From an uncultured Planctomycetaceae bacterium (GTDB lineage Bacteria; Planctomycetota; Planctomycetia; Isosphaerales; Isosphaeraceae): DNA of 64,000 nt. How positions within the stretch are numbered: position 1 is the stretch's first letter; each line of letters starts with the position of its first letter. Below, one piece after another: positions 1 through 64,000 of this stretch. The notes under the pieces are model-generated. The model ran no database searches and was not told the origin of the DNA. It worked only from the letters and a program-made list of their open reading frames with translations. The translations under genes and the position numbers were made by a program. The stretch lies in contig CAWIAD010000002.1 of assembly GCA_963833985.1 (NCBI GenBank), forward strand, positions 3,648,001 through 3,712,000, written 5' to 3'.

Positions 1-63
1 AAGTGGGGACAACCCCGGCAAGCGCCCCTGTTCATCGTTCTTCACCGGTTCTGCTTCCATGAC

Positions 64-193
64 GCTGATTCTTACCGATCCGCTTCGCCCCCACTGCCGA
101 TTCGTCGATCCAGAGCGTCTGGTAGTACGGATGTCCTCACCCTGTCGAAGCTCCGCAGTTCCCATTATCATCGAACCAGAGCGGCAAAGCAGG
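64..193 (-). pseudogene. Internally deleted relic of the 12347-13242 segment
   Basis: 64-130 matches ~12347-12413 (QTLWIDExAVGAKRI) and 131-193 matches ~13180-13242 (PALxLWFDDNGN). Confidence 0.75.
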
Positions 194-258
194 AATGACC
201 CATCCGTAATCATCGTACTATGACGAAATGCCCCGATCGTCCGTGAAGGACCAGATTC

Positions 259-978
259 ATGGTAGATCCGTTGGAACGACAAAGCCCGCCCCGGCTCGTG
301 GGCTATGAGTCGTGGTTATACCAGATGCCATGCATCGACAGCAGCGGTGATGTGTTCGTCTCTGTACCGCTCCCGAAGGATGCTGACGACTCGGGCGAGT
401 CGCCGAACCGCTGGCTGATCGCTCTTGGTGACATCAGCGGCAAGGGTGAGATTGCTTCCCGCCTGAAAGACGCCTTGGAGACTGAGGTGATCCGGCTGGT
501 GGGAATCACAACCGAACCTGCCTCGATCCTCAAGGCGCTCACAAGCGATCTGGGTGATTCAACCAAGGATCGATTCGCCACTTTGCTGGTGGTCGTGATC
601 GACAGCGACCGCCATGAACTGACACTCGCCAACGCCGGTTATGTCCCTCCGCTTCTCCGACGTGTTGATCGGCGGGTAGAGTCTCTTGCCGAGGAGATCA
701 CAGGGCTTCCCCTCTGGATTGATGCGGGGTGGATCTACGAGTACGCCACTGTGCCGGTTGGTCCCGGCGAGGTCGTGATCTTTCACTCTGACGGAGTGAC
801 AGCCGTGATCGACCACCAGAACCAACTTTTTGACCTGAAATCTCTACAACGGGCAATCGCTCAAGCTTCTGACGGTGCGGCATCGGTGGGGCAGTCGATC
901 CTTGAAGCCATTCGCCATTTCGGACAGGGGCGAGCCCAGCAGGACGACATCACTCTGCTCTGCTTGGGGGGGTGGTAA
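259..978 (+). CDS. PP2C/SpoIIE (RsbU-like) serine phosphatase
   Basis: Motifs ALGDISGKG, FATL, ANAG, HSDGV and DDITL. Confidence 0.85.
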   Translation: MVDPLERQSPPRLVGYESWLYQMPCIDSSGDVFVSVPLPKDADDSGESPNRWLIALGDISGKGEIASRLKDALETEVIRLVGITTEPASILKALTSDLGDSTKDRFATLLVVVIDSDRHELTLANAGYVPPLLRRVDRRVESLAEEITGLPLWIDAGWIYEYATVPVGPGEVVIFHSDGVTAVIDHQNQLFDLKSLQRAIAQASDGAASVGQSILEAIRHFGQGRAQQDDITLLCLGGW

Positions 979-1184
979 CGGAGGTAACGCACAAAGGACA
1001 GGGCTAATGTCCGAAAGGAACACCACACGGAGTGACGAGCCCAGATCCGCAGTAGCGGGCTGCCAGCGTCGGCTTTGATCGAGGTAGGAAAGAGGTCACC
1101 GATTGCTCGCCTCAGAGCCGCAGGACATGATGTTGAAGGAGTGCAACCCGTCGTGATGCTGCAACGTCGAAAGGACTCGTGACG

Positions 1185-1598
1185 ATGGCAATACCGAGAG
1201 AACCTTGGAACATCCGTCCGGCAAAGAAGAGAGCCTCTGTATCTGCCTCGATCAAGGCTGAGGTTGAGGCGAAAGCGAAGGACTTGATTGACAACGTGTT
1301 GAAGCTCAAGCACGTTCTGCCTCCTCCCGTTGAAGCGCGGTTCAACTACATCACCGACATCGGGGCGAAGTGGTACAGGAATTACTTCTACTTCTTCTCG
1401 ATCTATGCCTGCCCAGGTCCGAACGCCCTCTTCCCCACGTTCGAGTCGAGATTCGCCAGGATGGAACCCCTCGGTGGCGGCAAGTTCGCCCTCTACTTCA
1501 TGCGGTATACGGGGAAGGAGTGGGTTGGCATTGGCGATGCTCTTTCGGTGGACGAGTGCATGAAAGCCATCCAGGACGATGCTTGGTTCGTGCCGTGA
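1185..1598 (+). CDS. Hypothetical protein
   Basis: Protein-like ORF with an AAGGA RBS upstream; start at 1179 or 1185. Confidence 0.65.
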   Translation: MAIPREPWNIRPAKKRASVSASIKAEVEAKAKDLIDNVLKLKHVLPPPVEARFNYITDIGAKWYRNYFYFFSIYACPGPNALFPTFESRFARMEPLGGGKFALYFMRYTGKEWVGIGDALSVDECMKAIQDDAWFVP

Positions 1599-1641
1599 GT
1601 GACTGAGCTAGACCGATCATCCTATAAGAGATGGGGGTTCG

Positions 1642-1968
1642 ATGAGCGTGCCTGACGAAGTGCGGCGTGACGCTGAAAGGACCGGAGAGCTTGTCCACAA
1701 GAAACTCATGGAGATCATGGACTTGCAGGCTGACATCGACACCCTGTTGCGAGGTGACCAGCCCACGCCCTTCGGTTCGAGTAACTGGCAGTACGCCTCA
1801 CTGGAAGCCCTTCAACGGATTGTGGCGATGACGGCGATCCAGTTCGTCCTGTTCGAGCCACCGGGGAGGGTCAAGGGCAACGACGAGTTTCAGGTCGCTG
1901 CCGATAAGCTCATTGAGATCATCATCGCTCAACTGAAAACCCTCAAAACAAAGAAATCCGATTGGTGA
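1642..1968 (+). CDS. Hypothetical protein
   Basis: 108-aa ORF co-oriented with its neighbours. Confidence 0.55.
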   Translation: MSVPDEVRRDAERTGELVHKKLMEIMDLQADIDTLLRGDQPTPFGSSNWQYASLEALQRIVAMTAIQFVLFEPPGRVKGNDEFQVAADKLIEIIIAQLKTLKTKKSDW

Positions 1969-1973
1969 CGCAC

Positions 1974-2177
1974 ATGGACCCCGAGACCGTCGAAAAGCTC
2001 GAAGGAAAGATCGAGGAAGCCATCGCCGAGGTCATCGTGAAGATGGGTCTGAAGAAGCTGCCGCTTCTGCCATCCCGCCACACCATGCACCTGATGGCGA
2101 AAGCCGCTGTCACGGTGTATGAGGCAGCCGTGGAGAACTGTGCGCTTGGGCGACAATCAGGGGAGACAGCGAACTAA
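1974..2177 (+). CDS. Small hypothetical protein
   Basis: MDPETVEKLEGKIEEAI..., starting just after the previous stop. Confidence 0.55.
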   Translation: MDPETVEKLEGKIEEAIAEVIVKMGLKKLPLLPSRHTMHLMAKAAVTVYEAAVENCALGRQSGETAN

Positions 2178-2572
2178 TCGTCTTCCCCCAAGAGCCACCC
2201 GCGTGCCTGTTCGACCAAGAGCAAATCGCTAGCGGAACGGCGAAGCTCATCCTGGCGCTCATCTTCGACGACTTCCGGGTCTATATCCGCCTCTTCCTCC
2301 GCATCCAGCGGTTCATAGAGGCTGGGATCGAATGGCTCGGACTGGCGAGCCTCCTCCAAATATGCAGCCAACTGCCAAGTCTCGAAGATCGTCTTGATCC
2401 CGCCGACGAACGCAGGGATCTCAGCACGGAACTCGGCGTCAGTTTCAGCGGCTTGGAGAAAGTTCAGGAACTTCTCCCCGATGACGTAGTCGAGGGCATT
2501 TTGAGTGCCGAACTCAGCCTCGATCTGGCGGGTCCCTTCGCATTGCTCAATCCAGATTTCGCAAGGTCTCAT
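2174..2572 (-). CDS. Acidic hypothetical protein
   Basis: 132-aa ORF with a strong GGAGGAGG RBS. Confidence 0.65.
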   Translation of the reverse strand: MRPCEIWIEQCEGTRQIEAEFGTQNALDYVIGEKFLNFLQAAETDAEFRAEIPAFVGGIKTIFETWQLAAYLEEARQSEPFDPSLYEPLDAEEEADIDPEVVEDERQDELRRSASDLLLVEQARGWLLGEDD

Positions 2573-2773
2573 TTCCCCTCCTCCAGTTGCCTCTTTAACC
2601 GATTACCCTGCCGCCCGATGTCCGATTGGGTCGATCAGCGGCAGGTGATGACACCGCTTCGCGTCAGACCACTTCACCCTCAGATTACCCTGAAGAGCCA
2701 GATGTGCAACGTGTTATGATAGCCCCGGAGCATGGCACTGGGATCAATGGGGCGCTGATCACGAGGAGATCCT

Positions 2774-4270
2774 GTGATGTTGTCGAAGCATCTACCGGCA
2801 TCCTTGGCATTCCTCCTGCCTTTATTCGTCGTCTGCCTGCCGAGCTATGGCGAAGATGCCAGGCAGCAATCCGATGGTCTGGTCACGATCTCGCCTGAGC
2901 AGACCAGCGAGCTTCTCGCAAACCCCGCCATGGGCTGGGAGACCTTCCACCGCTCAAATCGACATGACAGGAACCTCCCGTCATGGATTCCATCGACAGT
3001 CTATTACCTCCGATGGGGTTGGGGTGAATTGGAGCCTCGACCTGGACAGATCAACTACGATCTCCTGGATCGAGTTCTGAAAGACAGCCACGACTCAGGG
3101 CAAACGCTGGCGTTCAGGGTCATGTGCTGTTCAACGACTCGGAACGAGCCGTACCATCCCAGGTGGTTGAAAGAGGTCGGAGACAAGGAACTGGTCGCCG
3201 ACTACGAAGGAACTGCATTCCCCATCGCCGACATTGATGATCCGATCACCCTCCAGCGGCATCTCGATTTCATCAAACGGCTTGGCGAGAGGTACTACGG
3301 TCACCCTGACATTGCTCATGTTGATATCGGATCGATCGGCTGGTGGGGTGAGTGGCACCTCAGCGGCTCCCAAAAGAACAAAATGCCGTCCTTGGAGAAC
3401 CGGACCAAGGTGATCGATGCCTATCTTGCCGCCTTCAAGAAGACTCCGTTGTTGATGCTGATCGGTGGCGGTCAGTGCCTCAAGTACGCCTCACAGCATG
3501 GGGCGGGTTGGCGTGCTGACTGTCTCGGTGACATGGGCGGATTCTCCAGGACTTGGTACCACATGCGGGACAGTTATCCGATCTCGATCAAGGAAATCGG
3601 CATCCAGGACACCTGGAAGACCGCTCCCATCGCCTGGGAGACCTGTTGGGACATGCGAAAGTGGGTAAGAGATGGGTGGTCACTACGGTACATCTTTAAT
3701 TACGCTCTTGCCCTTCATGCCTCGTATATCAACAACAAGTCGGCACCGCTCCCATCCGGGGATAATGTGCGCCCAGAGCTTGAGAGATTCCTGCGAAGGC
3801 TGGGTTATCGGCTGGTGCTCAAGGAGTTAAAGCATCCTTCGGTTGCCAAACCCGGAGCCAAGCTGGATCTGCTGATGAATTGGCAAAACGTCGGCTCCGC
3901 TCCTTGCTACAAGCCTTACCGACTTGCTTACCGTCTGAGCAATGATCAGGGCTATGCCAAGGTTTTCGTCTCCAACATCACGGTCAACCACTGGCTGCCC
4001 GGCTCGATCGAACTGTTTACGGAGGACTTCTTCAAGGAGCCGAAAGACCTCCCTCCGGGGGAGGTCGCCTCTGTCACCGACTCGATAACGCTGCCAGGGG
4101 ATATCCCAGCAGGTGTCTACGTCCTGTCCCTGGCTGTTGTGGAAGAGCATCGCTCGAATCCCGTGGTGAGGCTGGGGATCAAGGGGCGTGCGAACGATGG
4201 ATGGTATCCGCTGAGCCAAATCCGGGTGACATCACATGCTGGCTTACCGACTCACGATAAGTCACGCTGA
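2774..4270 (+). CDS. Secreted DUF4832-type glycoside-hydrolase-like protein
   Basis: Signal peptide; NPAMGW, YLRWGWGELEP, GWWGEWH and LGYRL...WQNVGSAP motifs. Confidence 0.75.
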   Translation: MMLSKHLPASLAFLLPLFVVCLPSYGEDARQQSDGLVTISPEQTSELLANPAMGWETFHRSNRHDRNLPSWIPSTVYYLRWGWGELEPRPGQINYDLLDRVLKDSHDSGQTLAFRVMCCSTTRNEPYHPRWLKEVGDKELVADYEGTAFPIADIDDPITLQRHLDFIKRLGERYYGHPDIAHVDIGSIGWWGEWHLSGSQKNKMPSLENRTKVIDAYLAAFKKTPLLMLIGGGQCLKYASQHGAGWRADCLGDMGGFSRTWYHMRDSYPISIKEIGIQDTWKTAPIAWETCWDMRKWVRDGWSLRYIFNYALALHASYINNKSAPLPSGDNVRPELERFLRRLGYRLVLKELKHPSVAKPGAKLDLLMNWQNVGSAPCYKPYRLAYRLSNDQGYAKVFVSNITVNHWLPGSIELFTEDFFKEPKDLPPGEVASVTDSITLPGDIPAGVYVLSLAVVEEHRSNPVVRLGIKGRANDGWYPLSQIRVTSHAGLPTHDKSR

Positions 4271-4349
4271 AGGACGAGATTGCCCCGTACAGAAACCTGG
4301 TGGCGTCAGGCTCGTCCGGTAGATTATCGACTGTGAAAGATCGAGAAAC

Positions 4350-5018
4350 GTGCCAACCCAATTCACCCCAGATGATGCCCGGCATTTCTACGACCGGTTC
4401 GGGTCCAAGCAGGACACGCAAGGGTTCTACGAGAATCCGGCTCTCGATGATCTGTTAGAATACGCCGACTTCGAGCATGCCCGCTCGGTCCTGGAGTTCG
4501 GCTGTGGAACCGGCTCACTTGCCCGAAAACTCTTCGAGACGGTCCTCTCGGCAGATGCTCGATACCTCGGTCTGGACATCAGTGGGACCATGATCGGACT
4601 GGCGACTGGCAGGCTGGAGCCGTGGCAGGCTCGTGCAGAGGTGCGACAGGCAGATGGCTCTCCATGTCTCCCTGTGCCCAATGCCTCAGTCGATCGCTTC
4701 TTAGCGACCTATGTATTCGACCTCCTCGACCCGATGTATTCCCGCCGCTTGATCGCCGAGGCGCAGCGTGTTCTTATCCCTGGTGGTCTTCTCTGCGCAG
4801 TCAACATGACGCAAGGTACAGGAGTCTTCTCTCGGTTCGTGTCGCGGCTCTGGGCATCGATCTGCGACCGCTTCCCCAGGTCAGTCGGCGGTTGTCGCCC
4901 AATCCATCTCGCAGAGTTTCTGAAACCGGAAGACTGGCGCATCCAATACCATCGATCCCTCGTCTCTTTCGGGATATCTTCTGAAATCATGGTCGCTGAG
5001 CGGCTCGATACCGTGTAA
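4350..5018 (+). CDS. Class I SAM-dependent methyltransferase
   Basis: Motif I VLEFGCGTG, plus GLDIS. Confidence 0.85.
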   Translation: MPTQFTPDDARHFYDRFGSKQDTQGFYENPALDDLLEYADFEHARSVLEFGCGTGSLARKLFETVLSADARYLGLDISGTMIGLATGRLEPWQARAEVRQADGSPCLPVPNASVDRFLATYVFDLLDPMYSRRLIAEAQRVLIPGGLLCAVNMTQGTGVFSRFVSRLWASICDRFPRSVGGCRPIHLAEFLKPEDWRIQYHRSLVSFGISSEIMVAERLDTV

Positions 5019-5104
5019 GGGAGCAATGACTCACCAGGCAAGGGTAAACTTAGCCTCTCATGCACCAGGGTGAACCAATCGACCATCAGATCTCTGGAGC
5101 CATC

Positions 5105-6934
5105 ATGCCACGACGCCATTCCCCGATCCCGCTGATCATGGCTGCGATCTCGATCTCTGTCGCCTCAATGACCGCTGCCGAGGAACCGACATTCGACCGC
5201 AAGGAAGACGTGATCTATGGGCGAAAGTATGGCACCGCCCTGACGATGGATGTCTTCACTCCCAAGAAGGATGCCAAAGGCATCGGAGTCATCTTTGTCG
5301 TCAGCGGTCGTTTCTTCTCCTCACACGAGGCAATCAACCCTGCCTTTGTCCGACCATTCATTGACCGGGGCTTCACGGTCTTCGCTGTGGTTCACGGCAG
5401 CCAGCCCCGCTTCACCGTCCCCGAGATTGTCCAGGACATGAACCGAGCCGTTCGCTTCATCCGCCATCACGCGAGGGATTACGGAATTGAGCCGGTTCGG
5501 ATCGGAGTCTACGGCGGCTCGGCAGGTGGGCACTTGTCACTGATGCTCGGCACGGCAGGCGACAAGGGTGATCCGAATGCCAAAGACCCCGTTGATCGGG
5601 AATCCAGCCGAGTGCAGGCGGTTGCCTGCTTCTTCCCGCCTACCGATCTGCTCAACTTCGGCAAGCCTGGCAAGGAGATGATCCACGCCACCGATCATCA
5701 ACCTCCGTTCCGAGCCGCCTTCGACTACCGCGAACTCGACAAGCAGAGCATGCTCTGGGTTCCGATCACTGGTGACCAGCGACTTCGGGAGATCACTCGG
5801 CAAATCTCACCGATCACATTCGTCACGCCCGATGACCCGCCGACGCTGATCATTCACGGCGACGGAGACCCGCTGGTGGCGCTCCAGCAATCTGAATTTA
5901 TCGTGGACAAGTTCAAGAAGACTGGCGTCGAGGCGAAGCTGGTGGTCAAGAAAGGCGCAGGGCACGGCTGGGCAGGACTGGAAAAGGACTTGCCCCTGTT
6001 CGCTGATTGGTTCGAGCAGCATCTCAAGAAAGGAAGCAATGAATCCCCCTCCGCTGCCCACAAGCTCATTCCCCAAATCGATGGAGCCTGGTGGCAGATC
6101 GCTGGCAATCCCAACCTCGGGGAATTGACGGGTGAGAAACAGCAGCCCGTGGACTTTGCCGTCTGGCAAGCCGAGGACGGGACTTGGCAACTCTGGTCGT
6201 GCATCCGCCAGACCAAGGGCGGCGGGAAGACGCGACTGTTCTACCATTGGGAAGGCAAGGCACTGACCGATGCCAACTGGACACCTAAAGGCATAGCCTT
6301 GAGAGCCGATCCTGACGTGGGTGAGACGAATGGGGGCTTGCAGGCTCCTCATGTGATCCGGCGCAACGGGACTTTCCTGATGTTCTACGGCGACTGGCAG
6401 CACATCGCCCTGGCAACCAGCAACGACGGCAAGACCTTCAATCGCCACTTGAACCGTTCCGGGACAGTTGGACTGTTCGATGAGGGACCGGGCAGCAATA
6501 CCCGTGACCCTATGATCCTGCCCATCGGCGATGTGCTCTACTGCTATTACACAGCATTTCCCGGAGGGAAGGGAGCCGTCTATTGCCGCACGTCGGAGGG
6601 CAATCTGGATGACTGGGGCGCTTCAAAGAGGGTAGCCTTCGGAGGTCAGGCAGGGACCAATCCGTTTTCAGCCGAGTGTCCACATGTGGTCTTCATCGAC
6701 GGCTACTATTACCTGTTCCGCACTCAGAGATACGGACAAGATGCCCAGACCAGCGTCTATCGATCTCAAGACCCGTTCGACTTCGGTATCGAGGATGATC
6801 GTTGCTTCGTTGGCACATTGCCCATAGCGGCTCCTGAGATCATTCAGCATGAGGGGTCATGGTTCATCGCCGCTCTAAACCCCGGACTGAATGGCATCCG
6901 CATCGCCAAGCTCAAGTGGTCACCGCAGGAATAG
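5105..6934 (+). CDS. Secreted alpha/beta-hydrolase (esterase) fused to a five-bladed beta-propeller glycosidase-like domain
   Basis: GGSAGG nucleophile, HGDGDPLV and AGHG in the N half; QAPHV, RDPM, AECPHV and AAPEI blades in the C half. Start at 5060 or 5105. Confidence 0.75.
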   Translation: MPRRHSPIPLIMAAISISVASMTAAEEPTFDRKEDVIYGRKYGTALTMDVFTPKKDAKGIGVIFVVSGRFFSSHEAINPAFVRPFIDRGFTVFAVVHGSQPRFTVPEIVQDMNRAVRFIRHHARDYGIEPVRIGVYGGSAGGHLSLMLGTAGDKGDPNAKDPVDRESSRVQAVACFFPPTDLLNFGKPGKEMIHATDHQPPFRAAFDYRELDKQSMLWVPITGDQRLREITRQISPITFVTPDDPPTLIIHGDGDPLVALQQSEFIVDKFKKTGVEAKLVVKKGAGHGWAGLEKDLPLFADWFEQHLKKGSNESPSAAHKLIPQIDGAWWQIAGNPNLGELTGEKQQPVDFAVWQAEDGTWQLWSCIRQTKGGGKTRLFYHWEGKALTDANWTPKGIALRADPDVGETNGGLQAPHVIRRNGTFLMFYGDWQHIALATSNDGKTFNRHLNRSGTVGLFDEGPGSNTRDPMILPIGDVLYCYYTAFPGGKGAVYCRTSEGNLDDWGASKRVAFGGQAGTNPFSAECPHVVFIDGYYYLFRTQRYGQDAQTSVYRSQDPFDFGIEDDRCFVGTLPIAAPEIIQHEGSWFIAALNPGLNGIRIAKLKWSPQE

Positions 6935-7036
6935 CCCTCGATTCTCACCTCCTGGCGTGTGTGCTGGTTCTTCCGTGGCGGGCGCTGGTATGCTGAGCCC
7001 ATTCCCATCTTCTAGCGAACCAGGAAAGGGTCTCCA

Positions 7037-8011
7037 ATGGACGATTCACAGAGACGCTCCCCAGATGCCAGCGGATCGACCTCCAGCCGCCGAGGATTCC
7101 TGCAACAGACTGCGGGGATCGCTACGGGCATCGCCACACTGACAAGCTCGATTCACGCGGCTGAGCAGCCTGCCTCATCATCGTCCCTGTTGCCGACCGT
7201 TCAACTGGGTCCGCATCGGGTGACTCGGCTCATCATCGGGGGCAATCCCGTCTACGGCTACTCCCACTTCAACAAGCACTTCGACCGCCACATGACCGCC
7301 TGGCACACACCGGAGCGGGTCATTGAGTTGCTCAAGCGGTGCGAGGAATGCGGGCTCAACACCTTCCAGAACAGTTACTCGGAGCGAACGCTGTCCGACC
7401 TGGAACGATACCGGTCATCGGGTGGCACGATGCACTGGCTCTGCCTGGGCAATCCCGACTGGGACCAACATCCCGAGTTCATCGACGACGCTGCCAAACA
7501 CAAGCCCATCGGCATTTCTCCCCACGGGCACTTGAACGAGCGGCTCCATCGCCAGAAGAAATACAACGTTTTGACCGACCTGTTGAAGCGAATCCGAGAC
7601 CAGGGTGTTTTGGTCGGTCTCTCAGCCCACGACCCGACCCTGATCGAGACCGCCGAAGAGAAGGGCTGGGATGTCGATTACTACATGACCGCTCTCTACT
7701 TCCTTAGCCGAACGAAAGAAGAACAGCGGGCAATCCTGGGCAACGACTTACCCCTGGGCGAGATTTACTTGCCTTCCGACCCTCCCAGGATGTTCAAGGC
7801 GATCAAGGCGACCTCGAAGCCTTGCCTGGCTTACAAGCTCTTGGCGGCTGGGCGACGGATCGGCAGTCCCGCCGAGGTGAGGCGGTGCTTCGAGGAGGCA
7901 TTTTCCAATCTCAAGCTCAAGGATGCGGCGATTGTGGGCATGTACCAGCAATTCGGCGATCAGGTTGCCGAAAATGCCGCCATCGTCCGGGAGATCGGGT
8001 CAAGGGGATGA
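7037..8011 (+). CDS. Tat-exported aldo/keto-reductase-like TIM-barrel protein
   Basis: SRRGFL Tat motif; LGPHRVTRLIIGGN, GLSAH and AYKLLAAGR. Confidence 0.7.
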   Translation: MDDSQRRSPDASGSTSSRRGFLQQTAGIATGIATLTSSIHAAEQPASSSSLLPTVQLGPHRVTRLIIGGNPVYGYSHFNKHFDRHMTAWHTPERVIELLKRCEECGLNTFQNSYSERTLSDLERYRSSGGTMHWLCLGNPDWDQHPEFIDDAAKHKPIGISPHGHLNERLHRQKKYNVLTDLLKRIRDQGVLVGLSAHDPTLIETAEEKGWDVDYYMTALYFLSRTKEEQRAILGNDLPLGEIYLPSDPPRMFKAIKATSKPCLAYKLLAAGRRIGSPAEVRRCFEEAFSNLKLKDAAIVGMYQQFGDQVAENAAIVREIGSRG

Positions 8012-8088
8012 AGCGGTCAAACCCGACTTCGCAATCCTATGGGGTAAGAGGGTCTAGCTGGGTGCGAATACTGGAGGGATGGTGCTGC

Positions 8089-8667
8089 ATGACGGGAGAT
8101 AAGGCTGAAGTAGGCAAAGCTCTGATCGACGGCGCTCTGACTGCGTTTCGTTCCAACAAGGGCTGGGCAGATAAAGCCATTGCCCAGCTTTCCGATGACA
8201 GGTTGCACGTCGCGCTCGATCCCAACACGAACTGCATCGCCGTCATCATGAAGCACGTCGCCGGGAACTTGCTTTCTCGTTGGACGGAATTCCTCACGAC
8301 TGATGGCGAGAAACCTTCGCGGAACCGGGATGACGAGTTCGTGGACACTTTCAACACACGGGACGAGTTGACCGCCTATTGGGAGTCGGGCTGGCAACGA
8401 CTACTTGACTCTTTGGTGGACCTCACGCCAAACGATCTGGGCAAGACCGTTACCATCCGTGGCGAGTCGCATTCCGTGCCGCTTGCCATACAACGCTCGC
8501 TGGCACATTGTGCCTACCACGTCGGTCAGATCGTGTTGATCGCAAGGATACTCGCCGGGGACCACTGGTCCACCATCACTATCCCCCGTGGTGCCTCCGC
8601 AAACTTCAACCAGAAGGTATGGGGCAAGGGGCACTATCAGACGCCGAAGCAAGGAGAGGGGCAGTAA
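8089..8667 (+). CDS. DUF1572/DinB-like protein
   Basis: NCIAVIMKHVAGNLLSRWTEFLTTDGEKP.RNRDDEF and HCAYHVGQI. Confidence 0.85.
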   Translation: MTGDKAEVGKALIDGALTAFRSNKGWADKAIAQLSDDRLHVALDPNTNCIAVIMKHVAGNLLSRWTEFLTTDGEKPSRNRDDEFVDTFNTRDELTAYWESGWQRLLDSLVDLTPNDLGKTVTIRGESHSVPLAIQRSLAHCAYHVGQIVLIARILAGDHWSTITIPRGASANFNQKVWGKGHYQTPKQGEGQ

Positions 8668-8777
8668 TAGGCTACAACGAGTCCGTCTTGTGAGACGCTT
8701 TGCTCGTCGGTGTCCTTTGCTAAACGATGACCGATCAGTTAAATCGGTTTCAACTTGTGTGAAATAGGAGACCGACC

Positions 8778-9524
8778 ATGACCGTTCAGCAAGCAGACAT
8801 CCCCTCCGCTCACCGCTGGGTTCGCAGGCTGGTCCCGGTCTCGATCGTGATTCTGATCGTGGGCAGCCTCTTAGCCGTTCTGGGGCGTGCTGTGAGTCAG
8901 GCACGAAACGCCGCCACGTCGGCAGCCACCTCCTGAAATCTGAAGCAGATCTCGTTGGCGGTCGCCAACTATCACGAGAGGTACGGTTGCTTCCCGCCTG
9001 CCTATGTTGCTGACCGTGATGGCAACCGTATGCATAGCTGGAGAGTTTTGATCCTGCCGTTTCTGGAGCAGCAGGAACTTTACAACGCATACAACTTCGC
9101 TGAACCCTGGAACGGTCCTAGCAACCGGAAGCTGGCAGGCAGGATTGGCAACATCTAACTTCGCTTAGGGCTAGATTCCGACCAGATCCACACCACGAGC
9201 TTCGTCGCAGTTGTTGGACCCCAGTCCATGTGGTTGGGCAGCAAGCCGAGAAACCGTAATGACCTCGGTGATGGGGCGCACGACACGCTAATGGTGGTCG
9301 AGGTCCAAGACGGGCAGTTCCTCTGGATGGAGCCAAGAGACCTAGAACTCGACAGCATGAGTTTCAGGATCAACGATGGATCGGGACGGGGGCTGGGCAG
9401 CAGGCTGGGTGGCGCTCGGGTGGTCTCTGCTGACACGACTGTCCGCACGCTTCCCGACGATTTCGACCCCAACAAGCTCAGGGCGATGCTCACAGCGAAC
9501 GGCGGGGAGAAGATCGAGGAATAG
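8778..9524 (+). pseudogene. DUF1559 (prepilin-like, Planctomycete) protein with two in-frame stops
   Basis: One frame from ATG 8778 (AGGAG RBS): NLKQISLAVANYH, HSWRVLILPFLEQ. TGA at 8934-8936 and TAA at 9156-9158. Confidence 0.85.
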
Positions 9525-9561
9525 GCGAATCAGGAGTACTTGATAGAGACGGGAGGCTGCC

Positions 9562-10260
9562 ATGACCAAGCAAGGTAACATGCCGGTTCTCCGAGCCGTG
9601 GGCAGAGGAATTCTGGGAGCTTTCGCAGGCATGTGCATCGGATTCTTCCCAGGAACGCTCGTCTTGGTATTCATTCTCCACGTCGTCTTACACTCATACT
9701 TCGGTTCTCCGGCTCAAGCTGAACGAACCCTATACTTCGGCATCTCAGCCATTGTGGGAGCCATCTTGGGGGCTATATCGGGCGTCACGATTGGGGAACG
9801 ACAGGTTGCCAGTGGGGCGGGGCAGATTCCCAGTGGGGCGAACAGAAGGTTCTTCCATCCTCTGGGTATGTTCGTCGGTCTGGTCTGCGGTGCAATCTTC
9901 GGAGCAGCATTTGCATCCTTATTCGTTTACAGTTCTCACCCAACGGATGCACATGATGCTCTTGTTGTAACTTGTATTGCCGCCGTTATTGGCAGCATAG
10001 GAGGAGGCTTCATTGGATCGACCGGCTGGATGATGATCGGTGGGGCTCTAGTCGGGTGGATCATCGTTGGTATTGGATTCGTATTGGCATACCACCATAT
10101 CAAAGGAATGATTTACGGGGCACTGTTCGGGGCTCCTCTCGGTGCTTTTTTCGGTTTCTTTCACGGGCTTCGTCAGGAGGAATCAGCGAAACGCTTGAAA
10201 CCAAAGACACCCGAGTCCTCCTCAGCCGCCAGCGTTTGGGACCGGGAGATTGATTCTTGA
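9562..10260 (+). CDS. Gly-rich multi-pass membrane protein
   Basis: Several GxxxG hydrophobic helices; GGGAGG RBS. Confidence 0.7.
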   Translation: MTKQGNMPVLRAVGRGILGAFAGMCIGFFPGTLVLVFILHVVLHSYFGSPAQAERTLYFGISAIVGAILGAISGVTIGERQVASGAGQIPSGANRRFFHPLGMFVGLVCGAIFGAAFASLFVYSSHPTDAHDALVVTCIAAVIGSIGGGFIGSTGWMMIGGALVGWIIVGIGFVLAYHHIKGMIYGALFGAPLGAFFGFFHGLRQEESAKRLKPKTPESSSAASVWDREIDS

Positions 10261-10267
10261 TCTATCA

Positions 10268-10762
10268 TCAAGTTCCTTTGCTGGAGCCTTTCTCCGCGAC
10301 CGCTTGCATCTTGCCGAGCAGGTGCATCTCGCCGCAGTGGCATGCCTCGTCGTGCAACCCGTGCAGAATCGCCGAACGGACGCTGCGTTTGGAATTGCTC
10401 GCCGATGGACTGTCCAGTTGCTCTTCGGTCAATTCGCCGATGAGTTTTCTCAACCTCTTGTGCTGGGTTTCGAGGTGATGGATTACCTCAGAAAGCTGGG
10501 GAAAGTGATCGGCTGGCACAAGAGCGGGGTGGCTCTCTTAACTGAACATATCGTACCACCCATCTGGAATCTGCGGTGTCCGTTTCAGGGATTTCATGGT
10601 CACCCATTCGTCCAGGACGTATGCATGACCAGCATGCCACAGAATGGTGTGCTGAAGCCCAGGTGGAACCCAGCATGCGTGATCGACGGGTACGGACTTG
10701 AGGATGCGGAGCGTCTTGGCTCGAACCTCATCAAGCAGGAGAAGCAGGCATTTATCGGGCAT
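10268..10762 (-). pseudogene. DinB-family protein with an in-frame stop
   Basis: ILWHAGH and HGLHDEACHCGE in the same frame; TAA at 10538-10540. Confidence 0.8.
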
Positions 10763-10786
10763 ATCTGTATCTCCTACAGGCGATCC

Positions 10787-11836
10787 TTACACGCTGCGAC
10801 GGAATGCCATGAGGGCTTCACCGTATTCCTGGATGAAAGTCGGCTCTCCATACATCTGACGATACTCCGCATCGACGTACACGGCGAAGCTGGTGACGTG
10901 ACGAATGCCCCGAGAGCCATAGGTTGCCAGATCAGACTCCAGCACGTCTCGTCGCCAGGGCAACTTCACGGCGGGTCGCTTCCAGCCCGAGAACCGGGAC
11001 ACATCCAGCCAGTATTCCAAGACCTGAGCCGTTTCAGTGGGAAACACCTTGAGGTTGGCATCCAGGGATGACAGAGCATCCGGCTGATCAGGAGAGGTCT
11101 GCTGCTTGTAGGGGATGTCATACCGCCGCTTGATCGGGGCGTATTCCAGGAAGATTCCCGGCTCGGGCTTGACCGCCCTTGGCGGCGACAGAGTGTTCGC
11201 GTAGGCGAGATGTGCCAGGCTCGCCTTGGGGTCGATCGCCCGCAAGGCTCGCACAACTCGGTTCTCGATCAGGAGCGCTTGCTCAGAGGGGATTAGCCCT
11301 CTGCATTCTGGGCAGGAGCACCAGGGCTGCCCGTCATCACCCCAGTAGAAGTAGCGTCCCGTAGTCGGTCGTAGCACCTTGGCGATGACGACGGCGTTCT
11401 CGGCGATCACGTTCAGCGCCCGATCGGAGTTGGGGCAGCAGTTGGCATCAGGGTTCCGATTGCCCTTGTCGTCCAAGCGGAAGAACTCAGGATTCTTCTT
11501 GAAGAGGCGGCGGGGCAGCAACTCCTTCATGGCATGAAGCTCATACTCGACCTCCAGCCCGAGCTTCCCACACGAATCGAGGAATCGCTGCCCGGCGTCG
11601 GTCCTGATCCAGTCGATGACCGCCTGGGGCGAGTTCTGATGATGGATGCCAATGGTCGTCAACCCAGCACGCTTGGCACGCTCGGTCCAGTCTGTGAGCG
11701 TCAAGTCCTCGGGCACGAGCACGACGCCACGGGTCAGGAGACCGGACTGCTGAGCCCTTGCGTGGAATCCGTCCGTGCAGATAATCGCTGACACGCTCGC
11801 AGACAGGAAGCGACGACGGTCGAGCATTGCGTTCAC
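10787..11836 (-). CDS. Tat-exported DUF4838-like protein
   Basis: DRRRFL signal; WGDDGQPWCSCPEC and AHLAYANT. Confidence 0.75.
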   Translation of the reverse strand: MNAMLDRRRFLSASVSAIICTDGFHARAQQSGLLTRGVVLVPEDLTLTDWTERAKRAGLTTIGIHHQNSPQAVIDWIRTDAGQRFLDSCGKLGLEVEYELHAMKELLPRRLFKKNPEFFRLDDKGNRNPDANCCPNSDRALNVIAENAVVIAKVLRPTTGRYFYWGDDGQPWCSCPECRGLIPSEQALLIENRVVRALRAIDPKASLAHLAYANTLSPPRAVKPEPGIFLEYAPIKRRYDIPYKQQTSPDQPDALSSLDANLKVFPTETAQVLEYWLDVSRFSGWKRPAVKLPWRRDVLESDLATYGSRGIRHVTSFAVYVDAEYRQMYGEPTFIQEYGEALMAFRRSV

Positions 11837-11896
11837 CTGCCTTCCCCAAAGAGTCCCCCAGCCACTCCACGAACCAGAAGACGGACTGACTAACGT

Positions 11897-12295
11897 TTAC
11901 CGCCAGTTCATCCAGGTGATCGAGAGTTGCAGAACAGTCGCAATCGAGACCCAGATCAGATACGGCACCTGCGCCACGCCAACCCAGCGATAGTGCTTCC
12001 ACACAGCGATGATCATCCAGAGGATCGTGCCCCAGACGATCAGGATGTCCAGGGCAGCCAGAGGCAAGTTCCTCAACCCGAACTGGATCGGGGTGAAGAT
12101 CAGGTTCGCCACAAGGTTGATGGCGAACGGCAACGCCACCTTCCAGCGGATCTTCCTCCGAGCCGCCTGCACGAACACGAAGATAAAGCTGACCAGGATG
12201 ATCGGGTAGAGGATCTGCCAAATCAGCCCGATGGTCGAAGGTGAGGGAGTCCAGGTCGGTTTCGCCAGCCCGTTGTACCACGTCATCCAGTCCAT
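11897..12295 (-). CDS. tspO: TspO/MBR tryptophan-rich sensory protein
   Basis: WYNGLAKPTWTP, IWQILY and PYLIWVSIAT. Confidence 0.85.
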   Translation of the reverse strand: MDWMTWYNGLAKPTWTPSPSTIGLIWQILYPIILVSFIFVFVQAARRKIRWKVALPFAINLVANLIFTPIQFGLRNLPLAALDILIVWGTILWMIIAVWKHYRWVGVAQVPYLIWVSIATVLQLSITWMNWR

Positions 12296-12338
12296 GCCGT
12301 CTCCTCTTCCCGATCATCCTTCAGCGTGGTTGTCTTCT

Positions 12339-13142
12339 TCATGGTTGCTGATTCGCCGCGATCCGCTTCGCGCCCACTGCCAGTTCGTCGATCCAAAGCG
12401 TCTGGTCGTGCGGCACACCGTCATGGAAGTACGGCAACATCATGAACCGGTTGAACTTCATCTTGGGGAAGTCGGTTGAGCGGAACACCACGTCCCTTTG
12501 CTCGATGACGAGCTTCCCATCGACCCACCCCCGCAGTTCCCCGTCGCGGTTTGGCACGTCCCTCGCCATGTCCAGGCTGTTGAGCTTGAACATCGCCTCG
12601 ATGCAGTGCCACTTCCCGTCGTTGAACAGTACCTCCTTGCTGTCGAAGAGTTGCCCATTGTACCCACCCCGCAACGGTCCCTGCGTCAACCCGTGGGGCA
12701 TGTCCCGGTTCTGGATATCCTGAGCCGCCAGCCGCAGCTTGCCGTTGACCGGCTCGATGTAGAGCGTCAAGTGGCTGGCGGCAGGACCGTGATACTTGTC
12801 ATTCTCTGTGGTCATGAAGTGGAGCAAGTGCGGACCATAGGGTTTGTTCGTCCATGACCAATTCGGCGAGAGCATCAGGTAGAACCTGAGATAGACGATC
12901 TCAGTTGGCTCGATGGAATGACGCACGCCCAATGAGTCCGAGGGCGTCAGCTTCCCGTTGGCAAAGTGGTACTGAATGGCGTGCTTCCCGGCGACCGCAT
13001 CATCGCTCAAGACGAAGCGGTCGCCATCGTACCAACCACGGCTCGTCAGTCGAGAGTCCTCGAATCCCTCGGCGATGAACAGGGTCGGTGAGGTTTGACC
13101 CATCAGCACTAGGGGGACAAGAAGGGTCGTGAGCAGAAGCAT
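12339..13142 (-). CDS. Secreted ConA/polysaccharide-lyase-like beta-sandwich protein
   Basis: Signal peptide after a GGAGG RBS; KWHCIEAMFKLN, DGELRGWVDG and WIDELAV. Confidence 0.65.
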   Translation of the reverse strand: MLLLTTLLVPLVLMGQTSPTLFIAEGFEDSRLTSRGWYDGDRFVLSDDAVAGKHAIQYHFANGKLTPSDSLGVRHSIEPTEIVYLRFYLMLSPNWSWTNKPYGPHLLHFMTTENDKYHGPAASHLTLYIEPVNGKLRLAAQDIQNRDMPHGLTQGPLRGGYNGQLFDSKEVLFNDGKWHCIEAMFKLNSLDMARDVPNRDGELRGWVDGKLVIEQRDVVFRSTDFPKMKFNRFMMLPYFHDGVPHDQTLWIDELAVGAKRIAANQQP

Positions 13143-13282
13143 TACACCGCCTCCTCGCATGGTCTGAACTTGATGGGGCATGTTTTCACTCTGCCGAAGC
13201 CACCCAATTCCCATTATCATCAAACCAGAGGCACAAAGCAGGCTCGCTGGATGCTCCAGAATCCGATGGGGAGAGAACGACC

Positions 13283-13999
13283 ATGATGCGGACAATCTCG
13301 AAGGCACTGATTATCACCCTCTTGCTGGGAGGAACGACCGTACTGCGGGCTTCCCAGCACGATGAGCTTCGGGACAAAGCGAGGGCGTTCCAGAAGGCAG
13401 CGGCAGCCCTGGCAGAGATAGGCAGGACGCAGGCAGCCGAGCAACTGGAGCGGGAGTCACAGGCGATCATCCGAGAAGCGGAACGCCAGGAGGGGCAAGT
13501 AAAGCGGGAAACCCCTCGACCTGACATCGAGCAGGAGTTAGGGCACTTAAAGGAGCGGCTGCAAGACCTGCGGCTCAAGCAGAAGAAGCAAGTCGAGGCG
13601 AAAGCATCTGAGCAGGATCAAGCGGTAGTCCGGGAGCACATCTCCGCAACGGAGCGGGAACTGACAGCCTTGAAGCAGCGACTTGCTGGTCGTCAACCTC
13701 GACCTGAGTTCGAGGCTCAGGCACGCAATATCGAGGAGGCTGCCCGGCGCATCCACCACATTCGGGTTGCTGCTGAGAATCTCAAGGCGGCGGGCATTCA
13801 CGAGGTTGCGATGAAGCTCACGGAGCAAGCCGACAAGATGGAGCGTGAGGTCGGAGAAGTCAAGGAGCGGCTTGCCAGGGAGATGGAACGTTCAGGCAGT
13901 GCCGACCCTCGTGATGCTGAGATCAGGGAACTGAGGAACCAGAATGAGCGGCTCCAGACGGAGATCCGTGAGTTGCGGCAGAAGCTCGAACGGCAATGA
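13283..13999 (+). CDS. Secreted coiled-coil protein
   Basis: Signal peptide followed by E/R/Q-rich heptads. Confidence 0.7.
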   Translation: MMRTISKALIITLLLGGTTVLRASQHDELRDKARAFQKAAAALAEIGRTQAAEQLERESQAIIREAERQEGQVKRETPRPDIEQELGHLKERLQDLRLKQKKQVEAKASEQDQAVVREHISATERELTALKQRLAGRQPRPEFEAQARNIEEAARRIHHIRVAAENLKAAGIHEVAMKLTEQADKMEREVGEVKERLAREMERSGSADPRDAEIRELRNQNERLQTEIRELRQKLERQ

Positions 14000-14028
14000 C
14001 GCCGCTCCACAAGACGGAGGAACCCGAC

Positions 14029-14514
14029 ATGCAACTCGTCACGGTGAGAATTGAAAAGCCCGAGGAGATCAATTTTGTCCTCGGGCAGTCCCACTTCATC
14101 AAGTCCGTTGAGGACATCCACGAAGCTCTGGTAGGTGCGGTGCCCGGCATCAAGTTCGGGCTGGCGTTCTGCGAAGCCTCTGGCAAGTGCCTGGTACGCT
14201 GGTCAGGCACGGATGACTCGATGGTCGAACTGGTGCGCAAGAATGCTGCGGCGATAGCCGCAGGTCACAGTTTCATCCTGTTCCTCAGCGAAGGATTCTA
14301 CCCGCTCAACGTGCTGAACATCCTGAAGATGGTCCCTGAAGTGTGCCGCATCTTCTGTGCGACCGCCAACCCTACGGAGGTCATCCTCGCAGAGACCGAA
14401 CAGGGTCGTGGCATCCTAGGCGTAGTGGACGGCTTCTCTCCCAAGGGTGTCGAAGGGGAGGACGATATCGCCTGGCGGAAGGGGTTCCTTCGGCAGATCG
14501 GATACAAGCTGTAA
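14029..14514 (+). CDS. Adenosine-specific kinase (DUF355) family protein
   Basis: GQSHFIKSVED, FCEASG, FCATANP and GVVDG. Confidence 0.85.
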   Translation: MQLVTVRIEKPEEINFVLGQSHFIKSVEDIHEALVGAVPGIKFGLAFCEASGKCLVRWSGTDDSMVELVRKNAAAIAAGHSFILFLSEGFYPLNVLNILKMVPEVCRIFCATANPTEVILAETEQGRGILGVVDGFSPKGVEGEDDIAWRKGFLRQIGYKL

Positions 14515-14567
14515 GCGGACGCAGAAGGGGGCTGCTCGAAGAGAGCGAAGAGTGGCGAGCGACAACA

Positions 14568-15089
14568 ATGTGGAAGCACCTTCGAGCGATCATTCTACTC
14601 CCCGGCGTCGTGACGTTGGTGATCCCTGGGACGATCCTGTGGCGCGAGGGGATGGACACCTATGGCTTGTGGCAGTCGATCCCGGCGTCGAGGGTCATCC
14701 TGCCCTTGATCGGAGTCATGTGCATCAGTCTTGGGCTCCTGCTGATGACCGCCACGATCCGGCTGTTCGAGACGGTCGGCGAGGGCACACTTGCCCCGTG
14801 GGAGCCCCCGAAGAGGCTCGTGGTCCAGGGCGTCTACCGGCACGTCCGCAATCCGATGATCTCCGGGGTGCTCTGCGTTCTTCTTGGAGAGTCGGTGCTC
14901 ACGGCTTCACTACCACTTGTCCACTGGTTCCTCATCTTCGCGATCATCAACTTGATCTACATCCCACTCTTGGAAGAGCCTATGCTCGTCAATCGCTTTG
15001 GCGAAGAGTACGTGACCTACAAGCGGAACGTGCCGAGATGGGTTCCGAGGTGGAAGCCGTGGGAAGGTAGGTTCAGCGACCAGTCGTGA
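14568..15089 (+). CDS. Isoprenylcysteine carboxyl/phospholipid methyltransferase family membrane protein
   Basis: GTLAPW, LVVQGVYRHVRNPM and EEPML...FGEEY..YKRNVPRW. Confidence 0.85.
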   Translation: MWKHLRAIILLPGVVTLVIPGTILWREGMDTYGLWQSIPASRVILPLIGVMCISLGLLLMTATIRLFETVGEGTLAPWEPPKRLVVQGVYRHVRNPMISGVLCVLLGESVLTASLPLVHWFLIFAIINLIYIPLLEEPMLVNRFGEEYVTYKRNVPRWVPRWKPWEGRFSDQS

Positions 15090-15272
15090 GAAGTGGGCAG
15101 GACTTCGGGCGTCAGGTCAGTCCGAACCAGCCCCGCCAGGTACTTGTTGCCTATAATCGGTGACCCTTGAGAAACCCAGATTTGACCGGAGGGGCGTGCC
15201 GTGAAGCCAAGAATCGGATCAAGCGGACACTGATTTTTTCCGGGAAGAATTGTGAGTATCCTGGAGCAAATC

Positions 15273-16010
15273 ATGCGACCAAACTTAGCGGACCTTGGCA
15301 TTCCGTTTTCGTTGTTTGAAGCCCCGGCAGAAGAGGCATTCGAGTATCTCGGCTTGGAGACATGCTCGCTCTGCCGCAGTCCCAGCATTCATTGTTTCCG
15401 CCTGGAGATCGGGGCAGATCTGATAATTGACTGCCCGTCGTGCGGTACTTGCAACGCACTGGACGCTTCAGATCGGCAGTCCACGGAGTGCCGGTCCTGT
15501 GGTGTACCCGTCCCGTTCCCTCTCAATGATGGCGATGAGATCCGCTGCTGTTACGACTGTCTCAGATCCGGGAAAGCGGCTTATACTCAGGACACGGTTC
15601 TGGGAATGATCACCTGGGAGCATGCCCAGAGTGGAGTTACACACGGCGTCCCCGGAGTCTTGAAGAGGGACGACTTCGAGGTCGTTCCATCGGAGGCTGG
15701 CGAAGGGTGGACTTGCGTCCGAGTACCGACCGAGTTACTCCTGGAGCTTACACGCACCCCGACCTATTCGACCATCCAGGGGGAGCGGTGGCAGTTTTGT
15801 TGCCGCCGACCCATGATATACCTCGGCTCATGGTCCCGTGACGAGTTCACACGCCGGGCTCCTGACGGGGACGGCAAAGAGTTCTTCACGAAGATCGTCC
15901 AGAATCCGGTCGAGGGGCTCTGGGAAGACCGCCTTCATGATATTACAGGGGTTTACGTGTTTCGGTGCGGGGACTGCGGCACGCTCACTGCCCACTGGGA
16001 CATTGCATAG
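15273..16010 (+). CDS. CbrC/UPF0167-like Cys-rich protein
   Basis: Multiple CxxC pairs; ELTRTPTY...QGERWQFCC and YVFRCGDCG. Confidence 0.7.
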   Translation: MRPNLADLGIPFSLFEAPAEEAFEYLGLETCSLCRSPSIHCFRLEIGADLIIDCPSCGTCNALDASDRQSTECRSCGVPVPFPLNDGDEIRCCYDCLRSGKAAYTQDTVLGMITWEHAQSGVTHGVPGVLKRDDFEVVPSEAGEGWTCVRVPTELLLELTRTPTYSTIQGERWQFCCRRPMIYLGSWSRDEFTRRAPDGDGKEFFTKIVQNPVEGLWEDRLHDITGVYVFRCGDCGTLTAHWDIA

Positions 16011-16029
16011 CCCGATATCGCTCGCACAA

Positions 16030-16166
16030 GACAAGACGAAGCGTGGTCCCTCGTCGTCTTGCTCGATCCCTATCATGTGCCAGCCAATCTGCGCAATGTC
16101 AGCGAGAACTTGACGGTCTTCATCGTCCCTGGCAACCGGTGTCGGGGTTTGTGGGAGTCGTTGCAT
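16030..16166 (-). pseudogene. DUF4262-like N-terminal remnant
   Basis: DDEDRQVLADIAQIGWHMIGIEQDDEGPRF, after which the similarity stops. Confidence 0.45.
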
Positions 16167-16194
16167 TTCCAGGCTCTCCGGTCTCTGGGTCAAG

Positions 16195-16854
16195 TCAACG
16201 ACCCCGGAGGACTGCATCCAATACCCAGCACCCTCGAACGTGGTCAGCAAGAGTGCGGCAGTGCGACAGAACACCACCATCATCACAGCCCGCCGCTTCC
16301 AAGGCTTGCGCCAGTTCGGGCATCCGCTCGAAGGACCGATGCTCGTCAATGGAGCCTGCGAGCGAGATGACCTCGTGCGTACACCAATCTGGAATCGTTG
16401 AGTTCCTTGGAGACGGAGGTCTAATCACACACCGGATCAAGTTGCAGGTCGGTGGTCGCTCTTTGACTCCCATCAGACCCATGCCTGCGAGCCGATTGAT
16501 CTCTGGGATCACCGACCCGCATGCATTCTCACCGGAGGCAACCTCGGCTAGCCATAGGGCATTCCAGTTGGGTGATGCAACGCCGACTAAGACCGGCATA
16601 CCATGCCGAACCCCATGCACTGCTTGCCTTGCCCTTTTCAGTGATGCCTTTGTTCCACTCCCATCGGCATACTGTTCCGCTGCCCCGATCGCCTCTTCGA
16701 TCGCATTAGCAGCCTCCTGATCACCCAGCATCGTCGAGAGATGGCGGCAGCAAGCAATGGCGATAAGTCGTAACTCTCGCTCGCTTGCGTAGGAGCGTAC
16801 CGCTTCCAGCATCGCCATGTCGTCATTGGATGTAAGCCATTCGGAGTCGGTCAT
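16195..16854 (-). CDS. Planctomycete-expanded hypothetical family (C-terminal HCR...HVRGCWVLD)
   Basis: MTDSEWL..., RLIAIACCR, LAQALEAAGC and HVRGCWVLD. Confidence 0.75.
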   Translation of the reverse strand: MTDSEWLTSNDDMAMLEAVRSYASERELRLIAIACCRHLSTMLGDQEAANAIEEAIGAAEQYADGSGTKASLKRARQAVHGVRHGMPVLVGVASPNWNALWLAEVASGENACGSVIPEINRLAGMGLMGVKERPPTCNLIRCVIRPPSPRNSTIPDWCTHEVISLAGSIDEHRSFERMPELAQALEAAGCDDGGVLSHCRTLADHVRGCWVLDAVLRGR

Positions 16855-16943
16855 GATGCTCCATCCCCGGTCTGACTTAAATGTGTTCAGGACAACGCCC
16901 ACGTCCGGTCCTGCAATTGTTCACGGGACCGCACCCTCTGGGA

Positions 16944-17303
16944 CTAGATACGAGGGGGCTCCCAGATGGTCCGCTCATCCCACACGTCGCCCGTATTCAA
17001 TGTCCCGGCAGGCTCGAAGAGCAGCACGTGGACCTCATCCTCGGCAACGGGGCGGTGCTCCACGCCTCGGGGCACAATCAGGAACTCGCCTTCCTCCAGC
17101 CAGACATGGCGGTCGCGGTACTCCATCCTGAATCGCCCTTTGACCACCAGGAACAGTTCATCTTCGTGGTCGTGCTTATGCCAGACGAACTCGCCCTCGA
17201 ACTTGACAAGCTTGACATGCTGCCCATTCAACTCGCCCACAACCCTGGGGCTCCAGTGATCGTGGAACAGGGCGAGCTTCTCCCTGATGTTCACTTTGTC
17301 CAC
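16944..17303 (-). CDS. Cupin domain protein
   Basis: FVWHKHDHEDELF and VPRGVEHRP. Confidence 0.9.
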   Translation of the reverse strand: MDKVNIREKLALFHDHWSPRVVGELNGQHVKLVKFEGEFVWHKHDHEDELFLVVKGRFRMEYRDRHVWLEEGEFLIVPRGVEHRPVAEDEVHVLLFEPAGTLNTGDVWDERTIWEPPRI

Positions 17304-17381
17304 GATGGTTTACCCTCTCGTTACCCGTTGTCTTTCTCGGGCTGACTCAAGCAGTCCCCAAGGCTCCGAGTTTCCAGCAGG

Positions 17382-18599
17382 CTATTTCTTCGGGTCAGGG
17401 CTCCAATGACCCTGCTTCAGTTTCTCATACTTCTTCGTCAGGAAGTCCAGGTGATCCCCCTTCGTCATTGCCGCCTCGAATACCTTGATCGCCAGCGGGT
17501 TCTTCCCCTTCTTCATTGCCCGGTCTGCGAGTCGGATGATCCGCCTCCACGCCCTTGATCCCATCTCCCTGGCGAGATCCTCGAATTCGTCAAACCGCTC
17601 CTGCTCGGCAACCACCTGACCCAAGAATGTGAGCGCCTCCTCACTCTGGTAATCCAGGTCATCTTCACGCAGTGCGGTGACCTCATGGCGTAGATGCTCA
17701 ACGCATAGGTCTGCCTGACTCTCCGTAAGTCCCCGGAAATAGCCCTCGATCCCATCGTCAGTGAGCCCGTAGTCCTCCCAAATCAGGAAATCCAGGAGGT
17801 CGGTGAAGAAGACCCGCTCGTCGATCTCGGTCTGGTCAAGGGGAATCTTGAGGTAGGCGGTGAAGCCGTCATCGAAACTCGCCCCAATAACGCCGAACGA
17901 GTCATCCGCTTTCTCGATCAGTTCTATGATCACCGTCATCAAGCTCCGCAAGAGCGCTTGTGCCTGAGCCACCTTATTCGCTGCGAGGAGTTTCTTTGCC
18001 TCTTCCACGTAACCGTCGAGGGTTTCAGAAATCCGAAACGACTCATTCTTTGAATAAAACCTCCTGTGGCGGAAGTGAGTGCCGATCTTCTTCGCATAGG
18101 ACTCTGGCGAGACCGGGAAATTCTTCCAGTAACCACGCAGGGCATGAATTGATCGCCGCTTTCGGGGCGTATCCTTCATAGGCTCCGACAAATCTCGCTC
18201 CCGGTAGATGGTCTGGCTCATCCTATCGATCGCTCGTCGCTTCTCCGTTTTGGCGAGATCACCAGCGGCTTTGAAGACCTGATCCGGGGTAATCACCGCT
18301 TCGTTCAGGCGGCGTTTGAGATCACGTATGTGGCATCGCTTGCGCTCGATGGAGTCACGGTGTTTGAAGAAACCTCTCCCTTCCTTGATCTGGTTGGCTA
18401 GGCGATCCAGGTCGCCGTCATGCGTATGTACGGCGACAATGCAAAACCACAAATCCCAGTAGCTCAGGTCGAGTGATGTGCCCTGGGTGGTGGGAATGGT
18501 CAAGGCGTGATCAGTACCGCTGATCGTGGGTCTCTTCTGAGGCTGGGGTTCTGGCTCCCGGATTGACGGACTCGTATTCACTCCCTTCTTCTTTGCCAT
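17382..18599 (-). CDS. Hypothetical helical protein
   Basis: 405-aa ORF with a GAGG RBS; no motif recognised. Confidence 0.7.
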   Translation of the reverse strand: MAKKKGVNTSPSIREPEPQPQKRPTISGTDHALTIPTTQGTSLDLSYWDLWFCIVAVHTHDGDLDRLANQIKEGRGFFKHRDSIERKRCHIRDLKRRLNEAVITPDQVFKAAGDLAKTEKRRAIDRMSQTIYRERDLSEPMKDTPRKRRSIHALRGYWKNFPVSPESYAKKIGTHFRHRRFYSKNESFRISETLDGYVEEAKKLLAANKVAQAQALLRSLMTVIIELIEKADDSFGVIGASFDDGFTAYLKIPLDQTEIDERVFFTDLLDFLIWEDYGLTDDGIEGYFRGLTESQADLCVEHLRHEVTALREDDLDYQSEEALTFLGQVVAEQERFDEFEDLAREMGSRAWRRIIRLADRAMKKGKNPLAIKVFEAAMTKGDHLDFLTKKYEKLKQGHWSPDPKK

Positions 18600-18715
18600 C
18601 TGAGAATCCTCGATCGGGCTTGGCTATTCCTACTTCCGAAGCTTCGTAAGCCAAGATACTCGATCAGCCAACAGAGGAGGGAGCCAGGCACAGCACCAGT
18701 TGCGTCTGTCCCCCA

Positions 18716-19129
18716 TCAGTCCTGCTTCCGACCCGATCCGCCTTTCACGATCTTCATGTTGTTCCAATCAACCAGTGGCAGCACGATGGAATTACCCGGA
18801 CCTTCACCCGTGCCCAACTGACCCATCGAGACGAAGCAGTTCTGAGACAAGAACCAAGCCATCTCCTCCTGGTTGATCGGACCATCGGCGTAAACGTCGA
18901 TCATCACAGATGCCACAAGCCTATACCTTATCAGTCCCTTGCAGCGCCTCTTGAGAATCCGCCGCATGTCTTGAGTCACAACCAGCGAATCGGCATAGGT
19001 CACGGCTTTTCGCTGGTCGTTGGAGAAGCCTCTCCCCGTCCAGTACCGCTCCCTCTCATCCTGGATGATGTACCGGAGCCATTGCGATTCGATAAAAGGA
19101 ATTGCAGCCAAGGTTGGCTTCTTCATCAT
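18716..19129 (-). CDS. Hypothetical protein downstream of the motif copies at 19190/19289
   Basis: GGAGG RBS before ATG 19129. Confidence 0.6.
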   Translation of the reverse strand: MMKKPTLAAIPFIESQWLRYIIQDERERYWTGRGFSNDQRKAVTYADSLVVTQDMRRILKRRCKGLIRYRLVASVMIDVYADGPINQEEMAWFLSQNCFVSMGQLGTGEGPGNSIVLPLVDWNNMKIVKGGSGRKQD

Positions 19130-19157
19130 GGTGATCCCGTAATACCTCCGACGATCC

Positions 19158-19332
19158 AAGGAGCCTTCACCGGGCTCTCTCCATATACTTCGTCGGTGTC
19201 AGGCGGTGTGCGTGTCGGCTGATCCCCAGGCTGGGTGGCGCTGTCCCTGCCGATTTAAGGAGCCTTCACCGGGCTCTCTCCATATACTTCGTCGGTGTCA
19301 GGCGGTGTGCGTGTCGGCTGATCCCCAGGCTG
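19158..19332. repeat. Exact 76-bp direct repeat (19158-19233 and 19257-19332), each containing a minus-strand TGACACCGACGA
   Basis: Read directly from the sequence; 23-bp spacer. Confidence 0.9.
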
Positions 19333-20365
19333 AATGGCGGCGCTCTCTATATAATAATACGAGGGGCGAAGGCTACGGACGCCTCCCGCACCCGTCAGGG
19401 GCATTTGTAAGTCGCATGAGACTTACGACTTGGCGACATAATCTCAATCGAGAACGAAGGTTCCGCCAACCCCCATCCTGGCTCACGTCCCCCGTCTGGT
19501 CTCATTTCCGCCGCTCCTTCGCAGCCAACTGACACCGCCGATTGCGTCGTTGATAACCAACGACCAACCGGGAGTCAGTCATGCCAACGCAAGAACAACT
19601 CAGAGAGCAGATCACCGCACAAGTCATCGCCGCCTTGGAGTCCGGTGACGTGCCGCCGTGGAGAAGACCTTGGCGACTGGGCAAGAATGCTGGTTCCCCC
19701 GCCAACGTGGTCTCCAAGCGAGGCTACCGAGGGCTCAACCTGCTGCTCTTGGACGTGGCGGCGACTCGCCACAACCTGTCCAGTCGTTGGTGGGGAACTT
19801 TCAATCAGTGGCGGCAACTGGGCGGCAGGGTGATGTCTCGTCCAAGCCACGTTCCTCCTGGCAAATGGGGAACTCAGATCGTCTTCTGGGCTCCCGTCGT
19901 CAAGACAGTCGAAAACGAGAACGGCGAGGAGGAAGAAGACCGGTTCTTCTTCATGCGGACTTACTGCGTCTTCAATAGCGAGCAAGTTGATGGGCTTGAC
20001 CACCTCAAAGCCGGTCAACCTGACACCGGTAAGAACCACGTCGTCGATTTCCAGCCCGCCGAAGAGGCATTGGAAGCCAGTCTCTCTGGGATGCAACTGA
20101 GCCTTCGTTTTGGCGGGGGCAAGGCGTTCTACAACCCTGCCCAGGACTACGTGCAGATCCCACCAAAGGCGACCTTCGAGTCACTGAAAGAGTACTACGG
20201 AACCGTCTTCCACGAACTCGTTCATGCCACGGAACACGAGTCTCGGCTGAACTGGAGTCGGAAGGACAAAGACAAGACCTATGCCTTCGGGGAACTCATC
20301 GCCGAGTTGGGCGGCGTCTTCGTCTGTCGTGAGTTGGGAGTCCCGGCGAGCGATGACCTGACTAA

Positions 20366-21875
20366 TTCTACTGTATCTCTACGTTCGTAGTTGGTTCTTC
20401 AAAGGGGGTAAGAGTTTGCGTGAGTAATGCTGGAAGAATCGGGCGAGCTCGTTGCGTTCCAACCAACGTGTGGTGCACCGGGAGAGCTTCTCGGGGCTGT
20501 TGACGTTGAGACGTTCCTCGATGATCCCTGCGATCAGTTGCCGCAACCGCGGTGACGTCAATGCCGGTGTCTGTATTTTTTCCCCGCCGCGTCTCCTGAT
20601 TCAGGAACCACGCGGCCACGAGCGACAAGGTTTGATGGTGATGCCAGGCGATCCAGTTCCGCACCTGGTAATCGGCCAGGCCCGCCTCCCCTTTGCCCCG
20701 CTCCAGGCACTCCTCGATCCGATGCGCCAGTTTGGCCACCCGGCCAAATTCGATCAACGGAGTTTCGGCTTTACTATTTGATAAATAATAATCATGTTTA
20801 ACAGTTCCATCGGCCTGTTGCTCACGCGTGATGAAGAGGACCTCCTCGAAACCTGCACGATTGCCCGGTCCTCGAGATTGGACGCGCCGCTTGATCGCGT
20901 CGACCACCAAAGGTCCCTTCTCGCCATCACGGACGTCGAGCCTCGTCCACGCCGATTCCGGCAGGGCCGCACGCCAATGATCCACACGCATGAAAGGAGC
21001 CTTGGGGGGTTGACCCCGCCCCCCATATTCCGGTGGCGGTGCCTCCAGATCGCGGATCGTCGTGTTCGACGGAACCGCCAACAGATACTGCTCCCCCCGC
21101 TCCCTCAACGCCTGGCGAAAACTCGCGGGACGGCCCATTTCATCGTCCCCCGCCACCCACGCGTGTGGCAGCAACCCACCTTGCTCATCCAGCATCGCCA
21201 GGGCCAATTGATGGCGCGTCTGGAACTTGATGGACTTGGGGACGCCAGCCTTGTTCCGGCGGTCGCGATCCTTGGCCCATTCCTTGGGCAAGTAAAGCCT
21301 TACATTGGTAATCGTATGCTCTTTTCTAGACGCATAAGCCATGTAGACGCCAACCTGACAGTTCTCAACCTTCCCCAGCCGGCCGCACCACTGCCGCGCG
21401 ACGCCCACCGACATAGTCCCTTTCTTGGGGAAGCCCGAAGGGTCGAAGATAATCACCCCATCCTTCTCGCCCAGTTGCTCGCCGACCTGCTGCGCCAGGA
21501 TCGTGAGCAGGGGTTGATGATCCCATGGCACGTGCCCGATGAACTTTTGGATTCCTTGTCGTTCTTGATCGTGGAGATAAGCGATTCCCTCGCCGGTCTT
21601 GTGCTCAAGCTTCGACAGCAGACCGGTAACGTACTCGGTTGCATGTCGATGTTGTTCAGGTTCGCTCAGGGTCGCAGCGAACGGCTCGATGAAGACGTCC
21701 AACCGTTCCAGCAGACCATCGATCAAGTCAGGCGACACCTGCGATTGTGCCAGCATGTCAGCCAACCGTGCTTCGTATCGTCGATCCATGACGCCCTCGC
21801 TTCCTTGTAACATCCTTGACGGAAGCGAATATCAGAAAAAACCTTACAGTTCGTCAACCCCAGGATACAGTAGAA
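20366..21875 (-). mobile_element. IS701-family insertion sequence
   Basis: 12-bp terminal IRs TTCTACTGTATC (20366-20377) / GATACAGTAGAA (21864-21875). 4-bp CTAA target duplication at 20362-20365 and 24126-24129. Confidence 0.9.
20368..21789 (-). CDS. IS701-family DDE transposase
   Basis: IFDPSGFPKKG..SVGVARQWCGRLGKVENCQVGV and IEECLERGKGEAGLADYQVR.W..WHHH. Confidence 0.92.
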   Translation of the reverse strand: MDRRYEARLADMLAQSQVSPDLIDGLLERLDVFIEPFAATLSEPEQHRHATEYVTGLLSKLEHKTGEGIAYLHDQERQGIQKFIGHVPWDHQPLLTILAQQVGEQLGEKDGVIIFDPSGFPKKGTMSVGVARQWCGRLGKVENCQVGVYMAYASRKEHTITNVRLYLPKEWAKDRDRRNKAGVPKSIKFQTRHQLALAMLDEQGGLLPHAWVAGDDEMGRPASFRQALRERGEQYLLAVPSNTTIRDLEAPPPEYGGRGQPPKAPFMRVDHWRAALPESAWTRLDVRDGEKGPLVVDAIKRRVQSRGPGNRAGFEEVLFITREQQADGTVKHDYYLSNSKAETPLIEFGRVAKLAHRIEECLERGKGEAGLADYQVRNWIAWHHHQTLSLVAAWFLNQETRRGKNTDTGIDVTAVAATDRRDHRGTSQRQQPREALPVHHTLVGTQRARPILPALLTQTLTPFEEPTTNVEIQ

Positions 21876-24119
21876 CCTACTTTCCGCACATCTCGCCTTG
21901 ACTATCTCCTAATTTCCGTGTGCCGTCTTTCGGCCTGTCAGGCTCAAATCTCGTAGGCTTTGGGTATCCCCAGCAGGCGCAGGATCCTCTTCTGGAGCCG
22001 AGTTAACTCTGTGCTGAACACCTCAAGAGGGCGTTTCCCAGCCTTCAGGGAATGCTCTTGAACGTCCTCGTACAGGTCGATCACTTTTCGAGCCGTCGGG
22101 CGTCGGCAGGCCCGACCTTCGGAATACAGTGGCAGGCTCTCGATTCCCGCTCGTTCCATCGCGCGGCGGAGTTCTCGCTCCAACAGCGCCTCGACCAGCA
22201 ACACGAAGAAGTACACGCAGAGCAAGGCCTGAATCCGACTCACCTCCTTCAGGTACATAGGCGCTACCACGAAGTCAGTCTTCAGGTGCTCGAACCGTCG
22301 TTCGATGGCCGGTTGCTGTTTGTAGGCCAAGAGCAGATCCTGCTCCGTCATCTTCGATTCGTTGCTCACCAGCGGGAAAATGCCATCACAGCGGGCCTCC
22401 TCATCCAGTCGCTCCAACTCAATCCGATGCTTCAACGAGTAACGGAGCTTCTCCTCTCGGACGTACCGCGTGTCCTGTCCAGGCCGGCCGCGTCGCTCCT
22501 GGCGGAACTTTTCGGTGACCTGCTCCTCGATCTCGACCGAGATCCACTCGGTGACCTCACAGTCTCGGAGCAGCTCCTCGACCGCCTCGGCGACCTTGGC
22601 TCGACTGCGGTACCGGGTTCGGGACGAGGCGAGCTTGGCACGCAGTTCGTCCAGTCGTTTCAACGCCTTCTCCAGCCGGGTCAGCCGTACCTCCGCATCC
22701 AACTCGGCCTTGCGTGTGCTGTGATACCAGATCAGCCGGTAACCCTCGGTGGTCTGGCTCGCAGGTTTGCAGATCGAGAAGCGGTCGGTCAACTGTCCCT
22801 TGTCGTCGTACTTGTCGTGGGTCCATCGCCACTGGATCTCTCCCCGGAGTACGGCGCCGCGGAAGGCACCGTCCTCACTGCGAGTTCGCGGCAGCACGCT
22901 GAGGAACCGACCGCCGCGCTGATGCAGATAGGCCATGTTCTCGGTGGTGGCCAGCTTGCAGTCGGCGATGTAGAGAAAGTCTCGGCGTCCGGTCAGTTGA
23001 CAGAGCAACTCCCAGGTCTCCTGGTGAGAGCGGTCGTCGGTGGCGTTGCCGCTCTCGACGCGAAAGTGCACCGGGACGGCACCGTCGCCGGTCACGGTGA
23101 GGATGTAGAGTAGCTGCTTGAGGTCGGGGCGGTGGTCTTTGTTATGACCCCAGGTCACCGCCAACCGCAATTGTCCCCGCAGGGTTCGCTCCGCCTCCGC
23201 CGACTCGTAGTCACCGTGGAAAGTGATGGTGGTCGAGTCGTTGTGTAACTGGTCGAGGCTGACGTCGAATTCGCGTACGGCATGGGCCGCGACCTTCAGG
23301 GCCAACCCCGAGAGATTGGCGTCGAAGAGACGGTCGAGGGCCCGGCCAACTCGATCGTCGTTCATTGCGGCGACTTGGACATCGGACAACCCGAACAGTT
23401 TCGGCTCATGGCGGGCCACCCACTCACCGACACCATAGAGTGGCTCACGCGAGATCAGCAGGTTGCGCAGCAGGACGAGCAAGGCCGTGGCCGTGGGGAC
23501 CCGAGTGCGGCCGTCCTCATGGGGCAGGTGGTCGCAGAGAAACTCGCGAAGGCGGAGCCGACTCAGGAAGTGTTCCAGGATGGGCACGGCGGCAATCCGC
23601 CGCGTGTTGAGCGTGCGCTTGCGTCCCTTCGAGCGTGCCGTCTCGCCGGGTTGGCGCGGTCGTTGAGGTTCGTTCATGCGGATCATCTCCGGAGGGTTTG
23701 CAGCGAGTTGGCCGGTGTCCGCCGCCGGGCCTTCCAGGGCCGTGAGGGGAGCAGGCCGACCGCCGCAGGGCTTGCCGCAATGATGGCGGAGGAGATCGGG
23801 ACGTCAAGGACAAAAAATCTTGTGATTCACTTATGACAATTTGCCTTGACGTAAGTTGTGAGCCGCTCAACTTACGCTCATAGCCCGTGTCACAAGTCGT
23901 CGCGGCGAGAATCGCGGCGCGCGGCTGGACATTGCCAAGTCATAAGACAAGGCGAAGAATGGCTCGAGTTCAGGAACGGTCCGGTTGGCGAACCATCTGA
24001 ACCGAACAAGGTCCCCGTGCCGATCGACTTGTAGATGTTTACCGACCCTGGGGCCGCGTCTGAGAAGATGGCCTCAGGTCGAATTCGGGGAAATCAAAGG
24101 GAGATGTGCGGAAAGTAGG
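21876..24119 (-). mobile_element. IS1634-family insertion sequence
   Basis: 19-bp perfect IRs CCTACTTTCCGCACATCTC (21876-21894) and its complement (24101-24119). 6-bp GTAGAA duplication at 21870-21875 and 24120-24125. Confidence 0.9.
21944..23686 (-). CDS. IS1634-family transposase
   Basis: NDDRVGRALD, HNDSTTITFHG, GHNKDHRPDLKQ, YIADCKL and YKQQPAIERRF. Confidence 0.9.
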   Translation of the reverse strand: MIRMNEPQRPRQPGETARSKGRKRTLNTRRIAAVPILEHFLSRLRLREFLCDHLPHEDGRTRVPTATALLVLLRNLLISREPLYGVGEWVARHEPKLFGLSDVQVAAMNDDRVGRALDRLFDANLSGLALKVAAHAVREFDVSLDQLHNDSTTITFHGDYESAEAERTLRGQLRLAVTWGHNKDHRPDLKQLLYILTVTGDGAVPVHFRVESGNATDDRSHQETWELLCQLTGRRDFLYIADCKLATTENMAYLHQRGGRFLSVLPRTRSEDGAFRGAVLRGEIQWRWTHDKYDDKGQLTDRFSICKPASQTTEGYRLIWYHSTRKAELDAEVRLTRLEKALKRLDELRAKLASSRTRYRSRAKVAEAVEELLRDCEVTEWISVEIEEQVTEKFRQERRGRPGQDTRYVREEKLRYSLKHRIELERLDEEARCDGIFPLVSNESKMTEQDLLLAYKQQPAIERRFEHLKTDFVVAPMYLKEVSRIQALLCVYFFVLLVEALLERELRRAMERAGIESLPLYSEGRACRRPTARKVIDLYEDVQEHSLKAGKRPLEVFSTELTRLQKRILRLLGIPKAYEI

Positions 24120-24355
24120 GTAGAACTAACCACATTGCCTATCTCGGGAACTGGCTCCAAGCCATGAAGAACGATTCCCGGTTCATCATCATGGCGAGTG
24201 CTCAGGCGAGCAAAGCCGCCTCTTACATCCTGTCGTTCAGCAGGAAAGAGGAGGAAGTCCCTCAAGAAGACGGTGAACTGGTCACTGCCTGACCTCTTGC
24301 GGGAACGGAGTCCCGCAACCTGACACCGCCGAACAAACTGTCCCGATCGAGGACA

Positions 24356-24517
24356 ACCGGAACAGGGACGCCCGAGACGATCAAGTGGCGGCTCGGCTTT
24401 AGCGATCTACACGCAGCGTTGAACCGCTCCCTGAACTGCGCAGCAGCGGGCGGAATTCTGCTGCCATTGTGAACGCTCGAAGCCGCACTGGATCAACGAC
24501 GGCGTTCCCTGTCCGGT
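24356..24517 (+). ncRNA. Putative structured non-coding RNA or ssDNA rod (~160 nt)
   Basis: Nested complementary arms across an interval with no credible + strand ORF, beginning 35 nt after the motif at 24321. Confidence 0.5.
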
Positions 24518-24579
24518 CTCTTCTGAACCGACACCGCCGAGAGGGGTGCGAGAGCACCACACCCATAAGGGAGACGACC

Positions 24580-24798
24580 GTGAGCATTGGTGAAATGACC
24601 GCCGAACCTCAACTCGGCGACACGGCGTTTTATCGTGCTGCCATCCCACGAGCCAGGAAGCAACGAGTGACCGTATCGGGGTTGTTCCTGAATGGGCGCA
24701 TCAAAGTCACCTTCCCGGATGGGAGTTGGAAAAGCCTCCCACGTCATTATCACAAGCGGATTCAGAACGAGCGATTCGGGCTTGTAAGGATCGAATAG
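24580..24798 (+). CDS. Small hypothetical protein (72 aa)
   Basis: GGGAG RBS; GTG start 51 nt after a motif copy. Confidence 0.55.
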   Translation: MSIGEMTAEPQLGDTAFYRAAIPRARKQRVTVSGLFLNGRIKVTFPDGSWKSLPRHYHKRIQNERFGLVRIE

Positions 24799-24883
24799 CA
24801 GTCACAACCGCGACTTCAGCGTCACCGTTTGACACCGCCGAAAGGGATGTGAGATCAACACACACCTAGCAACGGAGATCAAC

Positions 24884-25489
24884 ATGACAGCACTGGGTGA
24901 AATGACCCTAGAAGATGCCGCAAAGCAAGCGGCAGGAAATTGGCAGCGTTTCGAGTGCTTTGTGTGGTTCAGGGACGAGGAGGTTGATGACCCCGACAAC
25001 TGGGTGATCATCTACACGCACAACAGAGACAGCGGTCTCCTTGACAAGAGCAACGCCGAAGCCATCGCCGAAGCGATGGAGCCGTTCACGAACGGTCACG
25101 ACCCGGATGTGGTGGTGGAATCCCATAACCACTGGGCAGTCGGGCACGTGGATGGCTTCAGCATCAGGGTTTACCGGGACGGTGAGATCACCGGAGCCTT
25201 CCGCACCTACCACGACCTGATGGAGCAAGTGGACGGCTACCCAATCCTGGATGAAGAGGATTATTGGGAACGGGAACTTGATGCGACCCTCGAAAACATC
25301 AGTGACGCCGCATGGCGTGTGAAGCACGAATACACCTTGCCCGAGGGCTGGGAAGGAGACGTTTACTCCTGGCTGAGCGACAACCGCTCGGGAGCCGTCG
25401 AGAACCGTGACGACCAAGGGGGCTATCCCGAAGAGGATGACCTTCGGGCGGCGTTCGCTGCCCTGGGCTATGAGCGGATCGAAGAGTAG
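24884..25489 (+). CDS. Acidic hypothetical protein
   Basis: 201 aa with GGAG RBS, motif-led. Confidence 0.75.
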   Translation: MTALGEMTLEDAAKQAAGNWQRFECFVWFRDEEVDDPDNWVIIYTHNRDSGLLDKSNAEAIAEAMEPFTNGHDPDVVVESHNHWAVGHVDGFSIRVYRDGEITGAFRTYHDLMEQVDGYPILDEEDYWERELDATLENISDAAWRVKHEYTLPEGWEGDVYSWLSDNRSGAVENRDDQGGYPEEDDLRAAFAALGYERIEE

Positions 25490-25547
25490 GACCGGGTGAC
25501 ACCGCCGAGGAGGGTGTGATGAACGCCCTCTTCGATGGAGTGAGACC

Positions 25548-25754
25548 ATGAACGAAAGCCCCGATGAGTGGCTCGAACGGCTCTTCGAGTTCGAGTACTG
25601 CCCAGAGTGCGGCGGCGATGCCGACGACCATGAAGTGAGCGTGGTCTTGGGGAATTACTTTGCGTGGTGCAAGCGGTCTCCCTTCGCCGACACCGCCGAG
25701 GAGGGTGTGATGAACACCCTCCCCGATGGAGCACGTGGGGCATCTGTGCCATGA
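25548..25754 (+). CDS. Small CxxC protein; the C-terminus runs through the next motif copy
   Basis: YCPECGG...WC; motif-led. Confidence 0.55.
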   Translation: MNESPDEWLERLFEFEYCPECGGDADDHEVSVVLGNYFAWCKRSPFADTAEEGVMNTLPDGARGASVP

Positions 25755-25825
25755 GTGACCGAGGCGGGGCTGGCATCTTCAGCCCCGCTCACCTGACACC
25801 GGATAACAACCTCGGAGAGCAGTCA

Positions 25826-26191
25826 ATGGCACTGATTGAGCGAAACGGCAGGGTCTATGCCCGCAAACTGTGGATCTTCCTCGGCGCGAGCGAATGGGGC
25901 AACGACCTCATGAGGCTGGTCGCGAGGGAAGCCTTCGCCAATGACGCCAGCTTGGATGCCGTCCAGGTACACGAGCACGGTGGCTGGTATCTCACCTTCC
26001 TGCGAGGCGGCACGATCGTCGGCATCGCCAACGATCAGGCGCATCTCGATGACAGAGCCAATCGGCGGGAGAGATTCGCCGCCCCTGACACCGACGAGAA
26101 GGGCATGGATGCCATGCCGCAGAGCACACGCATGGGGAATACGAATGAGCAACTCAGGAATCACACCACGGTTCAGCCTTCTCCAACTTGA
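25826..26191 (+). CDS. Hypothetical protein; the C-terminus runs through the next motif copy
   Basis: GGAG RBS, MALIERNGRVY... Confidence 0.5.
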   Translation: MALIERNGRVYARKLWIFLGASEWGNDLMRLVAREAFANDASLDAVQVHEHGGWYLTFLRGGTIVGIANDQAHLDDRANRRERFAAPDTDEKGMDAMPQSTRMGNTNEQLRNHTTVQPSPT

Positions 26192-26543
26192 CGAGACCAA
26201 GTTCTGGGCGGATGAGGTTGTCCGTAGTGCCAAGCAGGTTTTCGGTCTTTACGTCTTTGACCAGAACAGGAGGGTCCATTGTTGCGAGTTCACACCCAGC
26301 TACGAGTGCGTCTTCGTCGGTTCCGCTATCGGGAACACCGACCTCGACGAAACCGCCAACGAACGGCTCGACACCGCCATCAGAGAGGGCGATCTGGAAA
26401 CCGAGCAGGTGAAGTACATCCACTGCCGCGAGATCGACGCCCTTCCGAAGATCGGCGATCAAGACCTCAAGGTGGGCGTCTCCGACCTCAACATCGATGA
26501 CGAAGAGGAAGCCCTGGAATACGTCCGACAGCGGGCTCTTTGA
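26145..26543 (+). CDS. Hypothetical protein (132 aa)
   Basis: MSNSGITPRF..., 59 nt after a motif copy. Confidence 0.65.
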   Translation: MSNSGITPRFSLLQLDETKFWADEVVRSAKQVFGLYVFDQNRRVHCCEFTPSYECVFVGSAIGNTDLDETANERLDTAIREGDLETEQVKYIHCREIDALPKIGDQDLKVGVSDLNIDDEEEALEYVRQRAL

Positions 26544-26594
26544 AGTGACACCGCCGACAAGTGCGACAGGCAACCCCCAACTCAGGAGACCCAC

Positions 26595-27488
26595 ATGGCA
26601 TTCACCGCTGATACCGGGGACCACAAAGTCACCCGCAGCGACATTTACCTCGTAGACCCCACGGCGCTGATCGTGGACTGGCGGAAGAACCTCAGCCGCA
26701 ACGGCGAGGAGCCACCCGTTGACGAACCTCTCATGGATCTGGCTCGCGACATGATGCCCAAGAGGGGGCAGGGCGACACGGAGGAGGGCACAAGCGGGCA
26801 ACTCAATCCGATCCTCGTTCGACCCCTCAGCGACCGTCGCCTGGAGGTGGTAGGCGGCTTCCGCCGCATGCGGGCAGCCCTCTGGCTCATCGAGTCGGGC
26901 ACGTGCCCCGACTTCAAGATCAAGTACGTCGTCAGCCGCCTGTCCGACGCCGAGGCGGCACTGATCAACCTCAGCGAGAACATCCAACGGGAAGATCCCA
27001 AGCCCATCCAGCTTGCCCACGCGGTACGGGCACTGACCGAGGATTATGGACTTACTCTCAAGCAGGTTGCAGGACGACTGAAACGCTCCGAGGCTTGGCT
27101 GTCGAATTTGCTCAACCTCGTGATGCTTCCCACTTCGATCCAGGAGAGCGTGGCGAACGGGAAGACTCCCGTCTCTGCCGCCCTTGAACTGACCAAGTTC
27201 CCGACCGACAAGCAGGTCGAGACCTTCAACGACCTGGCAGCCAGTGGCGAGAAAGTCACCGCTGCCAAGGTGCGGAAGAGGCGGCAGGAGACGCACGAGG
27301 CGACCGGTGAGGGCGGTCCCGTGCCCCGCACCCTCAAGCAACTGAGGGCATTCCTCGAAGGAAAGACCGGTCCCGCCGACCCCGGTCACAAGCTCGCCTC
27401 CTACCTGCTCGACTACCTGGCGGGCAAGAAGAGCGATGACAACCTGGGCAAGTACTGGGACAAGGCGTTCCCCGAAGGCAACGGCTGA
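26595..27488 (+). CDS. ParB/Srx-family protein with HTH
   Basis: GQLNPILVR, VVGGFRRMRA, LSENIQRED and an HTH (LKQVAGRLKRSEAWLS). Confidence 0.85.
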   Translation: MAFTADTGDHKVTRSDIYLVDPTALIVDWRKNLSRNGEEPPVDEPLMDLARDMMPKRGQGDTEEGTSGQLNPILVRPLSDRRLEVVGGFRRMRAALWLIESGTCPDFKIKYVVSRLSDAEAALINLSENIQREDPKPIQLAHAVRALTEDYGLTLKQVAGRLKRSEAWLSNLLNLVMLPTSIQESVANGKTPVSAALELTKFPTDKQVETFNDLAASGEKVTAAKVRKRRQETHEATGEGGPVPRTLKQLRAFLEGKTGPADPGHKLASYLLDYLAGKKSDDNLGKYWDKAFPEGNG

Positions 27489-27543
27489 CACCAACGTAGG
27501 GGGCGTGACCAACGCCCCCATCAAAAACCAAAGGGATCGCACG

Positions 27544-28479
27544 ATGACCTACCCCGCACTGACCCTGATCAACCCGATCCCGGACGAGTCCGCCCAGGTC
27601 GCCGAGGAGTCCACGCTCACGGCGCTGGAAGAGCGGCAGAATCTCCTGGCTCATCACGTGCGGCTCGTCGCCCGAGGTCTCTCAGTAGGGCTCTTCGTTT
27701 ATGGACCGCATGGAGGGCTTGGTAAGAGCCGCACAGTGCTGCGGACACTCGCTGATGAAGGCGTGTCGCCGATTCTCGTGAACTCGCACATCACGCCTCT
27801 GGCTCTCTACAGCACGCTCTACTTCAACCGCTCGGGGAAAGTCGTCTTCTTCGACGACGTGGATTCAATCTTTGGCTCTATGTCGCACCTTGGCTTGCTT
27901 CGATCGGCTCTCTGGGGCGATCCCAGGATCGTCACATACGGGTCAAGCCAATTGGATGATCTGCTGGGCTCGTTCATCTTCGAGTCCCGTCTCATCTTTT
28001 CGGGCAACGTGATCCCCAAGCGGAACGACGCCTTCAAGGCAGTGCTCTCGCGGTGCGACATCTTTCAACTCGATGCGACCCAGGAAGAGGTCATTGAACT
28101 CATGAGGTCGGTCTCAAGGCAGGGCTATGAGACGCTGACGCCCGATGACTGCCTCGAAGTCGTAACGTTCATCGAGGAGAACGGTGATGACCGCGCGATC
28201 TCGATAAGGCTCTTGGAGCCGAGCTTCCGCAAGGTGATCTACGCACAATCGGAGGGCTTGGACTGGCGACCGCTTGTCCTGACCCAACTCCGCACTCTCG
28301 GACGCAAAGAGGATACGTCCCGCCGCGTGGACGCCAAGGCTCGGGAGATTCGCACACTTCACCAAGCCATCGAGCGGTTCCCTGACTCTGTGGCTGAGCA
28401 GCAGATGTTCTGGAGCAAAGTAACGAGCAAAAGCCGGGCTTCCTTTTTCCGGCTCATCGCCAAGCACCGTCCACGTTGA
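27544..28479 (+). CDS. P-loop (AAA-like) ATPase
   Basis: Walker A GPHGGLGKS, Walker B VVFFDDVD, and AVLSRC. Confidence 0.75.
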   Translation: MTYPALTLINPIPDESAQVAEESTLTALEERQNLLAHHVRLVARGLSVGLFVYGPHGGLGKSRTVLRTLADEGVSPILVNSHITPLALYSTLYFNRSGKVVFFDDVDSIFGSMSHLGLLRSALWGDPRIVTYGSSQLDDLLGSFIFESRLIFSGNVIPKRNDAFKAVLSRCDIFQLDATQEEVIELMRSVSRQGYETLTPDDCLEVVTFIEENGDDRAISIRLLEPSFRKVIYAQSEGLDWRPLVLTQLRTLGRKEDTSRRVDAKAREIRTLHQAIERFPDSVAEQQMFWSKVTSKSRASFFRLIAKHRPR

Positions 28480-28528
28480 CGATGAGCAGTGGTCCACAGA
28501 GACGGCAAGTGAAAGACTCGCGTCCCGC

Positions 28529-28768
28529 TTACAAGCTGACTTGCACAGCGAGACGGACAATCACGAGAGTCATGATGACGGTATAAGCAATGCAGAGGGT
28601 GGCTCCCGTCAAGGCGAGGTTACGAGACCAGCCAGATGCTCCCTTCGTCATCGAGACAGCCCCAATGGCGATCATCGGGGACACTGGCAATAGCCAGAAG
28701 CAGGCTACGCTCAGGATGGCAAACAGCTTCGCCATTCGCCCCCGCATCACTCCAGCAACAGTGTTCAT
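28529..28768 (-). CDS. Small membrane protein (inverted cargo)
   Basis: Two hydrophobic helices; GAGGAG RBS. Confidence 0.55.
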   Translation of the reverse strand: MNTVAGVMRGRMAKLFAILSVACFWLLPVSPMIAIGAVSMTKGASGWSRNLALTGATLCIAYTVIMTLVIVRLAVQVSL

Positions 28769-28969
28769 GACGCAAGCTCCTCGTGTCGCATCAGCAACCC
28801 TTCTAATCTTGGCACCGTCTACGACATCTGTCAATTCACTGCCTGCCAGTCTTCATTTGCCCAGGAGGAGCCCCTCAACTCCCTGGCTCAACAGTGCGAC
28901 TGCTGAGCCTGAACTGACACCGCCGATCCTCACGTTGAGAACGACAACCACATCAACGGGAGGATCAAC

Positions 28970-29410
28970 ATGATCACGAGATGCGAGCGGCGCGGACAAG
29001 TTGAGATAGGGATCGTTGACCATGAGGGACGGTCCTACGCCGCCTTCGGTTCATCCGTCAACGATCACAACGTAACGGGTTACACCCGGAACCGCAACGG
29101 GTGCATCAGCCTGACTCGCTGGGAGGGCAGCACAATGCTTGCCAGCCGGTCGAATATCGTACGTGAGTATCACGACGGCTCCATCGCCATCATGTTCCGC
29201 CTGACCAACCTCCGGTTCCTCGTCGGCTACGCCCTGGGCGACGACGGCATGTTGTTCAGGGGTGAACTCCTGACCGATTGCGACGGGGAGCGTGCCCGCC
29301 ACGAGTCGGCTGCCCTGGCTCAGTACTGGTCCGAGATCGATGCCGAGGATGAATCTGACCCCTGGCACGGGGAGCCCGACGAGACTGATGGCGATTACCT
29401 GGACAGATAG
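28970..29410 (+). CDS. Hypothetical protein
   Basis: GGGAGG RBS, motif-led. Confidence 0.65.
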   Translation: MITRCERRGQVEIGIVDHEGRSYAAFGSSVNDHNVTGYTRNRNGCISLTRWEGSTMLASRSNIVREYHDGSIAIMFRLTNLRFLVGYALGDDGMLFRGELLTDCDGERARHESAALAQYWSEIDAEDESDPWHGEPDETDGDYLDR

Positions 29411-29501
29411 CAGTTCACGGGTGGGGCGGTAGTAGTGCCGTCTCACTCGACACCGCCGATGGCGGCATCAACTACTACTTGTCTTAAACGGGAGCGACTT
29501 C

Positions 29502-29810
29502 ATGAGCGTGAATGAGACCAAGAAGCCCTTGTTCGACCTTGGACAGATCGTCGCGACTCCCGGAGCCTTGGACGCCCTGCGAGACGCCAGGCAGACACTC
29601 GCCGAGTTCTTGACCCGTCACGTGAGCGGCGACTGGGGCGACCTCGATCAAGAGGATAGCAACCTCAATGACGCCGCCGTGATCGACGGCAGCCGCATCC
29701 TGAGCGCCTATCAGACACGCAAAGGGGAGCGGATTTGGATCATCACCGAAGCGGCTGATGACCAGGGGCACCGCTCTTCAAGCACGCTGCTTTTACCTCG
29801 GGAGTATTGA
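29502..29810 (+). CDS. Conserved plasmid/ICE-associated small protein
   Basis: LFDLGQIVATPGA, RHVSGDWGDL, RILSAY, IWIITEA and LLLPREY pattern, typical of mobile-element accessory genes. Confidence 0.75.
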   Translation: MSVNETKKPLFDLGQIVATPGALDALRDARQTLAEFLTRHVSGDWGDLDQEDSNLNDAAVIDGSRILSAYQTRKGERIWIITEAADDQGHRSSSTLLLPREY

Positions 29811-29914
29811 ACTCATCCCATTCCATCCCTTCTCGCCGGGCTGACACCGGTGAGACGGGTGTGAGATCAATCCCAGCCGTACCCAAGCACCAAGAGGGAC
29901 GATCACACCTGCGG

Positions 29915-30382
29915 CTAAACAGGCTCAGTGGGGTTCCTCTTGCTCCACCGGTGGCAGATCCAGCCAGCAACCAAAGCCGGGATCAATTGGAGCATCGTCA
30001 AATAAGCCATAGCTATTCCAAACCTACAGATGTAATCAGCAGCAGACTGCTGAGAAGTAATGGCTCTCACCACTGGACCAAGGGTGCGGCTCAAGTGCTG
30101 GTCGAGGGAGATGGGAGCCTGGAAACAGACGGCAACATAAACCAGGAGACCAATCCAGCCAACGACCTCAATCCCCGCGAGAAAAGAGAGCGGCTTGTCC
30201 CTTCGTTTTCGCCGTCCAAACAAGACCAGCAGCCCGATGACCAGGACGATCTGAAACGGCAATCCGCCGAAGACAAGGGGATAGAGGACCAGATCAGGCA
30301 AGCCCCGGATCGCCAGACAATCCACGGCGACGATGGCGACGATCACCATGATCTCAGCGATCGAGATCCGAGGGGGTCTCAC
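29915..30382 (-). CDS. Membrane protein with Planctomycete-type N-terminus (inverted cargo)
   Basis: GGAGG RBS, GTG start; RISIAEIMVIVAIVAVD followed by TM helices. Confidence 0.65.
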   Translation of the reverse strand: MRPPRISIAEIMVIVAIVAVDCLAIRGLPDLVLYPLVFGGLPFQIVLVIGLLVLFGRRKRRDKPLSFLAGIEVVGWIGLLVYVAVCFQAPISLDQHLSRTLGPVVRAITSQQSAADYICRFGIAMAYLTMLQLIPALVAGWICHRWSKRNPTEPV

Positions 30383-30512
30383 GGCAATCCCTCCCTTTCG
30401 TCCATCCGGCACGCTTTCGACCAACACATCGTAACCCGCACGGGCACCTCCTGCACCCGACACCGCCGAGACGAATGTGAAATCAACGCCCTCAAACGTG
30501 AAAGGAAGATGT

Positions 30513-30764
30513 ATGACCGACCCAACCGAGGACATCCGGCGTCAGATGCTCGCCGAGATCAACGCCGCCCCCGGCTCCAGGGAGTATCTGGAGCACAAGC
30601 ACGGTCAGGTCTGGGATACCCAGCAATTGTCTGATGACTTCGAGGTGCTGGGGTTCGCCGCCCCGCTCGTCGTCGTGAAAAGGAAGAGCGACGGGCAGAA
30701 GGGGAGCCTCTGCTTCCAGGGCTCTCCCCGGTTCTACTTCGGGTTTGAGGCGCACAAGCCGTGA
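30513..30764 (+). CDS. Small hypothetical protein (83 aa)
   Basis: MTDPTEDIRR..., motif-led; its stop codon is the TGA of the next motif. Confidence 0.7.
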   Translation: MTDPTEDIRRQMLAEINAAPGSREYLEHKHGQVWDTQQLSDDFEVLGFAAPLVVVKRKSDGQKGSLCFQGSPRFYFGFEAHKP

Positions 30765-30815
30765 CACCGCCGAAGGGGGCGTTGAGAACGACGCCCCTTT
30801 CCCGGAGGAAGACCG

Positions 30816-31037
30816 ATGGCAGTGGCACTCCTGACAACCAGCGCAGTCGAGTCGATCCTGCGTGACGCAGTGGACAAAGGCTGTTACGTGGAACACAGCA
30901 AGTCTGATGGGACAGCCAAAGCGTTCCACAGTGGTGACTTGGTGTTCCAGTCCATCCAGAAGGGTAAAGACGGACCCTGGATCTGCCGGTTCGTCAACAC
31001 GGAACATATCACCTGGACCAGCACGACCGAAGACTGA
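30816..31037 (+). CDS. Small hypothetical protein (73 aa)
   Basis: GGAGG RBS; its stop codon is the TGA of the next motif. Confidence 0.65.
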   Translation: MAVALLTTSAVESILRDAVDKGCYVEHSKSDGTAKAFHSGDLVFQSIQKGKDGPWICRFVNTEHITWTSTTED

Positions 31038-31139
31038 CACCGACGACAAGGGCGGGAAGGGACGCCTGCCCCAATCAATTCCCAGAAGGGGTCGTCCACG
31101 CAATGTTTCGCGCCTATTGGCTCTCTCGGAGATCCTGAC

Positions 31140-31874
31140 ATGCCCGAAAACCCCTCCGATGACATGACTCACAATGCAAAGCCGAAATCATCCGAGGCTC
31201 AACTCGTCTCCAGGATTACCCGCCTGGTCAAGAAGGAGGGCTTGGACTACGAGGGCTGGCGGTATGTAAGCAAGAGGGTGCGGCGGCTCTGTGACCTGCG
31301 ACCCGAGAAGAAAGGGCGTCGGCTGCCCCGAATCTTGACCACCGAGGAGTTCAGGAGGTTCTATCAGATCGTGGACCGTGCCCAGGACGTTCAGCACTGC
31401 CTGATGCTCAGGCTCTTGTTCTTCACGGCAGTAAGGGTCAGTGAACTCTGCAACATCGGAGTTTCCGAAGTTGATATCGAGGCGTGCAAGATCAGGATCA
31501 ACCAGGGCAAGGGCTCCAAGGATCGCTACGTCCTCTTCGGCAAGTCCTTCGCCACGGCGCTGCGAACGCATATAGCAGCCCACCCGAACAACCGCTGGCT
31601 CTTCCAGACCCAAAGGCACGGCAAGTTCAGCACGAGGAGGGTGCAGCAGATCGTCTCCAAGTACGCCGAGGAGGCGGGAGTCAAAGCTACCCCTCACACC
31701 TTCCGGCACCAGGCGATTACCTGGTTGACTCGCCATTCAGGGCTTGCTGACGCTGAGCTTCAACTGATCACCGGTCATGCCCGCAGAGAGACCCTTGCTG
31801 TCTACCAGCACATGGCTCTCGATGGTGATTTGGAGGCAAAGTATCAGTCGTCCATGAAAGAGATCGAACTTTGA
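31140..31874 (+). CDS. Small XerC/D-like tyrosine recombinase
   Basis: Catalytic set R (AVRVSEL), K (GKGSKDR), HxxR (HTFRH), H (TGH) and Y (AVY). No N-terminal arm-binding domain. Confidence 0.92.
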   Translation: MPENPSDDMTHNAKPKSSEAQLVSRITRLVKKEGLDYEGWRYVSKRVRRLCDLRPEKKGRRLPRILTTEEFRRFYQIVDRAQDVQHCLMLRLLFFTAVRVSELCNIGVSEVDIEACKIRINQGKGSKDRYVLFGKSFATALRTHIAAHPNNRWLFQTQRHGKFSTRRVQQIVSKYAEEAGVKATPHTFRHQAITWLTRHSGLADAELQLITGHARRETLAVYQHMALDGDLEAKYQSSMKEIEL

Positions 31875-31973
31875 CGATGTACAAAAGTGGGACGGCGAAA
31901 CGCTCGATCGGCTGACACCGCCTAGCGGGCTCCGGAGAACGACCCTCAGCACCCCTCACCGGGAAACTCAGCC

Positions 31974-32115
31974 GTGTATTTCCTGACCCTAACGCCAGAC
32001 GAGCGGCGGGCATTTGATTGGGTAGGCTCTCGCTATAACTCGGGCAAGGTCGCCGACCTATTGCTCAATTGCCTGCCGGAAGATCGTGTGTGGGGCGAAG
32101 ACGCTGATGCTACGT
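31974..32115 (+). pseudogene. Probable truncated motif-led small gene
   Basis: MYFLTLTPDERRAFDW... becomes non-protein-like where it meets the inverted thioesterase. Confidence 0.4.
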
Positions 32116-32196
32116 CGCCCAGCGGGTCCACCTGGTCTGTGAGTTGGAGCCTGCCAAGAAGGGGCGCAGACTGCCCCGTGTGGCTAACCGTGCTTC

Positions 32197-32706
32197 CTAC
32201 TGATGCTCCGCTTTCGCCGTCCGATTCAAGTAAGGTCGCATCTCCGCTTCTAGTTGCTTCCCGAACTGCATCAGCCGTTCGGCATACGAATGTAAGCTCT
32301 TGTCGTCTTCGGCGTGAGGTACCCACTGGGGCACTTCCAGAGATAACCCTTTCTCATCCAACGCCACGAACACTATCACACAGTGAGTCGTCGGGATGAA
32401 TTGCCGATCTTTCGGATCGCCGCTCCGCACATTCACCGCAATATGCATGCTCGATCGCCCCGTATAGATCAGTTGAGCATGTACCTCCACAATACTCCCA
32501 ATATGTATGGGTTTATAGAAGCGAATGCCGCCGACATACACAGTGGCACACGGATACCCGCTCCACCCTGCGGCACAGACATACCCTGCTTCATCCATTT
32601 ATTTCATTACCGCCCCACCGTAAACCTTCCCTAAGATGTTTATGTCGGTCGGTGCGGCAAAGAATCGCAAGGTGATTTCTCGAACCCGTTCAGAAGCTTG
32701 TGTCAT
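32197..32706 (-). pseudogene. YciA-like acyl-CoA thioesterase with an in-frame stop
   Basis: TLRFFAAPTDIN..GKVYGGAVMK*MDEAGY, TGRSSM and VFVALD; TAA at 32599-32601. Confidence 0.85.
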
Positions 32707-32875
32707 GGAACTTACCTTATGCTCATGTCCGAAGCCTACTGGCTGAGCAAAACGACGTGCGGCAATGTCAGAAGGCGTCCGACGATGGAGATTGTGTCCC
32801 GCAGATCCCCACAGCGAATCACCTCAAAGGTTGATCTATGACATTTCCGCTGATCGATGGCACTCCCGTCGATAA

Positions 32876-33079
32876 CTACCCTTCGGTCGATGGCGTAACA
32901 ACGGATTCTCTCTGCTCCACTCGACGGATCGCCTCGTAGACCTCTCGCCTGTGGACCGTCACTCCCTTTGGGTGCTCAACCCCAAGCCGCACCTTGTCAC
33001 CCCTGATCTCGATCACCGTGAGGATGATGTCGTCGCTGATGACGACGCTCTCGCCTATCTTCCGGGGGAGCACGATCAC
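32876..33079 (-). CDS. csrA: Carbon storage regulator CsrA/RsmA
   Basis: MIVLPRKIGESVVI...DKVRLGVEHPKGVTVHRREVY; AAGGAGG RBS and GTG start. Confidence 0.9.
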   Translation of the reverse strand: MIVLPRKIGESVVISDDIILTVIEIRGDKVRLGVEHPKGVTVHRREVYEAIRRVEQRESVVTPSTEG

Positions 33080-33322
33080 GGCTGAACCTCCTTGATGGGT
33101 CTCTTGGATGGGAGAGTCCCGATCCCTCAGCAACCAGCCGGAAATAGAGTTGATACGCCGCGAATCTGACCATTCCTCGACCTTGCTGTCAATGCTATCC
33201 ACGTGCCCAGAGCGCCACCATATCCGATCCCTTTTTCTTATGTCCCTACGTTAGCATCTCCTGACACCGCCGAACTGGTCGTAAAAATAACCCATCCGGC
33301 AATAAGATCAGGAGATCCAGCG

Positions 33323-33781
33323 ATGACCACGACCCAAGAAGCACAAGCGCGATTCGTTGAGGTGGCGTATCCGAGGGCGTTGAAAGCAGTCCATCAGGCA
33401 TTCAAGTATTGGCACATTAAGAAGCGGCAGGATGCTGTCCAGGAATGCCTTGCGAAAATGTGGGATCAGTGGATTAGGTTGGTGAACAAAGGACGAAACC
33501 CGGAGCCAATGCTCGGACGCCTAATTTACTGGTCAATCCTCTGGGTTCGATACGATCGACGCATCGCAGGCAGAGCCCGCAACATCGACGTGACCGATTT
33601 CAGATCAGGCATGAAGCAGCAACAAATCAGCAGCAGGGGCGAGGTCAGCCCCACTGATAGAAGCGATCAGATGAACGGCTGGATCAATTGGACCGTGAGC
33701 GCGAGAGCGGACGATCCGGCTCTTCTCGCCTCTTCATTGGAGGAAGTGGGGCTCACCCTGGAACAGTGGGTGCGTGTGTAG
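33323..33781 (+). CDS. Sigma-70 region-2-like protein apparently lacking the region-4 HTH
   Basis: RQDAVQECLAKMW resembles the ECF region 2.2 DxxQE motif. 152 aa, AGGAG RBS, motif 61 nt upstream. Confidence 0.5.
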   Translation: MTTTQEAQARFVEVAYPRALKAVHQAFKYWHIKKRQDAVQECLAKMWDQWIRLVNKGRNPEPMLGRLIYWSILWVRYDRRIAGRARNIDVTDFRSGMKQQQISSRGEVSPTDRSDQMNGWINWTVSARADDPALLASSLEEVGLTLEQWVRV

Positions 33782-34188
33782 GATGATCGTCACGGGGCGG
33801 TGGGATCACCTGCCGCCCCTGGCTGACAGGAGTGGAGCGGGAAATCTGGCTGCTGACTGACACCGACGAAATAGACGTGAGAGTTGTGAGGGGACGGTAA
33901 GGATGGGTTGGTTGCAGAGTTGTTAAAGCAACAATTCCAGGGTTTCTAATGAAAACTCGGTTCCATAGGCGGCGTGGGTGGAACAATACCGAGGGTGGTT
34001 TCATTTATTGTTACTTCGGAATCGGAGGATTCCCCCAGGGAGGCTGAAAAGATCGCCAGAAAGTCGAGGTCTGAAAATCGCCGTTGGGAAATCGGGGGCT
34101 GGCAGGGTTCGACTAAAGACCTCCCCACCCCTAGTCGGATCAATGTAGATCTCGATCCTCTCGTCGGGGATGGCAACTCTCTCTGTCT

Positions 34189-35295
34189 TTACTTCCCTCG
34201 TTTCCCAACTCGTCTTTCTAACTTTCGTGCGTTGGCGTTATCTGAGAGATGCCTGATGACAAGGTGATTGCAGGCGAGGTACGGCGGTGGCTGCCCAGAC
34301 CGTGGGCTATATGCCAAGAAAACCGTAGGCTCAATACGGTCTTTGGTAACCCGATCAATTAGTAGCGATGGGTGAGTGAAGACTTCCTTATCGGCGTAAG
34401 GGAGCACATGACCCTTTATAATTCTGACAGGTTTCCGCCAATGCACCCCGTCTTCCGACGTACTGAGAACCACACCACTATCCCGATGGTTATGGATGCA
34501 GTCCTCGTATCCGAAGACCATCACGTATCTCTGCCATTGGCTGGCGAACTGAACGCTCGGTACAACGCACCAATCGGGATGCTCATCAAAAATAGGCGTG
34601 GAATGACCAGGGACACCAGGCTCGGTAAAGTTGCCATTGAAGTACTTATGCCATGCCTGCGGGTTATCAGCGTCATCGAGGGGCGCTTCCGCTAGATCGA
34701 TCGTGGAATACATATCGGGCGTATCATGCCAGTGTCCGAAGTAACAACGGGCAAACTTCCGGTCACCAGTGATGACGATTGTGGGCTCACCCGTTCCCTG
34801 ACATCGCCCATTATCGCCGACTGGTTTGTCGTCGGCTCGGTGTTTGGGAGTGTCGTCGGTGATGATAGCGTGACGGGTTCCCCGCTTCAAATCGACCACG
34901 CCCACAGAAGCATAGAAGCCGGGTATCTTCCCGCTCATGATACCCATATCGCGAGCATCCTCGGCGTGGTAGAACCCCAAGAATCGGTTGCGATCCCGGA
35001 TAACGCCAGCGATCCCAGCATACCCATTGTCGAAGCCATCTCCGGGTGCGAGCAATTGCTCTAAGCGGACAGTGGAAGACCATGAGTCCCCGCCATAGAG
35101 ATAGCTTCCGCCCAATGCCAAGATGACGCGGATGGGATTACGCTCTAACACGACGATCGCCTGATCCGGGATGCCTCTTTCTGGCGACATAAGATCAATT
35201 CGTCGCCCAACGGTTACACTCACCTCGGGCGGGGGCATCTTTTCAAAAGGTGCAGCGGTGGCAAGACTCAGTGCCAGGACGATTGTGCAGATCAT
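34189..35295 (-). CDS. Secreted five-bladed beta-propeller glycosidase-like protein
   Basis: Signal peptide; GFYHAE, GEPTI and STSEDGVHW (Asp-box-like). Confidence 0.6.
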   Translation of the reverse strand: MICTIVLALSLATAAPFEKMPPPEVSVTVGRRIDLMSPERGIPDQAIVVLERNPIRVILALGGSYLYGGDSWSSTVRLEQLLAPGDGFDNGYAGIAGVIRDRNRFLGFYHAEDARDMGIMSGKIPGFYASVGVVDLKRGTRHAIITDDTPKHRADDKPVGDNGRCQGTGEPTIVITGDRKFARCYFGHWHDTPDMYSTIDLAEAPLDDADNPQAWHKYFNGNFTEPGVPGHSTPIFDEHPDWCVVPSVQFASQWQRYVMVFGYEDCIHNHRDSGVVLSTSEDGVHWRKPVRIIKGHVLPYADKEVFTHPSLLIDRVTKDRIEPTVFLAYSPRSGQPPPYLACNHLVIRHLSDNANARKLERRVGKRGK

Positions 35296-35609
35296 GATGC
35301 ATCCGGTTGTAAGAGATTTGAGTTTAGCGTCATCCACAAAGGCGTCGGCACGACACTGATAACCGTCGCAGAGTCGTATGTCGCGCCGGTTTCCCAGTCG
35401 CGGTGCGCCGGGTGACCCCCGAAGTCGTGACCGTAGCAGCCGTTGAGCCAAGCCAGGTTCATCCCGCGTACGGGCTGGTACTTCCCGTCGATCTTGAGGA
35501 GACGGGTCACCGGAGAGGGTCGAGCCTGGACCCTGTTGCTGCTCTGCACATAGAGGGGATTGGTACCTATGAGCAATAGGACTAACAACATGAACTTTCT
35601 CATCATCAT
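35292..35609 (-). pseudogene. N-terminal remnant paralogous to the GH5-like gene at 40739-41842
   Basis: LLKIDGKYQPVRGMNLAWLNGCYGHDFG versus LLKLDGRPQPIRGINLAWLNGSYGHDFG, then truncated. Confidence 0.8.
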
Positions 35610-35732
35610 TCTCCTTCGATGCTCAACATGGTCGGCCCACCTCAATACAATTCCCCGTCGCATGAGTTGTTCTTGATCTAAGTTGCCACAGGCGGCTCTC
35701 GGCGAATAGGTATTCGGGCATGACGGTCTCCG

Positions 35733-37157
35733 TCAATTGGGAACAGGATAGAGCTTGATCGTAATGGGCTGCTCTGAGCCAAATACTTCGGAGCCCCAAT
35801 CAGCGCTAGTGGCTTCGGGGATGTGTCCGCTGTAGGGCTGACGGTTGCCGTCTTGGATCAGCGGCGGTACTAGAGGCACGCCATTCTGCGTTGTCTGCAT
35901 TAGCGCTAAGCCCGTTGCACTGGTGCCGGTACACTTGGAGCTGGTACCATCGAGCACATAGCGGTAGTCGTAGACTACATCACTATTGGTTACCTTACCC
36001 GGCTCATAGGAGTTGGTGTGGGTCTCCCAGCGCTCCAGTAGGCTCAAGTGGAATGATTTCTCGCCATTCCAGTTGATGCGCCATGAGTATTGGTCACGAG
36101 ACTGGTATGAGGGTGAGACCACGATATCCATCTGTAGGCGCTTATGCACACCGCCATTGGTGAACACGAGCAATTCTTCGTTGTTACGGTAGCGATCGAC
36201 GTGGAAAGCTTGTGATTTGAAGTAGCCGAAGACACCCACGACTTGTTCTCCAGCAAGTGTTACATATAATTCGCAACCATAAGAGACATTGTGTGTGGCG
36301 TCATCTTTCGCGCCTATTTGTACGTAGTAGAGTCGCTGACCAGGCTGGACATGATCCGCTAGCGATTTGCGTAACAGGGCATTGCTGGCGGCTGGACCGG
36401 GATAGGGCTCAGGCGTAAGAACGGGTAGTGCTGGGGTCTGTGTTGGTGATGGTGTTGGTGTTATCGGTCTAGCCAAATCCCGGACCATGAGGCAAGTTTC
36501 AGTACCGATGTTCTCGCCGTCAGTATAGCAGACTTTGATGAGTTGACCAGTCTCGGGGTAGTGCATCATCTCATCATAGTGAACTACGCGAGCATGAGTT
36601 ATTTGTGTCGTAGTGACGACATATCTGCTCTTACCGTGGTGCGCATATTCCGAGAGGGGACTGTAGTAGGTCACTGTGGTTCGTGGTATACCGACCGGAA
36701 TTGTGATGATGTCGCCGATTCTGTATTTGCCGTCGTTTGTTCCGAATTGAGGACGCGGTGACGCCGGAACAGCAAGTGCCGGGTCATGAGCAATTCTCTC
36801 TGGTTCTGATCGATGGGATAAGGCGATTAGTGTGAGCAAACCACAAACACCGGTCCAAACCCACCGCTGACTCTTGGAGCAATGAGGTTTAGTCCAGGCG
36901 AGGAACAATAGGAGCGGAGGAACCATTATGCTTAGCGCCATGACGGCGGGGTGGTGATACCACCGGTTAGTCTCTTGCGGGAGCGGCGGCGGCTGCACTG
37001 GCAGTTCTGGTAGCTCTGGCGGCTTGGAGGACCGGGTGGGCGGCGCATGCAATTGCCAGGTGCAGCCGCCTCGCTTGCACGTGAGCTTGCTGCCGACCGG
37101 AATGTTGAGTTGGGTGGTCCCGGTGTGCTTGCAATTGGGACACGTGATCGGGGTCAT
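35733..37157 (-). CDS. Zn-ribbon, Pro-rich, membrane-anchored hypothetical protein
   Basis: MTPITCPNC...CKRGGC, two TM helices; AAGGAG RBS. Confidence 0.7.
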   Translation of the reverse strand: MTPITCPNCKHTGTTQLNIPVGSKLTCKRGGCTWQLHAPPTRSSKPPELPELPVQPPPLPQETNRWYHHPAVMALSIMVPPLLLFLAWTKPHCSKSQRWVWTGVCGLLTLIALSHRSEPERIAHDPALAVPASPRPQFGTNDGKYRIGDIITIPVGIPRTTVTYYSPLSEYAHHGKSRYVVTTTQITHARVVHYDEMMHYPETGQLIKVCYTDGENIGTETCLMVRDLARPITPTPSPTQTPALPVLTPEPYPGPAASNALLRKSLADHVQPGQRLYYVQIGAKDDATHNVSYGCELYVTLAGEQVVGVFGYFKSQAFHVDRYRNNEELLVFTNGGVHKRLQMDIVVSPSYQSRDQYSWRINWNGEKSFHLSLLERWETHTNSYEPGKVTNSDVVYDYRYVLDGTSSKCTGTSATGLALMQTTQNGVPLVPPLIQDGNRQPYSGHIPEATSADWGSEVFGSEQPITIKLYPVPN

Positions 37158-37354
37158 GAGAGTGCTCCTTCGCACTAGTCATTTGTCATGGTTCACGCTG
37201 CTTGGATAACAAGTCAGCCGGATCACGTTGCACGAGATCCTCGGACAGACTCGTACATCAAGTCGGCTTCGATCGGTGGGAATACTTGTCACACTGGGTG
37301 ACAACACCCCGCAGTTCATGAGGCTCTCGGCTCATAAGCCGAGGACAAGAATGC

Positions 37355-40300
37355 CTAATCCATGACCGTAATCACCCTTTCTTCACCGCCTCGAAGTAAG
37401 GTCAGCCGAAGGTCCGGCTTGATGCCCAACTCAATGGCGATTCCCGGCAATTGTGAGGAGTCGTGACAGACGGGAATCCGCTTCTCGTCAATTACGATGA
37501 GCATGTCACCGACCTTCATACCTGCGGCAGCGGCAAGTCCGTCCGGTTCGACCCTATCGACAACGACTTGCCCGCGATCGACCCTCAATCCGAGTCCGAG
37601 GGGACGGTCTCTTCGTGCTTTGAGAACCACGTTGCAGATGGACCCAGAGGGTGGTGGACCACCCTTCTTCGAGGGAAAGAACAAGGCATCCAGGGTCATC
37701 AGTTTTGCCAATTGCTGCTGCGTCTGCGGTAACAGAAGGCGCACCTCGTCAGGTCGGGACAGTTGGATCGTTCTATCGACCATCACGGATTTCTGGTCCC
37801 GTCCATTAGCTACCCCGACATCACTGCCAGCCACTCGCAGCGTGGCACTTTCCCGCAGACCGTCCTGTGACTGTAAGTTCAGTGTGACGACGGATGACCC
37901 CGAGACGAACTGGACACCGAGTTGTGCATCCGCGAACTCCGTGATGTCTAGGCTCAATGTGCAGGGGAAGCGGAAGGCTCTTGGGTAGACAAGCAGACCA
38001 GCGGGCTGCTTCGGGTCGGATGCATGGACGACGAGTGAGGCTCGCTCTTGAATTCCCGACTTTTCTTGGGTCGTTCTTGTGGAAAACCAGTTAGTGACCG
38101 GAGTAAGAGCATCTGCCGATAGCTTCGCCTCATCAGGGATCGACCGACCCAGGATCACCCGGCATTCACCTTCCTTGGATACCGTAATGCGTAGTCTGAC
38201 CGGCTCAGGCTTGGGACTATCCTCACTGATGCGAAGGATCACTCCCATCGGGAGGTCAGGGCGCTGCTCGTGATAGTAGTGGAACTCATTGTCACCTGGA
38301 CGGAGAAACTTGGTCACGTCGAGGTAGCGCTTCAGATCGGCTCTCTTGTAATCGTTGGTTTCCTCATAAGCGGTCCCCTTCGTATAGTCTTGGAAGACAA
38401 ATATATTCGGAGGCTTCCCATTGAGGAATTTGACCACGTTCTTCCCATTGATCTGAAGGTGACCTTCCCAGGCAGCATTGAGTGTCTGATCGCTCAAGTC
38501 GCCTCGATAGAAGGCAATCTCAGCCTTCGTGAATTGCTGCGGCATGGCGACGTTCCAGGTGCGTCCGCTCTTGGTCAACGTAAATGAGCCCAAATCCTTC
38601 ACGGCGGGCGAAGATCCAGTCGGTGTGACTGGATTCGCTTGCCGACTAATCACTCCCCGCATCCTCAATAGCCTAATCACCTTGTCATTCCTCGCCAGGG
38701 CACATAGCCGACCACTAGCCGAAAGCGCCAAAGAAAGGATGGGAGCCGTTTCGTCGCCGTATTCAAACACCTGCTCACCGGTCTTGGCGTCCCACAGACG
38801 GAGGGTCTTGTCCGTGGAACCCGATAGAAGATACCTGCCGTCAGGAGTGTAGGCGACAGATCTAACATTTTTCGTGTGCTTCTTGAACGTGGTCACCTCC
38901 CTGGTGCTCTTCAGGTCGATAACTCTGACGACTTCTCCATCTCCGTATGCGATGTTTGAGCCATCGGGCGAGACAACGATGCTCCAAATGCAGAGCCTAT
39001 TTTGCCCTATTGCCGCTTTTCTTATGTACGGTCGCTGGCTGACATCCCAGACCCAGATCTCAGGAGGGAGTCCGGTCTTTATGGATGGCTTCCCCCTCGG
39101 TTCGGTGTTAAAGATGGCACCCTCGAAGAGCGACTTGCCATCGGGCGAATAAGCTAAAGACCAGATACCGTTGTTCTCGGAAGGAATCGTCGTCTTGATC
39201 GGGATTCTGGGATCGGTCAGATCCCAGAAATAGACCAAGCCATTGTCAATGTCCGCAGTCGCTAATGTCTTGCCATCGGGGCTGAATGCAATCGCAAGCA
39301 CGTCGTCGATGTGCTTTCTCAGGATGTGCAGCAATCTCGGTGGCGTCTTGCTGGCATCCCAGAGGACAATACGACCAGCGTTCCCCGCCGCCGCCAGCCA
39401 TTTCCCGTCCGGTGAGAAAGCGACTTTGTTCAACTCCTTCGGTGGCTCGGTCGATGACGTTGCCAAAGTGATCTGCGTGTTACCCGCTCGGTCTCCGTCG
39501 ATGTTCCAAAGTCGGACAGTCGAATCCGCAGAGGCACTCGCCAGCCATTTCCCGTCTGGACTGAATGCTACACTCATCACAAGTCCATTGTGTCCCTCAA
39601 GCCCTTGTATGCCTTCGATTGAAGGAACGCTGTCAGCAGGCGTCGGCGTCGAAGAGTTCTCCCGTTCAGCCGGGGCAAGAGCGACATGAGAGACTGCGTT
39701 CGTTACAGCAGTTTGAGCCCGCGCTTCTTCCGCAGGAGGAGTGGCAACCGTGGGTGGCGGTTCTGGTTCGGGCTTCGCCACAAGCGGTGCTATTGAGGGC
39801 TGGGATTGTGACGTTGGCTGATTTGCATCCTGGGCGTTGCGGCTCTGGTTGATCAGGAAGTACCCGCCTAGAAGGAGCCCGAGGCAGACAAGCCCCACCG
39901 CGATTGGCAGGATCGGCTGTCCACTTCGTCTCGCATGGATTCTCGGAAGAGGCGCTGGCACCGTCTCAGGTTTATAGCCGCTCGCGACCCCCAAAGCCTC
40001 TGGGGCTTCATCGTCACTAACGACTGGGCGTGACCGGTAGGTCTTGTCTACCGGCTTTCCGTCAGCAAAGATCTCCAGCTCTTCCTTGGCATCGGCTTTC
40101 CCCGCTCGTTTCCAGAAACGCTCATTTCCCAACTCGACTTCAGAAGTGAACGATGCCCGCTTGGCTTGAGAGGAAGGCACGGGGCGCGTGGGATCAATTA
40201 GGAGCATCTCCTGAACGTCCTCACTGGCTCCCTCCTGGTCGCCAATGGCACTACGGCATTCCGCCCGCACCGAGAAGGCGGCGGCATTGCGAGGTTCAAG

Positions 40301-40612
40301 GGTCAGAGCAAATGTCGCATCGGCAATCGCTTGGTCGAAGTGGTTTCGTCGCTTGAGGATCTCGGCGCGAATCACGTAGGGACCGGACTGCTGGGGGTCA
40401 AGGCGAATAGCTACGGCGAGATCGGCAAGCGCACGTTCCAGCTTGTTTAGCTTGCGGAGAGCCTCTGCCCGCACCAGATAGGCGGCGGTTTGCTTACTAT
40501 CCAGGCGGATCGCCTCGGTCGCTCGTTCTACCGCCTGGTGTAATTGTCCTTGTACGAGATGCAGTCTGGCTGTCTGGAGCAGTTTTTGGACCTCGGATAC
40601 TGACGTACCCAT
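37355..40612 (-). CDS. TPR-TM-WD40-PDZ protein
   Basis: N-terminal TPRs, TM helix, GH...VAFSPDG...WD repeats, and a C-terminal PDZ (LGLGL...GLAAAAGMKVGD). Confidence 0.85.
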   Translation of the reverse strand: MGTSVSEVQKLLQTARLHLVQGQLHQAVERATEAIRLDSKQTAAYLVRAEALRKLNKLERALADLAVAIRLDPQQSGPYVIRAEILKRRNHFDQAIADATFALTLEPRNAAAFSVRAECRSAIGDQEGASEDVQEMLLIDPTRPVPSSQAKRASFTSEVELGNERFWKRAGKADAKEELEIFADGKPVDKTYRSRPVVSDDEAPEALGVASGYKPETVPAPLPRIHARRSGQPILPIAVGLVCLGLLLGGYFLINQSRNAQDANQPTSQSQPSIAPLVAKPEPEPPPTVATPPAEEARAQTAVTNAVSHVALAPAERENSSTPTPADSVPSIEGIQGLEGHNGLVMSVAFSPDGKWLASASADSTVRLWNIDGDRAGNTQITLATSSTEPPKELNKVAFSPDGKWLAAAGNAGRIVLWDASKTPPRLLHILRKHIDDVLAIAFSPDGKTLATADIDNGLVYFWDLTDPRIPIKTTIPSENNGIWSLAYSPDGKSLFEGAIFNTEPRGKPSIKTGLPPEIWVWDVSQRPYIRKAAIGQNRLCIWSIVVSPDGSNIAYGDGEVVRVIDLKSTREVTTFKKHTKNVRSVAYTPDGRYLLSGSTDKTLRLWDAKTGEQVFEYGDETAPILSLALSASGRLCALARNDKVIRLLRMRGVISRQANPVTPTGSSPAVKDLGSFTLTKSGRTWNVAMPQQFTKAEIAFYRGDLSDQTLNAAWEGHLQINGKNVVKFLNGKPPNIFVFQDYTKGTAYEETNDYKRADLKRYLDVTKFLRPGDNEFHYYHEQRPDLPMGVILRISEDSPKPEPVRLRITVSKEGECRVILGRSIPDEAKLSADALTPVTNWFSTRTTQEKSGIQERASLVVHASDPKQPAGLLVYPRAFRFPCTLSLDITEFADAQLGVQFVSGSSVVTLNLQSQDGLRESATLRVAGSDVGVANGRDQKSVMVDRTIQLSRPDEVRLLLPQTQQQLAKLMTLDALFFPSKKGGPPPSGSICNVVLKARRDRPLGLGLRVDRGQVVVDRVEPDGLAAAAGMKVGDMLIVIDEKRIPVCHDSSQLPGIAIELGIKPDLRLTLLRGGEERVITVMD

Positions 40613-40738
40613 CGTTGCTCTCACTTTCCTCGAATGATCTCCTGCCTGCCGTGAGCCGATTTAAGAGGTTGCCATCCGTCACTGATCGAGGCAGTGATCC
40701 GGCTCCTACTTGGTCAATGTACTGCATCAACGGTGGTG

Positions 40739-41842
40739 TCAACGCCGCCTTCTAAGAGTCGTCTTGGGAACGTTCCACTGAAAATCTCTCAATACATAGG
40801 CGGCGGGACGCCACGCCGAACTACCATGAGCCTGAACAATCTGCATCCCGCTAGTATTCTCACACCAAGGAAAATCGTAATACCAGTAGATTGCCCCGAC
40901 GTAACCGCCATCCCTGGCGCACCCAAGAAACCTCTCTACCGTCTGGCGCTGAACGTCGTCATTTGCCGCATCCTTGCCGTCTGCGTTAAACTCTCCTAAC
41001 AAGACGGGCAGCCGAACACCCAACGAGGAAGCAGGCGGCAGCTTGCCATCAGTGTTGTACTCATGAATATCGTTGAAATCCAAACCAAGACCCGAGAAGT
41101 AACCGGACTTGACGTTCATTCCTTTAGGATGCCATCCAGAACTACAAGTGACCAAGCGCCCGGGGTCAATTCGGTGAATCAGTAATGCATTCTCTTTGAT
41201 GAATAACCGCGTGACGTGCCATGAACACCCGTTAGCGGTTTAATTTCCTTCGTTGCCAGCTACTTCTTGTTCGGGCTCGTTCTCAATGTCATAGGCGAAG
41301 ACGGTGGAATTCCCCTTGAACTGATGGACAAAGGGACGCACCACGTTGTTGAGGTAAGCCTTGCGAGCTTTGAGATCGCTGATGACTTGGGGATATCCCA
41401 TGTTTCGACAGATGGCGTTGTAGTTATTGGCAAGGCAAAAATAGACGTGGAGGTGATGCTTGGTAGCCAAGTCTACAACTTTGTGAAAGTTGTTCCTTAT
41501 CTGGTCGCTAACCTTGCTGGCATAGCCATTCTCAAATTCGATGCCCTCCAAGTCCTCGAAGACAAAGATCCTGACGACATTCAGATTCATACGTGCCATG
41601 TCTGCGAAGTAGGCATTCAGATCGGCTTGGTCCTTCTCATTCTCAAACGCAACACCCCAATCGGGATGCTCTTGAGATCGCCCGAAGTCATGTCCGTACG
41701 ACCCGTTCAGCCAGGCTAGGTTGATCCCTCGAATGGGCTGCGGTCTACCGTCCAATTTCAGGAGCTTGGTCTGGGCAAGCAGGGGATTCGCAGAACCCCA
41801 AAGCACGAGAAACGCTGCTAACAGTCGGCTGCACGGTTTCAT
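40739..41842 (-). pseudogene. Secreted clan GH-A (GH5-like) glycoside hydrolase with an in-frame stop
   Basis: Acid/base motif IENEPE and nucleophile motif PVLLGEF in one frame; TAA at 41240-41242. Confidence 0.8.
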
Positions 41843-41913
41843 GGTTATCTCCAGTGTCAGCGCATATGCCTCTTGCCGCTAAGCTCGGGGTCGGAAGGCA
41901 CGTCACTTACTCA

Positions 41914-42165
41914 TTAGATCGTCATCCCATCTGGCGAGAGCCAGGGACACAAGTCCCTCTTCGGTGTGTTGATCTCGGTAAGGTTGGCGATCTCGGATGA
42001 CGCAATCGGACTGGCTCGGGGAACTTCACGTGCCATTGAGCCTGCGCTCCTATCAGCCAGATCGTAGACCCTCGCTTTTCCGACCGCCTCCTGGAGTTGT
42101 CCCTGCGCCGGATGCAACCTCGCAGTCTGGAGAAGTCGTTCGACCTCGGTAGCGGACGGACTCAT
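41914..42165 (-). pseudogene. Collapsed third TPR paralogue: N-terminus joined to a PD40/TolB-like fragment
   Basis: MSPSATEVERLLQTARLH... followed by INTPKRDLCPWLSPDG. Confidence 0.7.
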
Positions 42166-42223
42166 CGACGCCCTCTCTTTCCTCGAATGATCTCCTAGTT
42201 GCCGGCAGGCAACTTGTAATGCC

Positions 42224-43609
42224 CTACCGTTCAGACGAACGCTTCAGAGACAGCGAGATCATCAACGTGTTGGGAGCCTGATAGGAGCGAAGACTCCTCG
42301 GTCTCTCACTGGTTTCGCTTGCGTTGTAGACGTAGCACATCCGTAGCGTGTCGCCGTCTAATTCGTAGATACCCTTGAACCATTGGTGCCCGCCGAGTGG
42401 TCCCTTCCCGTGAAAGTCGAAGGTTCGTGCTGCCTGATCGATTTTTATATTGCCAACGTAAACCCCGTTCTTGCCCTCTCTGATCCGGGACATTACGAAG
42501 TTGTCACCCGAGATGGTGATCCGACGTTCCTGGGTGATTGGGTCCGCCACACCGTTGGACTCCTCGGTAACCATGACCCAATGACCTTGAAGCTGGTTGA
42601 GGACATCCAGGGGCGCTTTAGAGGTCTCGAAGCCAGCCGGGTCTATCTGCGCCGGAATGGAAGCTGACGGCAAAGCCGCCACCCTAGGTAGCGTGAAAGG
42701 GTCCGAGGACTTGACTTCGAGAGTCTCGCCGGTGTGTTGGATCGGAACGCTCGGATTCCCACGCTGCTGCACTGTCGGCTCGGGGGAGGTGTTCTGCGTG
42801 AGTGATGGTGCCCTCGCGGCTTCGGGAGCGACCGGACCTCGGTTCGGCATCAAGAACCCGATGAAGCCAGCGCCAGCAAGCCCAAGCAAGATCCACAGCC
42901 AGGTAGGGTTGCTCCCCTGCCGTGTTGCGCGGATACGAGGAAGAGGAGTCGGAACTGTCTCGGTCTTATAGCCACTGGCTACTCCTAGGGCTTCCGGCGC
43001 ATCTTCATCACTAATGACACGGCGTGATCGGTAGGACGTATCAACTGGCTTACCATCCGCGAACACCGCTCTGTCGTCCCGGACCTTACTGCCTGCCTCC
43101 TTCCAGAAGCGCTCATCATCTGACCCAATCTTGGGAGCGGAGTCGCCGGGTGGAACCCTTGTCCCAAGGGTCGGCACTGGACGGGTGGGATCGATGAGGA
43201 GCATCTCCTGCACGTCCTCGTTGGCTCCTTCCACATCCCCGATGGCGCTACGGCATTCCGCTCGTATCGAGAACGCGGCTGAATTACGTGGATCGATGGT
43301 CAGGGCATACGTGGCGTCGGCGATAGCCTGGTCGAAGTGGTTCCGCCGCTTGAGGATCTCGGCACGAATAACGAATGGACTAGGGTTTTGAGGGTCAAAA
43401 CGTATGGCGACAGCAAGATCGGCAAGAGCCCGGTCAGGGTGCTTGAGCCTACGGTGGGCTTCTGCCCGCACCAGATAAGCGGCGGGTTGCTTGCCGTCTC
43501 GGCGGATCGCCTCGGTTGCCTGCCCGACTGCTTCGTGAAGTTCACCCTTACCCAGATGCAGCCTCGCAGCCTGGAGCAGTCGGTCGACCTCGGTAGCGGG
43601 CGAACTCAT
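42224..43609 (-). CDS. TPR-TM protein with a C-terminal Planctomycete TIGR03067-like domain
   Basis: TPR N-terminus paralogous to 37355-40612; LQGHW...GIYELDGDTLRMCY. Confidence 0.8.
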   Translation of the reverse strand: MSSPATEVDRLLQAARLHLGKGELHEAVGQATEAIRRDGKQPAAYLVRAEAHRRLKHPDRALADLAVAIRFDPQNPSPFVIRAEILKRRNHFDQAIADATYALTIDPRNSAAFSIRAECRSAIGDVEGANEDVQEMLLIDPTRPVPTLGTRVPPGDSAPKIGSDDERFWKEAGSKVRDDRAVFADGKPVDTSYRSRRVISDEDAPEALGVASGYKTETVPTPLPRIRATRQGSNPTWLWILLGLAGAGFIGFLMPNRGPVAPEAARAPSLTQNTSPEPTVQQRGNPSVPIQHTGETLEVKSSDPFTLPRVAALPSASIPAQIDPAGFETSKAPLDVLNQLQGHWVMVTEESNGVADPITQERRITISGDNFVMSRIREGKNGVYVGNIKIDQAARTFDFHGKGPLGGHQWFKGIYELDGDTLRMCYVYNASETSERPRSLRSYQAPNTLMISLSLKRSSER

Positions 43610-43904
43610 CGTCGCCTTCTTTCCTCGAATGATCACCTGCCTGCCGCCAAACAACTGAACCTGTTGCGCTGAGTCCCACGCCCTCGTGAATGACGGTCCC
43701 AGCCCCAACGACCGCTTCTGGCTACCTGGGAAAGCGGAAGCAGATGGCAATCAGGCTCACCAGTCGCGCGATCCCGGTGAGAGAACGGTCGCCCCTCTCG
43801 GCGGTGTCAGTCCACGACACCCAGGGCTGACGGGCGACCACGCCCGCACTCCTTCCATGATAAAATGCGCCGGGGCTGAATACTAGTTATTGTCTGTCTA
43901 TTTA

Positions 43905-43920
43905 TCGACTGTCGAGTCGA
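43905..43920. promoter_or_regulatory. Palindrome TCGACT-N4-AGTCGA, candidate operator of the XRE regulator
   Basis: Perfect 6-bp inverted repeat immediately upstream of the AAGGAGG preceding the HTH gene. Confidence 0.4.
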
Positions 43921-43948
43921 AGGAGGCACCCATCATAAACTCGCCCCG

Positions 43949-44185
43949 ATGCAAGACATCCGCAAACGCTTCGGAGACCGCATCCGAGCACTCCGCAACG
44001 ACCGATGCTGGTCGCAGGAGGAGCTTGCCGACCGGGCGGGCTTGCACCGCACGTACATCGGCTCGGTTGAACGCGGCGAACAAAACCTCAGCCTGGTCAA
44101 CATCGAGCGGCTCGCCGCCACTCTGGGCGTGTCCCTGGCTGAGTTGTTCGCTCCTTTCGCAGACCAGCCCGCCCCGCCTTCCTGA
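43949..44185 (+). CDS. XRE-family HTH regulator (controller-protein-like)
   Basis: FGDRIRALR..WSQEELADRAGLHRTYIGSVERGEQNLSL. Confidence 0.9.
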   Translation: MQDIRKRFGDRIRALRNDRCWSQEELADRAGLHRTYIGSVERGEQNLSLVNIERLAATLGVSLAELFAPFADQPAPPS

Positions 44186-44309
44186 ATCCCCGACCAGGCA
44201 ATGCGCCCTGGACTCGCTGACACCGCCGAGCGTCCCGGACGACCGCTCCCCGACCTCCTCCGTGGACTTGGGGATTGCCAGGCGGTCCTGGGTGGGAGGC
44301 TCGGTGTTG

Positions 44310-44681
44310 ATGTCTCGGAAGCTTGACGAGAGGCTCAGGATGGTCCTGGCGATCGCTGAGGCGATGCGGCATGAGTTCGGCGTGGGGATCGACGCTCATC
44401 CCGGAGGACAAGGGATCGAAGCGGGGTCGATCAACAGAGCGCTCCGGGTGGCTGCCAGGACGATCGTCGCCGATGTCACCACGGAAGGGGACGACACGGC
44501 GAAGCTCTTGACGCAGGTTTTACGGCAGGCAGCGCTACGGCGGCTGACGGAACTTGGCGTACGGCTGGAAGACGCTGAGGTATTGATCTGTTCAGAGCCG
44601 AAGCTGGGGGACCGCTGGATCACTTACCTGGCGCTCGCCCCGGTTGCAGTCATCGATGATCTGCTTGATCATCGACACTGA
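44310..44681 (+). CDS. Hypothetical protein
   Basis: GGGAGG RBS; downstream of the motif at 44218. Confidence 0.55.
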   Translation: MSRKLDERLRMVLAIAEAMRHEFGVGIDAHPGGQGIEAGSINRALRVAARTIVADVTTEGDDTAKLLTQVLRQAALRRLTELGVRLEDAEVLICSEPKLGDRWITYLALAPVAVIDDLLDHRH

Positions 44682-44694
44682 ACTCACTTTGCTA

Positions 44695-45363
44695 GCCCTG
44701 GCGTGCTGGACGCCAAGTCGCAAGTCCTTAAAGCCAACCCCCGCCAGCCTTTATCTTGTCAATCTCGTCGATGAACACGATGCCCCTTTGTGCGGCTTCC
44801 AGGTCACCACCGGCAGCTTGGATCAATCTGACGAGCAGGCTTTCCACGTCCTCACCGACGTAGCCAGCCTCGGTGAGAGACGTGGCATCACCAATCGCGA
44901 TGGGAACGTTGAGGTAACTTGCCAGGCTTCTGACTAGGTGGGTTTTGCCTGAGCCCGAGGGACCGATCAGGAGGATGTTGCTCTTCTCGATTCGCACATC
45001 CCGTAGGTCGCGGTCAGCGATTATCGGGTCGGGAGCGTCACGATCCCAGGCATCGATGAGACGCTTGTAGTGGTTGGTGACTCCAAGCGCGAGTCGCCTT
45101 TTGGCGATCTCTTGCCCGATGACGTATTGGTCAAGATGAGCAACCAGGGACTTGGGGGAAGGGATCGACGCGAGACGCGCCTCACGGGAGGGGGGATCAG
45201 CGGGTGGGGTTGGCTCGGGGACTGGCTGGGGAGTGATCTCGGTGACCGCCTGGGCGGCACAGGTGCCACAGATGCGGATTGGATTGTCCCACACGCCGCC
45301 CTCGAAAAGCTGGGTGGTCACTTGTTTGCCGAAGTCACAGGAAGAAGGTTGGTCATCGGGCAT
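44695..45363 (-). pseudogene. clpX: Truncated ClpX paralogue
   Basis: [42 protein letters not shown] and FIDEIDKI. A frameshift near 44740 continues as [12 protein letters not shown]; the C-terminal half is missing. Confidence 0.85.
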
Positions 45364-45701
45364 GGGGACACCGGGGATCAGAGGCGTACCGCGACCACCA
45401 CGATGGCAGTCGGATGCCCCCTCCGTCGGTGTCAGGCACTTGTGAGCCGATAGCTTGCAGGTCCGAAGGGAGGATGGGTCGGGCTGGCACTGGGCGGTGA
45501 TTTGAAGACCGGTACAGCCGGGGCGTGCTTCACTTGAGGGGTGCTCGGGAGGTGGGCTCTAGCAAAGGCTGATCCGGGTATTGACTCTCTTGAATCGAGA
45601 TTCGTCCGTACTCCGGTGAAGTACCCGGGAGTTAGGGTGAAAGCGAGTATCAGATCGTTGATGGATGGACTTGCGGCGGAACGCAGGGAACGTTGCAGGA
45701 C

Positions 45702-45729
45702 AAAAAAACCCTGGCGGTATGCCAGGGTT
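45702..45729 (-). terminator. Rho-independent terminator downstream of tRNA-Ala
   Basis: Minus strand AACCCTGGC-ATACC-GCCAGGGTT followed by a T run. Confidence 0.65.
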
Positions 45730-45825
45730 CTTCTCGAAGCTCTCTAATTCTTCGGTTCCAGTGGTCTGTCAGGAGGTGCCATCTGAGGTCCGTAGATGAT
45801 GCCAACCTCCCTTTTGCCTTCCCGT

Positions 45826-45861
45826 TTTATCACAGGATTTATCACAGAATTTATCACAAAA
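45826..45861. repeat. Three tandem 12-bp repeats TTTATCACARRA, probable integrase arm-type sites
   Basis: TTTATCACAGGA, TTTATCACAGAA, TTTATCACAAAA, 40 bp from the tRNA 3' end. Confidence 0.7.
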
Positions 45862-45899
45862 TTGGCTTGTCGCAAGTCCTTATGGCTATTGGCTTTAGG

Positions 45900-45975
<76 letters not shown>

Positions 45976-46135
45976 TGTGTCGAGCAATACCGCGACCGGA
46001 AACATCGGTCGTCGCTCGCTTTTCATCAGCAAGAACCATCATAGCCTCCATCCCGATCCGGTTCAATCTCTTCATGGGACGATCTCGACCAGGGGTCGGC
46101 TAGGCGGCCGGCATACGCCCGGAGACTCGGGGCGG

Positions 46136-47632
46136 TCATGCCAGGATGTGCGCGGTGGGGATGCCCGCTTGCCGCTCGGCGTTGAGGATGGCGTCGAACG
46201 CGGCCGACTTGTAGAGACCGCCGAGCGTGGGAAGGTTGAAGCAGGTCTCGTCGAACATCTTCGCCCGGCCGTGCGCAAGCATGGCCATCATGCCAATGTG
46301 CACCACGTCGGTGGCCTGCTCGCCGATGATGTGCGCTCCGAGGAGTTCCAGGTCGGGAAGGCCGAACAGCAGCTTCAGGAAGCCGCTCGTGTCTCCGCAG
46401 ATGCGCCCCCTTGCGTTGTCGGCATAGGACGCGTGGCCAACCACGTAACCGATACCCTTTGACTTGAGGGAATCCTCCGTCTCGCCGACCATGCCGATCT
46501 CGGGAATTGTCCAGATCCCGTGCGGCAGGATCTGTGGATTACCCTCGTAGACACCAAAGCCGAAGGCGTGCCGCACGGCACGTCGGGCTTGCTCCATGCT
46601 CGTCGAGGCGAGGGCCGGAAAACCGATCACGTCGCCAGCGGCATAGATGTGGGGGATGTTCGTACGGAAGGAATCATCCACGGTGACGAGGCCGTGATCG
46701 CCCAGAGTGACCCCTGCGGCTTCCAGGTTCAGTCCGGCCGTATTGCTGTGCCTCCCCACAGCCACGAGGACCTCGTCGACCGTGAGCACCTGGCCCGAGC
46801 TGAGTTTGAGCAGGAACTGAGCAGGCTTGCCCTGCGCCGGAGGTTCCTGCCTGGTGCACGACTCGGCGCGCTCCTTCCAGTGGAAGACGATACCGCTTCG
46901 TTCCATCTGGGCGACCAGAGCACGCGAGATCGCACTGTCAAGGAACGGCATCAGCACGTCGCGACTATCAATAATATGAACCTCGGTCCCGAGCGCGGCG
47001 AAGGTGCACGCGTATTCACTGCCGATGGTTCCGGCACCGACGACGGCCATGGTCCGGGGGATGACCACCAGGTCGAGCAGCGTGTCGGAATCGTACACGC
47101 CCGGTCCGAAGGGGAACATCGCCGGGCGGACGGGTGACGAGCCGGTTGCAATGAGAATCGTTTCACCGCGGAGGCGGATCTCGCCGTCGTTGCTGGCCGC
47201 CTCCACCTTGTGCTGGTCTTGCGCCTGGCTTCGAGGAATCGTCTGCACCCGCACCGTGTGCGCGTCCTCGAACGTGGCGTCCCCGAAGACGACATCGGCG
47301 TGAAAGGCATCAAGCTGCTGAGCAAACTGGGCGTTGAGGCCGCTCTTCACCCGGCGTTCATGCCTCAGGAAGTCTCCGACCGTCGCCTCGCGGCGAAGCG
47401 AGAGATCCACGCCGTAAAGATCACGCGAGCGTAGGCCGGACAGGGCCACGGCCGTCTCGCGCAGGGTCTTGCTCGGCACTGTCCCGGTGTTCGCGCCTGC
47501 GCCTCCGAGCTCGTGATGACGATCCACGAGGGCCACCGTCTTGCCCAGGATTCGTGCGGTCGCGACTCCGTTGAGCCCCGCGGGCCCGCCGCCAATCACG
47601 ATCAAGTCGTACGATCGGAGCTCATCAGTCAT
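46136..47632 (-). CDS. sthA: Soluble pyridine nucleotide transhydrogenase
   Basis: YDLIVIGGGPAG, NTGTVPSKTLRE, AAGDVIGFPALASTSMEQ and FNLPTL...YK.AA. Confidence 0.88.
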   Translation of the reverse strand: MTDELRSYDLIVIGGGPAGLNGVATARILGKTVALVDRHHELGGAGANTGTVPSKTLRETAVALSGLRSRDLYGVDLSLRREATVGDFLRHERRVKSGLNAQFAQQLDAFHADVVFGDATFEDAHTVRVQTIPRSQAQDQHKVEAASNDGEIRLRGETILIATGSSPVRPAMFPFGPGVYDSDTLLDLVVIPRTMAVVGAGTIGSEYACTFAALGTEVHIIDSRDVLMPFLDSAISRALVAQMERSGIVFHWKERAESCTRQEPPAQGKPAQFLLKLSSGQVLTVDEVLVAVGRHSNTAGLNLEAAGVTLGDHGLVTVDDSFRTNIPHIYAAGDVIGFPALASTSMEQARRAVRHAFGFGVYEGNPQILPHGIWTIPEIGMVGETEDSLKSKGIGYVVGHASYADNARGRICGDTSGFLKLLFGLPDLELLGAHIIGEQATDVVHIGMMAMLAHGRAKMFDETCFNLPTLGGLYKSAAFDAILNAERQAGIPTAHILA

Positions 47633-47858
47633 CGTGGTCCTCGGAATTGGCTTCCCGGTCGGCTCCTGGAGTGCAAAGCGCATTCCCGATCCAGGCCGTG
47701 ATCGCTCGCAGGTGATCATCGCGCTCACAGCGGGCCGGGTCAATCGCGATTCCACGGAACAGCACGAGCGTGGACGCTTTCCGCGTCTTTGGAATCGCGA
47801 AACGCATCCACGCTCGAAGTTCGATAGGCCAGGACGGGCTGCTCGGGGCGGGAACCGA

Positions 47859-48599
47859 TCAGCTTACCGGGTTGCATGCTTCGGAGAAGTGCGCCATGTC
47901 CTGAGCGACGGCAAGTGAGAGCGACGGAGAAACCGATGGCTTGGGTGCTCTGGAGTCGGCGAACAGAGGAAACCTGAAGAAGCGGGCGATGCTTCCGGGA
48001 GAGACCGCGAGGATATGAGGCACGGTGGCCAGGATGATGCGGATATCGAGCCAGAGACACCAGTGATCCACGTAGTGCAGGTCAAAGTCGAGCTTGCTGC
48101 GGACCATGTTGAGGTCGGTGTCGGGCGGCTGCAAGACCTGCGCCAGACCTGTCAGACCGGGACGGACGTCGAGACGACGGCAATACCTCGGCAGCGCCTT
48201 CTCGAGCTGGACAATGATTTCGGGCCGTTCCGGCCGGGGTCCGACCAGGCTCATGTTTCCCTGAAGGATATTCACCAGCTGCGGAAGCTCATCAAGGTGC
48301 GTGCAACGGAGCAGCTTGCCGACGGGAGTCACCCTTGGATCTCCGGGCAAGCACCAGCGGGCTCCCTCAGGCTCGCTATCGAGATACATGGTGCGGATCT
48401 TGTAGATCGTGAATGGCTGCCCTTTCCGGCCCAGCCGTTTCTGAGCGTAGATTACCGAGCCTCTCGAGGTCATACGGACAAGTACCAGAGCGACGACGAT
48501 GATGGGCATCGCGGCGATAAGCATCAGTAGCGCGAGAAGGAACTCAAGCAGGTCCTTGATCTGGCGCGAAGGCGGATCAAGGACCGTCTCCGGCGCCAT
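47859..48599 (-). CDS. Bacterial sugar transferase (priming glycosyltransferase)
   Basis: YKIRTM, DPRVTPVG, LDELPQL, MSLVGPRPE and RPGLTGLAQV. Confidence 0.9.
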   Translation of the reverse strand: MAPETVLDPPSRQIKDLLEFLLALLMLIAAMPIIVVALVLVRMTSRGSVIYAQKRLGRKGQPFTIYKIRTMYLDSEPEGARWCLPGDPRVTPVGKLLRCTHLDELPQLVNILQGNMSLVGPRPERPEIIVQLEKALPRYCRRLDVRPGLTGLAQVLQPPDTDLNMVRSKLDFDLHYVDHWCLWLDIRIILATVPHILAVSPGSIARFFRFPLFADSRAPKPSVSPSLSLAVAQDMAHFSEACNPVS

Positions 48600-49661
48600 G
48601 GCTTGTCTGTCGTCTGAAATGGCTTGCTCATATAAAAGAGGCACGTCTTTAGATCCCTTCGACCATGGAGGCGCGAAACTCAAGGCAGACTCAACCAGGT
48701 ACAGCGAGCCGGCTGCGAGACACCCCGAGTCCCGGCAGGGCCCGGCTCAGTCACAATCGCACGTCTTGCACAACCCCAGCCCCACGTGCGGCACGATGGC
48801 TCGCCCTCAGGCTCCAGTAGCCATGGGCACAACATACCACGCGAGACCAATCTAATGCACAATAGCAACTAATCATGGCGGTTCAAGTCTTTTCCTCGCG
48901 ATCAGGACCCGTCGCGCTTTTCAGGTTGCCCGATTTCACCAAGGCTGCATTTTTCTAATCCTGGAGTAGCGTTCAGTGCACTCAGTGCCACCCGATCCAG
49001 CAACGATCGGTATCGACGGAAACGTGATCGTTCAGAAACATTCGTGATTCAAGCAGACGGCCCGGTGTACAAGAGCTTTTTTGGCAGGTTCGGATCGCTT
49101 GATAGGACATCTCCCGTGGTGCGTGAACCCGTAGCCCATATGTGGCGGCGCACAGGGGATCGCAATTCCAGTAGTCGTATGTTCGACACCAGGGACCCTG
49201 ACGACTGCTCTCCTGGAACTTAAATCGTACCAAGAGTGGTACTTACGACATCAACGATGGAAGCGATCGCGAGTATAGCCAGATCCGGTCGATCTCGGCT
49301 CACTGGCCCTATCTTCTGCCTGCGCAATGGTTCCAGGCACGTGACAATCCAAAACGCATAAGTGCAATCATACACCCGTGTACTCACGGTGGGAGCATGC
49401 GTCAATGCACAATAACATGATGCCATGCACTCAAGTTATTTTAGGCGCCACAAATGATGCACGAAAAGGTGCCCAGGCCTCCGAAGGGACTCCCGGACCC
49501 GAGATGGAGGGGCAGGCGTCGCCTCTCCCTTGACTGCCATTAGGGAGCGCCTGGTGGGCGGAGGAATGCCGTTGACCAGACCACGGAGCCCCTCAGAGCC
49601 GTTGCGAAAAAACAACACGCCCGTCGGGTCCCGGCCCGTATCGTGAGGGCCGATTCGCTTT

Positions 49662-50654
49662 CTACCCGTTCACGGCTTGCATGGCCTGGGGAGGGTAGCG
49701 ATCACCCGATGCGAGTCCGGCGGGAATCAACAGATCGATCTGCGAAAGTTCCTCTGATGTGAGGTGAATACTCAGGGCTCCGAGGTTCTCGTCGAGGTAG
49801 CCGGCCCGCTTGGTCCCCGGAATGGGCACGATGTCTTCCCCTTGAGCCAGAACCCACGCGAGAGCGAGCTGGCTGGGCGTGCAGCCCTTGGCCCGGGCCA
49901 GGTCCTTGATCCTCTCGACAAGCTCGATGTTCTTGTGGAAGTTGTCGCCCTGGAAGCGGGGCGCCTGGCGGCGGTAGTCATCAGCGGCCAGGTCATCGAT
50001 GGATCGGAACTGTCCGGTGAGGAAGCCACGGCCCAGGGGACTGTAGGCGACGAATCCGACCCCGAGCTCGCGCACGAGGGGCAGCACCTCGGACTCTGGT
50101 TCGCGGCTCCAGAGCGAGTATTCGGTCTGAAGGGCCGCGATCGGGTGAACCGTACTTGCCCGCCGGATGGTTGCGGGCGCGGCTTCGGAGAGGCCGAGGT
50201 ACCGCACCTTTCCCGCCTTGACCAGATCGGCCATGGCCGTCACTGTTTCCTCGATCGGGGTCTTTGGATCAACGCGGTGCTGGTAGTAGAGGTCGATCAC
50301 ATCCACGTTCAGCCGCCTGAGGCTTTCGTCGCAGCATTGCCGGACGTAATCACGGTCGCCCCGAACGCCGAGGAACTCTCCCTTTTCGCCGCGCACATTG
50401 CCGAACTTTGTGGCCACGACCACCTGTTGCCGCCGTCCCTGGATGGCTTTGCCCACAAGCAGCTCGTTGCGGCCCGTCCCGTACATGTCCGCCGTATCGA
50501 GGAAGGTGCCGCCGGCGTCGAGATAGCGCTGGATGACGCGGATCGACTCGGATTCATCCATCCGGGAGGGGTCATAGAACTCGCTCATCCCCATGCACCC
50601 CAGGCCCAGCGCCGAGACGCGCAGTCCACCACGGCCGAGCTCGCGTGCTTTCAT
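49662..50654 (-). CDS. Aldo/keto reductase
   Basis: [25 protein letters not shown] and PIPGT. Confidence 0.92.
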
Positions 50655-51001
50655 TGTTCTTCCTCGCTGGCTGCGGGCAAGCCATCGTGACGATTCGACG
50701 CTGATCGCCGACGGTCCGTGCCGGTCATTGAACTCGGGATGATGCCTCGAGGACATCCGCTGGATCGGACAGGCCACTGCTGCCTAGAATAGAGTATTCA
50801 CGGTCCAGGGTCACGTGTCACATGATAGGTGCACGGGCGTAAAATGTTGTCAAATCCCCGGCCGTCTTCCACGGTTCAGGATGCTGGCTTCGCGGTTGGC
50901 GTCCTGAACGTGCAAGGGCTCTGGCCTCGACACGAGGTCGATCGGTCCGCGGGCTTGCGAGCAGGTGCGGCTCCAGAGTACCGCCACCCGGGGAGACGTC
51001 C

Positions 51002-52663
51002 ATGTTTTCAGCGTCGATCATACCAGCCGGCGGCCTGGATCAATGGACTCTCAGGGGCCTCGTCCTGGCGTTGCTGATGGTGCCTGCCGGGGGCTGCTTG
51101 GCCGAGCTCAAGGCCGCGGACCGGCCACGAGCGGGCGCGGTCAAGAGCGAGAGCGAGGGGCGTGCCGCCTTCATCGACCGGCTGCTCGAGAGCACATGGA
51201 AAAAAGCGGGCGTCACGGCGGCCAGGCCCGCAAGCGACGAGGAGTACCTGAGGCGGGCGTATCTCGATGTGCTGGGCCGGATCCCCACAGTCGCTGAGGC
51301 GCGGGCGTTCTTGCAGACGAAGGAGCGGGACAAGCGCGACAAGCTGGTGGACTACCTGCTGGGGCACGCCGACTACCCCAAGAACCTCGCGACCCAGTGG
51401 ACGATTCTGCTGATCGGCCGGGGCAACCAGGGACGGATGGTAGACAGGGCCGCGCTGGCCAGCTGGCTGCGCAAGCAGTTCGCAGCCAATCGCCCCTGGA
51501 ACGACGTCGTGTACGACCTCGTGACGGCATCCGGCTCGAACAAGGACAACGGCGCGGTCAACTACGTGCTGGCCCATCTGGAATTCGAGGCGGTGCCGCT
51601 CACCTCGCGCACTACGAGGCTCTTCCTGGGCCAGCAGATCCAGTGCACTCAGTGTCATGATCACCCCTCGAACGACTGGAAGCAGGGCGATTTCTGGGGC
51701 ATCAATGCGTTCTTCAAGGGTCTCAGGACCGAGCAAAAGACGGCGACGAGCGCGACCGGTCTGGAGGTCTACGACCACACGGAGCTGCGCGATGAGCCCA
51801 GCGACGCGTATGTCCGGTTCGACAAGCGCAACGGCCTGGTCGGCATCGCATTTCCCAAGTTTCTGAATGGAAAGAAGATCAGCCAGGGGGCCGACGTTAT
51901 CCGGCGCGTCGAGCTGGGCAAGCTGATCGTCGATCCCAGGAACGAAGAGCTGGCGCAGGCGTTTGTGAACCGGACGTGGGCGCACTTCCTCGGCCGCGGG
52001 TTCGTCAATCCCGTGGACGACATTGGCCCGCACAATCCACCGAGCAACCCCGAGCTGCTGGACGAGCTGACGCATGCATTCCAGAAGAGCCGATACGATG
52101 TCAAGCAACTGATTCGCTGGATCATGGCCAGCCGCGCCTACCAGGCCAGCAGCGTGAAGGGGAAGGGGGCCGAGAAGGAGGAGGGGCTCTTCAACGTCAT
52201 GCAGCTTCGGCCCATGTCACCCGAGCAGCTTTTTGACTCGCTGCTCACGGCGACCAGCGCCCATCGAGCGGGCAATGGCGCCCGGAGCGACCAGAAACGG
52301 GACGCCTGGCTGAAGCAGTTTCTGTTCGCCTTCGGCAATGACGAGGGGGACGAAGCGACGAGCTTCCAGGGCACGATTCCCCAGGCGCTGATGATGATGA
52401 ACGGCGAACTGCTGCGTGATGCGCTTTCCGGCAAACCGGGGAGCTTCCTTGCCGATTGCCTCGAGCAGGCAAAATCCCAGCCCCGGGCGCCCGCAGCGTT
52501 CATGGTGAGTCAGATCTATCTGGCAGCCCTCAGCCGTTATCCCACGCGCAAGGAGTTCCAGCGTGCCGGGCAGTATCTCTCGGCCTATCCGGACTCGCTG
52601 CCCGTGCTTCAGGACCTGTTCTGGGCGCTGCTCAATTCCAATGAGTTCATCCTGATCCACTGA
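51002..52663 (+). CDS. DUF1549/DUF1553 (PSD1) Planctomycete protein
   Basis: LRRAYLDVLGRIP, CTQCHDHP, VNRTWAHFLGRG and DLFWALLNSNEF. Confidence 0.9.
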   Translation: MFSASIIPAGGLDQWTLRGLVLALLMVPAGGCLAELKAADRPRAGAVKSESEGRAAFIDRLLESTWKKAGVTAARPASDEEYLRRAYLDVLGRIPTVAEARAFLQTKERDKRDKLVDYLLGHADYPKNLATQWTILLIGRGNQGRMVDRAALASWLRKQFAANRPWNDVVYDLVTASGSNKDNGAVNYVLAHLEFEAVPLTSRTTRLFLGQQIQCTQCHDHPSNDWKQGDFWGINAFFKGLRTEQKTATSATGLEVYDHTELRDEPSDAYVRFDKRNGLVGIAFPKFLNGKKISQGADVIRRVELGKLIVDPRNEELAQAFVNRTWAHFLGRGFVNPVDDIGPHNPPSNPELLDELTHAFQKSRYDVKQLIRWIMASRAYQASSVKGKGAEKEEGLFNVMQLRPMSPEQLFDSLLTATSAHRAGNGARSDQKRDAWLKQFLFAFGNDEGDEATSFQGTIPQALMMMNGELLRDALSGKPGSFLADCLEQAKSQPRAPAAFMVSQIYLAALSRYPTRKEFQRAGQYLSAYPDSLPVLQDLFWALLNSNEFILIH

Positions 52664-52755
52664 TCACACGATTCTCCTGCTGGAGCCGCCTGCCGGATTC
52701 AGGCATATCGCCTGTACCGGCGTGCCAGCGAGCTTGACCCGAAGGAGCCCTCGCC

Positions 52756-54045
52756 GTGTTCTCCGCCGACATGAGGCCTCGAATGCAGCCCAATCGACGC
52801 CATTTCCTGGGCCACCTGACGGCCACGGCCCTGGGCGTTCCGGCCCTTCAGTTTTTCTCCGCCCTGGCCGCCCGCGGCGAGCAGGCGCGGAAGAACCATC
52901 GCAGTTGCATTGTGCTCTGGATGTCCGGCGGTCCGAGCCACCTGGACATCTGGGACCTGAAGCCCGAGAGCGACAAGAACGGCGGCCCCTTCCGGCCGAT
53001 TGCCACATCCGCGCCCGGCGTCCAGATCTCCGAGCACATGCCCCGGATGGCCAGGCAAATGCAGCACATGAGCATCATTCGCTCTCTCGATTCCAAGGAA
53101 GGCAATCACGACCGCGGGACATACCTGATGCACTCGGGATACGCCCCGAACCCGACGGTGGTGCACCCCGGCTGGGGGTCGATCGCCGCTTATGAGCTGG
53201 GAGAGCAGCTCAAGAACCTGGATTTGCCCCACTGCGTGGCCATCAACGAGCCCGGCATGGGAGCGGGTTTTCTGGGCATGTCATACTCGCCGTTCGTGGT
53301 GCAAAACCCGAACGCGCCGATTGCGAACCTGAAGCCGCCAGGGGATGTCGACTCGCAGCGGTTCGATCGCCGGCTGGAGATGCTCTCACACCTGGAGAAC
53401 GACTTCATCGCCACGCGCCGCAGCTCCATGGCCGTGGACCACAAGGCGATCTATGGCAAGACGATCCGCATGATGAACTCGAAATACAAGGAAATCTTCA
53501 ACCTGAAGACCGAGGCGCCGGCCGTTCGAGAAGCCTACGGAGCCGGTTCGTTCGGCTCCGGCTGCCTGATGGCCCGCCGGCTGGTGGAGCAGGGGGTGAC
53601 CTACGTGGAGGTCGCGCTGGGCGGCTGGGACACGCACGCCAACAACTTCGAGACGCTGTCGAAGCGGCTGCTCCCCGAGCTGGACCAGGGCATGTCCGCC
53701 CTGGTGGCCGACCTGGCCCAGCGGGGCTTGCTGGAGAGCACCCTGGTGGTCTGGATGGGCGAGTTCGGCCGTACGCCCCGGATCAACCAGAATGCCGGCC
53801 GCGATCACTGGCCGCGGAGCTGGTCGGTGGTGGTCGGCGGGGGCGGGACACGAGGCGGTCAAACGGTGGGCGCGACCGACCGGGACGGCGTGGATATCAC
53901 GGAACGCCCGGTCGGCGTGATGGACCTGATCGCCACGATGACGAAGAGCATGGGCATCAACATCGATACCCAGTACACCACGCCGCGCGGCCGGCCCTTG
54001 AAGGTGGTTGACGGCGGCCAGCCAATTCGCGAGCTGATCGGCTGA
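52756..54045 (+). CDS. DUF1501 protein
   Basis: NRRHFL, WMSGGPSHLDIWD, GGWDTH, GEFGRTP and RDHWP. Confidence 0.92.
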   Translation: MFSADMRPRMQPNRRHFLGHLTATALGVPALQFFSALAARGEQARKNHRSCIVLWMSGGPSHLDIWDLKPESDKNGGPFRPIATSAPGVQISEHMPRMARQMQHMSIIRSLDSKEGNHDRGTYLMHSGYAPNPTVVHPGWGSIAAYELGEQLKNLDLPHCVAINEPGMGAGFLGMSYSPFVVQNPNAPIANLKPPGDVDSQRFDRRLEMLSHLENDFIATRRSSMAVDHKAIYGKTIRMMNSKYKEIFNLKTEAPAVREAYGAGSFGSGCLMARRLVEQGVTYVEVALGGWDTHANNFETLSKRLLPELDQGMSALVADLAQRGLLESTLVVWMGEFGRTPRINQNAGRDHWPRSWSVVVGGGGTRGGQTVGATDRDGVDITERPVGVMDLIATMTKSMGINIDTQYTTPRGRPLKVVDGGQPIRELIG

Positions 54046-54088
54046 AACAGTTCAAACGGCACGCAAGGTGAGTGCTCAGGGCCGGCTC

Positions 54089-57000
54089 TCACCCGTTCGC
54101 GGTGGCAGCCCGGGGCGCAGCCGGCTTGGACCAGCCCAGGCAGGCCGGCAGCAGGCCGCAAATCACGGCCGCCGGTCCGCCCAGCAAGGCGAGCATGCCA
54201 AGGCAGCCCGCCAGCATCATCAGGCACATTGTAGCCGGGTGCCTGCGCACCAGCGCCGCGGGGAGCAGCAGCACCAGCAGTCCCAGCGTCAAGATCAGCC
54301 GCGCGCGATCGGGAGGCACGCTCTCCAGGGACGTGGGGCTCTCAACCGTTCCGCCAACGCGGGTCGGCGGCTCGTTCAATCCCGAGCTCAGACCGATGAG
54401 GTAGGAAGGCCGACCCAGGTGGCGGAGCCGGTCCGGACCAGCCGGCTCGGGCACGGCGGCCCGGAAGCTGGCCGAGGTGCTCGAGCTCAGTCCCAGATAG
54501 CTGCGGGCCGCCTCGAGCTCATCATCCATGGCGGCGGTGCGGAGCAGCTCGAGGAGGGCCTTGCGCGTGGATTGAATCACTTCCAGATCACGCTCCGCGC
54601 GCTCCTTGCGGGTCCGGTCGCCGGCTCGGGCGCTGTCGCGCAGCGACTGTTCCGCGCTTCTCAGCGCCAGTTCGTGCGCAATCAGGAGGGCCGTGGCTCG
54701 TTCCCGGTCGCGGCCCGAGCTGCGATCGATCTGCGCGATGAAGTCGCTGATCTGCTGCGCGATGCGATCGGCCCGCTCCAGCTCCATGCGGTCGGGCACC
54801 GTCAGTTCCAGACCCGCGAGCGACGGCTTGGCGGCCAGTGTCTCAGGCAGGTGCAGCGTGAGCAGAGTGCTGATACGACCCAGCCCCGCACGGGGGAGCA
54901 TGAGCGACCAGTCAAAACCATGGGAGTCTCCTTGCTGGCACGCGGCGTTCCAGAAGAGTGAGACGCGCCCTGGTCCCTGGCCTCCCAGCGGAACCAGCCA
55001 CTTGCCGTCGCTGGAACGGAATGGCGACGTGGGCGTCTGGTCGACCGTGGCGTGAACCAGCTCGCTGCCGGTGGGGACCTCGGCGACGAGAAACCGTCCG
55101 GAGCGAGGCCGGGTCTCGTAGACGGCACGGCCCTGAACCGATTGATCCGGCAAGACCGTGACGTCGATATCGGCCGCAGTCACCACGGCGGATTCGCTGG
55201 CCGTTTCCGCGGTATCGTCCGCGGCGACGGGGACCTGGACCTTCAGGGACCAGATCTCTTGCTGGACATGAAACGCCCGGGAGCTCGTTCCGGGAGCCTC
55301 GCCGAACTCCGCGTCCGTGAAGTGGTTGGTGCGGCGAACCTCGTGCAGCCCGCTTGATCCCGCGGTGGTCAGCGGCCTCCCGGTGGCATAGACGAGTCCG
55401 AGATACGTATCCACGCTGCCGTACCCGAGCGGTGCGATCTCGGGAAACTGCAATTCCTGACCCGGCAAGAGACGTATCGACGAGCGCACCACGAGGTGCT
55501 GCACGCCCCAGACGGCGTGTGCGGGCGTGATCTTCCACAGCACGAACGGGCCGAGCGCATCGGAACGGACGTCGAACTTTCCTCCAGCCACAACCACCTG
55601 TGCGTTCGCGGCCCACGAAGGGGAAAGCCTGAGATGAATGGAGTCCAGCGCACCTCCTAGCACCCGGTAGCGGAGCACGGCAGTCCACTCTGCGGATTCC
55701 GGATTGACGGTGATCTGGCTCTCGATCTGCACGTTCACGCCGGGGGGAGCCGAGCTCCATTTCAGAAGACCGAGCTTCGTCGGGTCGCTTACCCGATAGA
55801 TCTGCCGCGTGGGTACACCGGACGCCCCGGTTGCCGGCTCTCCGGACCGCGGCGCCAGGCCTGCCGCCTCGCTGACCTGATGGCTCGTCGGGGAGACGAT
55901 GGTCAGAGTGGACGACGAAGCGTCCATGCCCAGGACCTCAACCCACGGCGTCGCCCGCTGCAAGGGCTGGCTACCGGTTCTCAGGGGATCCTCGGCCACG
56001 GGTATCCAGCCGGACAGCTTCAACTGTCGCCGCGATCGAGAAAAGACTCGATCGTACCGCAGCACAAGACGTCCGGGGCCGGGCCGGCTCCAGGCCGAAA
56101 GCGCATCGGAATGGACGCTCAGGACGACGAGTTCGGGCGGAATGGCCATCTCCAGGCGGTCCAGTGTGCCGGCCACGTCGTCGAGGTCGGCCTCGAACTG
56201 GACGTCGATACGACCCGGCTGGATGCTCAGTAGAACGGACGGCTTGATCTTCACGTGGGGGCGAGCCGGTCCCGTGAGCAGGCTCGGAGAATACTCGCGG
56301 CTCAGCCGGCAAGTGCCGGCGAGCGTGAGCCTGTCGTCGGGCAAGGGGCCCCAGAGCTTGACGAAACTCTCGTCGCTCAAGGAGTCCGTGCCCACGACCG
56401 GCTCGAGCCGGCCGGTCCAGTGCCCGGGCCTGCGCAGCCCGAGCAGGCCGGAGTAGCGTTCCACGCCGGTGGGCTCCAGGTACGGGAAGCGGCGGACCGA
56501 TTCACCTGCCGGCCGATCAGCCGGTGCCGTTCTCGCCTCCTCCGCGGCCGGCGGCGACACGGGCCGCCAGAGGTCGAGCATCAGGACATCGCCGTCCTTC
56601 AACGGTGGATCCAATCGCGCTGTCCACACCGGCCGCTCGGCAGTGCCGTCCCAGGAGGCGTCGATCAGGCCGGGGATCGCGGCCGAGCGGACCATCAGGC
56701 CCGGATCCACCTGAAAGCTCACGCTTGAAGCTCCCCGCGTTCCCCGGTAGGTGAACCTCGCATGAACGCGGTCGCCGGCTGGCTCGATGTCCCAGAGCAC
56801 GATGCTTTCAAGACTCACTCCGGCGCCTGGGCCGCCGGGTCGAGCCGTTCCCCGGAGTCGATCTCCACCTGCCGTACCGGGCCGAGGTCGGCCAGGAGCG
56901 GCTCGCCAGGCGTGTCGGTCAGCTTGCCGCGCGCATTCACAGAGACTTGCGTTCCGGGCCGCGACAGCAAGGAACCGGCCGGACGCTCCAGAATAAGTCG

Positions 57001-60000
57001 CGCCGAGGGCGAGGGGTTCACGGGAAAGACGAGAGTGGTCGCCGGCCCCTGGGCTGGCGCAGTGATCGACCTGCGAACTCTCAGGTTGAACATGCCTGGC
57101 CCCGGAATCGTCATCGTTGCCTGCTGCCCGCCGGCCTCGATGAACAGCGGGACGGCCCGGCCATCGAGCTCCGCGGCGATGTCATGCGCACCAGAGATGG
57201 GAACTTTCCAGGAAGCTGCCGGCCCAGCGCTGGCCTCGAACTCCAGCTCGCTCACGAGCAGGACCTCATTCGCGGCGATCCGCTGGACGCGGTGGGTCGC
57301 TCCGGTCAGGACCACCTCGCCCGGCGGCGCGGGGGCAGGGCGCCCGGCAAGCTGTTGAAGCCGCTGATAATCGGTCTCACGGAGCAAGACCTGCGTCGCG
57401 GGCCGGGCGGGGTCGTACGTACCCTCGTAAGGGAGCAACACGGGAATCGGCCCCTGAACCTCACGGCGGGCTGTGGCCTGGCCCTGCACCAGCAACAAAG
57501 CCGCTACCACCAGCAGCGGGGCACTGCGCAAAGACGGGCGCGAGAGCGCGGATCGCGCGGGTTGGCCACGCCCGGGCCGTGCTCCCCGGCCGGGCAGGCG
57601 GAAGCTGACCTGACGTCCCAGGCCGTAAAGCAAGCTGGCCAGCGCACCGGCGCAGACTCCCGCCGCCGGAGCGGCCAGGTCTCCATCGCGCCAGAGATGC
57701 AGGAGCACCGCCAGCGCGATTGTGACCAGCGCCGCGATTCCATGGAGGGGCGCGCCGGACTGGCGGCGCTGACCGGCCCAAAGGACGACAAACACGACGA
57801 TGGCGACCAGCCAGCTCACGCAGCATTCCCAGCGTTCGTCCCTCAGCTCCACCTGGCTCCTTTCGGTCGGCCAGGCCGCGCCGATGAATTTCCAGGTCGT
57901 CCAGCCGGGCAGCTCGCGCAGCACATTTTCCGCTTTGCTTCCCGGCGGCTCAAACGGGGTGATCTCGCCACGCCAGCGCATGGAAGTCTGAAACCGATCC
58001 GATCGATCGGAACCCCACAAGAGCGCCTCACTCACGGCCTGGCTCCAGGAATCTGCCTGCTCCCGCGCTGGCTGCGGTCTGTGACGTGATGAGCAGCGTG
58101 GAATCGAAGCGCAGCAGAGCCAGGCCGAACTGTTCGAGGGTAAGTACCGCGGCAGGCCTCCCCCCCGCGGCCGCGCGAATCGGATTGCACCGCGCCCGCG
58201 GCCCCAATCCGGCGGCACTCAGGGCAAGCCGGTCGACCAGCAGCGGGGTCGCCGCCGAGTCCCACCGAGTGAACCACTCAGCGACGGTCAGCTCGCCGGG
58301 CGGCGCACCGGCCAGCATCTCGTCGAGCCGGCGGTAGACTTCCTCGCCAACCAGCCGGGTGGACGGTGTGCGGTCCAACCAGCGCCATTCCGGTATTCCC
58401 AGCATTCCGAACGGCCAGCCCGGCCCGGATGCACGGTCACCGCACAACATACCCGTGCTGGTCGCAGTGAGCTTCCAGTGCGGCTGGGTGATCAGCTCCC
58501 AGCTGAAGGAAAGGCATGGCAATCCCAGTCGCGGCACCGCGGGGCGGATGGCCGAGCCCGATGCAACGGTCTTTCCGTTCGTCTCGTAGTCCAGATCCAC
58601 GGTCTTGTAGCGTAAACCCGAGGCGTTGCGCTGGAGCGCGATCGAGAGCGACGTGCCGTGAACAACTGGCGTCACGGCCGTCCCGTCAAGCTGGGCCGCG
58701 ATGAGCCGGCTGTCCGGGGGCATGTCGAACCGGAGGTCGGCGAACTGCTCGGCATGCAAGGTGATTCGCAGCCGGTTGAGCCACACTCCGCTAGTGTGCA
58801 GGACTGTGGTCAGGTAGGCATCGCGGATGACGCCGGCCCTGGGGTGCTCCTCGAGCGGCTCGGTGCTGAGCTCCAGCGCGCCTCCCGGTTCGGTGAACGT
58901 GAAGGCGCAAGCGGTCAGATCGCTCCGGCCTGGTGCTGCCGGCGGTCGCTCCGGCCTCGGTCCGGCCTCCTGCCGTCGCAGGTCGGCGACCCGTTCCGCG
59001 TAGCCTGGTTCCAGCCGGCGTAGACCCGCGGTCTTGACCGCCAGCCGCATGTGCACTGGAACCTGCACGAGCACCGTGGTCCTGGGAAGAAGCGTCCTCG
59101 GTGCCGAGAGCAGCGGTACCGGGCCGCCATGGTTCCAGGGCAGGCGCGCCTCGAACTCCAGGCGCGTGGGCACGTCAACGGGGGAGCCCAGGCGAACCCC
59201 CCAGGCCAGTCCGGCCTCAGGCAGACCGAGGAGCGACCGCACGGGCTGATCCAGGGGCTCCGCGGCCAGCGTGCTCCTGTCTCGGCCGGCTCGGAACGTC
59301 CAGGCAACCGAGCCGGAGGACGGCGAATTGATCCAGATTGGCAGGACGTCCAGCGGCCGGCTGCCCGGCTTCACCGTGATCTGCCCCGCCAGCGCCAGGT
59401 GGCTGCCGTCCTGCTCGATCCGTGCTCGGTAGCTGATCTCGACCCTGGGATCTTGATCGACCTGGTCGATCTCCACCGTGGCAGACGCAAGCTCGCCGGT
59501 CCAGCGCCAGGCAAGGGCGGGGCGGGAGTCCGGGCCAGGGACTGCGGCAGAGTCCTCCGTTTCCTTGGCCGGCGGGGGATCGAGCCATGCCAGCCCGTGC
59601 GCCGCGATCGGCCTGAGCGTCGTGCTTTCCTCGGCCGTCGCCACCCAGCTCTCGTCGCTCACAACCATGCCCAGAGGGCGGGCGCGAGGAAGGACCAGCG
59701 GTCCGCGGCCATTGGGCGCTGTGGCTGAGGCGGAGATCTGGAGGGTCTGCCCTTGTGGTGCTGCCTCTCCCCCTGGAATCAGGATGTGCAATCGGGTGCT
59801 ACCGTCGGCCTGGATCGTCGGCTGCCAGGAAATCGCGTCGTCCAGTCCGCCGTAGCGCACCCGTCCAGGCGTCCAGGTTGCCGGCAGGTCGATATCGAGT
59901 TCTCGCCCGGAAATGCTGCCGCCCAGGCCGCTCAGTTCGCATTCCATGGCGGGTGCCGACGTGCCGACCAGCAGCCGGCCCCTGACCAGGCACGGCGGCA

Positions 60001-61207
60001 CAGCGGAGGACTGGCGAAAGACGAGGTCGGCAACCGGCTCCGGGGAGCTCGATTCGAAGATGATCGCCCCGGCGCTTGCGGGCTCACTTCCTTGCGACGG
60101 CACCCGCCGGCCGGCACGCTCGCGGCAATCCTCGATGATCCGCAGCGGATCGACGGAAACCGCCGTGGTACCGCCGGTCCACACGGCGTCGAGGGGCTGG
60201 ATGGCCGGAACGGTCCAGAGTCCCTCCAGCGGAGCCCTGGCGTGCGCCTCGAAGGTCACCATCGAGGGAGTCCCGCTGACGGCGGCCAGGGAGACACGAA
60301 CCCGAGTGCCCGCGCCGGTGCGTTCGGACTGAAAGTCCTTGACGGTCGGTCCGGACACACCGATCAGCTCCAAGCCCGGGCTGAGTTCGGCCGACAGCTG
60401 GATCGGGCCGCGGCGATCCGTCTGGACAGTCCAGTCGGTTCTCCAGTTCGCCGGTGCCAGGTTGCCCGCGACGGGCGCGCCGAGAAATATCCGGGTCGGT
60501 CCGTTGACCCAGACCAGCGATTGTTCACGCGGTGACGACGGCCGGAGGCTCGGGATCAGGTGCAGGTTGGTCAGCGCCGGCTTGCCATGAAACCTCCACG
60601 ACCGGAAGCCTTCCGTCGCGCAGGGAAGGGGCCCCTCGCGAAAACCCGCGGGCCCCATGGGCACCAGGCCCACGGGTACCTCGAGGGTAAGCTCGGTGGT
60701 GTCTTCGCCGGGGAGTCCCAGGGCGAAGCTTCTGCCATCGGAACCAGGCCGCGCACGCAGGTCCCAGCTCAGGACCACGTCGCGCTGCACGCCGGGGCTG
60801 GCTGCCGGCGGCTCGACCCGCAGCACTGTCTGGCCGGCCAGATTCGTGCCGACCAGGGCCTGTCGGTCCGCGATCGGATGGGCCATCGGGGTCCATGGTT
60901 CGAGTACAAGGCTGGCTCGCCTCTCGCCCGGGACCGACACCGCCAGCCGGCTCTCTCCGTGCAAGACTCCCGCGTTCCAGCGTGCGCGGTGCCGGGCTCG
61001 GATCAACCTGGGTGCCGGCGCGAACCCCTCCGGCGGCACCGCCCGCGTGGCCGCATCCAGCAGTGATTCGAACCGTTCGGCGGAGAGTCTCCGCACCGCG
61101 GTCCCCGCAGGAAACCAGTCTCCGGCGGCGGCCGATGGAACGTGCACCCGGATGATCTCAGGGGGCGAAGCACCGGTCGTCGCAATCAGCAAGCCCAGGA
61201 GCAGCAT
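54089..61207 (-). CDS. Very large membrane-associated hypothetical protein, apparently split by frameshifts (ORFs 58028-61207, 56815-~58070, 54089-56818)
   Basis: Consecutive overlapping minus-strand ORFs of the same compositional style; the protein-like frame switches near 58070 and possibly 56820. Confidence 0.55.
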
Positions 61208-61350
61208 GACGGCTCCTGGATGCTTCCCCGATCGTCCACCCCATTCCACCGGCCGTGCGGGCGCCGCGTCACATTGCCGGCGGTGCCGGGAAAACACAAG
61301 GGCACCTCCCGCGGGCCCGTCGCCGCTGGGGGCCGAGTGAGCCGATGAGA

Positions 61351-64000
61351 TCATCCCGGATGCCCCAGACGGGAGCCGCGTCCGGTGTTCTGGTCGGGCG
61401 CGAGGACCAGCGCCTGAGGCGCAAAGTCCATGGTGGAGGAAGCGCGTGCGCGGATGGCCGTCGAGTCGTCGGAGCCGACACCTTCCGGCCGCACCAGCGA
61501 GCCGTCGTCCACGGCCGACGGCGAAGCGGCCGCACCTGCCTGGGACGACGGGGCGATCGTCGGAAGCCGGGCGGACCTGGCGCGTGCAACCAGCCCCTGA
61601 AGCGTGAAGCCCAGCACGGTCAGTACGATGCCGCCGAATGCCGACTGTACCGCAAGGACCAGGGCGCTATGATGCACAATAGCAGAGAACACCAGGCCGA
61701 GGGTGGCGACAACCACCCAGATCGCGCGGAACGGCACCCGGGAAAACATGAGCACAAAACCGACCAGCAGCACGCCGCCGGAGCAGCAGACGATGAGGCC
61801 CACGCGGCTGGCCAGCCACGGGTCCAGGGGTGTGGGCTTGCCCGCGCGGCCGAAGAGGTAGCCGTGCGCGCCGTCGGGCTCCTCCGCCGCCAGTTCGTCC
61901 TCGGGCTCGGTCGTCTGTGCCGCCGATCCGGCAACCCAGCTCAGCAGCTTGGCAGCAGCCCTTGATGGCCTTCGTTTCCAGACGTAAGCATCCCAGTACC
62001 AATCGTTGGCGTCATCCCAGCCGCGCGGAACGCCCACGATGGCCTCGGTCCAGGGAATCCGGACTTCCCAGAGCGACTGCCCCAGCACCGCGTCGTCGGG
62101 CAATTGGGGCGGTGGGCAGAGCCCGCCGGAGGGACGGCTCGCGAGCTGATACTCGACCTCCAGGAGCACTGGCCGCGTGGGCGGCTCGGCAGGCAAGGCG
62201 ACACGATACGATTGGCCCGGAGCTTCGCGTTCGACCTGGTCGGTCACGCGGCCGTCCACGCGTGCCCGGATCCAGCGGGCGTCATCGGGCAGGCGCAGCG
62301 AGACGGCGACCGGATGCGTGTCCATCCAGTACCAGGCACGCGTTCTCGACTCGTGATCGGCAGTCAGCACGGTGCGTAGCAGCGTGCGGGGTACGACCAG
62401 GGACGGCAGCGCGAGTTGATCGAGCAGTCCCACCGACAGCGCGAAGCCGGATGCGGGATCAGCGGGCCTGGTGAGGCGGTAACTCCGCGTGCGCTCCCCG
62501 GCGGTGACGGTGTCGGCTGGAGCGTCCAGGGGTGTCCAGGCTCCATCGCGACTGGCGAGTGTCACTCCCGGTGCGGACGTGAGGTCGAGCCTGGTTGACG
62601 ATGACGTTCCTTGCTCGAAGACAAATCGGGGAATGAGCGCCTGCGTCTCGGCAGCTCCCGGTCCGGCCAGCCCCAGTGGAAGCTGGAAGCGGAAGGTCAG
62701 CAGCGTGCTTTCGGTGACCGGCGGATCGAAGACGAGCCGGAATCGCCCGGGACCCTCGGGCGGGTGATCCAGCTCCTCTCGCCTGAGCGTCTCCTTGCCC
62801 TGGACTTGCCAGACCTGCGAGCGCGACAGCGGTACCAGGACGACCAGAGCACTCAAGGCGCCGTGGCGGACGTGCAGCTCGGTGTCCTGCCGCACCTCGA
62901 TCAGCCGCTGGTTCACCCTGGCCGAGATCCGGGTGTCATGGTCAATCTGCGTCCTGTGCCGGACGAGCCGGCCGGTCAACCAGCGCGGGTTCTGGCTACT
63001 CTTGAGCAAGGCGATGGGCATGCGCTCGATGGACCCGGCTTTCGGGATGGCCGTCGCTTCCGGGGTTGGCAGTTGCCGGAACGACCCGGATTCTCCGCGT
63101 CCACGTTCCGCGAGACCGTCGGCAACCTCGAAGCTCACCCGGCGGTCAGCAAGCAGGGACACCAGGTTGGTGTTCGATAGGCCGTCGCGAACCGAGAAGA
63201 GACCCAGCCGAACCGGGCCATCACCGCCCGTGCGCTCCTGGCCGCGCAGCCGGAGCGAGAACATCTTCAGAACGCGAGCCTGCGGAGTGAGGTGAAGCAC
63301 CAGCACCTGCCCCTGCCCATGGTCCGCCTCCCTCTGATCGAGGACGCCCGCCGTGGCTGATTCCGGATGGGCGACCGCGGACTCCACCACTTCCGCCGGT
63401 CCCACCGAGGTCAGTTGCAAGCCGGGCGGCACGAGGATCTCGATCTCGAAGAGCCGCCCGCGCACGCGCTGCACCTGGAACACCGAATCTACCTGGACAT
63501 TCTGTTCATCGATGACCAGCCGGGTCGTCGCGTCCGCGCGATAGAGCGGAGGCGAGCTCCTCGATGCCCAGCGTGAGTCGGAAGGGCTGATCGACAAACT
63601 GGTAAGCCGTGGTGGTGCCCGGCCGCGCGCAGCTCGGTGGGCAGTTCGCGGGGATCAATGCGATGCAACCCCTGAGCGGCCTTCACCTGGACCCAGAGAT
63701 TCGCCGCCTGCGTGATCCCGATGGCGCCGGACTGCTCGGCGGCATTGCCAAGGGGGAACCCGGAGAATGCGTAGGTCCGCGGGGCGGCGATCGGGAAGGC
63801 GCGCCGCGTCTCCATCACCAGATGATGTGTCATTCCCGGCCGCATCGCCTCGCCAAGCGGAATGGAAAGCAAATCATGCTCGATGCCCGCGACCAGGAAC
63901 TGGTCGTCGAGCTTGAGCGTTTGCACGACGTCTTGCTCGTCGATGCGGATCTCGAGCTTGCGGGCGATGCCCCGGACGCAACGGACGACCCACGAGGAGC
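61351..64000 (-). CDS. Large membrane-associated hypothetical protein, 5' end outside the window, frameshifted near 63560-63625
   Basis: Protein-like path ELR / RPGTTTAYQFVDQPFRLTLGIE / SPPLYRAD crosses three frames; C-terminal TM helices. Confidence 0.6.

Follow-up and report, generated by a model that had tools for sequence, protein, structure and literature searches.

Near one end of a genomic island in an Isosphaeraceae bacterium, most backbone genes are preceded by the same short box, which raises the question of what this repeat does and what reads it. We analysed a 64,000 nt stretch of the genome, referred to here as the window, together with the rest of the host genome and related islands. 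The features discussed are collected in Table 1.

Sequence and spacing of the repeated unit

The box, YGACACCGMCGA, has 19 exact matches in the window (16 on the plus strand and 3 on the minus strand), against a mean of 0.06 and a maximum of 1 in 100 shuffled sequences; with one mismatch there are 25 matches, compared with 2.07 by chance. The full unit reads YGACACC-NN-CGR-N6-YRT and is followed by an A/C-rich leader, a Shine–Dalgarno (SD) site and a start codon that mostly lies 48-56 nt from the box. Only these 21 bp are conserved, with no conservation upstream of position 1. Of 138 non-redundant Isosphaeraceae leaders, 95 have YRT at position 19, as do 50 of 98 leaders from other families; the other offsets from 15 to 24 account for no more than 7 and 9 leaders each, respectively. 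The gap between the 7-mer and YRT is 11 nt (12 in the GGACC type). At positions 23-34, A+C amounts to 72% in both leader sets.

The box is not palindromic, its N6 travels with the gene, and the first genes of units bear a box too. A stop codon falls at -12..+3 of the box in 70 of 168 upstream ORFs. Sigma70-like sites are not in excess in the array (4 against 4.1 by chance). Hairpin covariation spans positions 13-21 (N6 swap z -10.6); the hairpin was present in 64 of 138 Isosphaeraceae leaders (31.9 expected) and was far weaker in other families (28/129 against 12.1), though the spacing is retained there.

An earlier note on this DNA had counted about 24 copies, 19 of them on the plus strand between 19530 and 33869. 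Both totals hold only if degenerate copies are included (20021, 25794, 27486, 29842, 31913 and 45423); exact copies number 19, with 15 on the plus strand in that range. All 13 motif-to-start-codon distances that it quoted were verified, and, as it had stated, the 18,026 bases to the right of the tRNA contain no match. The second element that it described, YGT(T)GA-N1-3-AAC near position 19, exists but is better given as YRT at fixed positions 19-21, and its hairpin holds up on average, though many copies have a weak one or none. The box precedes most backbone genes; several copies have no gene (24321 and 33858), and that at 31035 lies 105 nt from an ATG. The four minus-strand copies, said to face minus-strand genes, do not have the compact leader: one is 72 nt from an ATG, another faces its own 99-bp duplicate, a third is 59 nt from a TTG and the fourth has a distance of 71 nt, the last two lacking an SD site.

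Table 1. Box copies and other features of the window
Feature	Coordinates	Strand	Context
Box	19190..19201	-	divergent; ATG of 137-aa ORF 72 nt downstream
Box	19289..19300	-	divergent; within 99-bp tandem duplication (19152-19240 / 19251-19339)
Box + N6 + CGT	19530..19550	+	ardC leader, 51 nt
ardC (ArdcN + MPTase-PolyVal)	19581..20390	+	269 aa, ~300-315 in relatives; 3' end broken by two IS
Degenerate box with CGT	20021..20041	+	inside ardC, at inter-domain linker
Two multi-copy insertion sequences (DDE_5; DUF4277/DDE_Tnp_1 transposases)	20356..24126	-	
Box + N6 + TGT	24321..24341	+	before structured RNA; no gene
Rod-shaped RNA-like structure, conserved, ~175 nt	24351..24523	+	z -4.85; sense strand favoured
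Box	24529..24549	+	leader of 72-aa gene 24580-24798, 51 nt
Box	24830..24850	+	leader of 201-aa gene 24884-25489, 54 nt
Box	25497..25517	+	leader of 68-aa gene 25548-25754, 51 nt; 43-bp near-duplicate at 25688
Box, duplicate of 25497 copy	25688..25708	+	no SD-led gene
Box	26086..26106	+	leader of 132-aa gene 26145-26543, 59 nt
Box	26546..26566	+	leader of parB-like gene 26595-27488, 49 nt
Degenerate box, TGA = parB stop	27486..27506	+	leader of 311-aa ATPase-like gene 27544-28479, 58 nt
Box	28915..28935	+	leader of 146-aa gene 28970-29410, 55 nt
Box	29448..29468	+	leader of 102-aa core gene F3 29502-29810, 54 nt
Degenerate box with TGT	29842..29862	+	no SD-led gene
Box	30458..30478	+	leader of 83-aa core gene F1 30513-30764, 55 nt
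Box, TGA = F1 stop	30762..30782	+	leader of 73-aa gene 30816-31037, 54 nt
Box	31035..31055	+	105 nt ahead of 244-aa tyrosine recombinase 31140-31874
Degenerate box	31913..31933	+	leader of 31974 ORF, 61 nt
csrA paralog	32876..33079	-	divergent from sigma2-only gene; in 6/45 element stretches
Box + N6 + CGT	33262..33282	+	leader of sigma2-only gene, 61 nt
Sigma2-only factor, 152 aa	33323..33781	+	residues 1-84 = ECF sigma2 fold; no sigma4 helix-turn-helix
Terminal box	33858..33878	+	no following gene
Conserved non-coding site, A/T tracts	33899..34113	+	no consensus RNA fold, no conserved frame
Box	43798..43809	-	faces TPR gene
Box	44218..44229	+	ahead of conserved gene F18 (~44310-44681)
Box, 1 mismatch	45423..45434	-	ahead of short clpX-like gene 44728-45363
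tRNA-Ala(GGC)	45901..45974	-	island end; 47-bp repeat 132.5 kb to left

Distribution in the host genome and in related islands

The island extends over G000:C2:3561377-3693948 (~132 kb) and is bounded by a 47-bp repeat of the tRNA-Ala end. A loose core of the box occurred 21 times in the last 27 kb of the island on the tRNA side. The remainder of the island (105.6 kb) had 3 matches and the genome outside it (10.02 Mb) had 244, equal to 2.8 and 2.4 per 100 kb, respectively. The leader had been called island-wide; instead, its copies are limited to the 27 kb next to the tRNA. A host regulon was unconvincing: at 4575 host ORF starts, matches to the core pattern numbered 5 in the 50-59 bin and 0-4 in the others, and a looser pattern gave 16 and 3-14, respectively. 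No box was found before this island's broken integrase, and the 89 island and window proteins scanned included no relaxase or T4SS family and no FlhCD-like Pfam match. In an Rfam scan of 17000-46000, the tRNA alone was above threshold.

Core gene F1 served as the marker for finding related islands. The feature is class-wide, beyond the single island first described: the same island family is present in at least four families of class Planctomycetia, and box arrays were found in 19 of 20 stretches fetched from families other than Isosphaeraceae. Each island carries one uniform box (TGACACC-CG-CAA, GGACACC-GG-CAA, AGGCACC-TG-CTA, TAACACC-CG-CTT or YGGACC), and two variants stand side by side in the genome G581 and likewise in G638. 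At positions 8, 9 and 12, agreement within islands exceeds that between islands, 0.27 against 0.071 when permuted (control positions, 0.061 against 0.030). The copy inside ardC matches its island's variant in several cases, and a box lies 59 nt ahead of the integrase of the relative G616. Gene order is largely colinear across islands, recombinases are patchy across the element stretches, and no regulator is common to all 45 of these stretches. A phylum-wide pattern search, in a sample without other Isosphaeraceae members, returned mostly scattered chance matches. Viral contigs yielded neither a relative of the sigma2-only protein nor a match to the strict leader. A box array was likewise lacking at 65 pattern loci and on three phage-like contigs with F1 or F8 homologs; therefore, no helper phage was identified. 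The proposal that the box marks an element-specific regulon is supported by its enrichment in the island, the lack of a host regulon, the fixed spacing between box and YRT, the variant that each related island has of its own, and the presence of two variants in one host.

An element-specific promoter as the favoured explanation

On the strength of sequence comparison, we think it rather probable that the repeat is a bipartite promoter specific to the element, in which YRT is an ECF-like -10 element and the spacer is short. Promoters of ECF sigma factors start transcription approximately 10-13 nt past the -10 element. YRT would act as an ECF-type -10 element and the box would be read instead of a -35 element, approximately 5 bp closer than usual; RNA would start near position 29-33, leaving an A/C-rich leader of 20-25 nt. 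Terminators show no enrichment in the array, and the short hairpin would therefore be formed by read-through transcripts. By this means the island is likely to be able to switch on its backbone genes jointly, apart from the host and from neighbouring islands. We infer a promoter rather than an RNA-level site: boxes also precede non-coding units (24321 and 33858), where a site linked to ribosome binding would not be needed. The covariation at positions 13-21 would lie in promoter DNA on the promoter model, and a second explanation for it is therefore needed.

Candidate readers of the box

The sigma2-only protein resembles SigH (Z 9.2, rmsd 2.0, 75 residues, which is middling for a helical domain), SigR (Z 9.1 over 75 residues) and the full-length sigma-like protein F16 (E 0.0026), and has no Pfam or NCBIfam match. 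Its C-terminus comprises three short strands and two short helices, at which an alignment of 55 homologs stops. A model of the protein with the RNA polymerase beta' clamp scored 0.73 (best control 0.01), with contacts at D37, Q40, E41, A44 and W47, at least 98% of contacts shared among runs and pLDDT of at least 74; the mark applied is reached by 116 of 157 solved pairs and 2 of 215 mismatched pairs. Binding to the beta' clamp is predicted on this basis, and similarity to solved sigma2 complexes may account for the score.

A box-like 7-mer lies upstream of 47 of 57 sigma2-only genes compared with 14 of 499 control windows, most array genes having a box too, and divergent sigma2-only clades have different upstream boxes. 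The gene was found in 14 of 98 Isosphaeraceae genomes and in 0 of 302 other genomes searched. Six Isosphaeraceae arrays have no sigma2-only gene within 20 kb; searches gave no match in G429 or G404 and a weak one in G444 (91, 65 and 72% complete, respectively), and a genome-contig scan with the single protein gave one spurious match. The sigma2-only protein is the best candidate reader here and not a universal one, having been found only in Isosphaeraceae and being absent from some intact arrays. In this island, its sigma2 domain would provide docking on RNA polymerase and its C-terminal part would recognise the box, a tentative, model-based assignment to which we give about half of the weight placed on the promoter as such. 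Islands without it would depend on another or helper-supplied factor.

A further protein, N18, is a full ECF (+kinase) found at the tRNA end of several islands. Its clades correspond to box types, and from them the AGGCACC box of the second island of G638 was predicted; N18 genes mostly have no upstream box. As a reader it is opposed by a last helix (SLATL/VKRRW) that is identical for three box types, by the occurrence of N18 without an array in G798 and by its not being found in 5 of 10 genomes; it is retained as a minor candidate. F1 was rejected as reader, being 60-80% conserved whatever the box, with 1242 clusters, and occurring also in phages without the box.

Non-coding elements of the array

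The rod-shaped structure lies between two boxes in this island. Changes on both sides were seen at 20 of its 37 pairs, and the folding energy is -32.4 on the sense strand against -15.8 on the other. The closing stem begins at approximately position 32-37 of the box unit, just past the predicted transcription start. The rod belongs to no Rfam family, and no guide-like complementarity to the box was seen by eye. The conserved non-coding site at 33899..34113 is likely to be a DNA cis-site; an RNA reading of these 215 bp was rejected, the consensus energy being 0 on both strands.

Alternative explanations

The hairpin could instead mean that the array is one long transcript in which box and hairpin form a processing or translational-control site, yielding single-gene RNAs and releasing the structured RNA. 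Covariation from position 13 on, terminators that are not enriched (9 against 13.1), a rod flanked by two boxes and a csrA paralog in the array all speak for such an RNA-level signal. We nevertheless consider it unlikely, as the hairpin is much weaker in other families where the spacing is retained, the first genes of units bear the box too, csrA is present in only 6 of 45 stretches and no promoter was found for a long RNA. There is a slim chance that the box is the promoter of F14, a putative minimal single-subunit polymerase (450-560 aa; IHDS and GRxH/Y motifs) on some islands. F14 adjoins arrays in Isosphaeraceae and other families, shows polymerase-like motifs by eye, and would suit the TGACAC core of the box, which we take to resemble T7/SP6-type promoters. 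However, a search of 10 genomes for F14 found none in five of them, among these G000 (96% complete) and the complete G581 and G070, and F14 had no PDB or Pfam match; this reading also leaves the conserved YRT 7-9 bases past the box unexplained, and a replication role beside the conserved site is equally likely.

Two further alternatives concern the transfer and exchange of DNA. The ardC and parB-like genes are co-oriented towards the conserved non-coding site, and a long rod lies beside ardC, as might be expected if the boxes were single-stranded-DNA promoters or priming sites of a conjugative leading region; yet boxes occur on both strands, the rod folds better as sense than as template, and no relaxase or T4SS family was found, making this as improbable as the F14 promoter. 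That the boxes are recombination sites bounding gene cassettes and homogenised by exchange is very improbable in our view. Inter-island alignments start within -10..+9 of a box in 491 of 1294 cases (a count biased by the box seeding alignments), local duplications include boxes, upstream stops abut the box as at cassette junctions, and the ardC-internal copy follows the island variant in several cases. Against this, the islands mostly keep the same order of genes, the box lacks palindromic symmetry and its N6 stays with the gene, recombinases are patchy, and the integron-integrase model TIGR02249 scores 74.6 against a cut-off of 265. By the same score, and with an order mostly colinear rather than shuffled, the array is unlike an integron attC array.

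Comparison with known systems and significance

The literature yielded only other systems, and the comparisons made here draw on parts of the cited texts. FlhCD-like activators bind the boxes of AcaCD (IncC) and SetCD (SXT/R391), which overlap the -35 element of sigma70 promoters (PMC4542580). There, too, one asymmetric box precedes many backbone genes including the integrase (here in G616), motifs are specific to an element family, and borrowing islands (SGI1, MGIs) may use a helper's activator (PMC4542580). In contrast, our array has no TATAAT-like -10 element after the box, an FlhCD-like activator was not seen, and a separate copy precedes almost all of the small genes. Reg576 of p576 represses sigmaA promoters via dual TTATCCC, and the CUP elements of pKM101 exceed 400 bp; in both, as in the island, repeats stand ahead of anti-restriction genes of the ardC type and of unknown establishment genes, whereas the unit here is single, 21 bp long and beside no sigma70 promoter (PMC6294495). 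The promoter of the ECF sigma factor ShbA, CGTAAC-N16-CGATGA, is likewise bipartite, with fixed spacing and a YG-containing -10-like element, and has a copy upstream of the ShbA gene; its gap is 16 (PMC12019637) rather than 11 (12 in the GGACC type), and our candidate sigma lacks sigma4. The strings GACAC, GCACC and GGACC do not occur in the portion of the ECF classification supplement's plain text that was searched. The single-stranded-DNA promoters of plasmid leading regions likewise accompany anti-defence genes in a co-oriented cluster with stem-loops, but differ from the island's boxes in the latter's two orientations, short variable hairpins, sense-strand structure and lack of a detected relaxase (PMC12282955).

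Taken furthest, the array may represent a private transcription code, a possibility that we put forward tentatively: a compact promoter in mutually exclusive box versions would allow co-resident islands to be switched on separately, would be read in Isosphaeraceae by a sigma factor without sigma4 using a new C-terminal domain, and would include an undescribed 175-nt structured RNA among its targets. If true, this would supply a set of naturally occurring, matched promoter variants from a single island family, together with a candidate sigma factor that has no -35-reading domain. With these variants, one could test directly how a regulon shifts its specificity across 10-20 sites simultaneously, the copy within the ardC coding sequence included. 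The box can also serve to locate such islands and their small uncharacterised early genes across Planctomycetes, and these genes, judged by their company with ardC, are likely to have anti-defence functions.

The box and its island

The repeat that we call the box (a 12-mer, N6 and then YRT or YGT, in front of island genes) is real: the window holds 19 exact copies of the 12-mer, against 0.06 in shuffles, and 25 at ≤1 mismatch, against 2.07 expected. The box-to-start-codon distances of the earlier note all held on rechecking. The whole 10.16-Mb genome has 38 exact matches, 19 of them inside window 19190-44229. A 132.5-kb island, flanked by a 47-bp repeat of the end of tRNA-Ala, has its terminal part in the window's left 46 kb; at the island's far end, as read by eye, an integrase-like gene is broken by IS elements. 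The description of the box as island-wide did not stand, as enrichment is limited to the island's last 27 kb (78 loose cores per 100 kb), with background density in the rest of the island (2.8) and of the genome (2.4). No relaxase, T4SS or capsid family was found among the 54 window proteins and the 35 larger left-part proteins. The island carries a helicase/methylase/restriction-nuclease cluster and an internal duplication. A second, IS-broken island remnant in the host genome holds a 69% copy of the window's 201-aa gene with a different leader, followed by a TGACAGCAGCCGA variant.

Coordinates of features in the window and in fetched loci (L numbers) of relatives and other parts of the host genome
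Feature	Location	Details
Rod (structured RNA-like region)	window 24351-24523	175 nt, after ardC, downstream of box 24321; z -4.85
Conserved non-coding site	window 33899-34113	215 bp, A/T tracts, ends in GGGTTCGAC
Sigma2-only gene	window 33323-33781	152-aa protein
Internal duplication	window 39937-40651 and 42931-43646	71% identical, between WD40 and TPR genes
Quasi-palindromic site	window about 31085-31125; also L127, L042, L133	upstream of 244-aa tyrosine recombinase; in relatives ATTTCGCAGAA-N6-GTCCCCGAAAT
Cargo cluster	L002:13089-20000, L003:231-10618	SNF2, Eco57I, DEAD-MZB, Mrr
Second remnant	L006:10600-15700 (G000:C2 about 1308600-1313700)
Island integrases	L226:9343-11079, L227:6981-8654, L231:12150-13847	557-578 aa, C-terminal HTH, no Phage_integrase Pfam match
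F14 (polymerase-like family)	L065:6548-7993, L196:18300-19637	winged-helix-like N-terminus
F16 (full-length sigma-like)	L135:3624-4178, L130:1796-2368, L126:1437-2012	adjoins sigma2-only gene in some islands

Anatomy of the unit

Relatives were gathered via the sigma2-only gene, giving 48 metagenome loci and 16 other genomes (the strong matches among 121 genomes of the order), with the consensus YGACACC-NN-CGR-N6-YGT. The second element had been placed at about position 19, and that position was borne out: it is a pyrimidine in 21/21 aligned window copies, and the consensus there in relatives is YGT, found in 74 of 109 leaders and in ≤5 at any other offset. These 109 are non-redundant, from 178 copies, excluding copies without an SD and start at 40-75 nt. 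From one island to the next, the genes largely keep the same order: divergent box, ardC, small box-led genes, sigma2-only gene, terminal box, 215-bp site and often F14.

The rod is common to 13 aligned islands, its sense strand is favoured, and no Rfam family matched it. Both sides were altered in 20/37 pairs, against 12.0 when shuffled and 4-8 in slid controls, the structure coming from the same alignment as the counts. In some islands the next gene has the rod as its leader; others have a shortened rod or none. The 215-bp site, a possible origin or transfer site, follows the array in >20 loci.

Spread and per-island versions

The repeat is class-wide, extending beyond the one island that the earlier note described. 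Of 401 genomes in the class, 46 have the 83-aa core array gene F1, and 33 of these come from three other families. In those families, 6-mers upstream of genes were counted de novo and seeds were picked by hand from the counts, which revealed arrays in 19/20 stretches (G798 being the exception). Counts are not independent because relatives are kin. The versions were TGACACC-CG-CAA, GGACACC-GG-CAA, AGGCACC-TG-CTA, TAACACC-CG-CTT, YGACACT-CG-CAA and YGGACC. Twelve additional stretches gave five clear arrays, two apparent new versions (by eye) and five without an array. YRT is kept at position 19 in 50/98 of these families' leaders; in the GGACC type it favours position 20 (10/31).

The AGGCACC version is confined to the island, with 19/19, 14/14, 17/17, 12/13 and 4/6 genome matches on the island's contig. 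Version is a property of the island rather than the host, because G581 and G638 each carry two differently boxed islands. In relatives the box also precedes an integrase and a ParB-methylase. A copy lies within 12/30 ardC genes, several with their own island's version. Several arrays (L203, L184) encode a 71-aa, very acidic protein (family N16), a possible DNA mimic. In other islands a serine resolvase occupies the tyrosine recombinase's slot.

Mechanism and candidate readers

The box has bipartite fixed spacing, consistent placement, element specificity, non-coding targets and no host regulon. We propose that box and YRT would form a promoter, YRT serving as the -10, with transcription starting near 29-33. 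The rival RNA-level or cassette explanations draw their main support from stop codons abutting the box and from the hairpin at ~13 to 36, which is better than N6-swapped controls (z -10.6) with neither strand preferred (109 leaders).

In this island, the promoter may be read by the sigma2-only protein, which lacks sigma4. Its model (pLDDT 80) gave nothing at E 0.001 in Foldseek, the best rows being ECF sigmas; for residues 1-84, VIA-align ranked SigH and SigR first, and helix 37-51 is predicted to bind the beta' clamp. The box usually precedes the gene itself, and divergent clades have other boxes. The gene was found in the home family only, and six arrays have none nearby. A second clade lies mid-array in L056, L118, L127 and L063 (L056 has both). 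F16 is a likely ancestor of the sigma2-only gene.

None of F14, CsrA, F1 and a full ECF with kinase holds up as the universal reader. F14 carries the polymerase-like motifs DxxNSQP and IHDS; it has no Pfam or PDB match, and look-alike clusters occur in Bacteroidota and viruses. The box may resemble T7/SP6-type promoters. For islands without a regulator, a helper-supplied factor would fit by analogy; SGI1 relies on helper-supplied AcaCD (PMC4542580).

One box co-activating genes of a mobile element is a known concept (PMC4542580); the comparison with known systems also drew on PMC12019637, PMC6294495, PMC12282955 and PMC7826278. What sets this case apart is its compact layout, a separate version for each island, a candidate reader without sigma4 and the new rod RNA. 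The literature searched, which omits most subscription papers, holds no description of the island family or box. Comparison with ECF promoters used text terms, and supplement logos and Table S2 may bear on it. No box-bearing helper was found in viral contigs. One viral-filed contig (L294, L295, L297) has a short-gene array whose attC-like repeat contains TGACACCGCC, probably a chance likeness.

Follow-up and report, generated by a model that had tools for sequence, protein, structure and literature searches.

A repeated two-block leader with predicted hairpins over the Shine-Dalgarno sequence, and a sigma-like protein without region 4, in a planctomycete island

The locus and its repeated leader

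The window, a 64,000-nt stretch of the genome of an uncultured planctomycete, contains one end of a 132.6-kb tRNA-Ala island in which many small genes are preceded by a repeated leader motif. This motif, YGACACCnMCGR-N6-YGTBR, consists of two fixed blocks and is numbered here from the first base of YGACACC. The relevant features of the window are as follows (SD, Shine-Dalgarno sequence).

19530..19580, + strand: motif leader of ardC, with a predicted hairpin covering the SD; opening cost 15.6 versus 6.2 kcal/mol
19581..20390, + strand: ArdC (ArdcN and zincin), its 3' end cut by a DDE transposase
24321..24380, + strand: motif copy with no gene after it; short stem at chance level
24529..24579, + strand: leader of a 72-aa gene (24580-24798), its short stem no better than chance
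24830..24883, + strand: leader of a conserved 201-aa gene (24884-25489); weak stem
25497..25547, + strand: leader with a strong hairpin, before gene 25548-25754
25688..25750, + strand: near-copy of the 25497 leader, within the frame 25548-25754
26086..26144, + strand: leader of gene 26145-26543
26546..26594, + strand: stem-less leader of a ParB-like gene (26595-27488)
27486..27543, + strand: leader of a 311-aa gene (27544-28479); the TGA of its motif is the parB stop codon
28915..28969, + strand: leader with an anti-SD arm in the spacer (stem 28925-28938 with 28953-28966), before gene 28970-29410
29448..29501, + strand: leader without a long stem (0/12 in its family), before gene 29502-29810
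29842..29900, + strand: motif copy with no same-strand gene next
30458..30512, + strand: leader without a long stem (1/13 in its family), before gene 30513-30764
30762..30815, + strand: leader with a strong hairpin, before gene 30816-31037
31035..31139, + strand: motif copy ahead of a tyrosine recombinase gene (31140-31874)
31913..31973, + strand: decayed leader of a conserved 88-aa gene, the gene being interrupted here
33256..33322, + strand: leader of the sigma-like gene (motif at 33262); inner stem decayed, outer stem over the SD
33323..33781, + strand: sigma-like protein, 152 aa, apparently ECF-derived, with region 2 and a linker and no region 4
33858..34113, + strand: last motif copy, directed into a conserved non-coding stretch
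45902..45948, no strand: 47-bp direct repeat, the 3' part of tRNA-Ala, which bounds the island; the other copy is found 132.5 kb further left

The start codon follows the motif at a median of 54 nt (quartiles 51-56), the distance from motif to SD is constant across leaders, and the host 16S tail contains CCUCC. YGT is separated from YGACACC by 11 nt, or from TGACAC by 12 nt. Of 132 leaders, 84 have it at position 19, and no other offset tested accounts for more than five; in the enlarged set of related leaders the figure is 116/147. The spacing of the second block stays fixed with or without a stem. The site is promoter-like, in line with one of the three alternatives of the preliminary description. 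When columns were left free, C6 and C7 proved invariant (101/101), as did G2 and A3 (103/103); positions 25-29 hold at most 0.44 bit. Leader families were defined by motif-anchored clustering, since blind clustering of open reading frames proved too noisy; a stricter motif pattern overlooked even the source genome's own sites.

The motif is nearly confined to the island. Sixteen strong sites lie inside it, 11 of them followed by an SD and a start codon, against ten in the remaining 10.0 Mb, none with that arrangement, in a genome-wide scan whose matrix was trained partly on these same sites.

The YTGACA part of the motif looks like a housekeeping -35 element. No TATAAT-like or other housekeeping -10 hexamer was found in the leaders, A at its second position and T at its sixth occurring in 0-7 of 147 at spacers of 16-19. 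A housekeeping promoter with a TRTG extension was rejected on this ground. A sigma-54 type promoter, for which the pattern is TGGCAC-N5-TTGC, was likewise rejected, the motif logo having no TTGC block.

Hairpins in the leaders

The sequence contains all nine stems just as the preliminary description quotes them; their 5' arms end at positions 21-23, and their loops measure 3-8 nt. They are, however, the inner tops of longer hairpins that enclose the motif: rather than following directly after it, the 5' arm spans the motif and spacer and often extends further upstream, and the 3' arm usually reaches the SD. The stem at 28915 had been overlooked, as had the pairing with the SD and the sigma-like gene at 33323-33781.

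When 60 nt from each motif were folded against 200 mononucleotide shuffles, four of the nine stems had z<-2 (19530, -3.0; 25497, -4.2; 27486, -2.8; 30762, -3.5), whereas those at 24321, 24529 and 26086 were at chance and those at 25688 (-1.7) and 31035 (-1.5) fell between; in all, 6 of the 25 window sites tested passed this level. Among relatives it was reached by 65 of 132 non-redundant leaders against dinucleotide shuffles. A stem is present in 89 of 147 related leaders and absent from 58. The two leaders singled out earlier for weak or absent stems proved to be different cases: 26546 is stem-less, as are all five leaders of its gene family, whereas 33262 pairs with the SD, its outer stem (33256-33264 with 33308-33316) being fully complementary and including the SD.

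Covariation among homologues, which had been put forward as a check, was found. In 12 orthologous leaders of the sigma gene, 5 of 17 pairs changed on both sides and 92.6% of cells were paired, compared with 36-48% when the alignment was slid, although these are kin sequences and the structure was drawn from that very alignment. Such covariation, together with the presence of stems in particular gene families, suggests that the stems are under selection.

The proposal that a -10 element is presented in the loop was not borne out. The conserved YGT (19-21) sits in the stem, being Watson-Crick paired in 54-57 of 58-60 stems; loops are not conserved, and no TATAAT-like hexamer lies at positions 25-29.

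Pairing with the Shine-Dalgarno sequence

In 79 of the 89 stems the SD is predicted to pair with the 5' half. Its partner differs among leaders (positions 7, 9-10 or 18-19, or bases upstream of the motif), so the covarying stems, as predicted, reach the SD in several registers. Both promoter blocks are rebuilt as duplex in 21 of the 89 stems and neither in 23. Over the 147 leaders the median predicted opening cost was 10.8 kcal/mol on the read-through transcript, 6.6 on the promoter's own transcript and 9.0 with another family's 5' half. The real 5' half was costlier than the swapped one in 101/147 leaders, with a small median gain of 1.8 kcal/mol. Leaders of sigma genes gave 18.1 for read-through, 6.5 for the own transcript and 9.7 for the swap; the corresponding read-through and own-transcript costs for the window's own sigma-gene leader were 13.1 and 5.5, and the 28915 leader had costs of 14.9 versus 5.2 kcal/mol.

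Overall, mismatch types favour neither strand as the one that folds. On the message strand G.T and A.C were equally frequent (47 each; 34:34 as unique events), so that there is no overall G-U excess of the kind expected of an RNA gate. By zone, G.T:A.C ratios of 23:10 (free positions), 14:28 (fixed blocks) and 20:21 (all remaining positions) were obtained, and a small terminator control gave 15:7. Sense and antisense leaders fold about equally well.

The sigma-like protein

In the predicted structure of the 152-aa protein, residues 1-87 align with SigH over 78 residues (Z 9.2, rmsd 2.7), the top hit of 48,161 chains, with SigR second (Z 8.7); for a domain made up of helices, a Z of 9.2 is a modest score. 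No Foldseek match reached E<=0.001, the first in rank being SigH at E 1.2. No significant match emerged from a PDB sequence-profile search and none from a Pfam scan of the protein alone, and the NCBIfam SigE match was weak (E 0.0072, below cut-off). A profile match of 99.7% was obtained to sigma2+sigma4 relatives, which have Pfam Sigma70_r2/r4 matches, and it stops where region 4 begins; P0129, a full-length relative, shares 50% identity over 126 residues. The D-x-x-Q-E core-binding helix is present (D37, Q40, E41), D37 and E41 being conserved at 90% or more in 76 rows, and 81 of 98 homologues end 23 residues past the last shared motif. Residues 88-152 were modelled with low confidence. As modelled, the protein has a sigma-2 fold from which region 4 has been lost. 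It shares with ECF factors region 2, the D-x-x-Q-E helix and a motif before its own gene, and differs from them in having no region 4 helix-turn-helix and a spacer of 12 instead of about 16 nt.

The motif stands ahead of the sigma gene in 44 of the 54 related planctomycete leaders listed, counted by eye with many leaders near-identical.

Distribution and motif classes

Within its own family the sigma-like protein was detected by profile in 19 of 121 genomes (G000 included; two weak or broken). It was absent from the 400 other genomes of a phylum-wide sample searched with a single-sequence query, and neither it nor the 201-aa gene had a relative among viral contigs and PLSDB plasmids. Literature searches returned no description of this system.

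Three motif classes were distinguished, and motif class goes with protein clade, class B comprising more than one clade; because motifs and protein clades have been inherited together, their agreement does not prove the point independently. One protein clade (four rows, 94/100) has another repeated motif and no copies of the main one. For the class tree, L015 was assigned to A by pattern though its counts were A 0 and B 3, and the too-short L064 and near-duplicate loci were excluded.

For six motif arrays in five genomes (G404, G426, G429, G444 twice and G492), neither the stretch around the array nor a search of the genome yielded a sigma-like gene. These genomes are 65-99% complete and the count is no census; remnants suggest that the gene was deleted in three of the six.

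Discussion

The reading favoured here, to which we give a little less than an even chance, is that the leaders are promoters of the element-encoded, region-4-less sigma and that the ribosome-binding site is masked in read-through RNA, on the pattern of T4 gene e. The repeated leader is likely to be read as a promoter by the sigma-like protein of the island itself, which would contact core RNA polymerase through the D37/Q40/E41 helix. YGT would form the -12/-10 block, by analogy with C-12 G-11 of ShbA promoters. Transcription would then start at about position 31, or 36 if the other register holds, within the loop or 3' arm; of the 89 stems, 61 have position 31 in the 3' arm and 28 have it in the loop. 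The upstream block, at about -30 to -24, may be read by the 65-residue tail or by some helper. On a read-through transcript the hairpin would form in the RNA and mask the ribosome-binding site, whereas the promoter's own transcript would miss the 5' arm and stay translatable. With the site hidden on read-through messages, the genes would be made only when the sigma-like factor activates them. Since the sigma-like gene would also switch itself on, the hairpins may serve to stop host or upstream read-through from triggering the positive loop, ArdC and other gated proteins; either message would allow translation of the stem-less families (ParB-like and two small genes). Protection of IS10-type elements from outside transcription is a parallel.

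A more specific version is tentative and considered rather unlikely: a single-chain sigma would read the invariant upstream block (about -30 to -24) through its 65-residue tail, each promoter would lie within an anti-SD hairpin, making a self-activating switch that read-through does not fire, and tail and motif would change together to give orthogonal pairs. Against the sigma reading stand the six arrays without the gene, the modest fold score and Foldseek result, a gap of 12 nt that is shorter than the 16 of ShbA, and the low-confidence model of residues 88-152. The even overall balance of G.T and A.C mismatches, the small gain over the swap and the 58 stem-less leaders weigh against the gate.

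In the T4 accounts drawn on here, e, soc, 49 and I-TevI have late promoters within SD-sequestering hairpins (PMC3014915, PMC2988022). As in the T4 cases so described, the promoter would lie in the 5' arm with its start inside the hairpin, longer transcripts are predicted to hide the ribosome-binding site, and the reader would be an element-encoded sigma needing no region 4 of its own (gp55 in T4). Unlike T4 in those accounts, the predicted design is repeated across most of a regulon, including the sigma gene, in a chromosomal island; the promoter has an upstream block where the T4 late promoter is a single TATAAATA, and no gp33-like partner was found.

ShbA, a Streptomyces ECF sigma, is reported to transcribe in vitro without region 4, and its D60/Q63/E64 bind the clamp helices (PMC12019637). 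Shared with it are the region-2 fold, the D-x-x-Q-E helix, a C-12 G-11-type block and, as predicted here, autoregulation. ShbA, as described there, keeps region 4 and a 16-nt spacer, whereas here region 4 is deleted and an invariant block stands 12 nt from YGT. ECF classification is reported to discard proteins without region 4 (PMC7826278), so this family would fall outside it.

The split sigma Sig7-Sig8 of Tn916 is described as acting in a positive loop and is set beside SigO-RsoA and SPO1 gp33-gp34 (10.64898/2026.10.01.756105). A mobile element with its own alternative sigma, predicted positive feedback and a need for silence in the host are common to both. The island differs in that no second, region-4 gene was identified, many promoters take the place of one main promoter and conjugation genes were not found; hairpin gating does not figure in the Tn916 text consulted.

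A different explanation, unlikely but still to be weighed seriously, is that the hairpin forms in the template strand as it comes in, restoring a duplex promoter for early expression either by itself or beside an RNA role. Frpo/ssi single-strand promoters belong to conjugative leading regions (PMC9849209, PMC11541004), and repeated stem-loop leaders ahead of one-strand arrays with anti-defence genes are common to both. The content here resembles a leading region (ArdC, a ParB-like protein, small acidic proteins), 211 of 220 gene-preceding sites lie on one strand, and the 3' arm of some leaders almost mirrors the entire motif at equal spacing. Mismatches do not favour the message strand either, the fixed blocks (14:28) being A.C-rich, that is, G.T on the template. 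A TrwC relaxase and coupling protein are encoded on another host contig and could act in trans, while no relaxase or secretion-system family was found among the 154 island and window proteins scanned, and VirB4 and Relaxase PF03432 were each not found in five carrier genomes. The folds themselves speak against a template-strand promoter: both blocks become duplex in so few stems, and the window-type sigma leader holds G20 and T21 in the loop while upstream bases pair with the SD. The predicted start would, moreover, fall in the arm needed as the non-template strand. Frpo, as described in those papers, restores canonical -35 and -10 boxes that serve the host polymerase, whereas the island leaders lack a housekeeping -10 and the element has a sigma of its own.

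It is also unlikely, though by no means negligible, that the motif is the site of another activator, or of a host or full-length paralogous sigma, the region-4-less protein being just another regulated gene product or an anti-sigma-like competitor, with the hairpin still gating translation. The six arrays without the gene fit this, as do full-length sigma2+sigma4 paralogues with the same leader in some arrays and the -35 resemblance of YTGACA. The window's genome, however, has no paralogue at E<=0.001 (single-sequence query), motif-led genes are absent outside the island, a scan of 15 proteins from the arrays and the island gave no helix-turn-helix or region-4 family at E<=1, and motif class tracks protein clade.

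Two further explanations are very unlikely. Supercoiling might extrude both strands as a cruciform and offer a melted -10 to the region-4-less sigma, which would suit the strand-symmetric mismatch spectrum and stem tops that finish at or close to YGT; but G+C-rich, bulged stems with large loops extrude poorly, and those found are G+C-rich, mismatched and bulged with loops of up to 15 nt, the loops are unconserved, and the stems follow the SD and not the promoter. The second, to which we give the same small weight, is an RNA signal that a protein recognizes (antitermination of the boxA/boxB kind, processing, or UGA translational coupling). In 14 cases, more than for any other single distance, the motif starts right on the stop codon upstream, and a CsrA-family gene occurs in 16 of 64 loci; yet most distances are nonzero, about 40% of copies start with C and so give no stop, and the second block keeps its spacing irrespective of the stem. 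An Rfam search of 18000-35000 gave no match at E<=1, no intrinsic terminator (stem and T run) was present among the + strand leader stems of 24000-34200, and the sole regulator found tracking the motif has a predicted sigma fold.

A folded, attC-like recombination substrate, each leader and gene forming a cassette, is hardly credible: two paired blocks flank mismatches at positions 8-10, some modules change place between islands and the window's array has a tyrosine recombinase, but that protein scores 74.6 bits against an integron-integrase cut-off of 265 bits, recombinase hits come from 10 of 64 loci and are missing from five long arrays (L003, L004, L006, L039, L045), gene order is mostly kept, and three losses of the sigma module end elsewhere than at the motif.

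If the promoter-and-gate reading is right, a T4-type gate would here be used across a whole regulon, where it would insulate the positive loop of a mobile island. A natural sigma without region 4 that uses a two-block promoter of unusually short spacing would extend the known ways in which RNA polymerase locates promoters. It would also offer a phylum in which genetic tools are scarce a compact switch that is proof against read-through, and natural variants would be at hand in the three motif classes and in the leaders with and without a stem.

The leader motif

YGACACC sites number 489 in the related planctomycete loci and the window. In 220 cases a Shine-Dalgarno sequence and start codon follow 40-71 nt downstream, and 211 of these 220 lie on the same strand as the sigma-like gene. 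Counted from the first base of the class A motif (YGACACCnMCGR-N6-YGTBR), the second block, YGT, begins at position 19 in 84 of 132 non-redundant leaders and in at most five at any other offset tested; it does so in 116/147 of an enlarged set picked with a matrix already favouring this block. With its columns left free, the first block was invariant (C6 and C7, 101/101; G2 and A3, 103/103), and the median distance from motif to start codon is 54 nt. The host genome holds 16 strong sites in the island, 11 followed by a Shine-Dalgarno sequence and start, against 10 in the 10.0 Mb outside it, none so followed, the scan matrix being partly trained on the sites that it counts. A housekeeping -10 is absent from the leaders at every usual spacing. 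The leader is a real, conserved regulatory element, and its two rigidly spaced blocks, constant distance to the gene and gene-following strand suggest, from sequence, a promoter-like motif.

A 12-pair stem with a T run (24338-24365, - strand), resembling a terminator, overlaps the gene-less leader at 24321.

Predicted hairpins over the Shine-Dalgarno

All nine stems quoted in the preliminary description were found in the window as written, with 5' arms ending at motif positions 21-23 and 3' arms beginning at 26-31. Their stability relative to shuffled sequence held for four (z<-2) and failed for the rest; since z<-2 was likewise reached at only 6 of 25 window sites tested, the window alone makes a modest case, and it is the relatives of its loci that make the hairpin firm. 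Folding z falls below -2 in 65/132 leaders, and a strand-neutral alignment gave a stem in 89/147; in a smaller set the count was 68/114, compared with 27% when the 3' arm was shuffled. Stem presence is gene-specific (sigma-like gene 22/25, ardC 8/8; three other families 1/13, 0/12 and 0/5). Covariation, named earlier as a check, was borne out in twelve orthologous leaders, whose kinship tempers the counts: both sides changed at 5 of 17 pairs (reached in 16/500 shuffles) and in 11 cells (0/500).

Predicted pairing sets the Shine-Dalgarno sequence against the 5' half in 79 of the 89 stems, its partner differing by gene (position 7, 9-10, 18-19 or a stretch 5' of the motif). The duplex takes in both motif blocks in 21 stems, only YGT in 38, only the first block in seven and neither in 23. 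The common feature of the stems is thus the Shine-Dalgarno, not the promoter. A -10 element had earlier been placed in the loop, but the conserved second block is part of the stem. Site 33262 had been called stem-poor; an outer stem there pairs 33256-33264 with 33308-33316, over the next gene's Shine-Dalgarno.

The predicted median cost of opening the ribosome-binding window is 10.8 kcal/mol for read-through messages. It drops to 6.6 if the message begins at position 31 and to 9.0 in a control whose 5' half was taken from a different family; the sigma-like gene gives 18.1, 6.5 and 9.7 kcal/mol in the same order. Starts set at position 28 or 36 gave much the same outcome. Among window leaders, those at 19530, 28915 and 33262 show this contrast strongly, and those at 29448 and 27486 do not show it.

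Leaders of a 102-aa gene (window 29448-29466 and orthologues) have no long stem; they carry a 3-5-bp stem within the inter-block spacer, with an apparent compensatory change in one related locus (L052).

A proposed mechanism

The best interpretation is that the leaders form a regulon of promoters set in hairpins and served by a sigma that lacks region 4. The sigma-like protein would join core RNA polymerase, read YGT as a -12/-10 block together with the invariant first block at about -30 to -24, and initiate near position 31. Messages begun there would lack the 5' arm and be translated, while those reading through from upstream would fold and hide the ribosome-binding site. Because the sigma-like gene has both the motif and the strongest such gate, the loop would be self-amplifying and hard to fire by leakage. 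The whole chain is advanced tentatively, at slightly less than even confidence. The T4 literature describes the same working scheme for late promoters in inhibitory hairpins (PMC3014915, PMC2988022), and the Tn916 Sig7-8 report likewise describes an element-encoded self-activating sigma (10.64898/2026.10.01.756105).

A single-strand promoter would also use a hairpin, and is unlikely. In descriptions of Frpo from conjugative leading regions, both blocks are rebuilt and the boxes are housekeeping ones (PMC9849209, PMC11541004), two features that the island leaders fail. The putative start would argue against it as well: position 31 falls in the 3' arm in 61/89 stems and in the loop in 28/89.

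The sigma-like protein

The protein (33323-33781, + strand, 152 aa) has no Pfam match, and a Foldseek search with its model gave no significant match. Modelled residues 1-87 align with ECF sigma region 2 of SigH (Z 9.2, rmsd 2.7, 78 residues) and SigR (Z 8.7), the top two among 48,161 chains, though a Z in this range is modest when the domain is helical. Searching with a profile of the family reaches proteins of 180-230 residues with Sigma70_r2 or r4 matches; compared with 14 of these the family scores 99.7%, the alignment stopping where region 4 starts. A full-length relative (P0129) shares 50% identity over 126 residues, and 81/98 homologues end 23 residues past the last shared motif. D37, Q40 and E41 are counterparts of ShbA residues that, in the ShbA study, bind the clamp helices; region 4 is there described as dispensable for in vitro transcription by ShbA (PMC12019637). 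Lacking region 4, the protein falls outside the definition of an ECF sigma, whose classification discarded such proteins (PMC7826278). No split-sigma partner (region 4 or HTH family) was found among 15 array and island proteins, and a literature search, thin on subscription journals, found no account of the family or motif.

Full-length sigma2+sigma4 paralogues, with the same kind of leader, adjoin the region-4-less gene in related loci; that of L034 is truncated.

Full-length sigma2+sigma4 paralogues
L003:9050-9625
L013:9271-9834
L016:11019-11591
L017:10746-11297

Protein and motif

The motif precedes the sigma-like gene in 44 of the 54 leaders listed (by eye; many near-identical), and most of the other ten have different repeated motifs.

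Other repeated motifs, found where the sigma-like protein is divergent
Class C, CAAYGACCGGACRMRCCC: L010, L011, L016, L017, L059
Class B, RGCACCCTGG: L015, L046, L064

Class C belongs to a clade of four protein rows (94/100) with no class A site, and class B to three loci. Motif classes that follow protein clades fit a factor and site changing together, a pattern that co-inheritance alone could also yield. Another activator or sigma reading the motif is rather improbable. Speaking for it and against a link to the putative cognate factor, at least six arrays in at least five genomes, among the clusters listed, have 6-13 motif sites and no sigma-like gene; in three of these the flanks of the missing sigma module persist, which fits its decay.

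Class C proteins are without the last helix, and their sites have no fixed YGT block.

The folding strand

Stems acting only in RNA should show more G-U than A-C on the message strand. No overall excess was found there (47:47; 34:34 as unique events), compared with 15:7 in a small terminator control. By zone the ratios are 23:10 in the free spacer, 14:28 in the fixed blocks, where a fixed C can decay only to C-A, and 20:21 elsewhere. The lack of excess may reflect long, over-stable stems in decaying islands, and RNA is only tentatively taken as the folding molecule. Sense and antisense strands fold alike. A cruciform and an RNA signal are equally and very improbable readings, and a recombination site is slightly less probable still.

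The island and its array

The island (132.6 kb, low G+C) is bounded by a 47-bp tRNA-Ala repeat, and the window is its right end. The motif-led array spans 19.5-33.9 kb of the window, and is interrupted by two DDE transposases. Besides many small genes of unknown function it contains ardC, genes for a ParB-like protein and a tyrosine recombinase and, on the opposite strand, one of the CsrA family. A scan of 55 frames from the window and 99 from the left part of the island revealed no family of relaxases or secretion systems; a TrwC relaxase and coupling protein are encoded on the host's other contig. All related loci with a title are from Planctomycetota. The sigma-like gene occurs in 19/121 genomes of the host's family and, by single-sequence query, in 0/400 other genomes of the phylum.

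Further features of the window
19152-19339: a 99-bp unit duplicated in tandem; its two weak - strand motif copies face 18716-19159, away from ardC
20368-23686: two back-to-back DDE transposases inserted in the ardC end, both also copied in the left island
32876-33082 (-): gene of the CsrA family, oriented divergently to the sigma-like gene; 16/64 loci have a homologue
33784-34113: conserved non-coding stretch directly 3' of the sigma-like gene, 70-80% identical in many loci; starts with a short hairpin and contains the last motif copy
37355-43750: WD40/TPR cargo genes; internal repeats 70-80% identical, 1.4-3.0 kb apart
44728-45363 (-): ClpX-like ATPase, truncated here and close to the tRNA end, with a weak motif copy ahead of it at 45434; L034, L039 and L045 have the full-length form (about 400 aa)

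The stretch at 33784-34113 may serve as a replication or transfer origin, or may encode an RNA. In relatives the gene that comes next is one of two, both large and unannotated; at that place the window carries different cargo.

Large unannotated genes after the conserved stretch
First type: L043:7192-9306, L021:6921-8612
Second type: L049:2313-3977, L039:10877-12529; primase-like look-alikes below the score bar

The first type has motifs that we take to be reminiscent of family A polymerases. A related island lies in another genome (G431:C34, about 1,515,600-1,628,600), between two tRNA-Val copies 113 kb apart.

Follow-up and report, generated by a model that had tools for sequence, protein, structure and literature searches.

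The PeSLs of T4-type phages are described as cassettes of about 100 bp that carry strong promoters of the sigma70 type as well as terminators, repeated between small non-essential genes that are gained and lost through recombination between the cassettes; a gene can lie between two copies where a relative has one (PMC2839356, PMC4122927). In the Thermus phage P23-45, a conserved pre-early motif lies upstream of many starts at the genome end and is read by a dedicated enzyme, and the accessible part of that report describes no shuffling role for its motifs (bioRxiv 10.1101/2022.12.01.518664). The stoperators of cluster A mycobacteriophages, which have a known HTH repressor, and the SAS of cluster K, which sit at the ribosome-binding site, are presented as 13-bp asymmetric, strand-biased repeats adjoining genes, with a phage-specific consensus (PMC3029335, PMC3203893). 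For Reg576/ardC of the conjugative plasmid p576, sigmaA promoters and a repressor are described, and repeated elements lie upstream of ardC and further small genes and govern them (PMC6294495). Integrons are also arrays of single-gene units with a tyrosine recombinase. The core pattern of their attC sites consists of RYYYAAC ... GTTRRRY pairs; the CUP repeats of IncN likewise place ardC and small genes under repeated upstream elements, and XerS/difSL is a single-recombinase dif system in which one Xer-like gene has a dyad of roughly 28 bp just upstream. We found no description of arrays of the kind reported here in the full-text literature searched, which largely excluded subscription papers and did not extend to supplements.

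The window analysed is a stretch of 64,000 nucleotides from a planctomycete genome, and all positions refer to it unless a contig is named. The box YGACACCGCCGA heads about 19 units in a 132-kb tRNA-Ala island, a unit being, as we read it, a box followed by a short leader and a single small gene. The island holds 10 of the 12 exact copies of the box in the genome, and TGACACCGCCGA with up to two mismatches occurs 34 times in the window vs 9.15 expected, a number reached in none of 100 shuffles. A host regulon was rejected on the basis of only two exact copies off the island and no ATG at a fixed distance behind box words genome-wide. The array reaches from 19530 (ardC) to 33858, beyond the span given by the first-pass annotation, and five further boxes, distributed over both strands, occur at 19201, 19300, 43809, 44218 and 45434. 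The features are as follows.

19190..19300, minus strand: two boxes within an 89-bp duplication, pointing away from ardC and preceding ORF 18716-19129
19529..19541, plus strand: box in front of ardC, the array's first unit (box scan)
19581..20390, plus strand: ArdC-type anti-restriction gene, ArdcN and metallopeptidase (Pfam, PHROG)
24320..24332, plus strand: geneless box (box scan, family comparison)
24528..24798, plus strand: unit of box, leader and 72-aa ORF (leader comparison with relatives)
24829..25489, plus strand: unit of box, leader and 201-aa acidic protein, family F20, partial phrog_4313
25496..25754, plus strand: unit 25548 between duplicated 43-bp leaders at 25498 and 25689 (alignment)
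25793..26543, plus strand: two units, boxes 25794 and 26086, ORFs 25826 and 26145, no assigned function
26545..27488, plus strand: unit of box and ParB-like gene, its stop being the TGA of the next box
27485..28479, plus strand: unit of variant box and AAA+ ATPase-like gene, family F12, phrog_1250
28914..29810, plus strand: two units, boxes 28915 and 29448, ORFs 28970 and 29502
29841..30457, plus strand: box without its own gene, the slot filled by minus-strand membrane-protein ORF 29915-30535
30457..31037, plus strand: two units, boxes 30458 and 30762, ORFs 30513 (family F10) and 30816
31077..31104, no strand: degenerate recombinase-linked dyad ATTTCGCAnAA-N6-GttCaCGAAAT, predicted resolution site
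31140..31874, plus strand: XerA-like tyrosine recombinase, 244 aa (Pfam, profile/alignment, catalytic residues)
31912..32399, plus strand: unit of box and damaged family F62 member
33261..33781, plus strand: unit of box and 152-aa sigma-region-2-like protein without region 4, candidate box reader
33857..33869, plus strand: last box of the array, geneless (box scan, family comparison)
43798..45434: outlying boxes near the island end, 43809 minus, 44218 plus and 45434 minus, each followed by a pyrimidine-purine step
45902..45948, minus strand: island end, 47-bp tRNA-Ala stretch with an exact repeat 132.5 kb upstream at C2:3561377-3561423

Two IS copies split the ardC gene, whose 3' end is found near 24125-24316 and whose blocks are contiguous in the relative G031. 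A Pfam scan of 58 + 93 = 151 island-region ORFs, hand-picked with short ones left out, found no relaxase/T4SS, transfer or capsid/terminase genes, which sets the locus apart from Reg576 and CUP. The array is most likely a module for establishment or anti-defence in an island that is no longer mobile.

Comparison with relatives bears out the earlier proposal that genes are gained, lost and shuffled at these leaders: gene-order changes break at the box. The cassette idea is supported because units are gained, lost and swapped between relatives with breaks at the box. Unit order is swapped in L058/L082 and among ten family arrays, and of 73 nearest leaders, 52 belong to the same gene and 21 to another one. 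Identity upstream of the box is 0.47 when the neighbour differs (n=21) and 0.72 when it is the same (n=20), against a background of 0.41 (p=5e-5), in a comparison that takes in a few wrongly paired units. As with PeSLs, the repeats flank variable genes and mark the breakpoints of gain and loss. Several mechanisms would be expected to place breaks at gene boundaries.

Most of the individual signs listed by the first-pass annotation were recovered in the window. The near-identical 43-bp leaders at 25498-25540 and 25689-25731 are 93% identical over 43 nt; this leader is 82% identical to that of another gene family in a relative, and the duplication around unit 25548 is likely an insertion footprint. 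CAACGG(A/GAG)GATCAACATGA does recur, at 24870 and 28954. The TGA of a box is the stop codon of the ORFs ending at 27488, 30764 and 31037 (the latter two being ORFs 30513 and 30816), ORFs 25548 and 25826 read through the next box, and to the geneless boxes at 25688, 29842 and 33858 we can add the one at 24321. The leaders at 24529 and 24830, described as shared together with the first codons, have GGTGAAATGACC in common (at 24589 and 24896) but are only 68% identical over 50 nt; the leader of unit 24528..24798 resembles leaders of the 24884 family in relatives, and its ORF shares the first codons of that family. Repeats of 12-45 bp may provide the crossovers by which homology drives deletion, duplication and re-insertion of circles, as in the PeSLs of T4-type phages, and it is probably ordinary recombination between repeats, rather than the recombinase of the array, that moves the genes. 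No box-to-box joints were listed in one DNA sequencing run with a low share of this contig.

Boxes of all classes occupy positions -20 to -8 ahead of a fixed pyrimidine-purine (YR) step. This step lies at offsets 19/20 in 17 of the 19 window boxes and in 138 of 212 boxes of the GACACC type when these are pooled (the remaining 32 positions give 11-30%), in 72 of 78 boxes of further host-family arrays and, at the matching step, in 48 of 52 boxes of a 572-kb phage; a second phage stretch gives 26 of 40 with chance matches still included. Thirty phage genes have their ATG exactly at the YR step, 19 in one set and 11 of 22 in the second, nearly all of them without a ribosome-binding site, and the same position is taken by the ATG of three genes in L031, one in L054/66 and one in L051/56. 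Of 118 island leaders, 116 have a ribosome-binding site that begins no earlier than offset 18, in 23 of them at 18-26. Runs of T precede 22 of 51 phage boxes, and boxes also occur singly and divergently, before genes of either strand. Taken together, these data make the box a likely promoter element, specific to its island or phage and private to each gene. It would occupy the stretch from 20 to 8 bases before the predicted transcription start at the YR step (in the window at 19549, 24849, 28934 and 33281, among others), and every gene would therefore have its own promoter. Since no gene in the window's own box class was found to start at the predicted +1, the start for this class is taken from the other classes. 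The likely promoter role and the difference in box from element to element go beyond the first-pass annotation.

We consider it fairly probable that these are PeSL-like self-promoted cassettes, shuffled by homology and read by an element-specific factor. At 12-20 bp, the shared part is shorter than a PeSL; it lacks TAnnnT, is element-specific and resides in tRNA/tmRNA-integrated islands. No TAnnnT was found at a spacer of 16-19 behind any of the 19 window boxes, in contrast to the TTGAC(A/C) and TAnnnT of host tRNA genes, and a host sigma70 promoter was rejected on this ground.

The same boxes could instead be operators or -35-type elements bound by a repressor or activator, as in stoperators or Reg576, with the start about 35 nt downstream and homology shuffling unchanged. 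NTGACA does resemble the TTGACA before host tRNAs, the box of L059 looks bipartite, and a box-to-ATG distance of 49-65 in 66 of 78 host-family units is also compatible with a -35 position; asymmetric, oriented, element-specific 12-13-mers in intergenic gaps fit the stoperators as far as these are described (PMC3029335). We regard this explanation as unlikely, given the missing TAnnnT, no conserved hexamer at 16-19 nt behind the host-family boxes, a ribosome-binding site before offset 27 in 25 of 118 leaders, and no shared regulator found in a search of complete elements and 89 cassette families; it leaves the ATGs fixed at one offset unexplained, and stoperators and SAS differ in that here the distance from box to YR step is fixed and no repressor was found. 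It is very improbable that the box acts single-stranded, as an RNA-processing site cut at the YR step or a hairpin promoter on ssDNA, even though the strand bias is strict and a cut at a fixed distance would also yield leaderless genes. Among 136 family boxes, 36% have a hairpin across the predicted start (z below -2), its loop centred at +4 to +8 and mostly without a U run, and a promoter role leaves these hairpins unaccounted for; however, hairpins reach just 7-25% in seven other sets, there is no Rfam match at E up to 1, and the T runs before phage boxes argue for a new start in each unit.

The first-pass annotation had further suggested an integron-like array, shuffled by RecA/slippage or by the tyrosine recombinase, which does lie between boxes 31035 and 31913 and measures 244 aa. 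The portable units of that proposal stand, but its integron-like, recombinase-driven part is not supported. A site-specific role for the boxes, as in an integron or shufflon, would suit breaks that map to the box, the 36 of 308 island boxes that donate their TGA as a gene stop, as with attC ends, the weak dyad GACACC-N8-GGnYGT of the family box, and the intact catalytic set (R99/K124/H186-R189/H213/Y222). Nevertheless, attC core pairs are present in 0 of 18 boxes tested, other box classes have no dyad, and the IntI insertion is absent, the alignment to XerA being near gap-free and that to IntI4 stopping at residue 147. XerA is the best profile, while the integron-integrase models align with two stretches at scores far under the cut-off. 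The recombinase also lies within the array and is co-oriented with it, and the units are likely self-promoted, unlike those of integrons. Recombinases up to 85% identical sit with different boxes, and, irrespective of the box, 48 of 60 relatives have a single conserved dyad upstream of the gene. This recombinase is missing from the phage array, which has about 50 units, and from the G031 array: it had no match in the 572-kb phage or on the G031 array contig. No relative of it appeared in the viral scans. The recombinase tree does cluster by box class (14 changes, against a minimum of 12 and a mean of 18.8 after shuffling), a pattern that suits the boxes as recombination sites and is compatible with co-evolution of recombinase and box. 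Overall, we rate boxes as recombination sites as quite improbable. The R-K-H-R-H-Y set with one dyad beside the gene is that of a Xer-type single-site resolvase and recalls XerS/difSL, with one Xer-like gene and one dyad of roughly 28 bp directly upstream; here the N-terminal domain is short, the context is a mobile element and the function is putative. The recombinase may be a passenger unit acting on its own upstream dyad, probably in dimer resolution of the excised circle.

If the cassettes are self-promoted, a dedicated factor, sigma-like or supplied by a helper, would read the box. ORF 33323 is a candidate by sequence, though missing from many arrays. It has region-2-like helices only, where ECF sigmas have regions 2 and 4; its best Foldseek match is to ECF sigmas (E 0.09), TIGR02983 gives a weak match (E 0.007), and two of 15 family members match Pfam weakly (E 0.024). 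Longer relatives end in an HTH at the C terminus and match sigma families. Of 16 family genomes with F10, only 9 have the sigma-like gene, and it is absent near five other arrays, which rules it out as a universal reader. The AAA+ ATPase-like F12 product carries a C-terminal helical motif, KSRAS/TF, that is constant across box classes, and was rejected as a reader on that account. A phage RNA polymerase was also rejected, none being found in the 572-kb phage with PF00562 and PF00623; this phage has three sigma-like ORFs, in which it differs from P23-45, although both have one conserved motif before many starts and the array of the 572-kb phage, too, sits at the ends of its record.

Arrays built from this gene pool occur in many Planctomycetota islands, and the pool overlaps with the 572-kb phage; F4, the family of ORF 29502, has phage members too. 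One carrier with a complete genome sequence, L061, has an element of 62.6 kb. Every element has its own box, and about 14 kinds were distinguished. Of 169 viral loci, 27 exceeded the repeat score, and among seven inspected only L192 carried this box type; the same score was passed by 7 of 60 random host windows, one of them this array. Scanning viral contigs with the phage box gave single matches only, probably by chance. A family-wide search for the box pattern placed 121 of 121 genomes above a reversed control that was not codon-matched, and this result was set aside. We offer only tentatively the broader view that the islands and at least one giant phage have a common private transcription system. 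Its promoter would be a lone -20 to -8 box with no -35, diverging in sequence into specificity groups and recognised by a dedicated half-sigma or by a factor of a helper phage. In that case the islands would be silent satellites whose anti-defence cassettes stay off until the matching factor arrives, with the boxes doubling as an integrase-free platform for gene capture.

The arrays represent a widespread and apparently undescribed way for islands to build and reshuffle sets of anti-defence and uncharacterised genes without an integron, and suggest a concrete promoter architecture in a phylum where phage and mobile-element regulation is poorly known. The reader, once found, would provide a set of naturally orthogonal promoter-factor pairs. 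The cassette genes fall into roughly 130 families, hardly any of which matches Pfam, and these offer a pool of candidates for anti-defence functions.

The window (C2:3,648,001-3,712,000) lies in a genome of 10.16 Mb and 65% GC, in which a 47-bp tRNA-Ala stretch (45902-45948) recurs exactly 132.5 kb upstream. Between the two copies the DNA has 54–61% GC, which indicates an integrated island. At the left end of the island, an IS630-type transposase interrupts a reading frame that shows weak similarity to the integrase from the relative G031 (23%, E 3e-4). Pfam scans of 58 and 93 hand-picked ORFs revealed no transfer or virion genes, and the island looks immobile. Tandem TTTATCACA repeats, candidate integrase arm sites, adjoin both island ends (45826-45860 and C2:3561478-3561502). 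Near the island end, a box precedes a truncated ATPase gene (44728-45363, minus strand), which from its motifs we take to be ClpX-like; ORFs resembling it lie at the corresponding position in G031. Genes with DUF1501, DUF1549 and DUF1553 are also present in the window and, together with the names given to the relatives, identify the genome as that of a planctomycete.

The array contains ArdC, ParB, an AAA+ ATPase-like gene, a tyrosine recombinase and small unknown genes, each small-gene unit being headed by a 12-13-nt box that a leader separates from the ORF. The window holds 34 boxes compared with 9.15 expected, and 10 of the 12 exact copies in the genome lie inside the island.

19581 to 33858: array, starting from ardC
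20362-24121: tandem insertion of two multicopy IS into ardC, one of DDE_5 and one of DUF4277 type, each with about 8-20 near-identical copies across the genome
32876-33202, minus strand: CsrA-family gene within the array, also found in four related loci

All seven observations of the first-pass annotation were recovered in the sequence, and its expectation that gene order would break at the motif agrees with the alignments of same-box relatives, whose blocks start and end on boxes, with entire units absent or exchanged between them. Among 41 orthologous units (the four first units left out, and a few automatic pairings wrong), identity over the 30 nt preceding the box was 0.47 with a different upstream neighbour and 0.72 with the same one (background 0.41, p=5e-5); in the 32 nt behind the box it was 0.61 and 0.73, respectively (background 0.45). 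The leader travels with its own gene in 52 of 73 cases, and 21 leaders look borrowed from another gene. In relatives this slot carries a gene, missing here, whose leader has 82% identity to the duplicated leader 25498/25689. A circle of leader plus gene that recombined with the resident leader, followed by loss of the older gene, would leave this pattern. Units 24529 and 24830 do have common opening codons, and locus L418 holds a relative of the 24580 gene that opens alike, so the pair reflects the old birth of a gene from the start of the 24884 family and no recent swap. The 24884 family gene occurs once more at G000 C2:1308690-1309292 (67% identical), with a similar leader and different upstream sequence and without the TGACACC box, perhaps as the remnant of another array.

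A search with the recombinase retrieved 60 loci, mostly from Planctomycetota, many of which have a common gene pool in differing order and a box particular to each. The grouping into 14 kinds is our own.

Box kinds: TGACACCGACT, TGACACCCGCA, GGACACCGGCCA, AGGCACCTGCTA, CGGATACnnGCTA, GGAGACCGG, CCGACTGATGTC
Further box kinds: TCGCCCTC, GGCTGTATA, TTTCCTGTACA, TTGTACCC, TAACTGTACCAAG, CTGTACCTT, AAATTGGAC

A fixed repeat score was passed by 15 of the 60 loci (14 of 41 among those longer than 15 kb) and by 7 of 60 random host windows used as control. L056 and L080 have different boxes and lie in one MAG, showing that the box follows the element and not the host. Genes cross box classes: recombinases that sit with different boxes are up to 85% identical, and ATPases up to 81%. 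Two complete islands, of 62.6 kb at a tmRNA and 37 kb at a tRNA-Leu, showed no shared regulator, relaxase or capsid gene. A module of RuvB-like ATPase, HTH gene (presumably AlpA-like, by its motif), dyad site and recombinase recurs in L061, L065, L051, L054, L039 and L031.

The main point of interest is that an element-specific, start-proximal box is common to islands and a giant phage. Scanning with cassette family F4 led to a complete 572-kb phage record (L192, L434; G126) with direct terminal repeats, where an 18.6-kb stretch has about 50 small genes, each behind a WAAYCTGTACC-like box; overall, at least 70 small genes close to the ends of the record follow one box. Exact 10-mers of this box are on one strand in 46 of 47 cases, most of them near the ends. 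The same box type occurs in islands L031, L054 and L051, and two cassette families are common to phage and islands (54-59% identity). Box-supplied stops are general across the arrays: among 154 island boxes with an upstream ORF, the ORF stops at -3 to +6 of the box in 65 and the box TGA is the stop codon in 36, and phage boxes likewise supply stops, using TAA. A viral contig (L283:18323-19400) carries a long array of 36-nt units with a common AGCGAGTCA.

In 19 phage genes (one doubtful), and in 11 of 22 in a second phage stretch, the ATG lies exactly 16 nt after the box C, in others the ribosome-binding site starts at this point, where 48 of 52 phage boxes show a pyrimidine-purine (Y|R) step. 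Leaderless and short-leader mRNAs from a fixed transcription start give such a fixed-offset ATG pattern, and these offsets are probably its signature. Five island genes have the ATG at the same offset. At GACACC-type boxes the step is four bases further from our anchor than in phage boxes and was found in 138 of 212 boxes pooled, 17 of 19 in the window and 72 of 78 in further family arrays. Aligned on this step the boxes cover -20 to -8, and the ribosome-binding site starts before it in 2 of 118 cases. These sequence offsets point to the box as a probable promoter core. A box at the -35 position would also fit, and the box-to-ATG distance of the host family is compatible with it. About a third of host-family boxes have a hairpin, lacking a U run, that spans the predicted start and may end the upstream transcript, since the upstream genes of those units stop on the box.

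TAnnnT at sigma70 distance is absent for all window boxes, whereas the host tRNA promoters are canonical, which implies that the box may be read by a dedicated factor. The predicted fold of ORF 33323 has three confident helices, and its top structure matches are ECF sigma chains, although non-significant. Longer relatives that have an HTH at the C-terminus occur in L026, L027, L028 and L034, and that of L027 matches sigma families. The gene lies behind a box in most family loci; only 9 of the 16 family genomes that have cassette family F10 carry it, and no homologue was found beside five other arrays. Three sigma-like ORFs, one of them 94 aa long, occur in the phage, whose 572 kb gave no beta/beta-prime RNA polymerase match. 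A host factor is also possible as reader, given 110 matches to sigma region 2 in the host.

The proposal that the recombinase shuffles genes at the boxes is not supported. One copy of the dyad ATTTCGCAnAA-N6-GttCaCGAAAT, never two, lies shortly 5' of the recombinase gene in 48 of 60 loci, its outer six pairs being complementary in 81-100% of sites, and neither the G031 array nor the phage array has such a recombinase.

31077-31104: window dyad copy, four mismatches, picked by position, one of 15 such genome matches

We read the recombinase as probably acting at its own predicted site, apart from the boxes; the clustering of box class on the poorly resolved recombinase tree counts against this, and is also predicted by shared descent. 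Recombinase and dyad also occur in L072, L073, L075 and L077, records labelled Spirochaetia, Patescibacteria, Dadabacteria and Ignavibacteriales, where no box array was detected.

The array is real and PeSL-like, and not the integron-like array suggested before: XerA is the nearest match of the recombinase, which has no integron insertion, and no attC core pairs were found at the array boxes tested. The array works like the T4-type PeSL cassettes (PMC2839356, PMC4122927), but the window boxes lack the sigma70 promoter that characterises those.

Elsewhere in the island of the window, L003:89-17618 holds a defence-like cluster of SNF2 helicase, Eco57I-type methylase, DEAD helicase with MZB domain and Mrr nuclease, and three RRM genes lie near each other in L005:13066-16424; the G121 island holds another large defence-like block.
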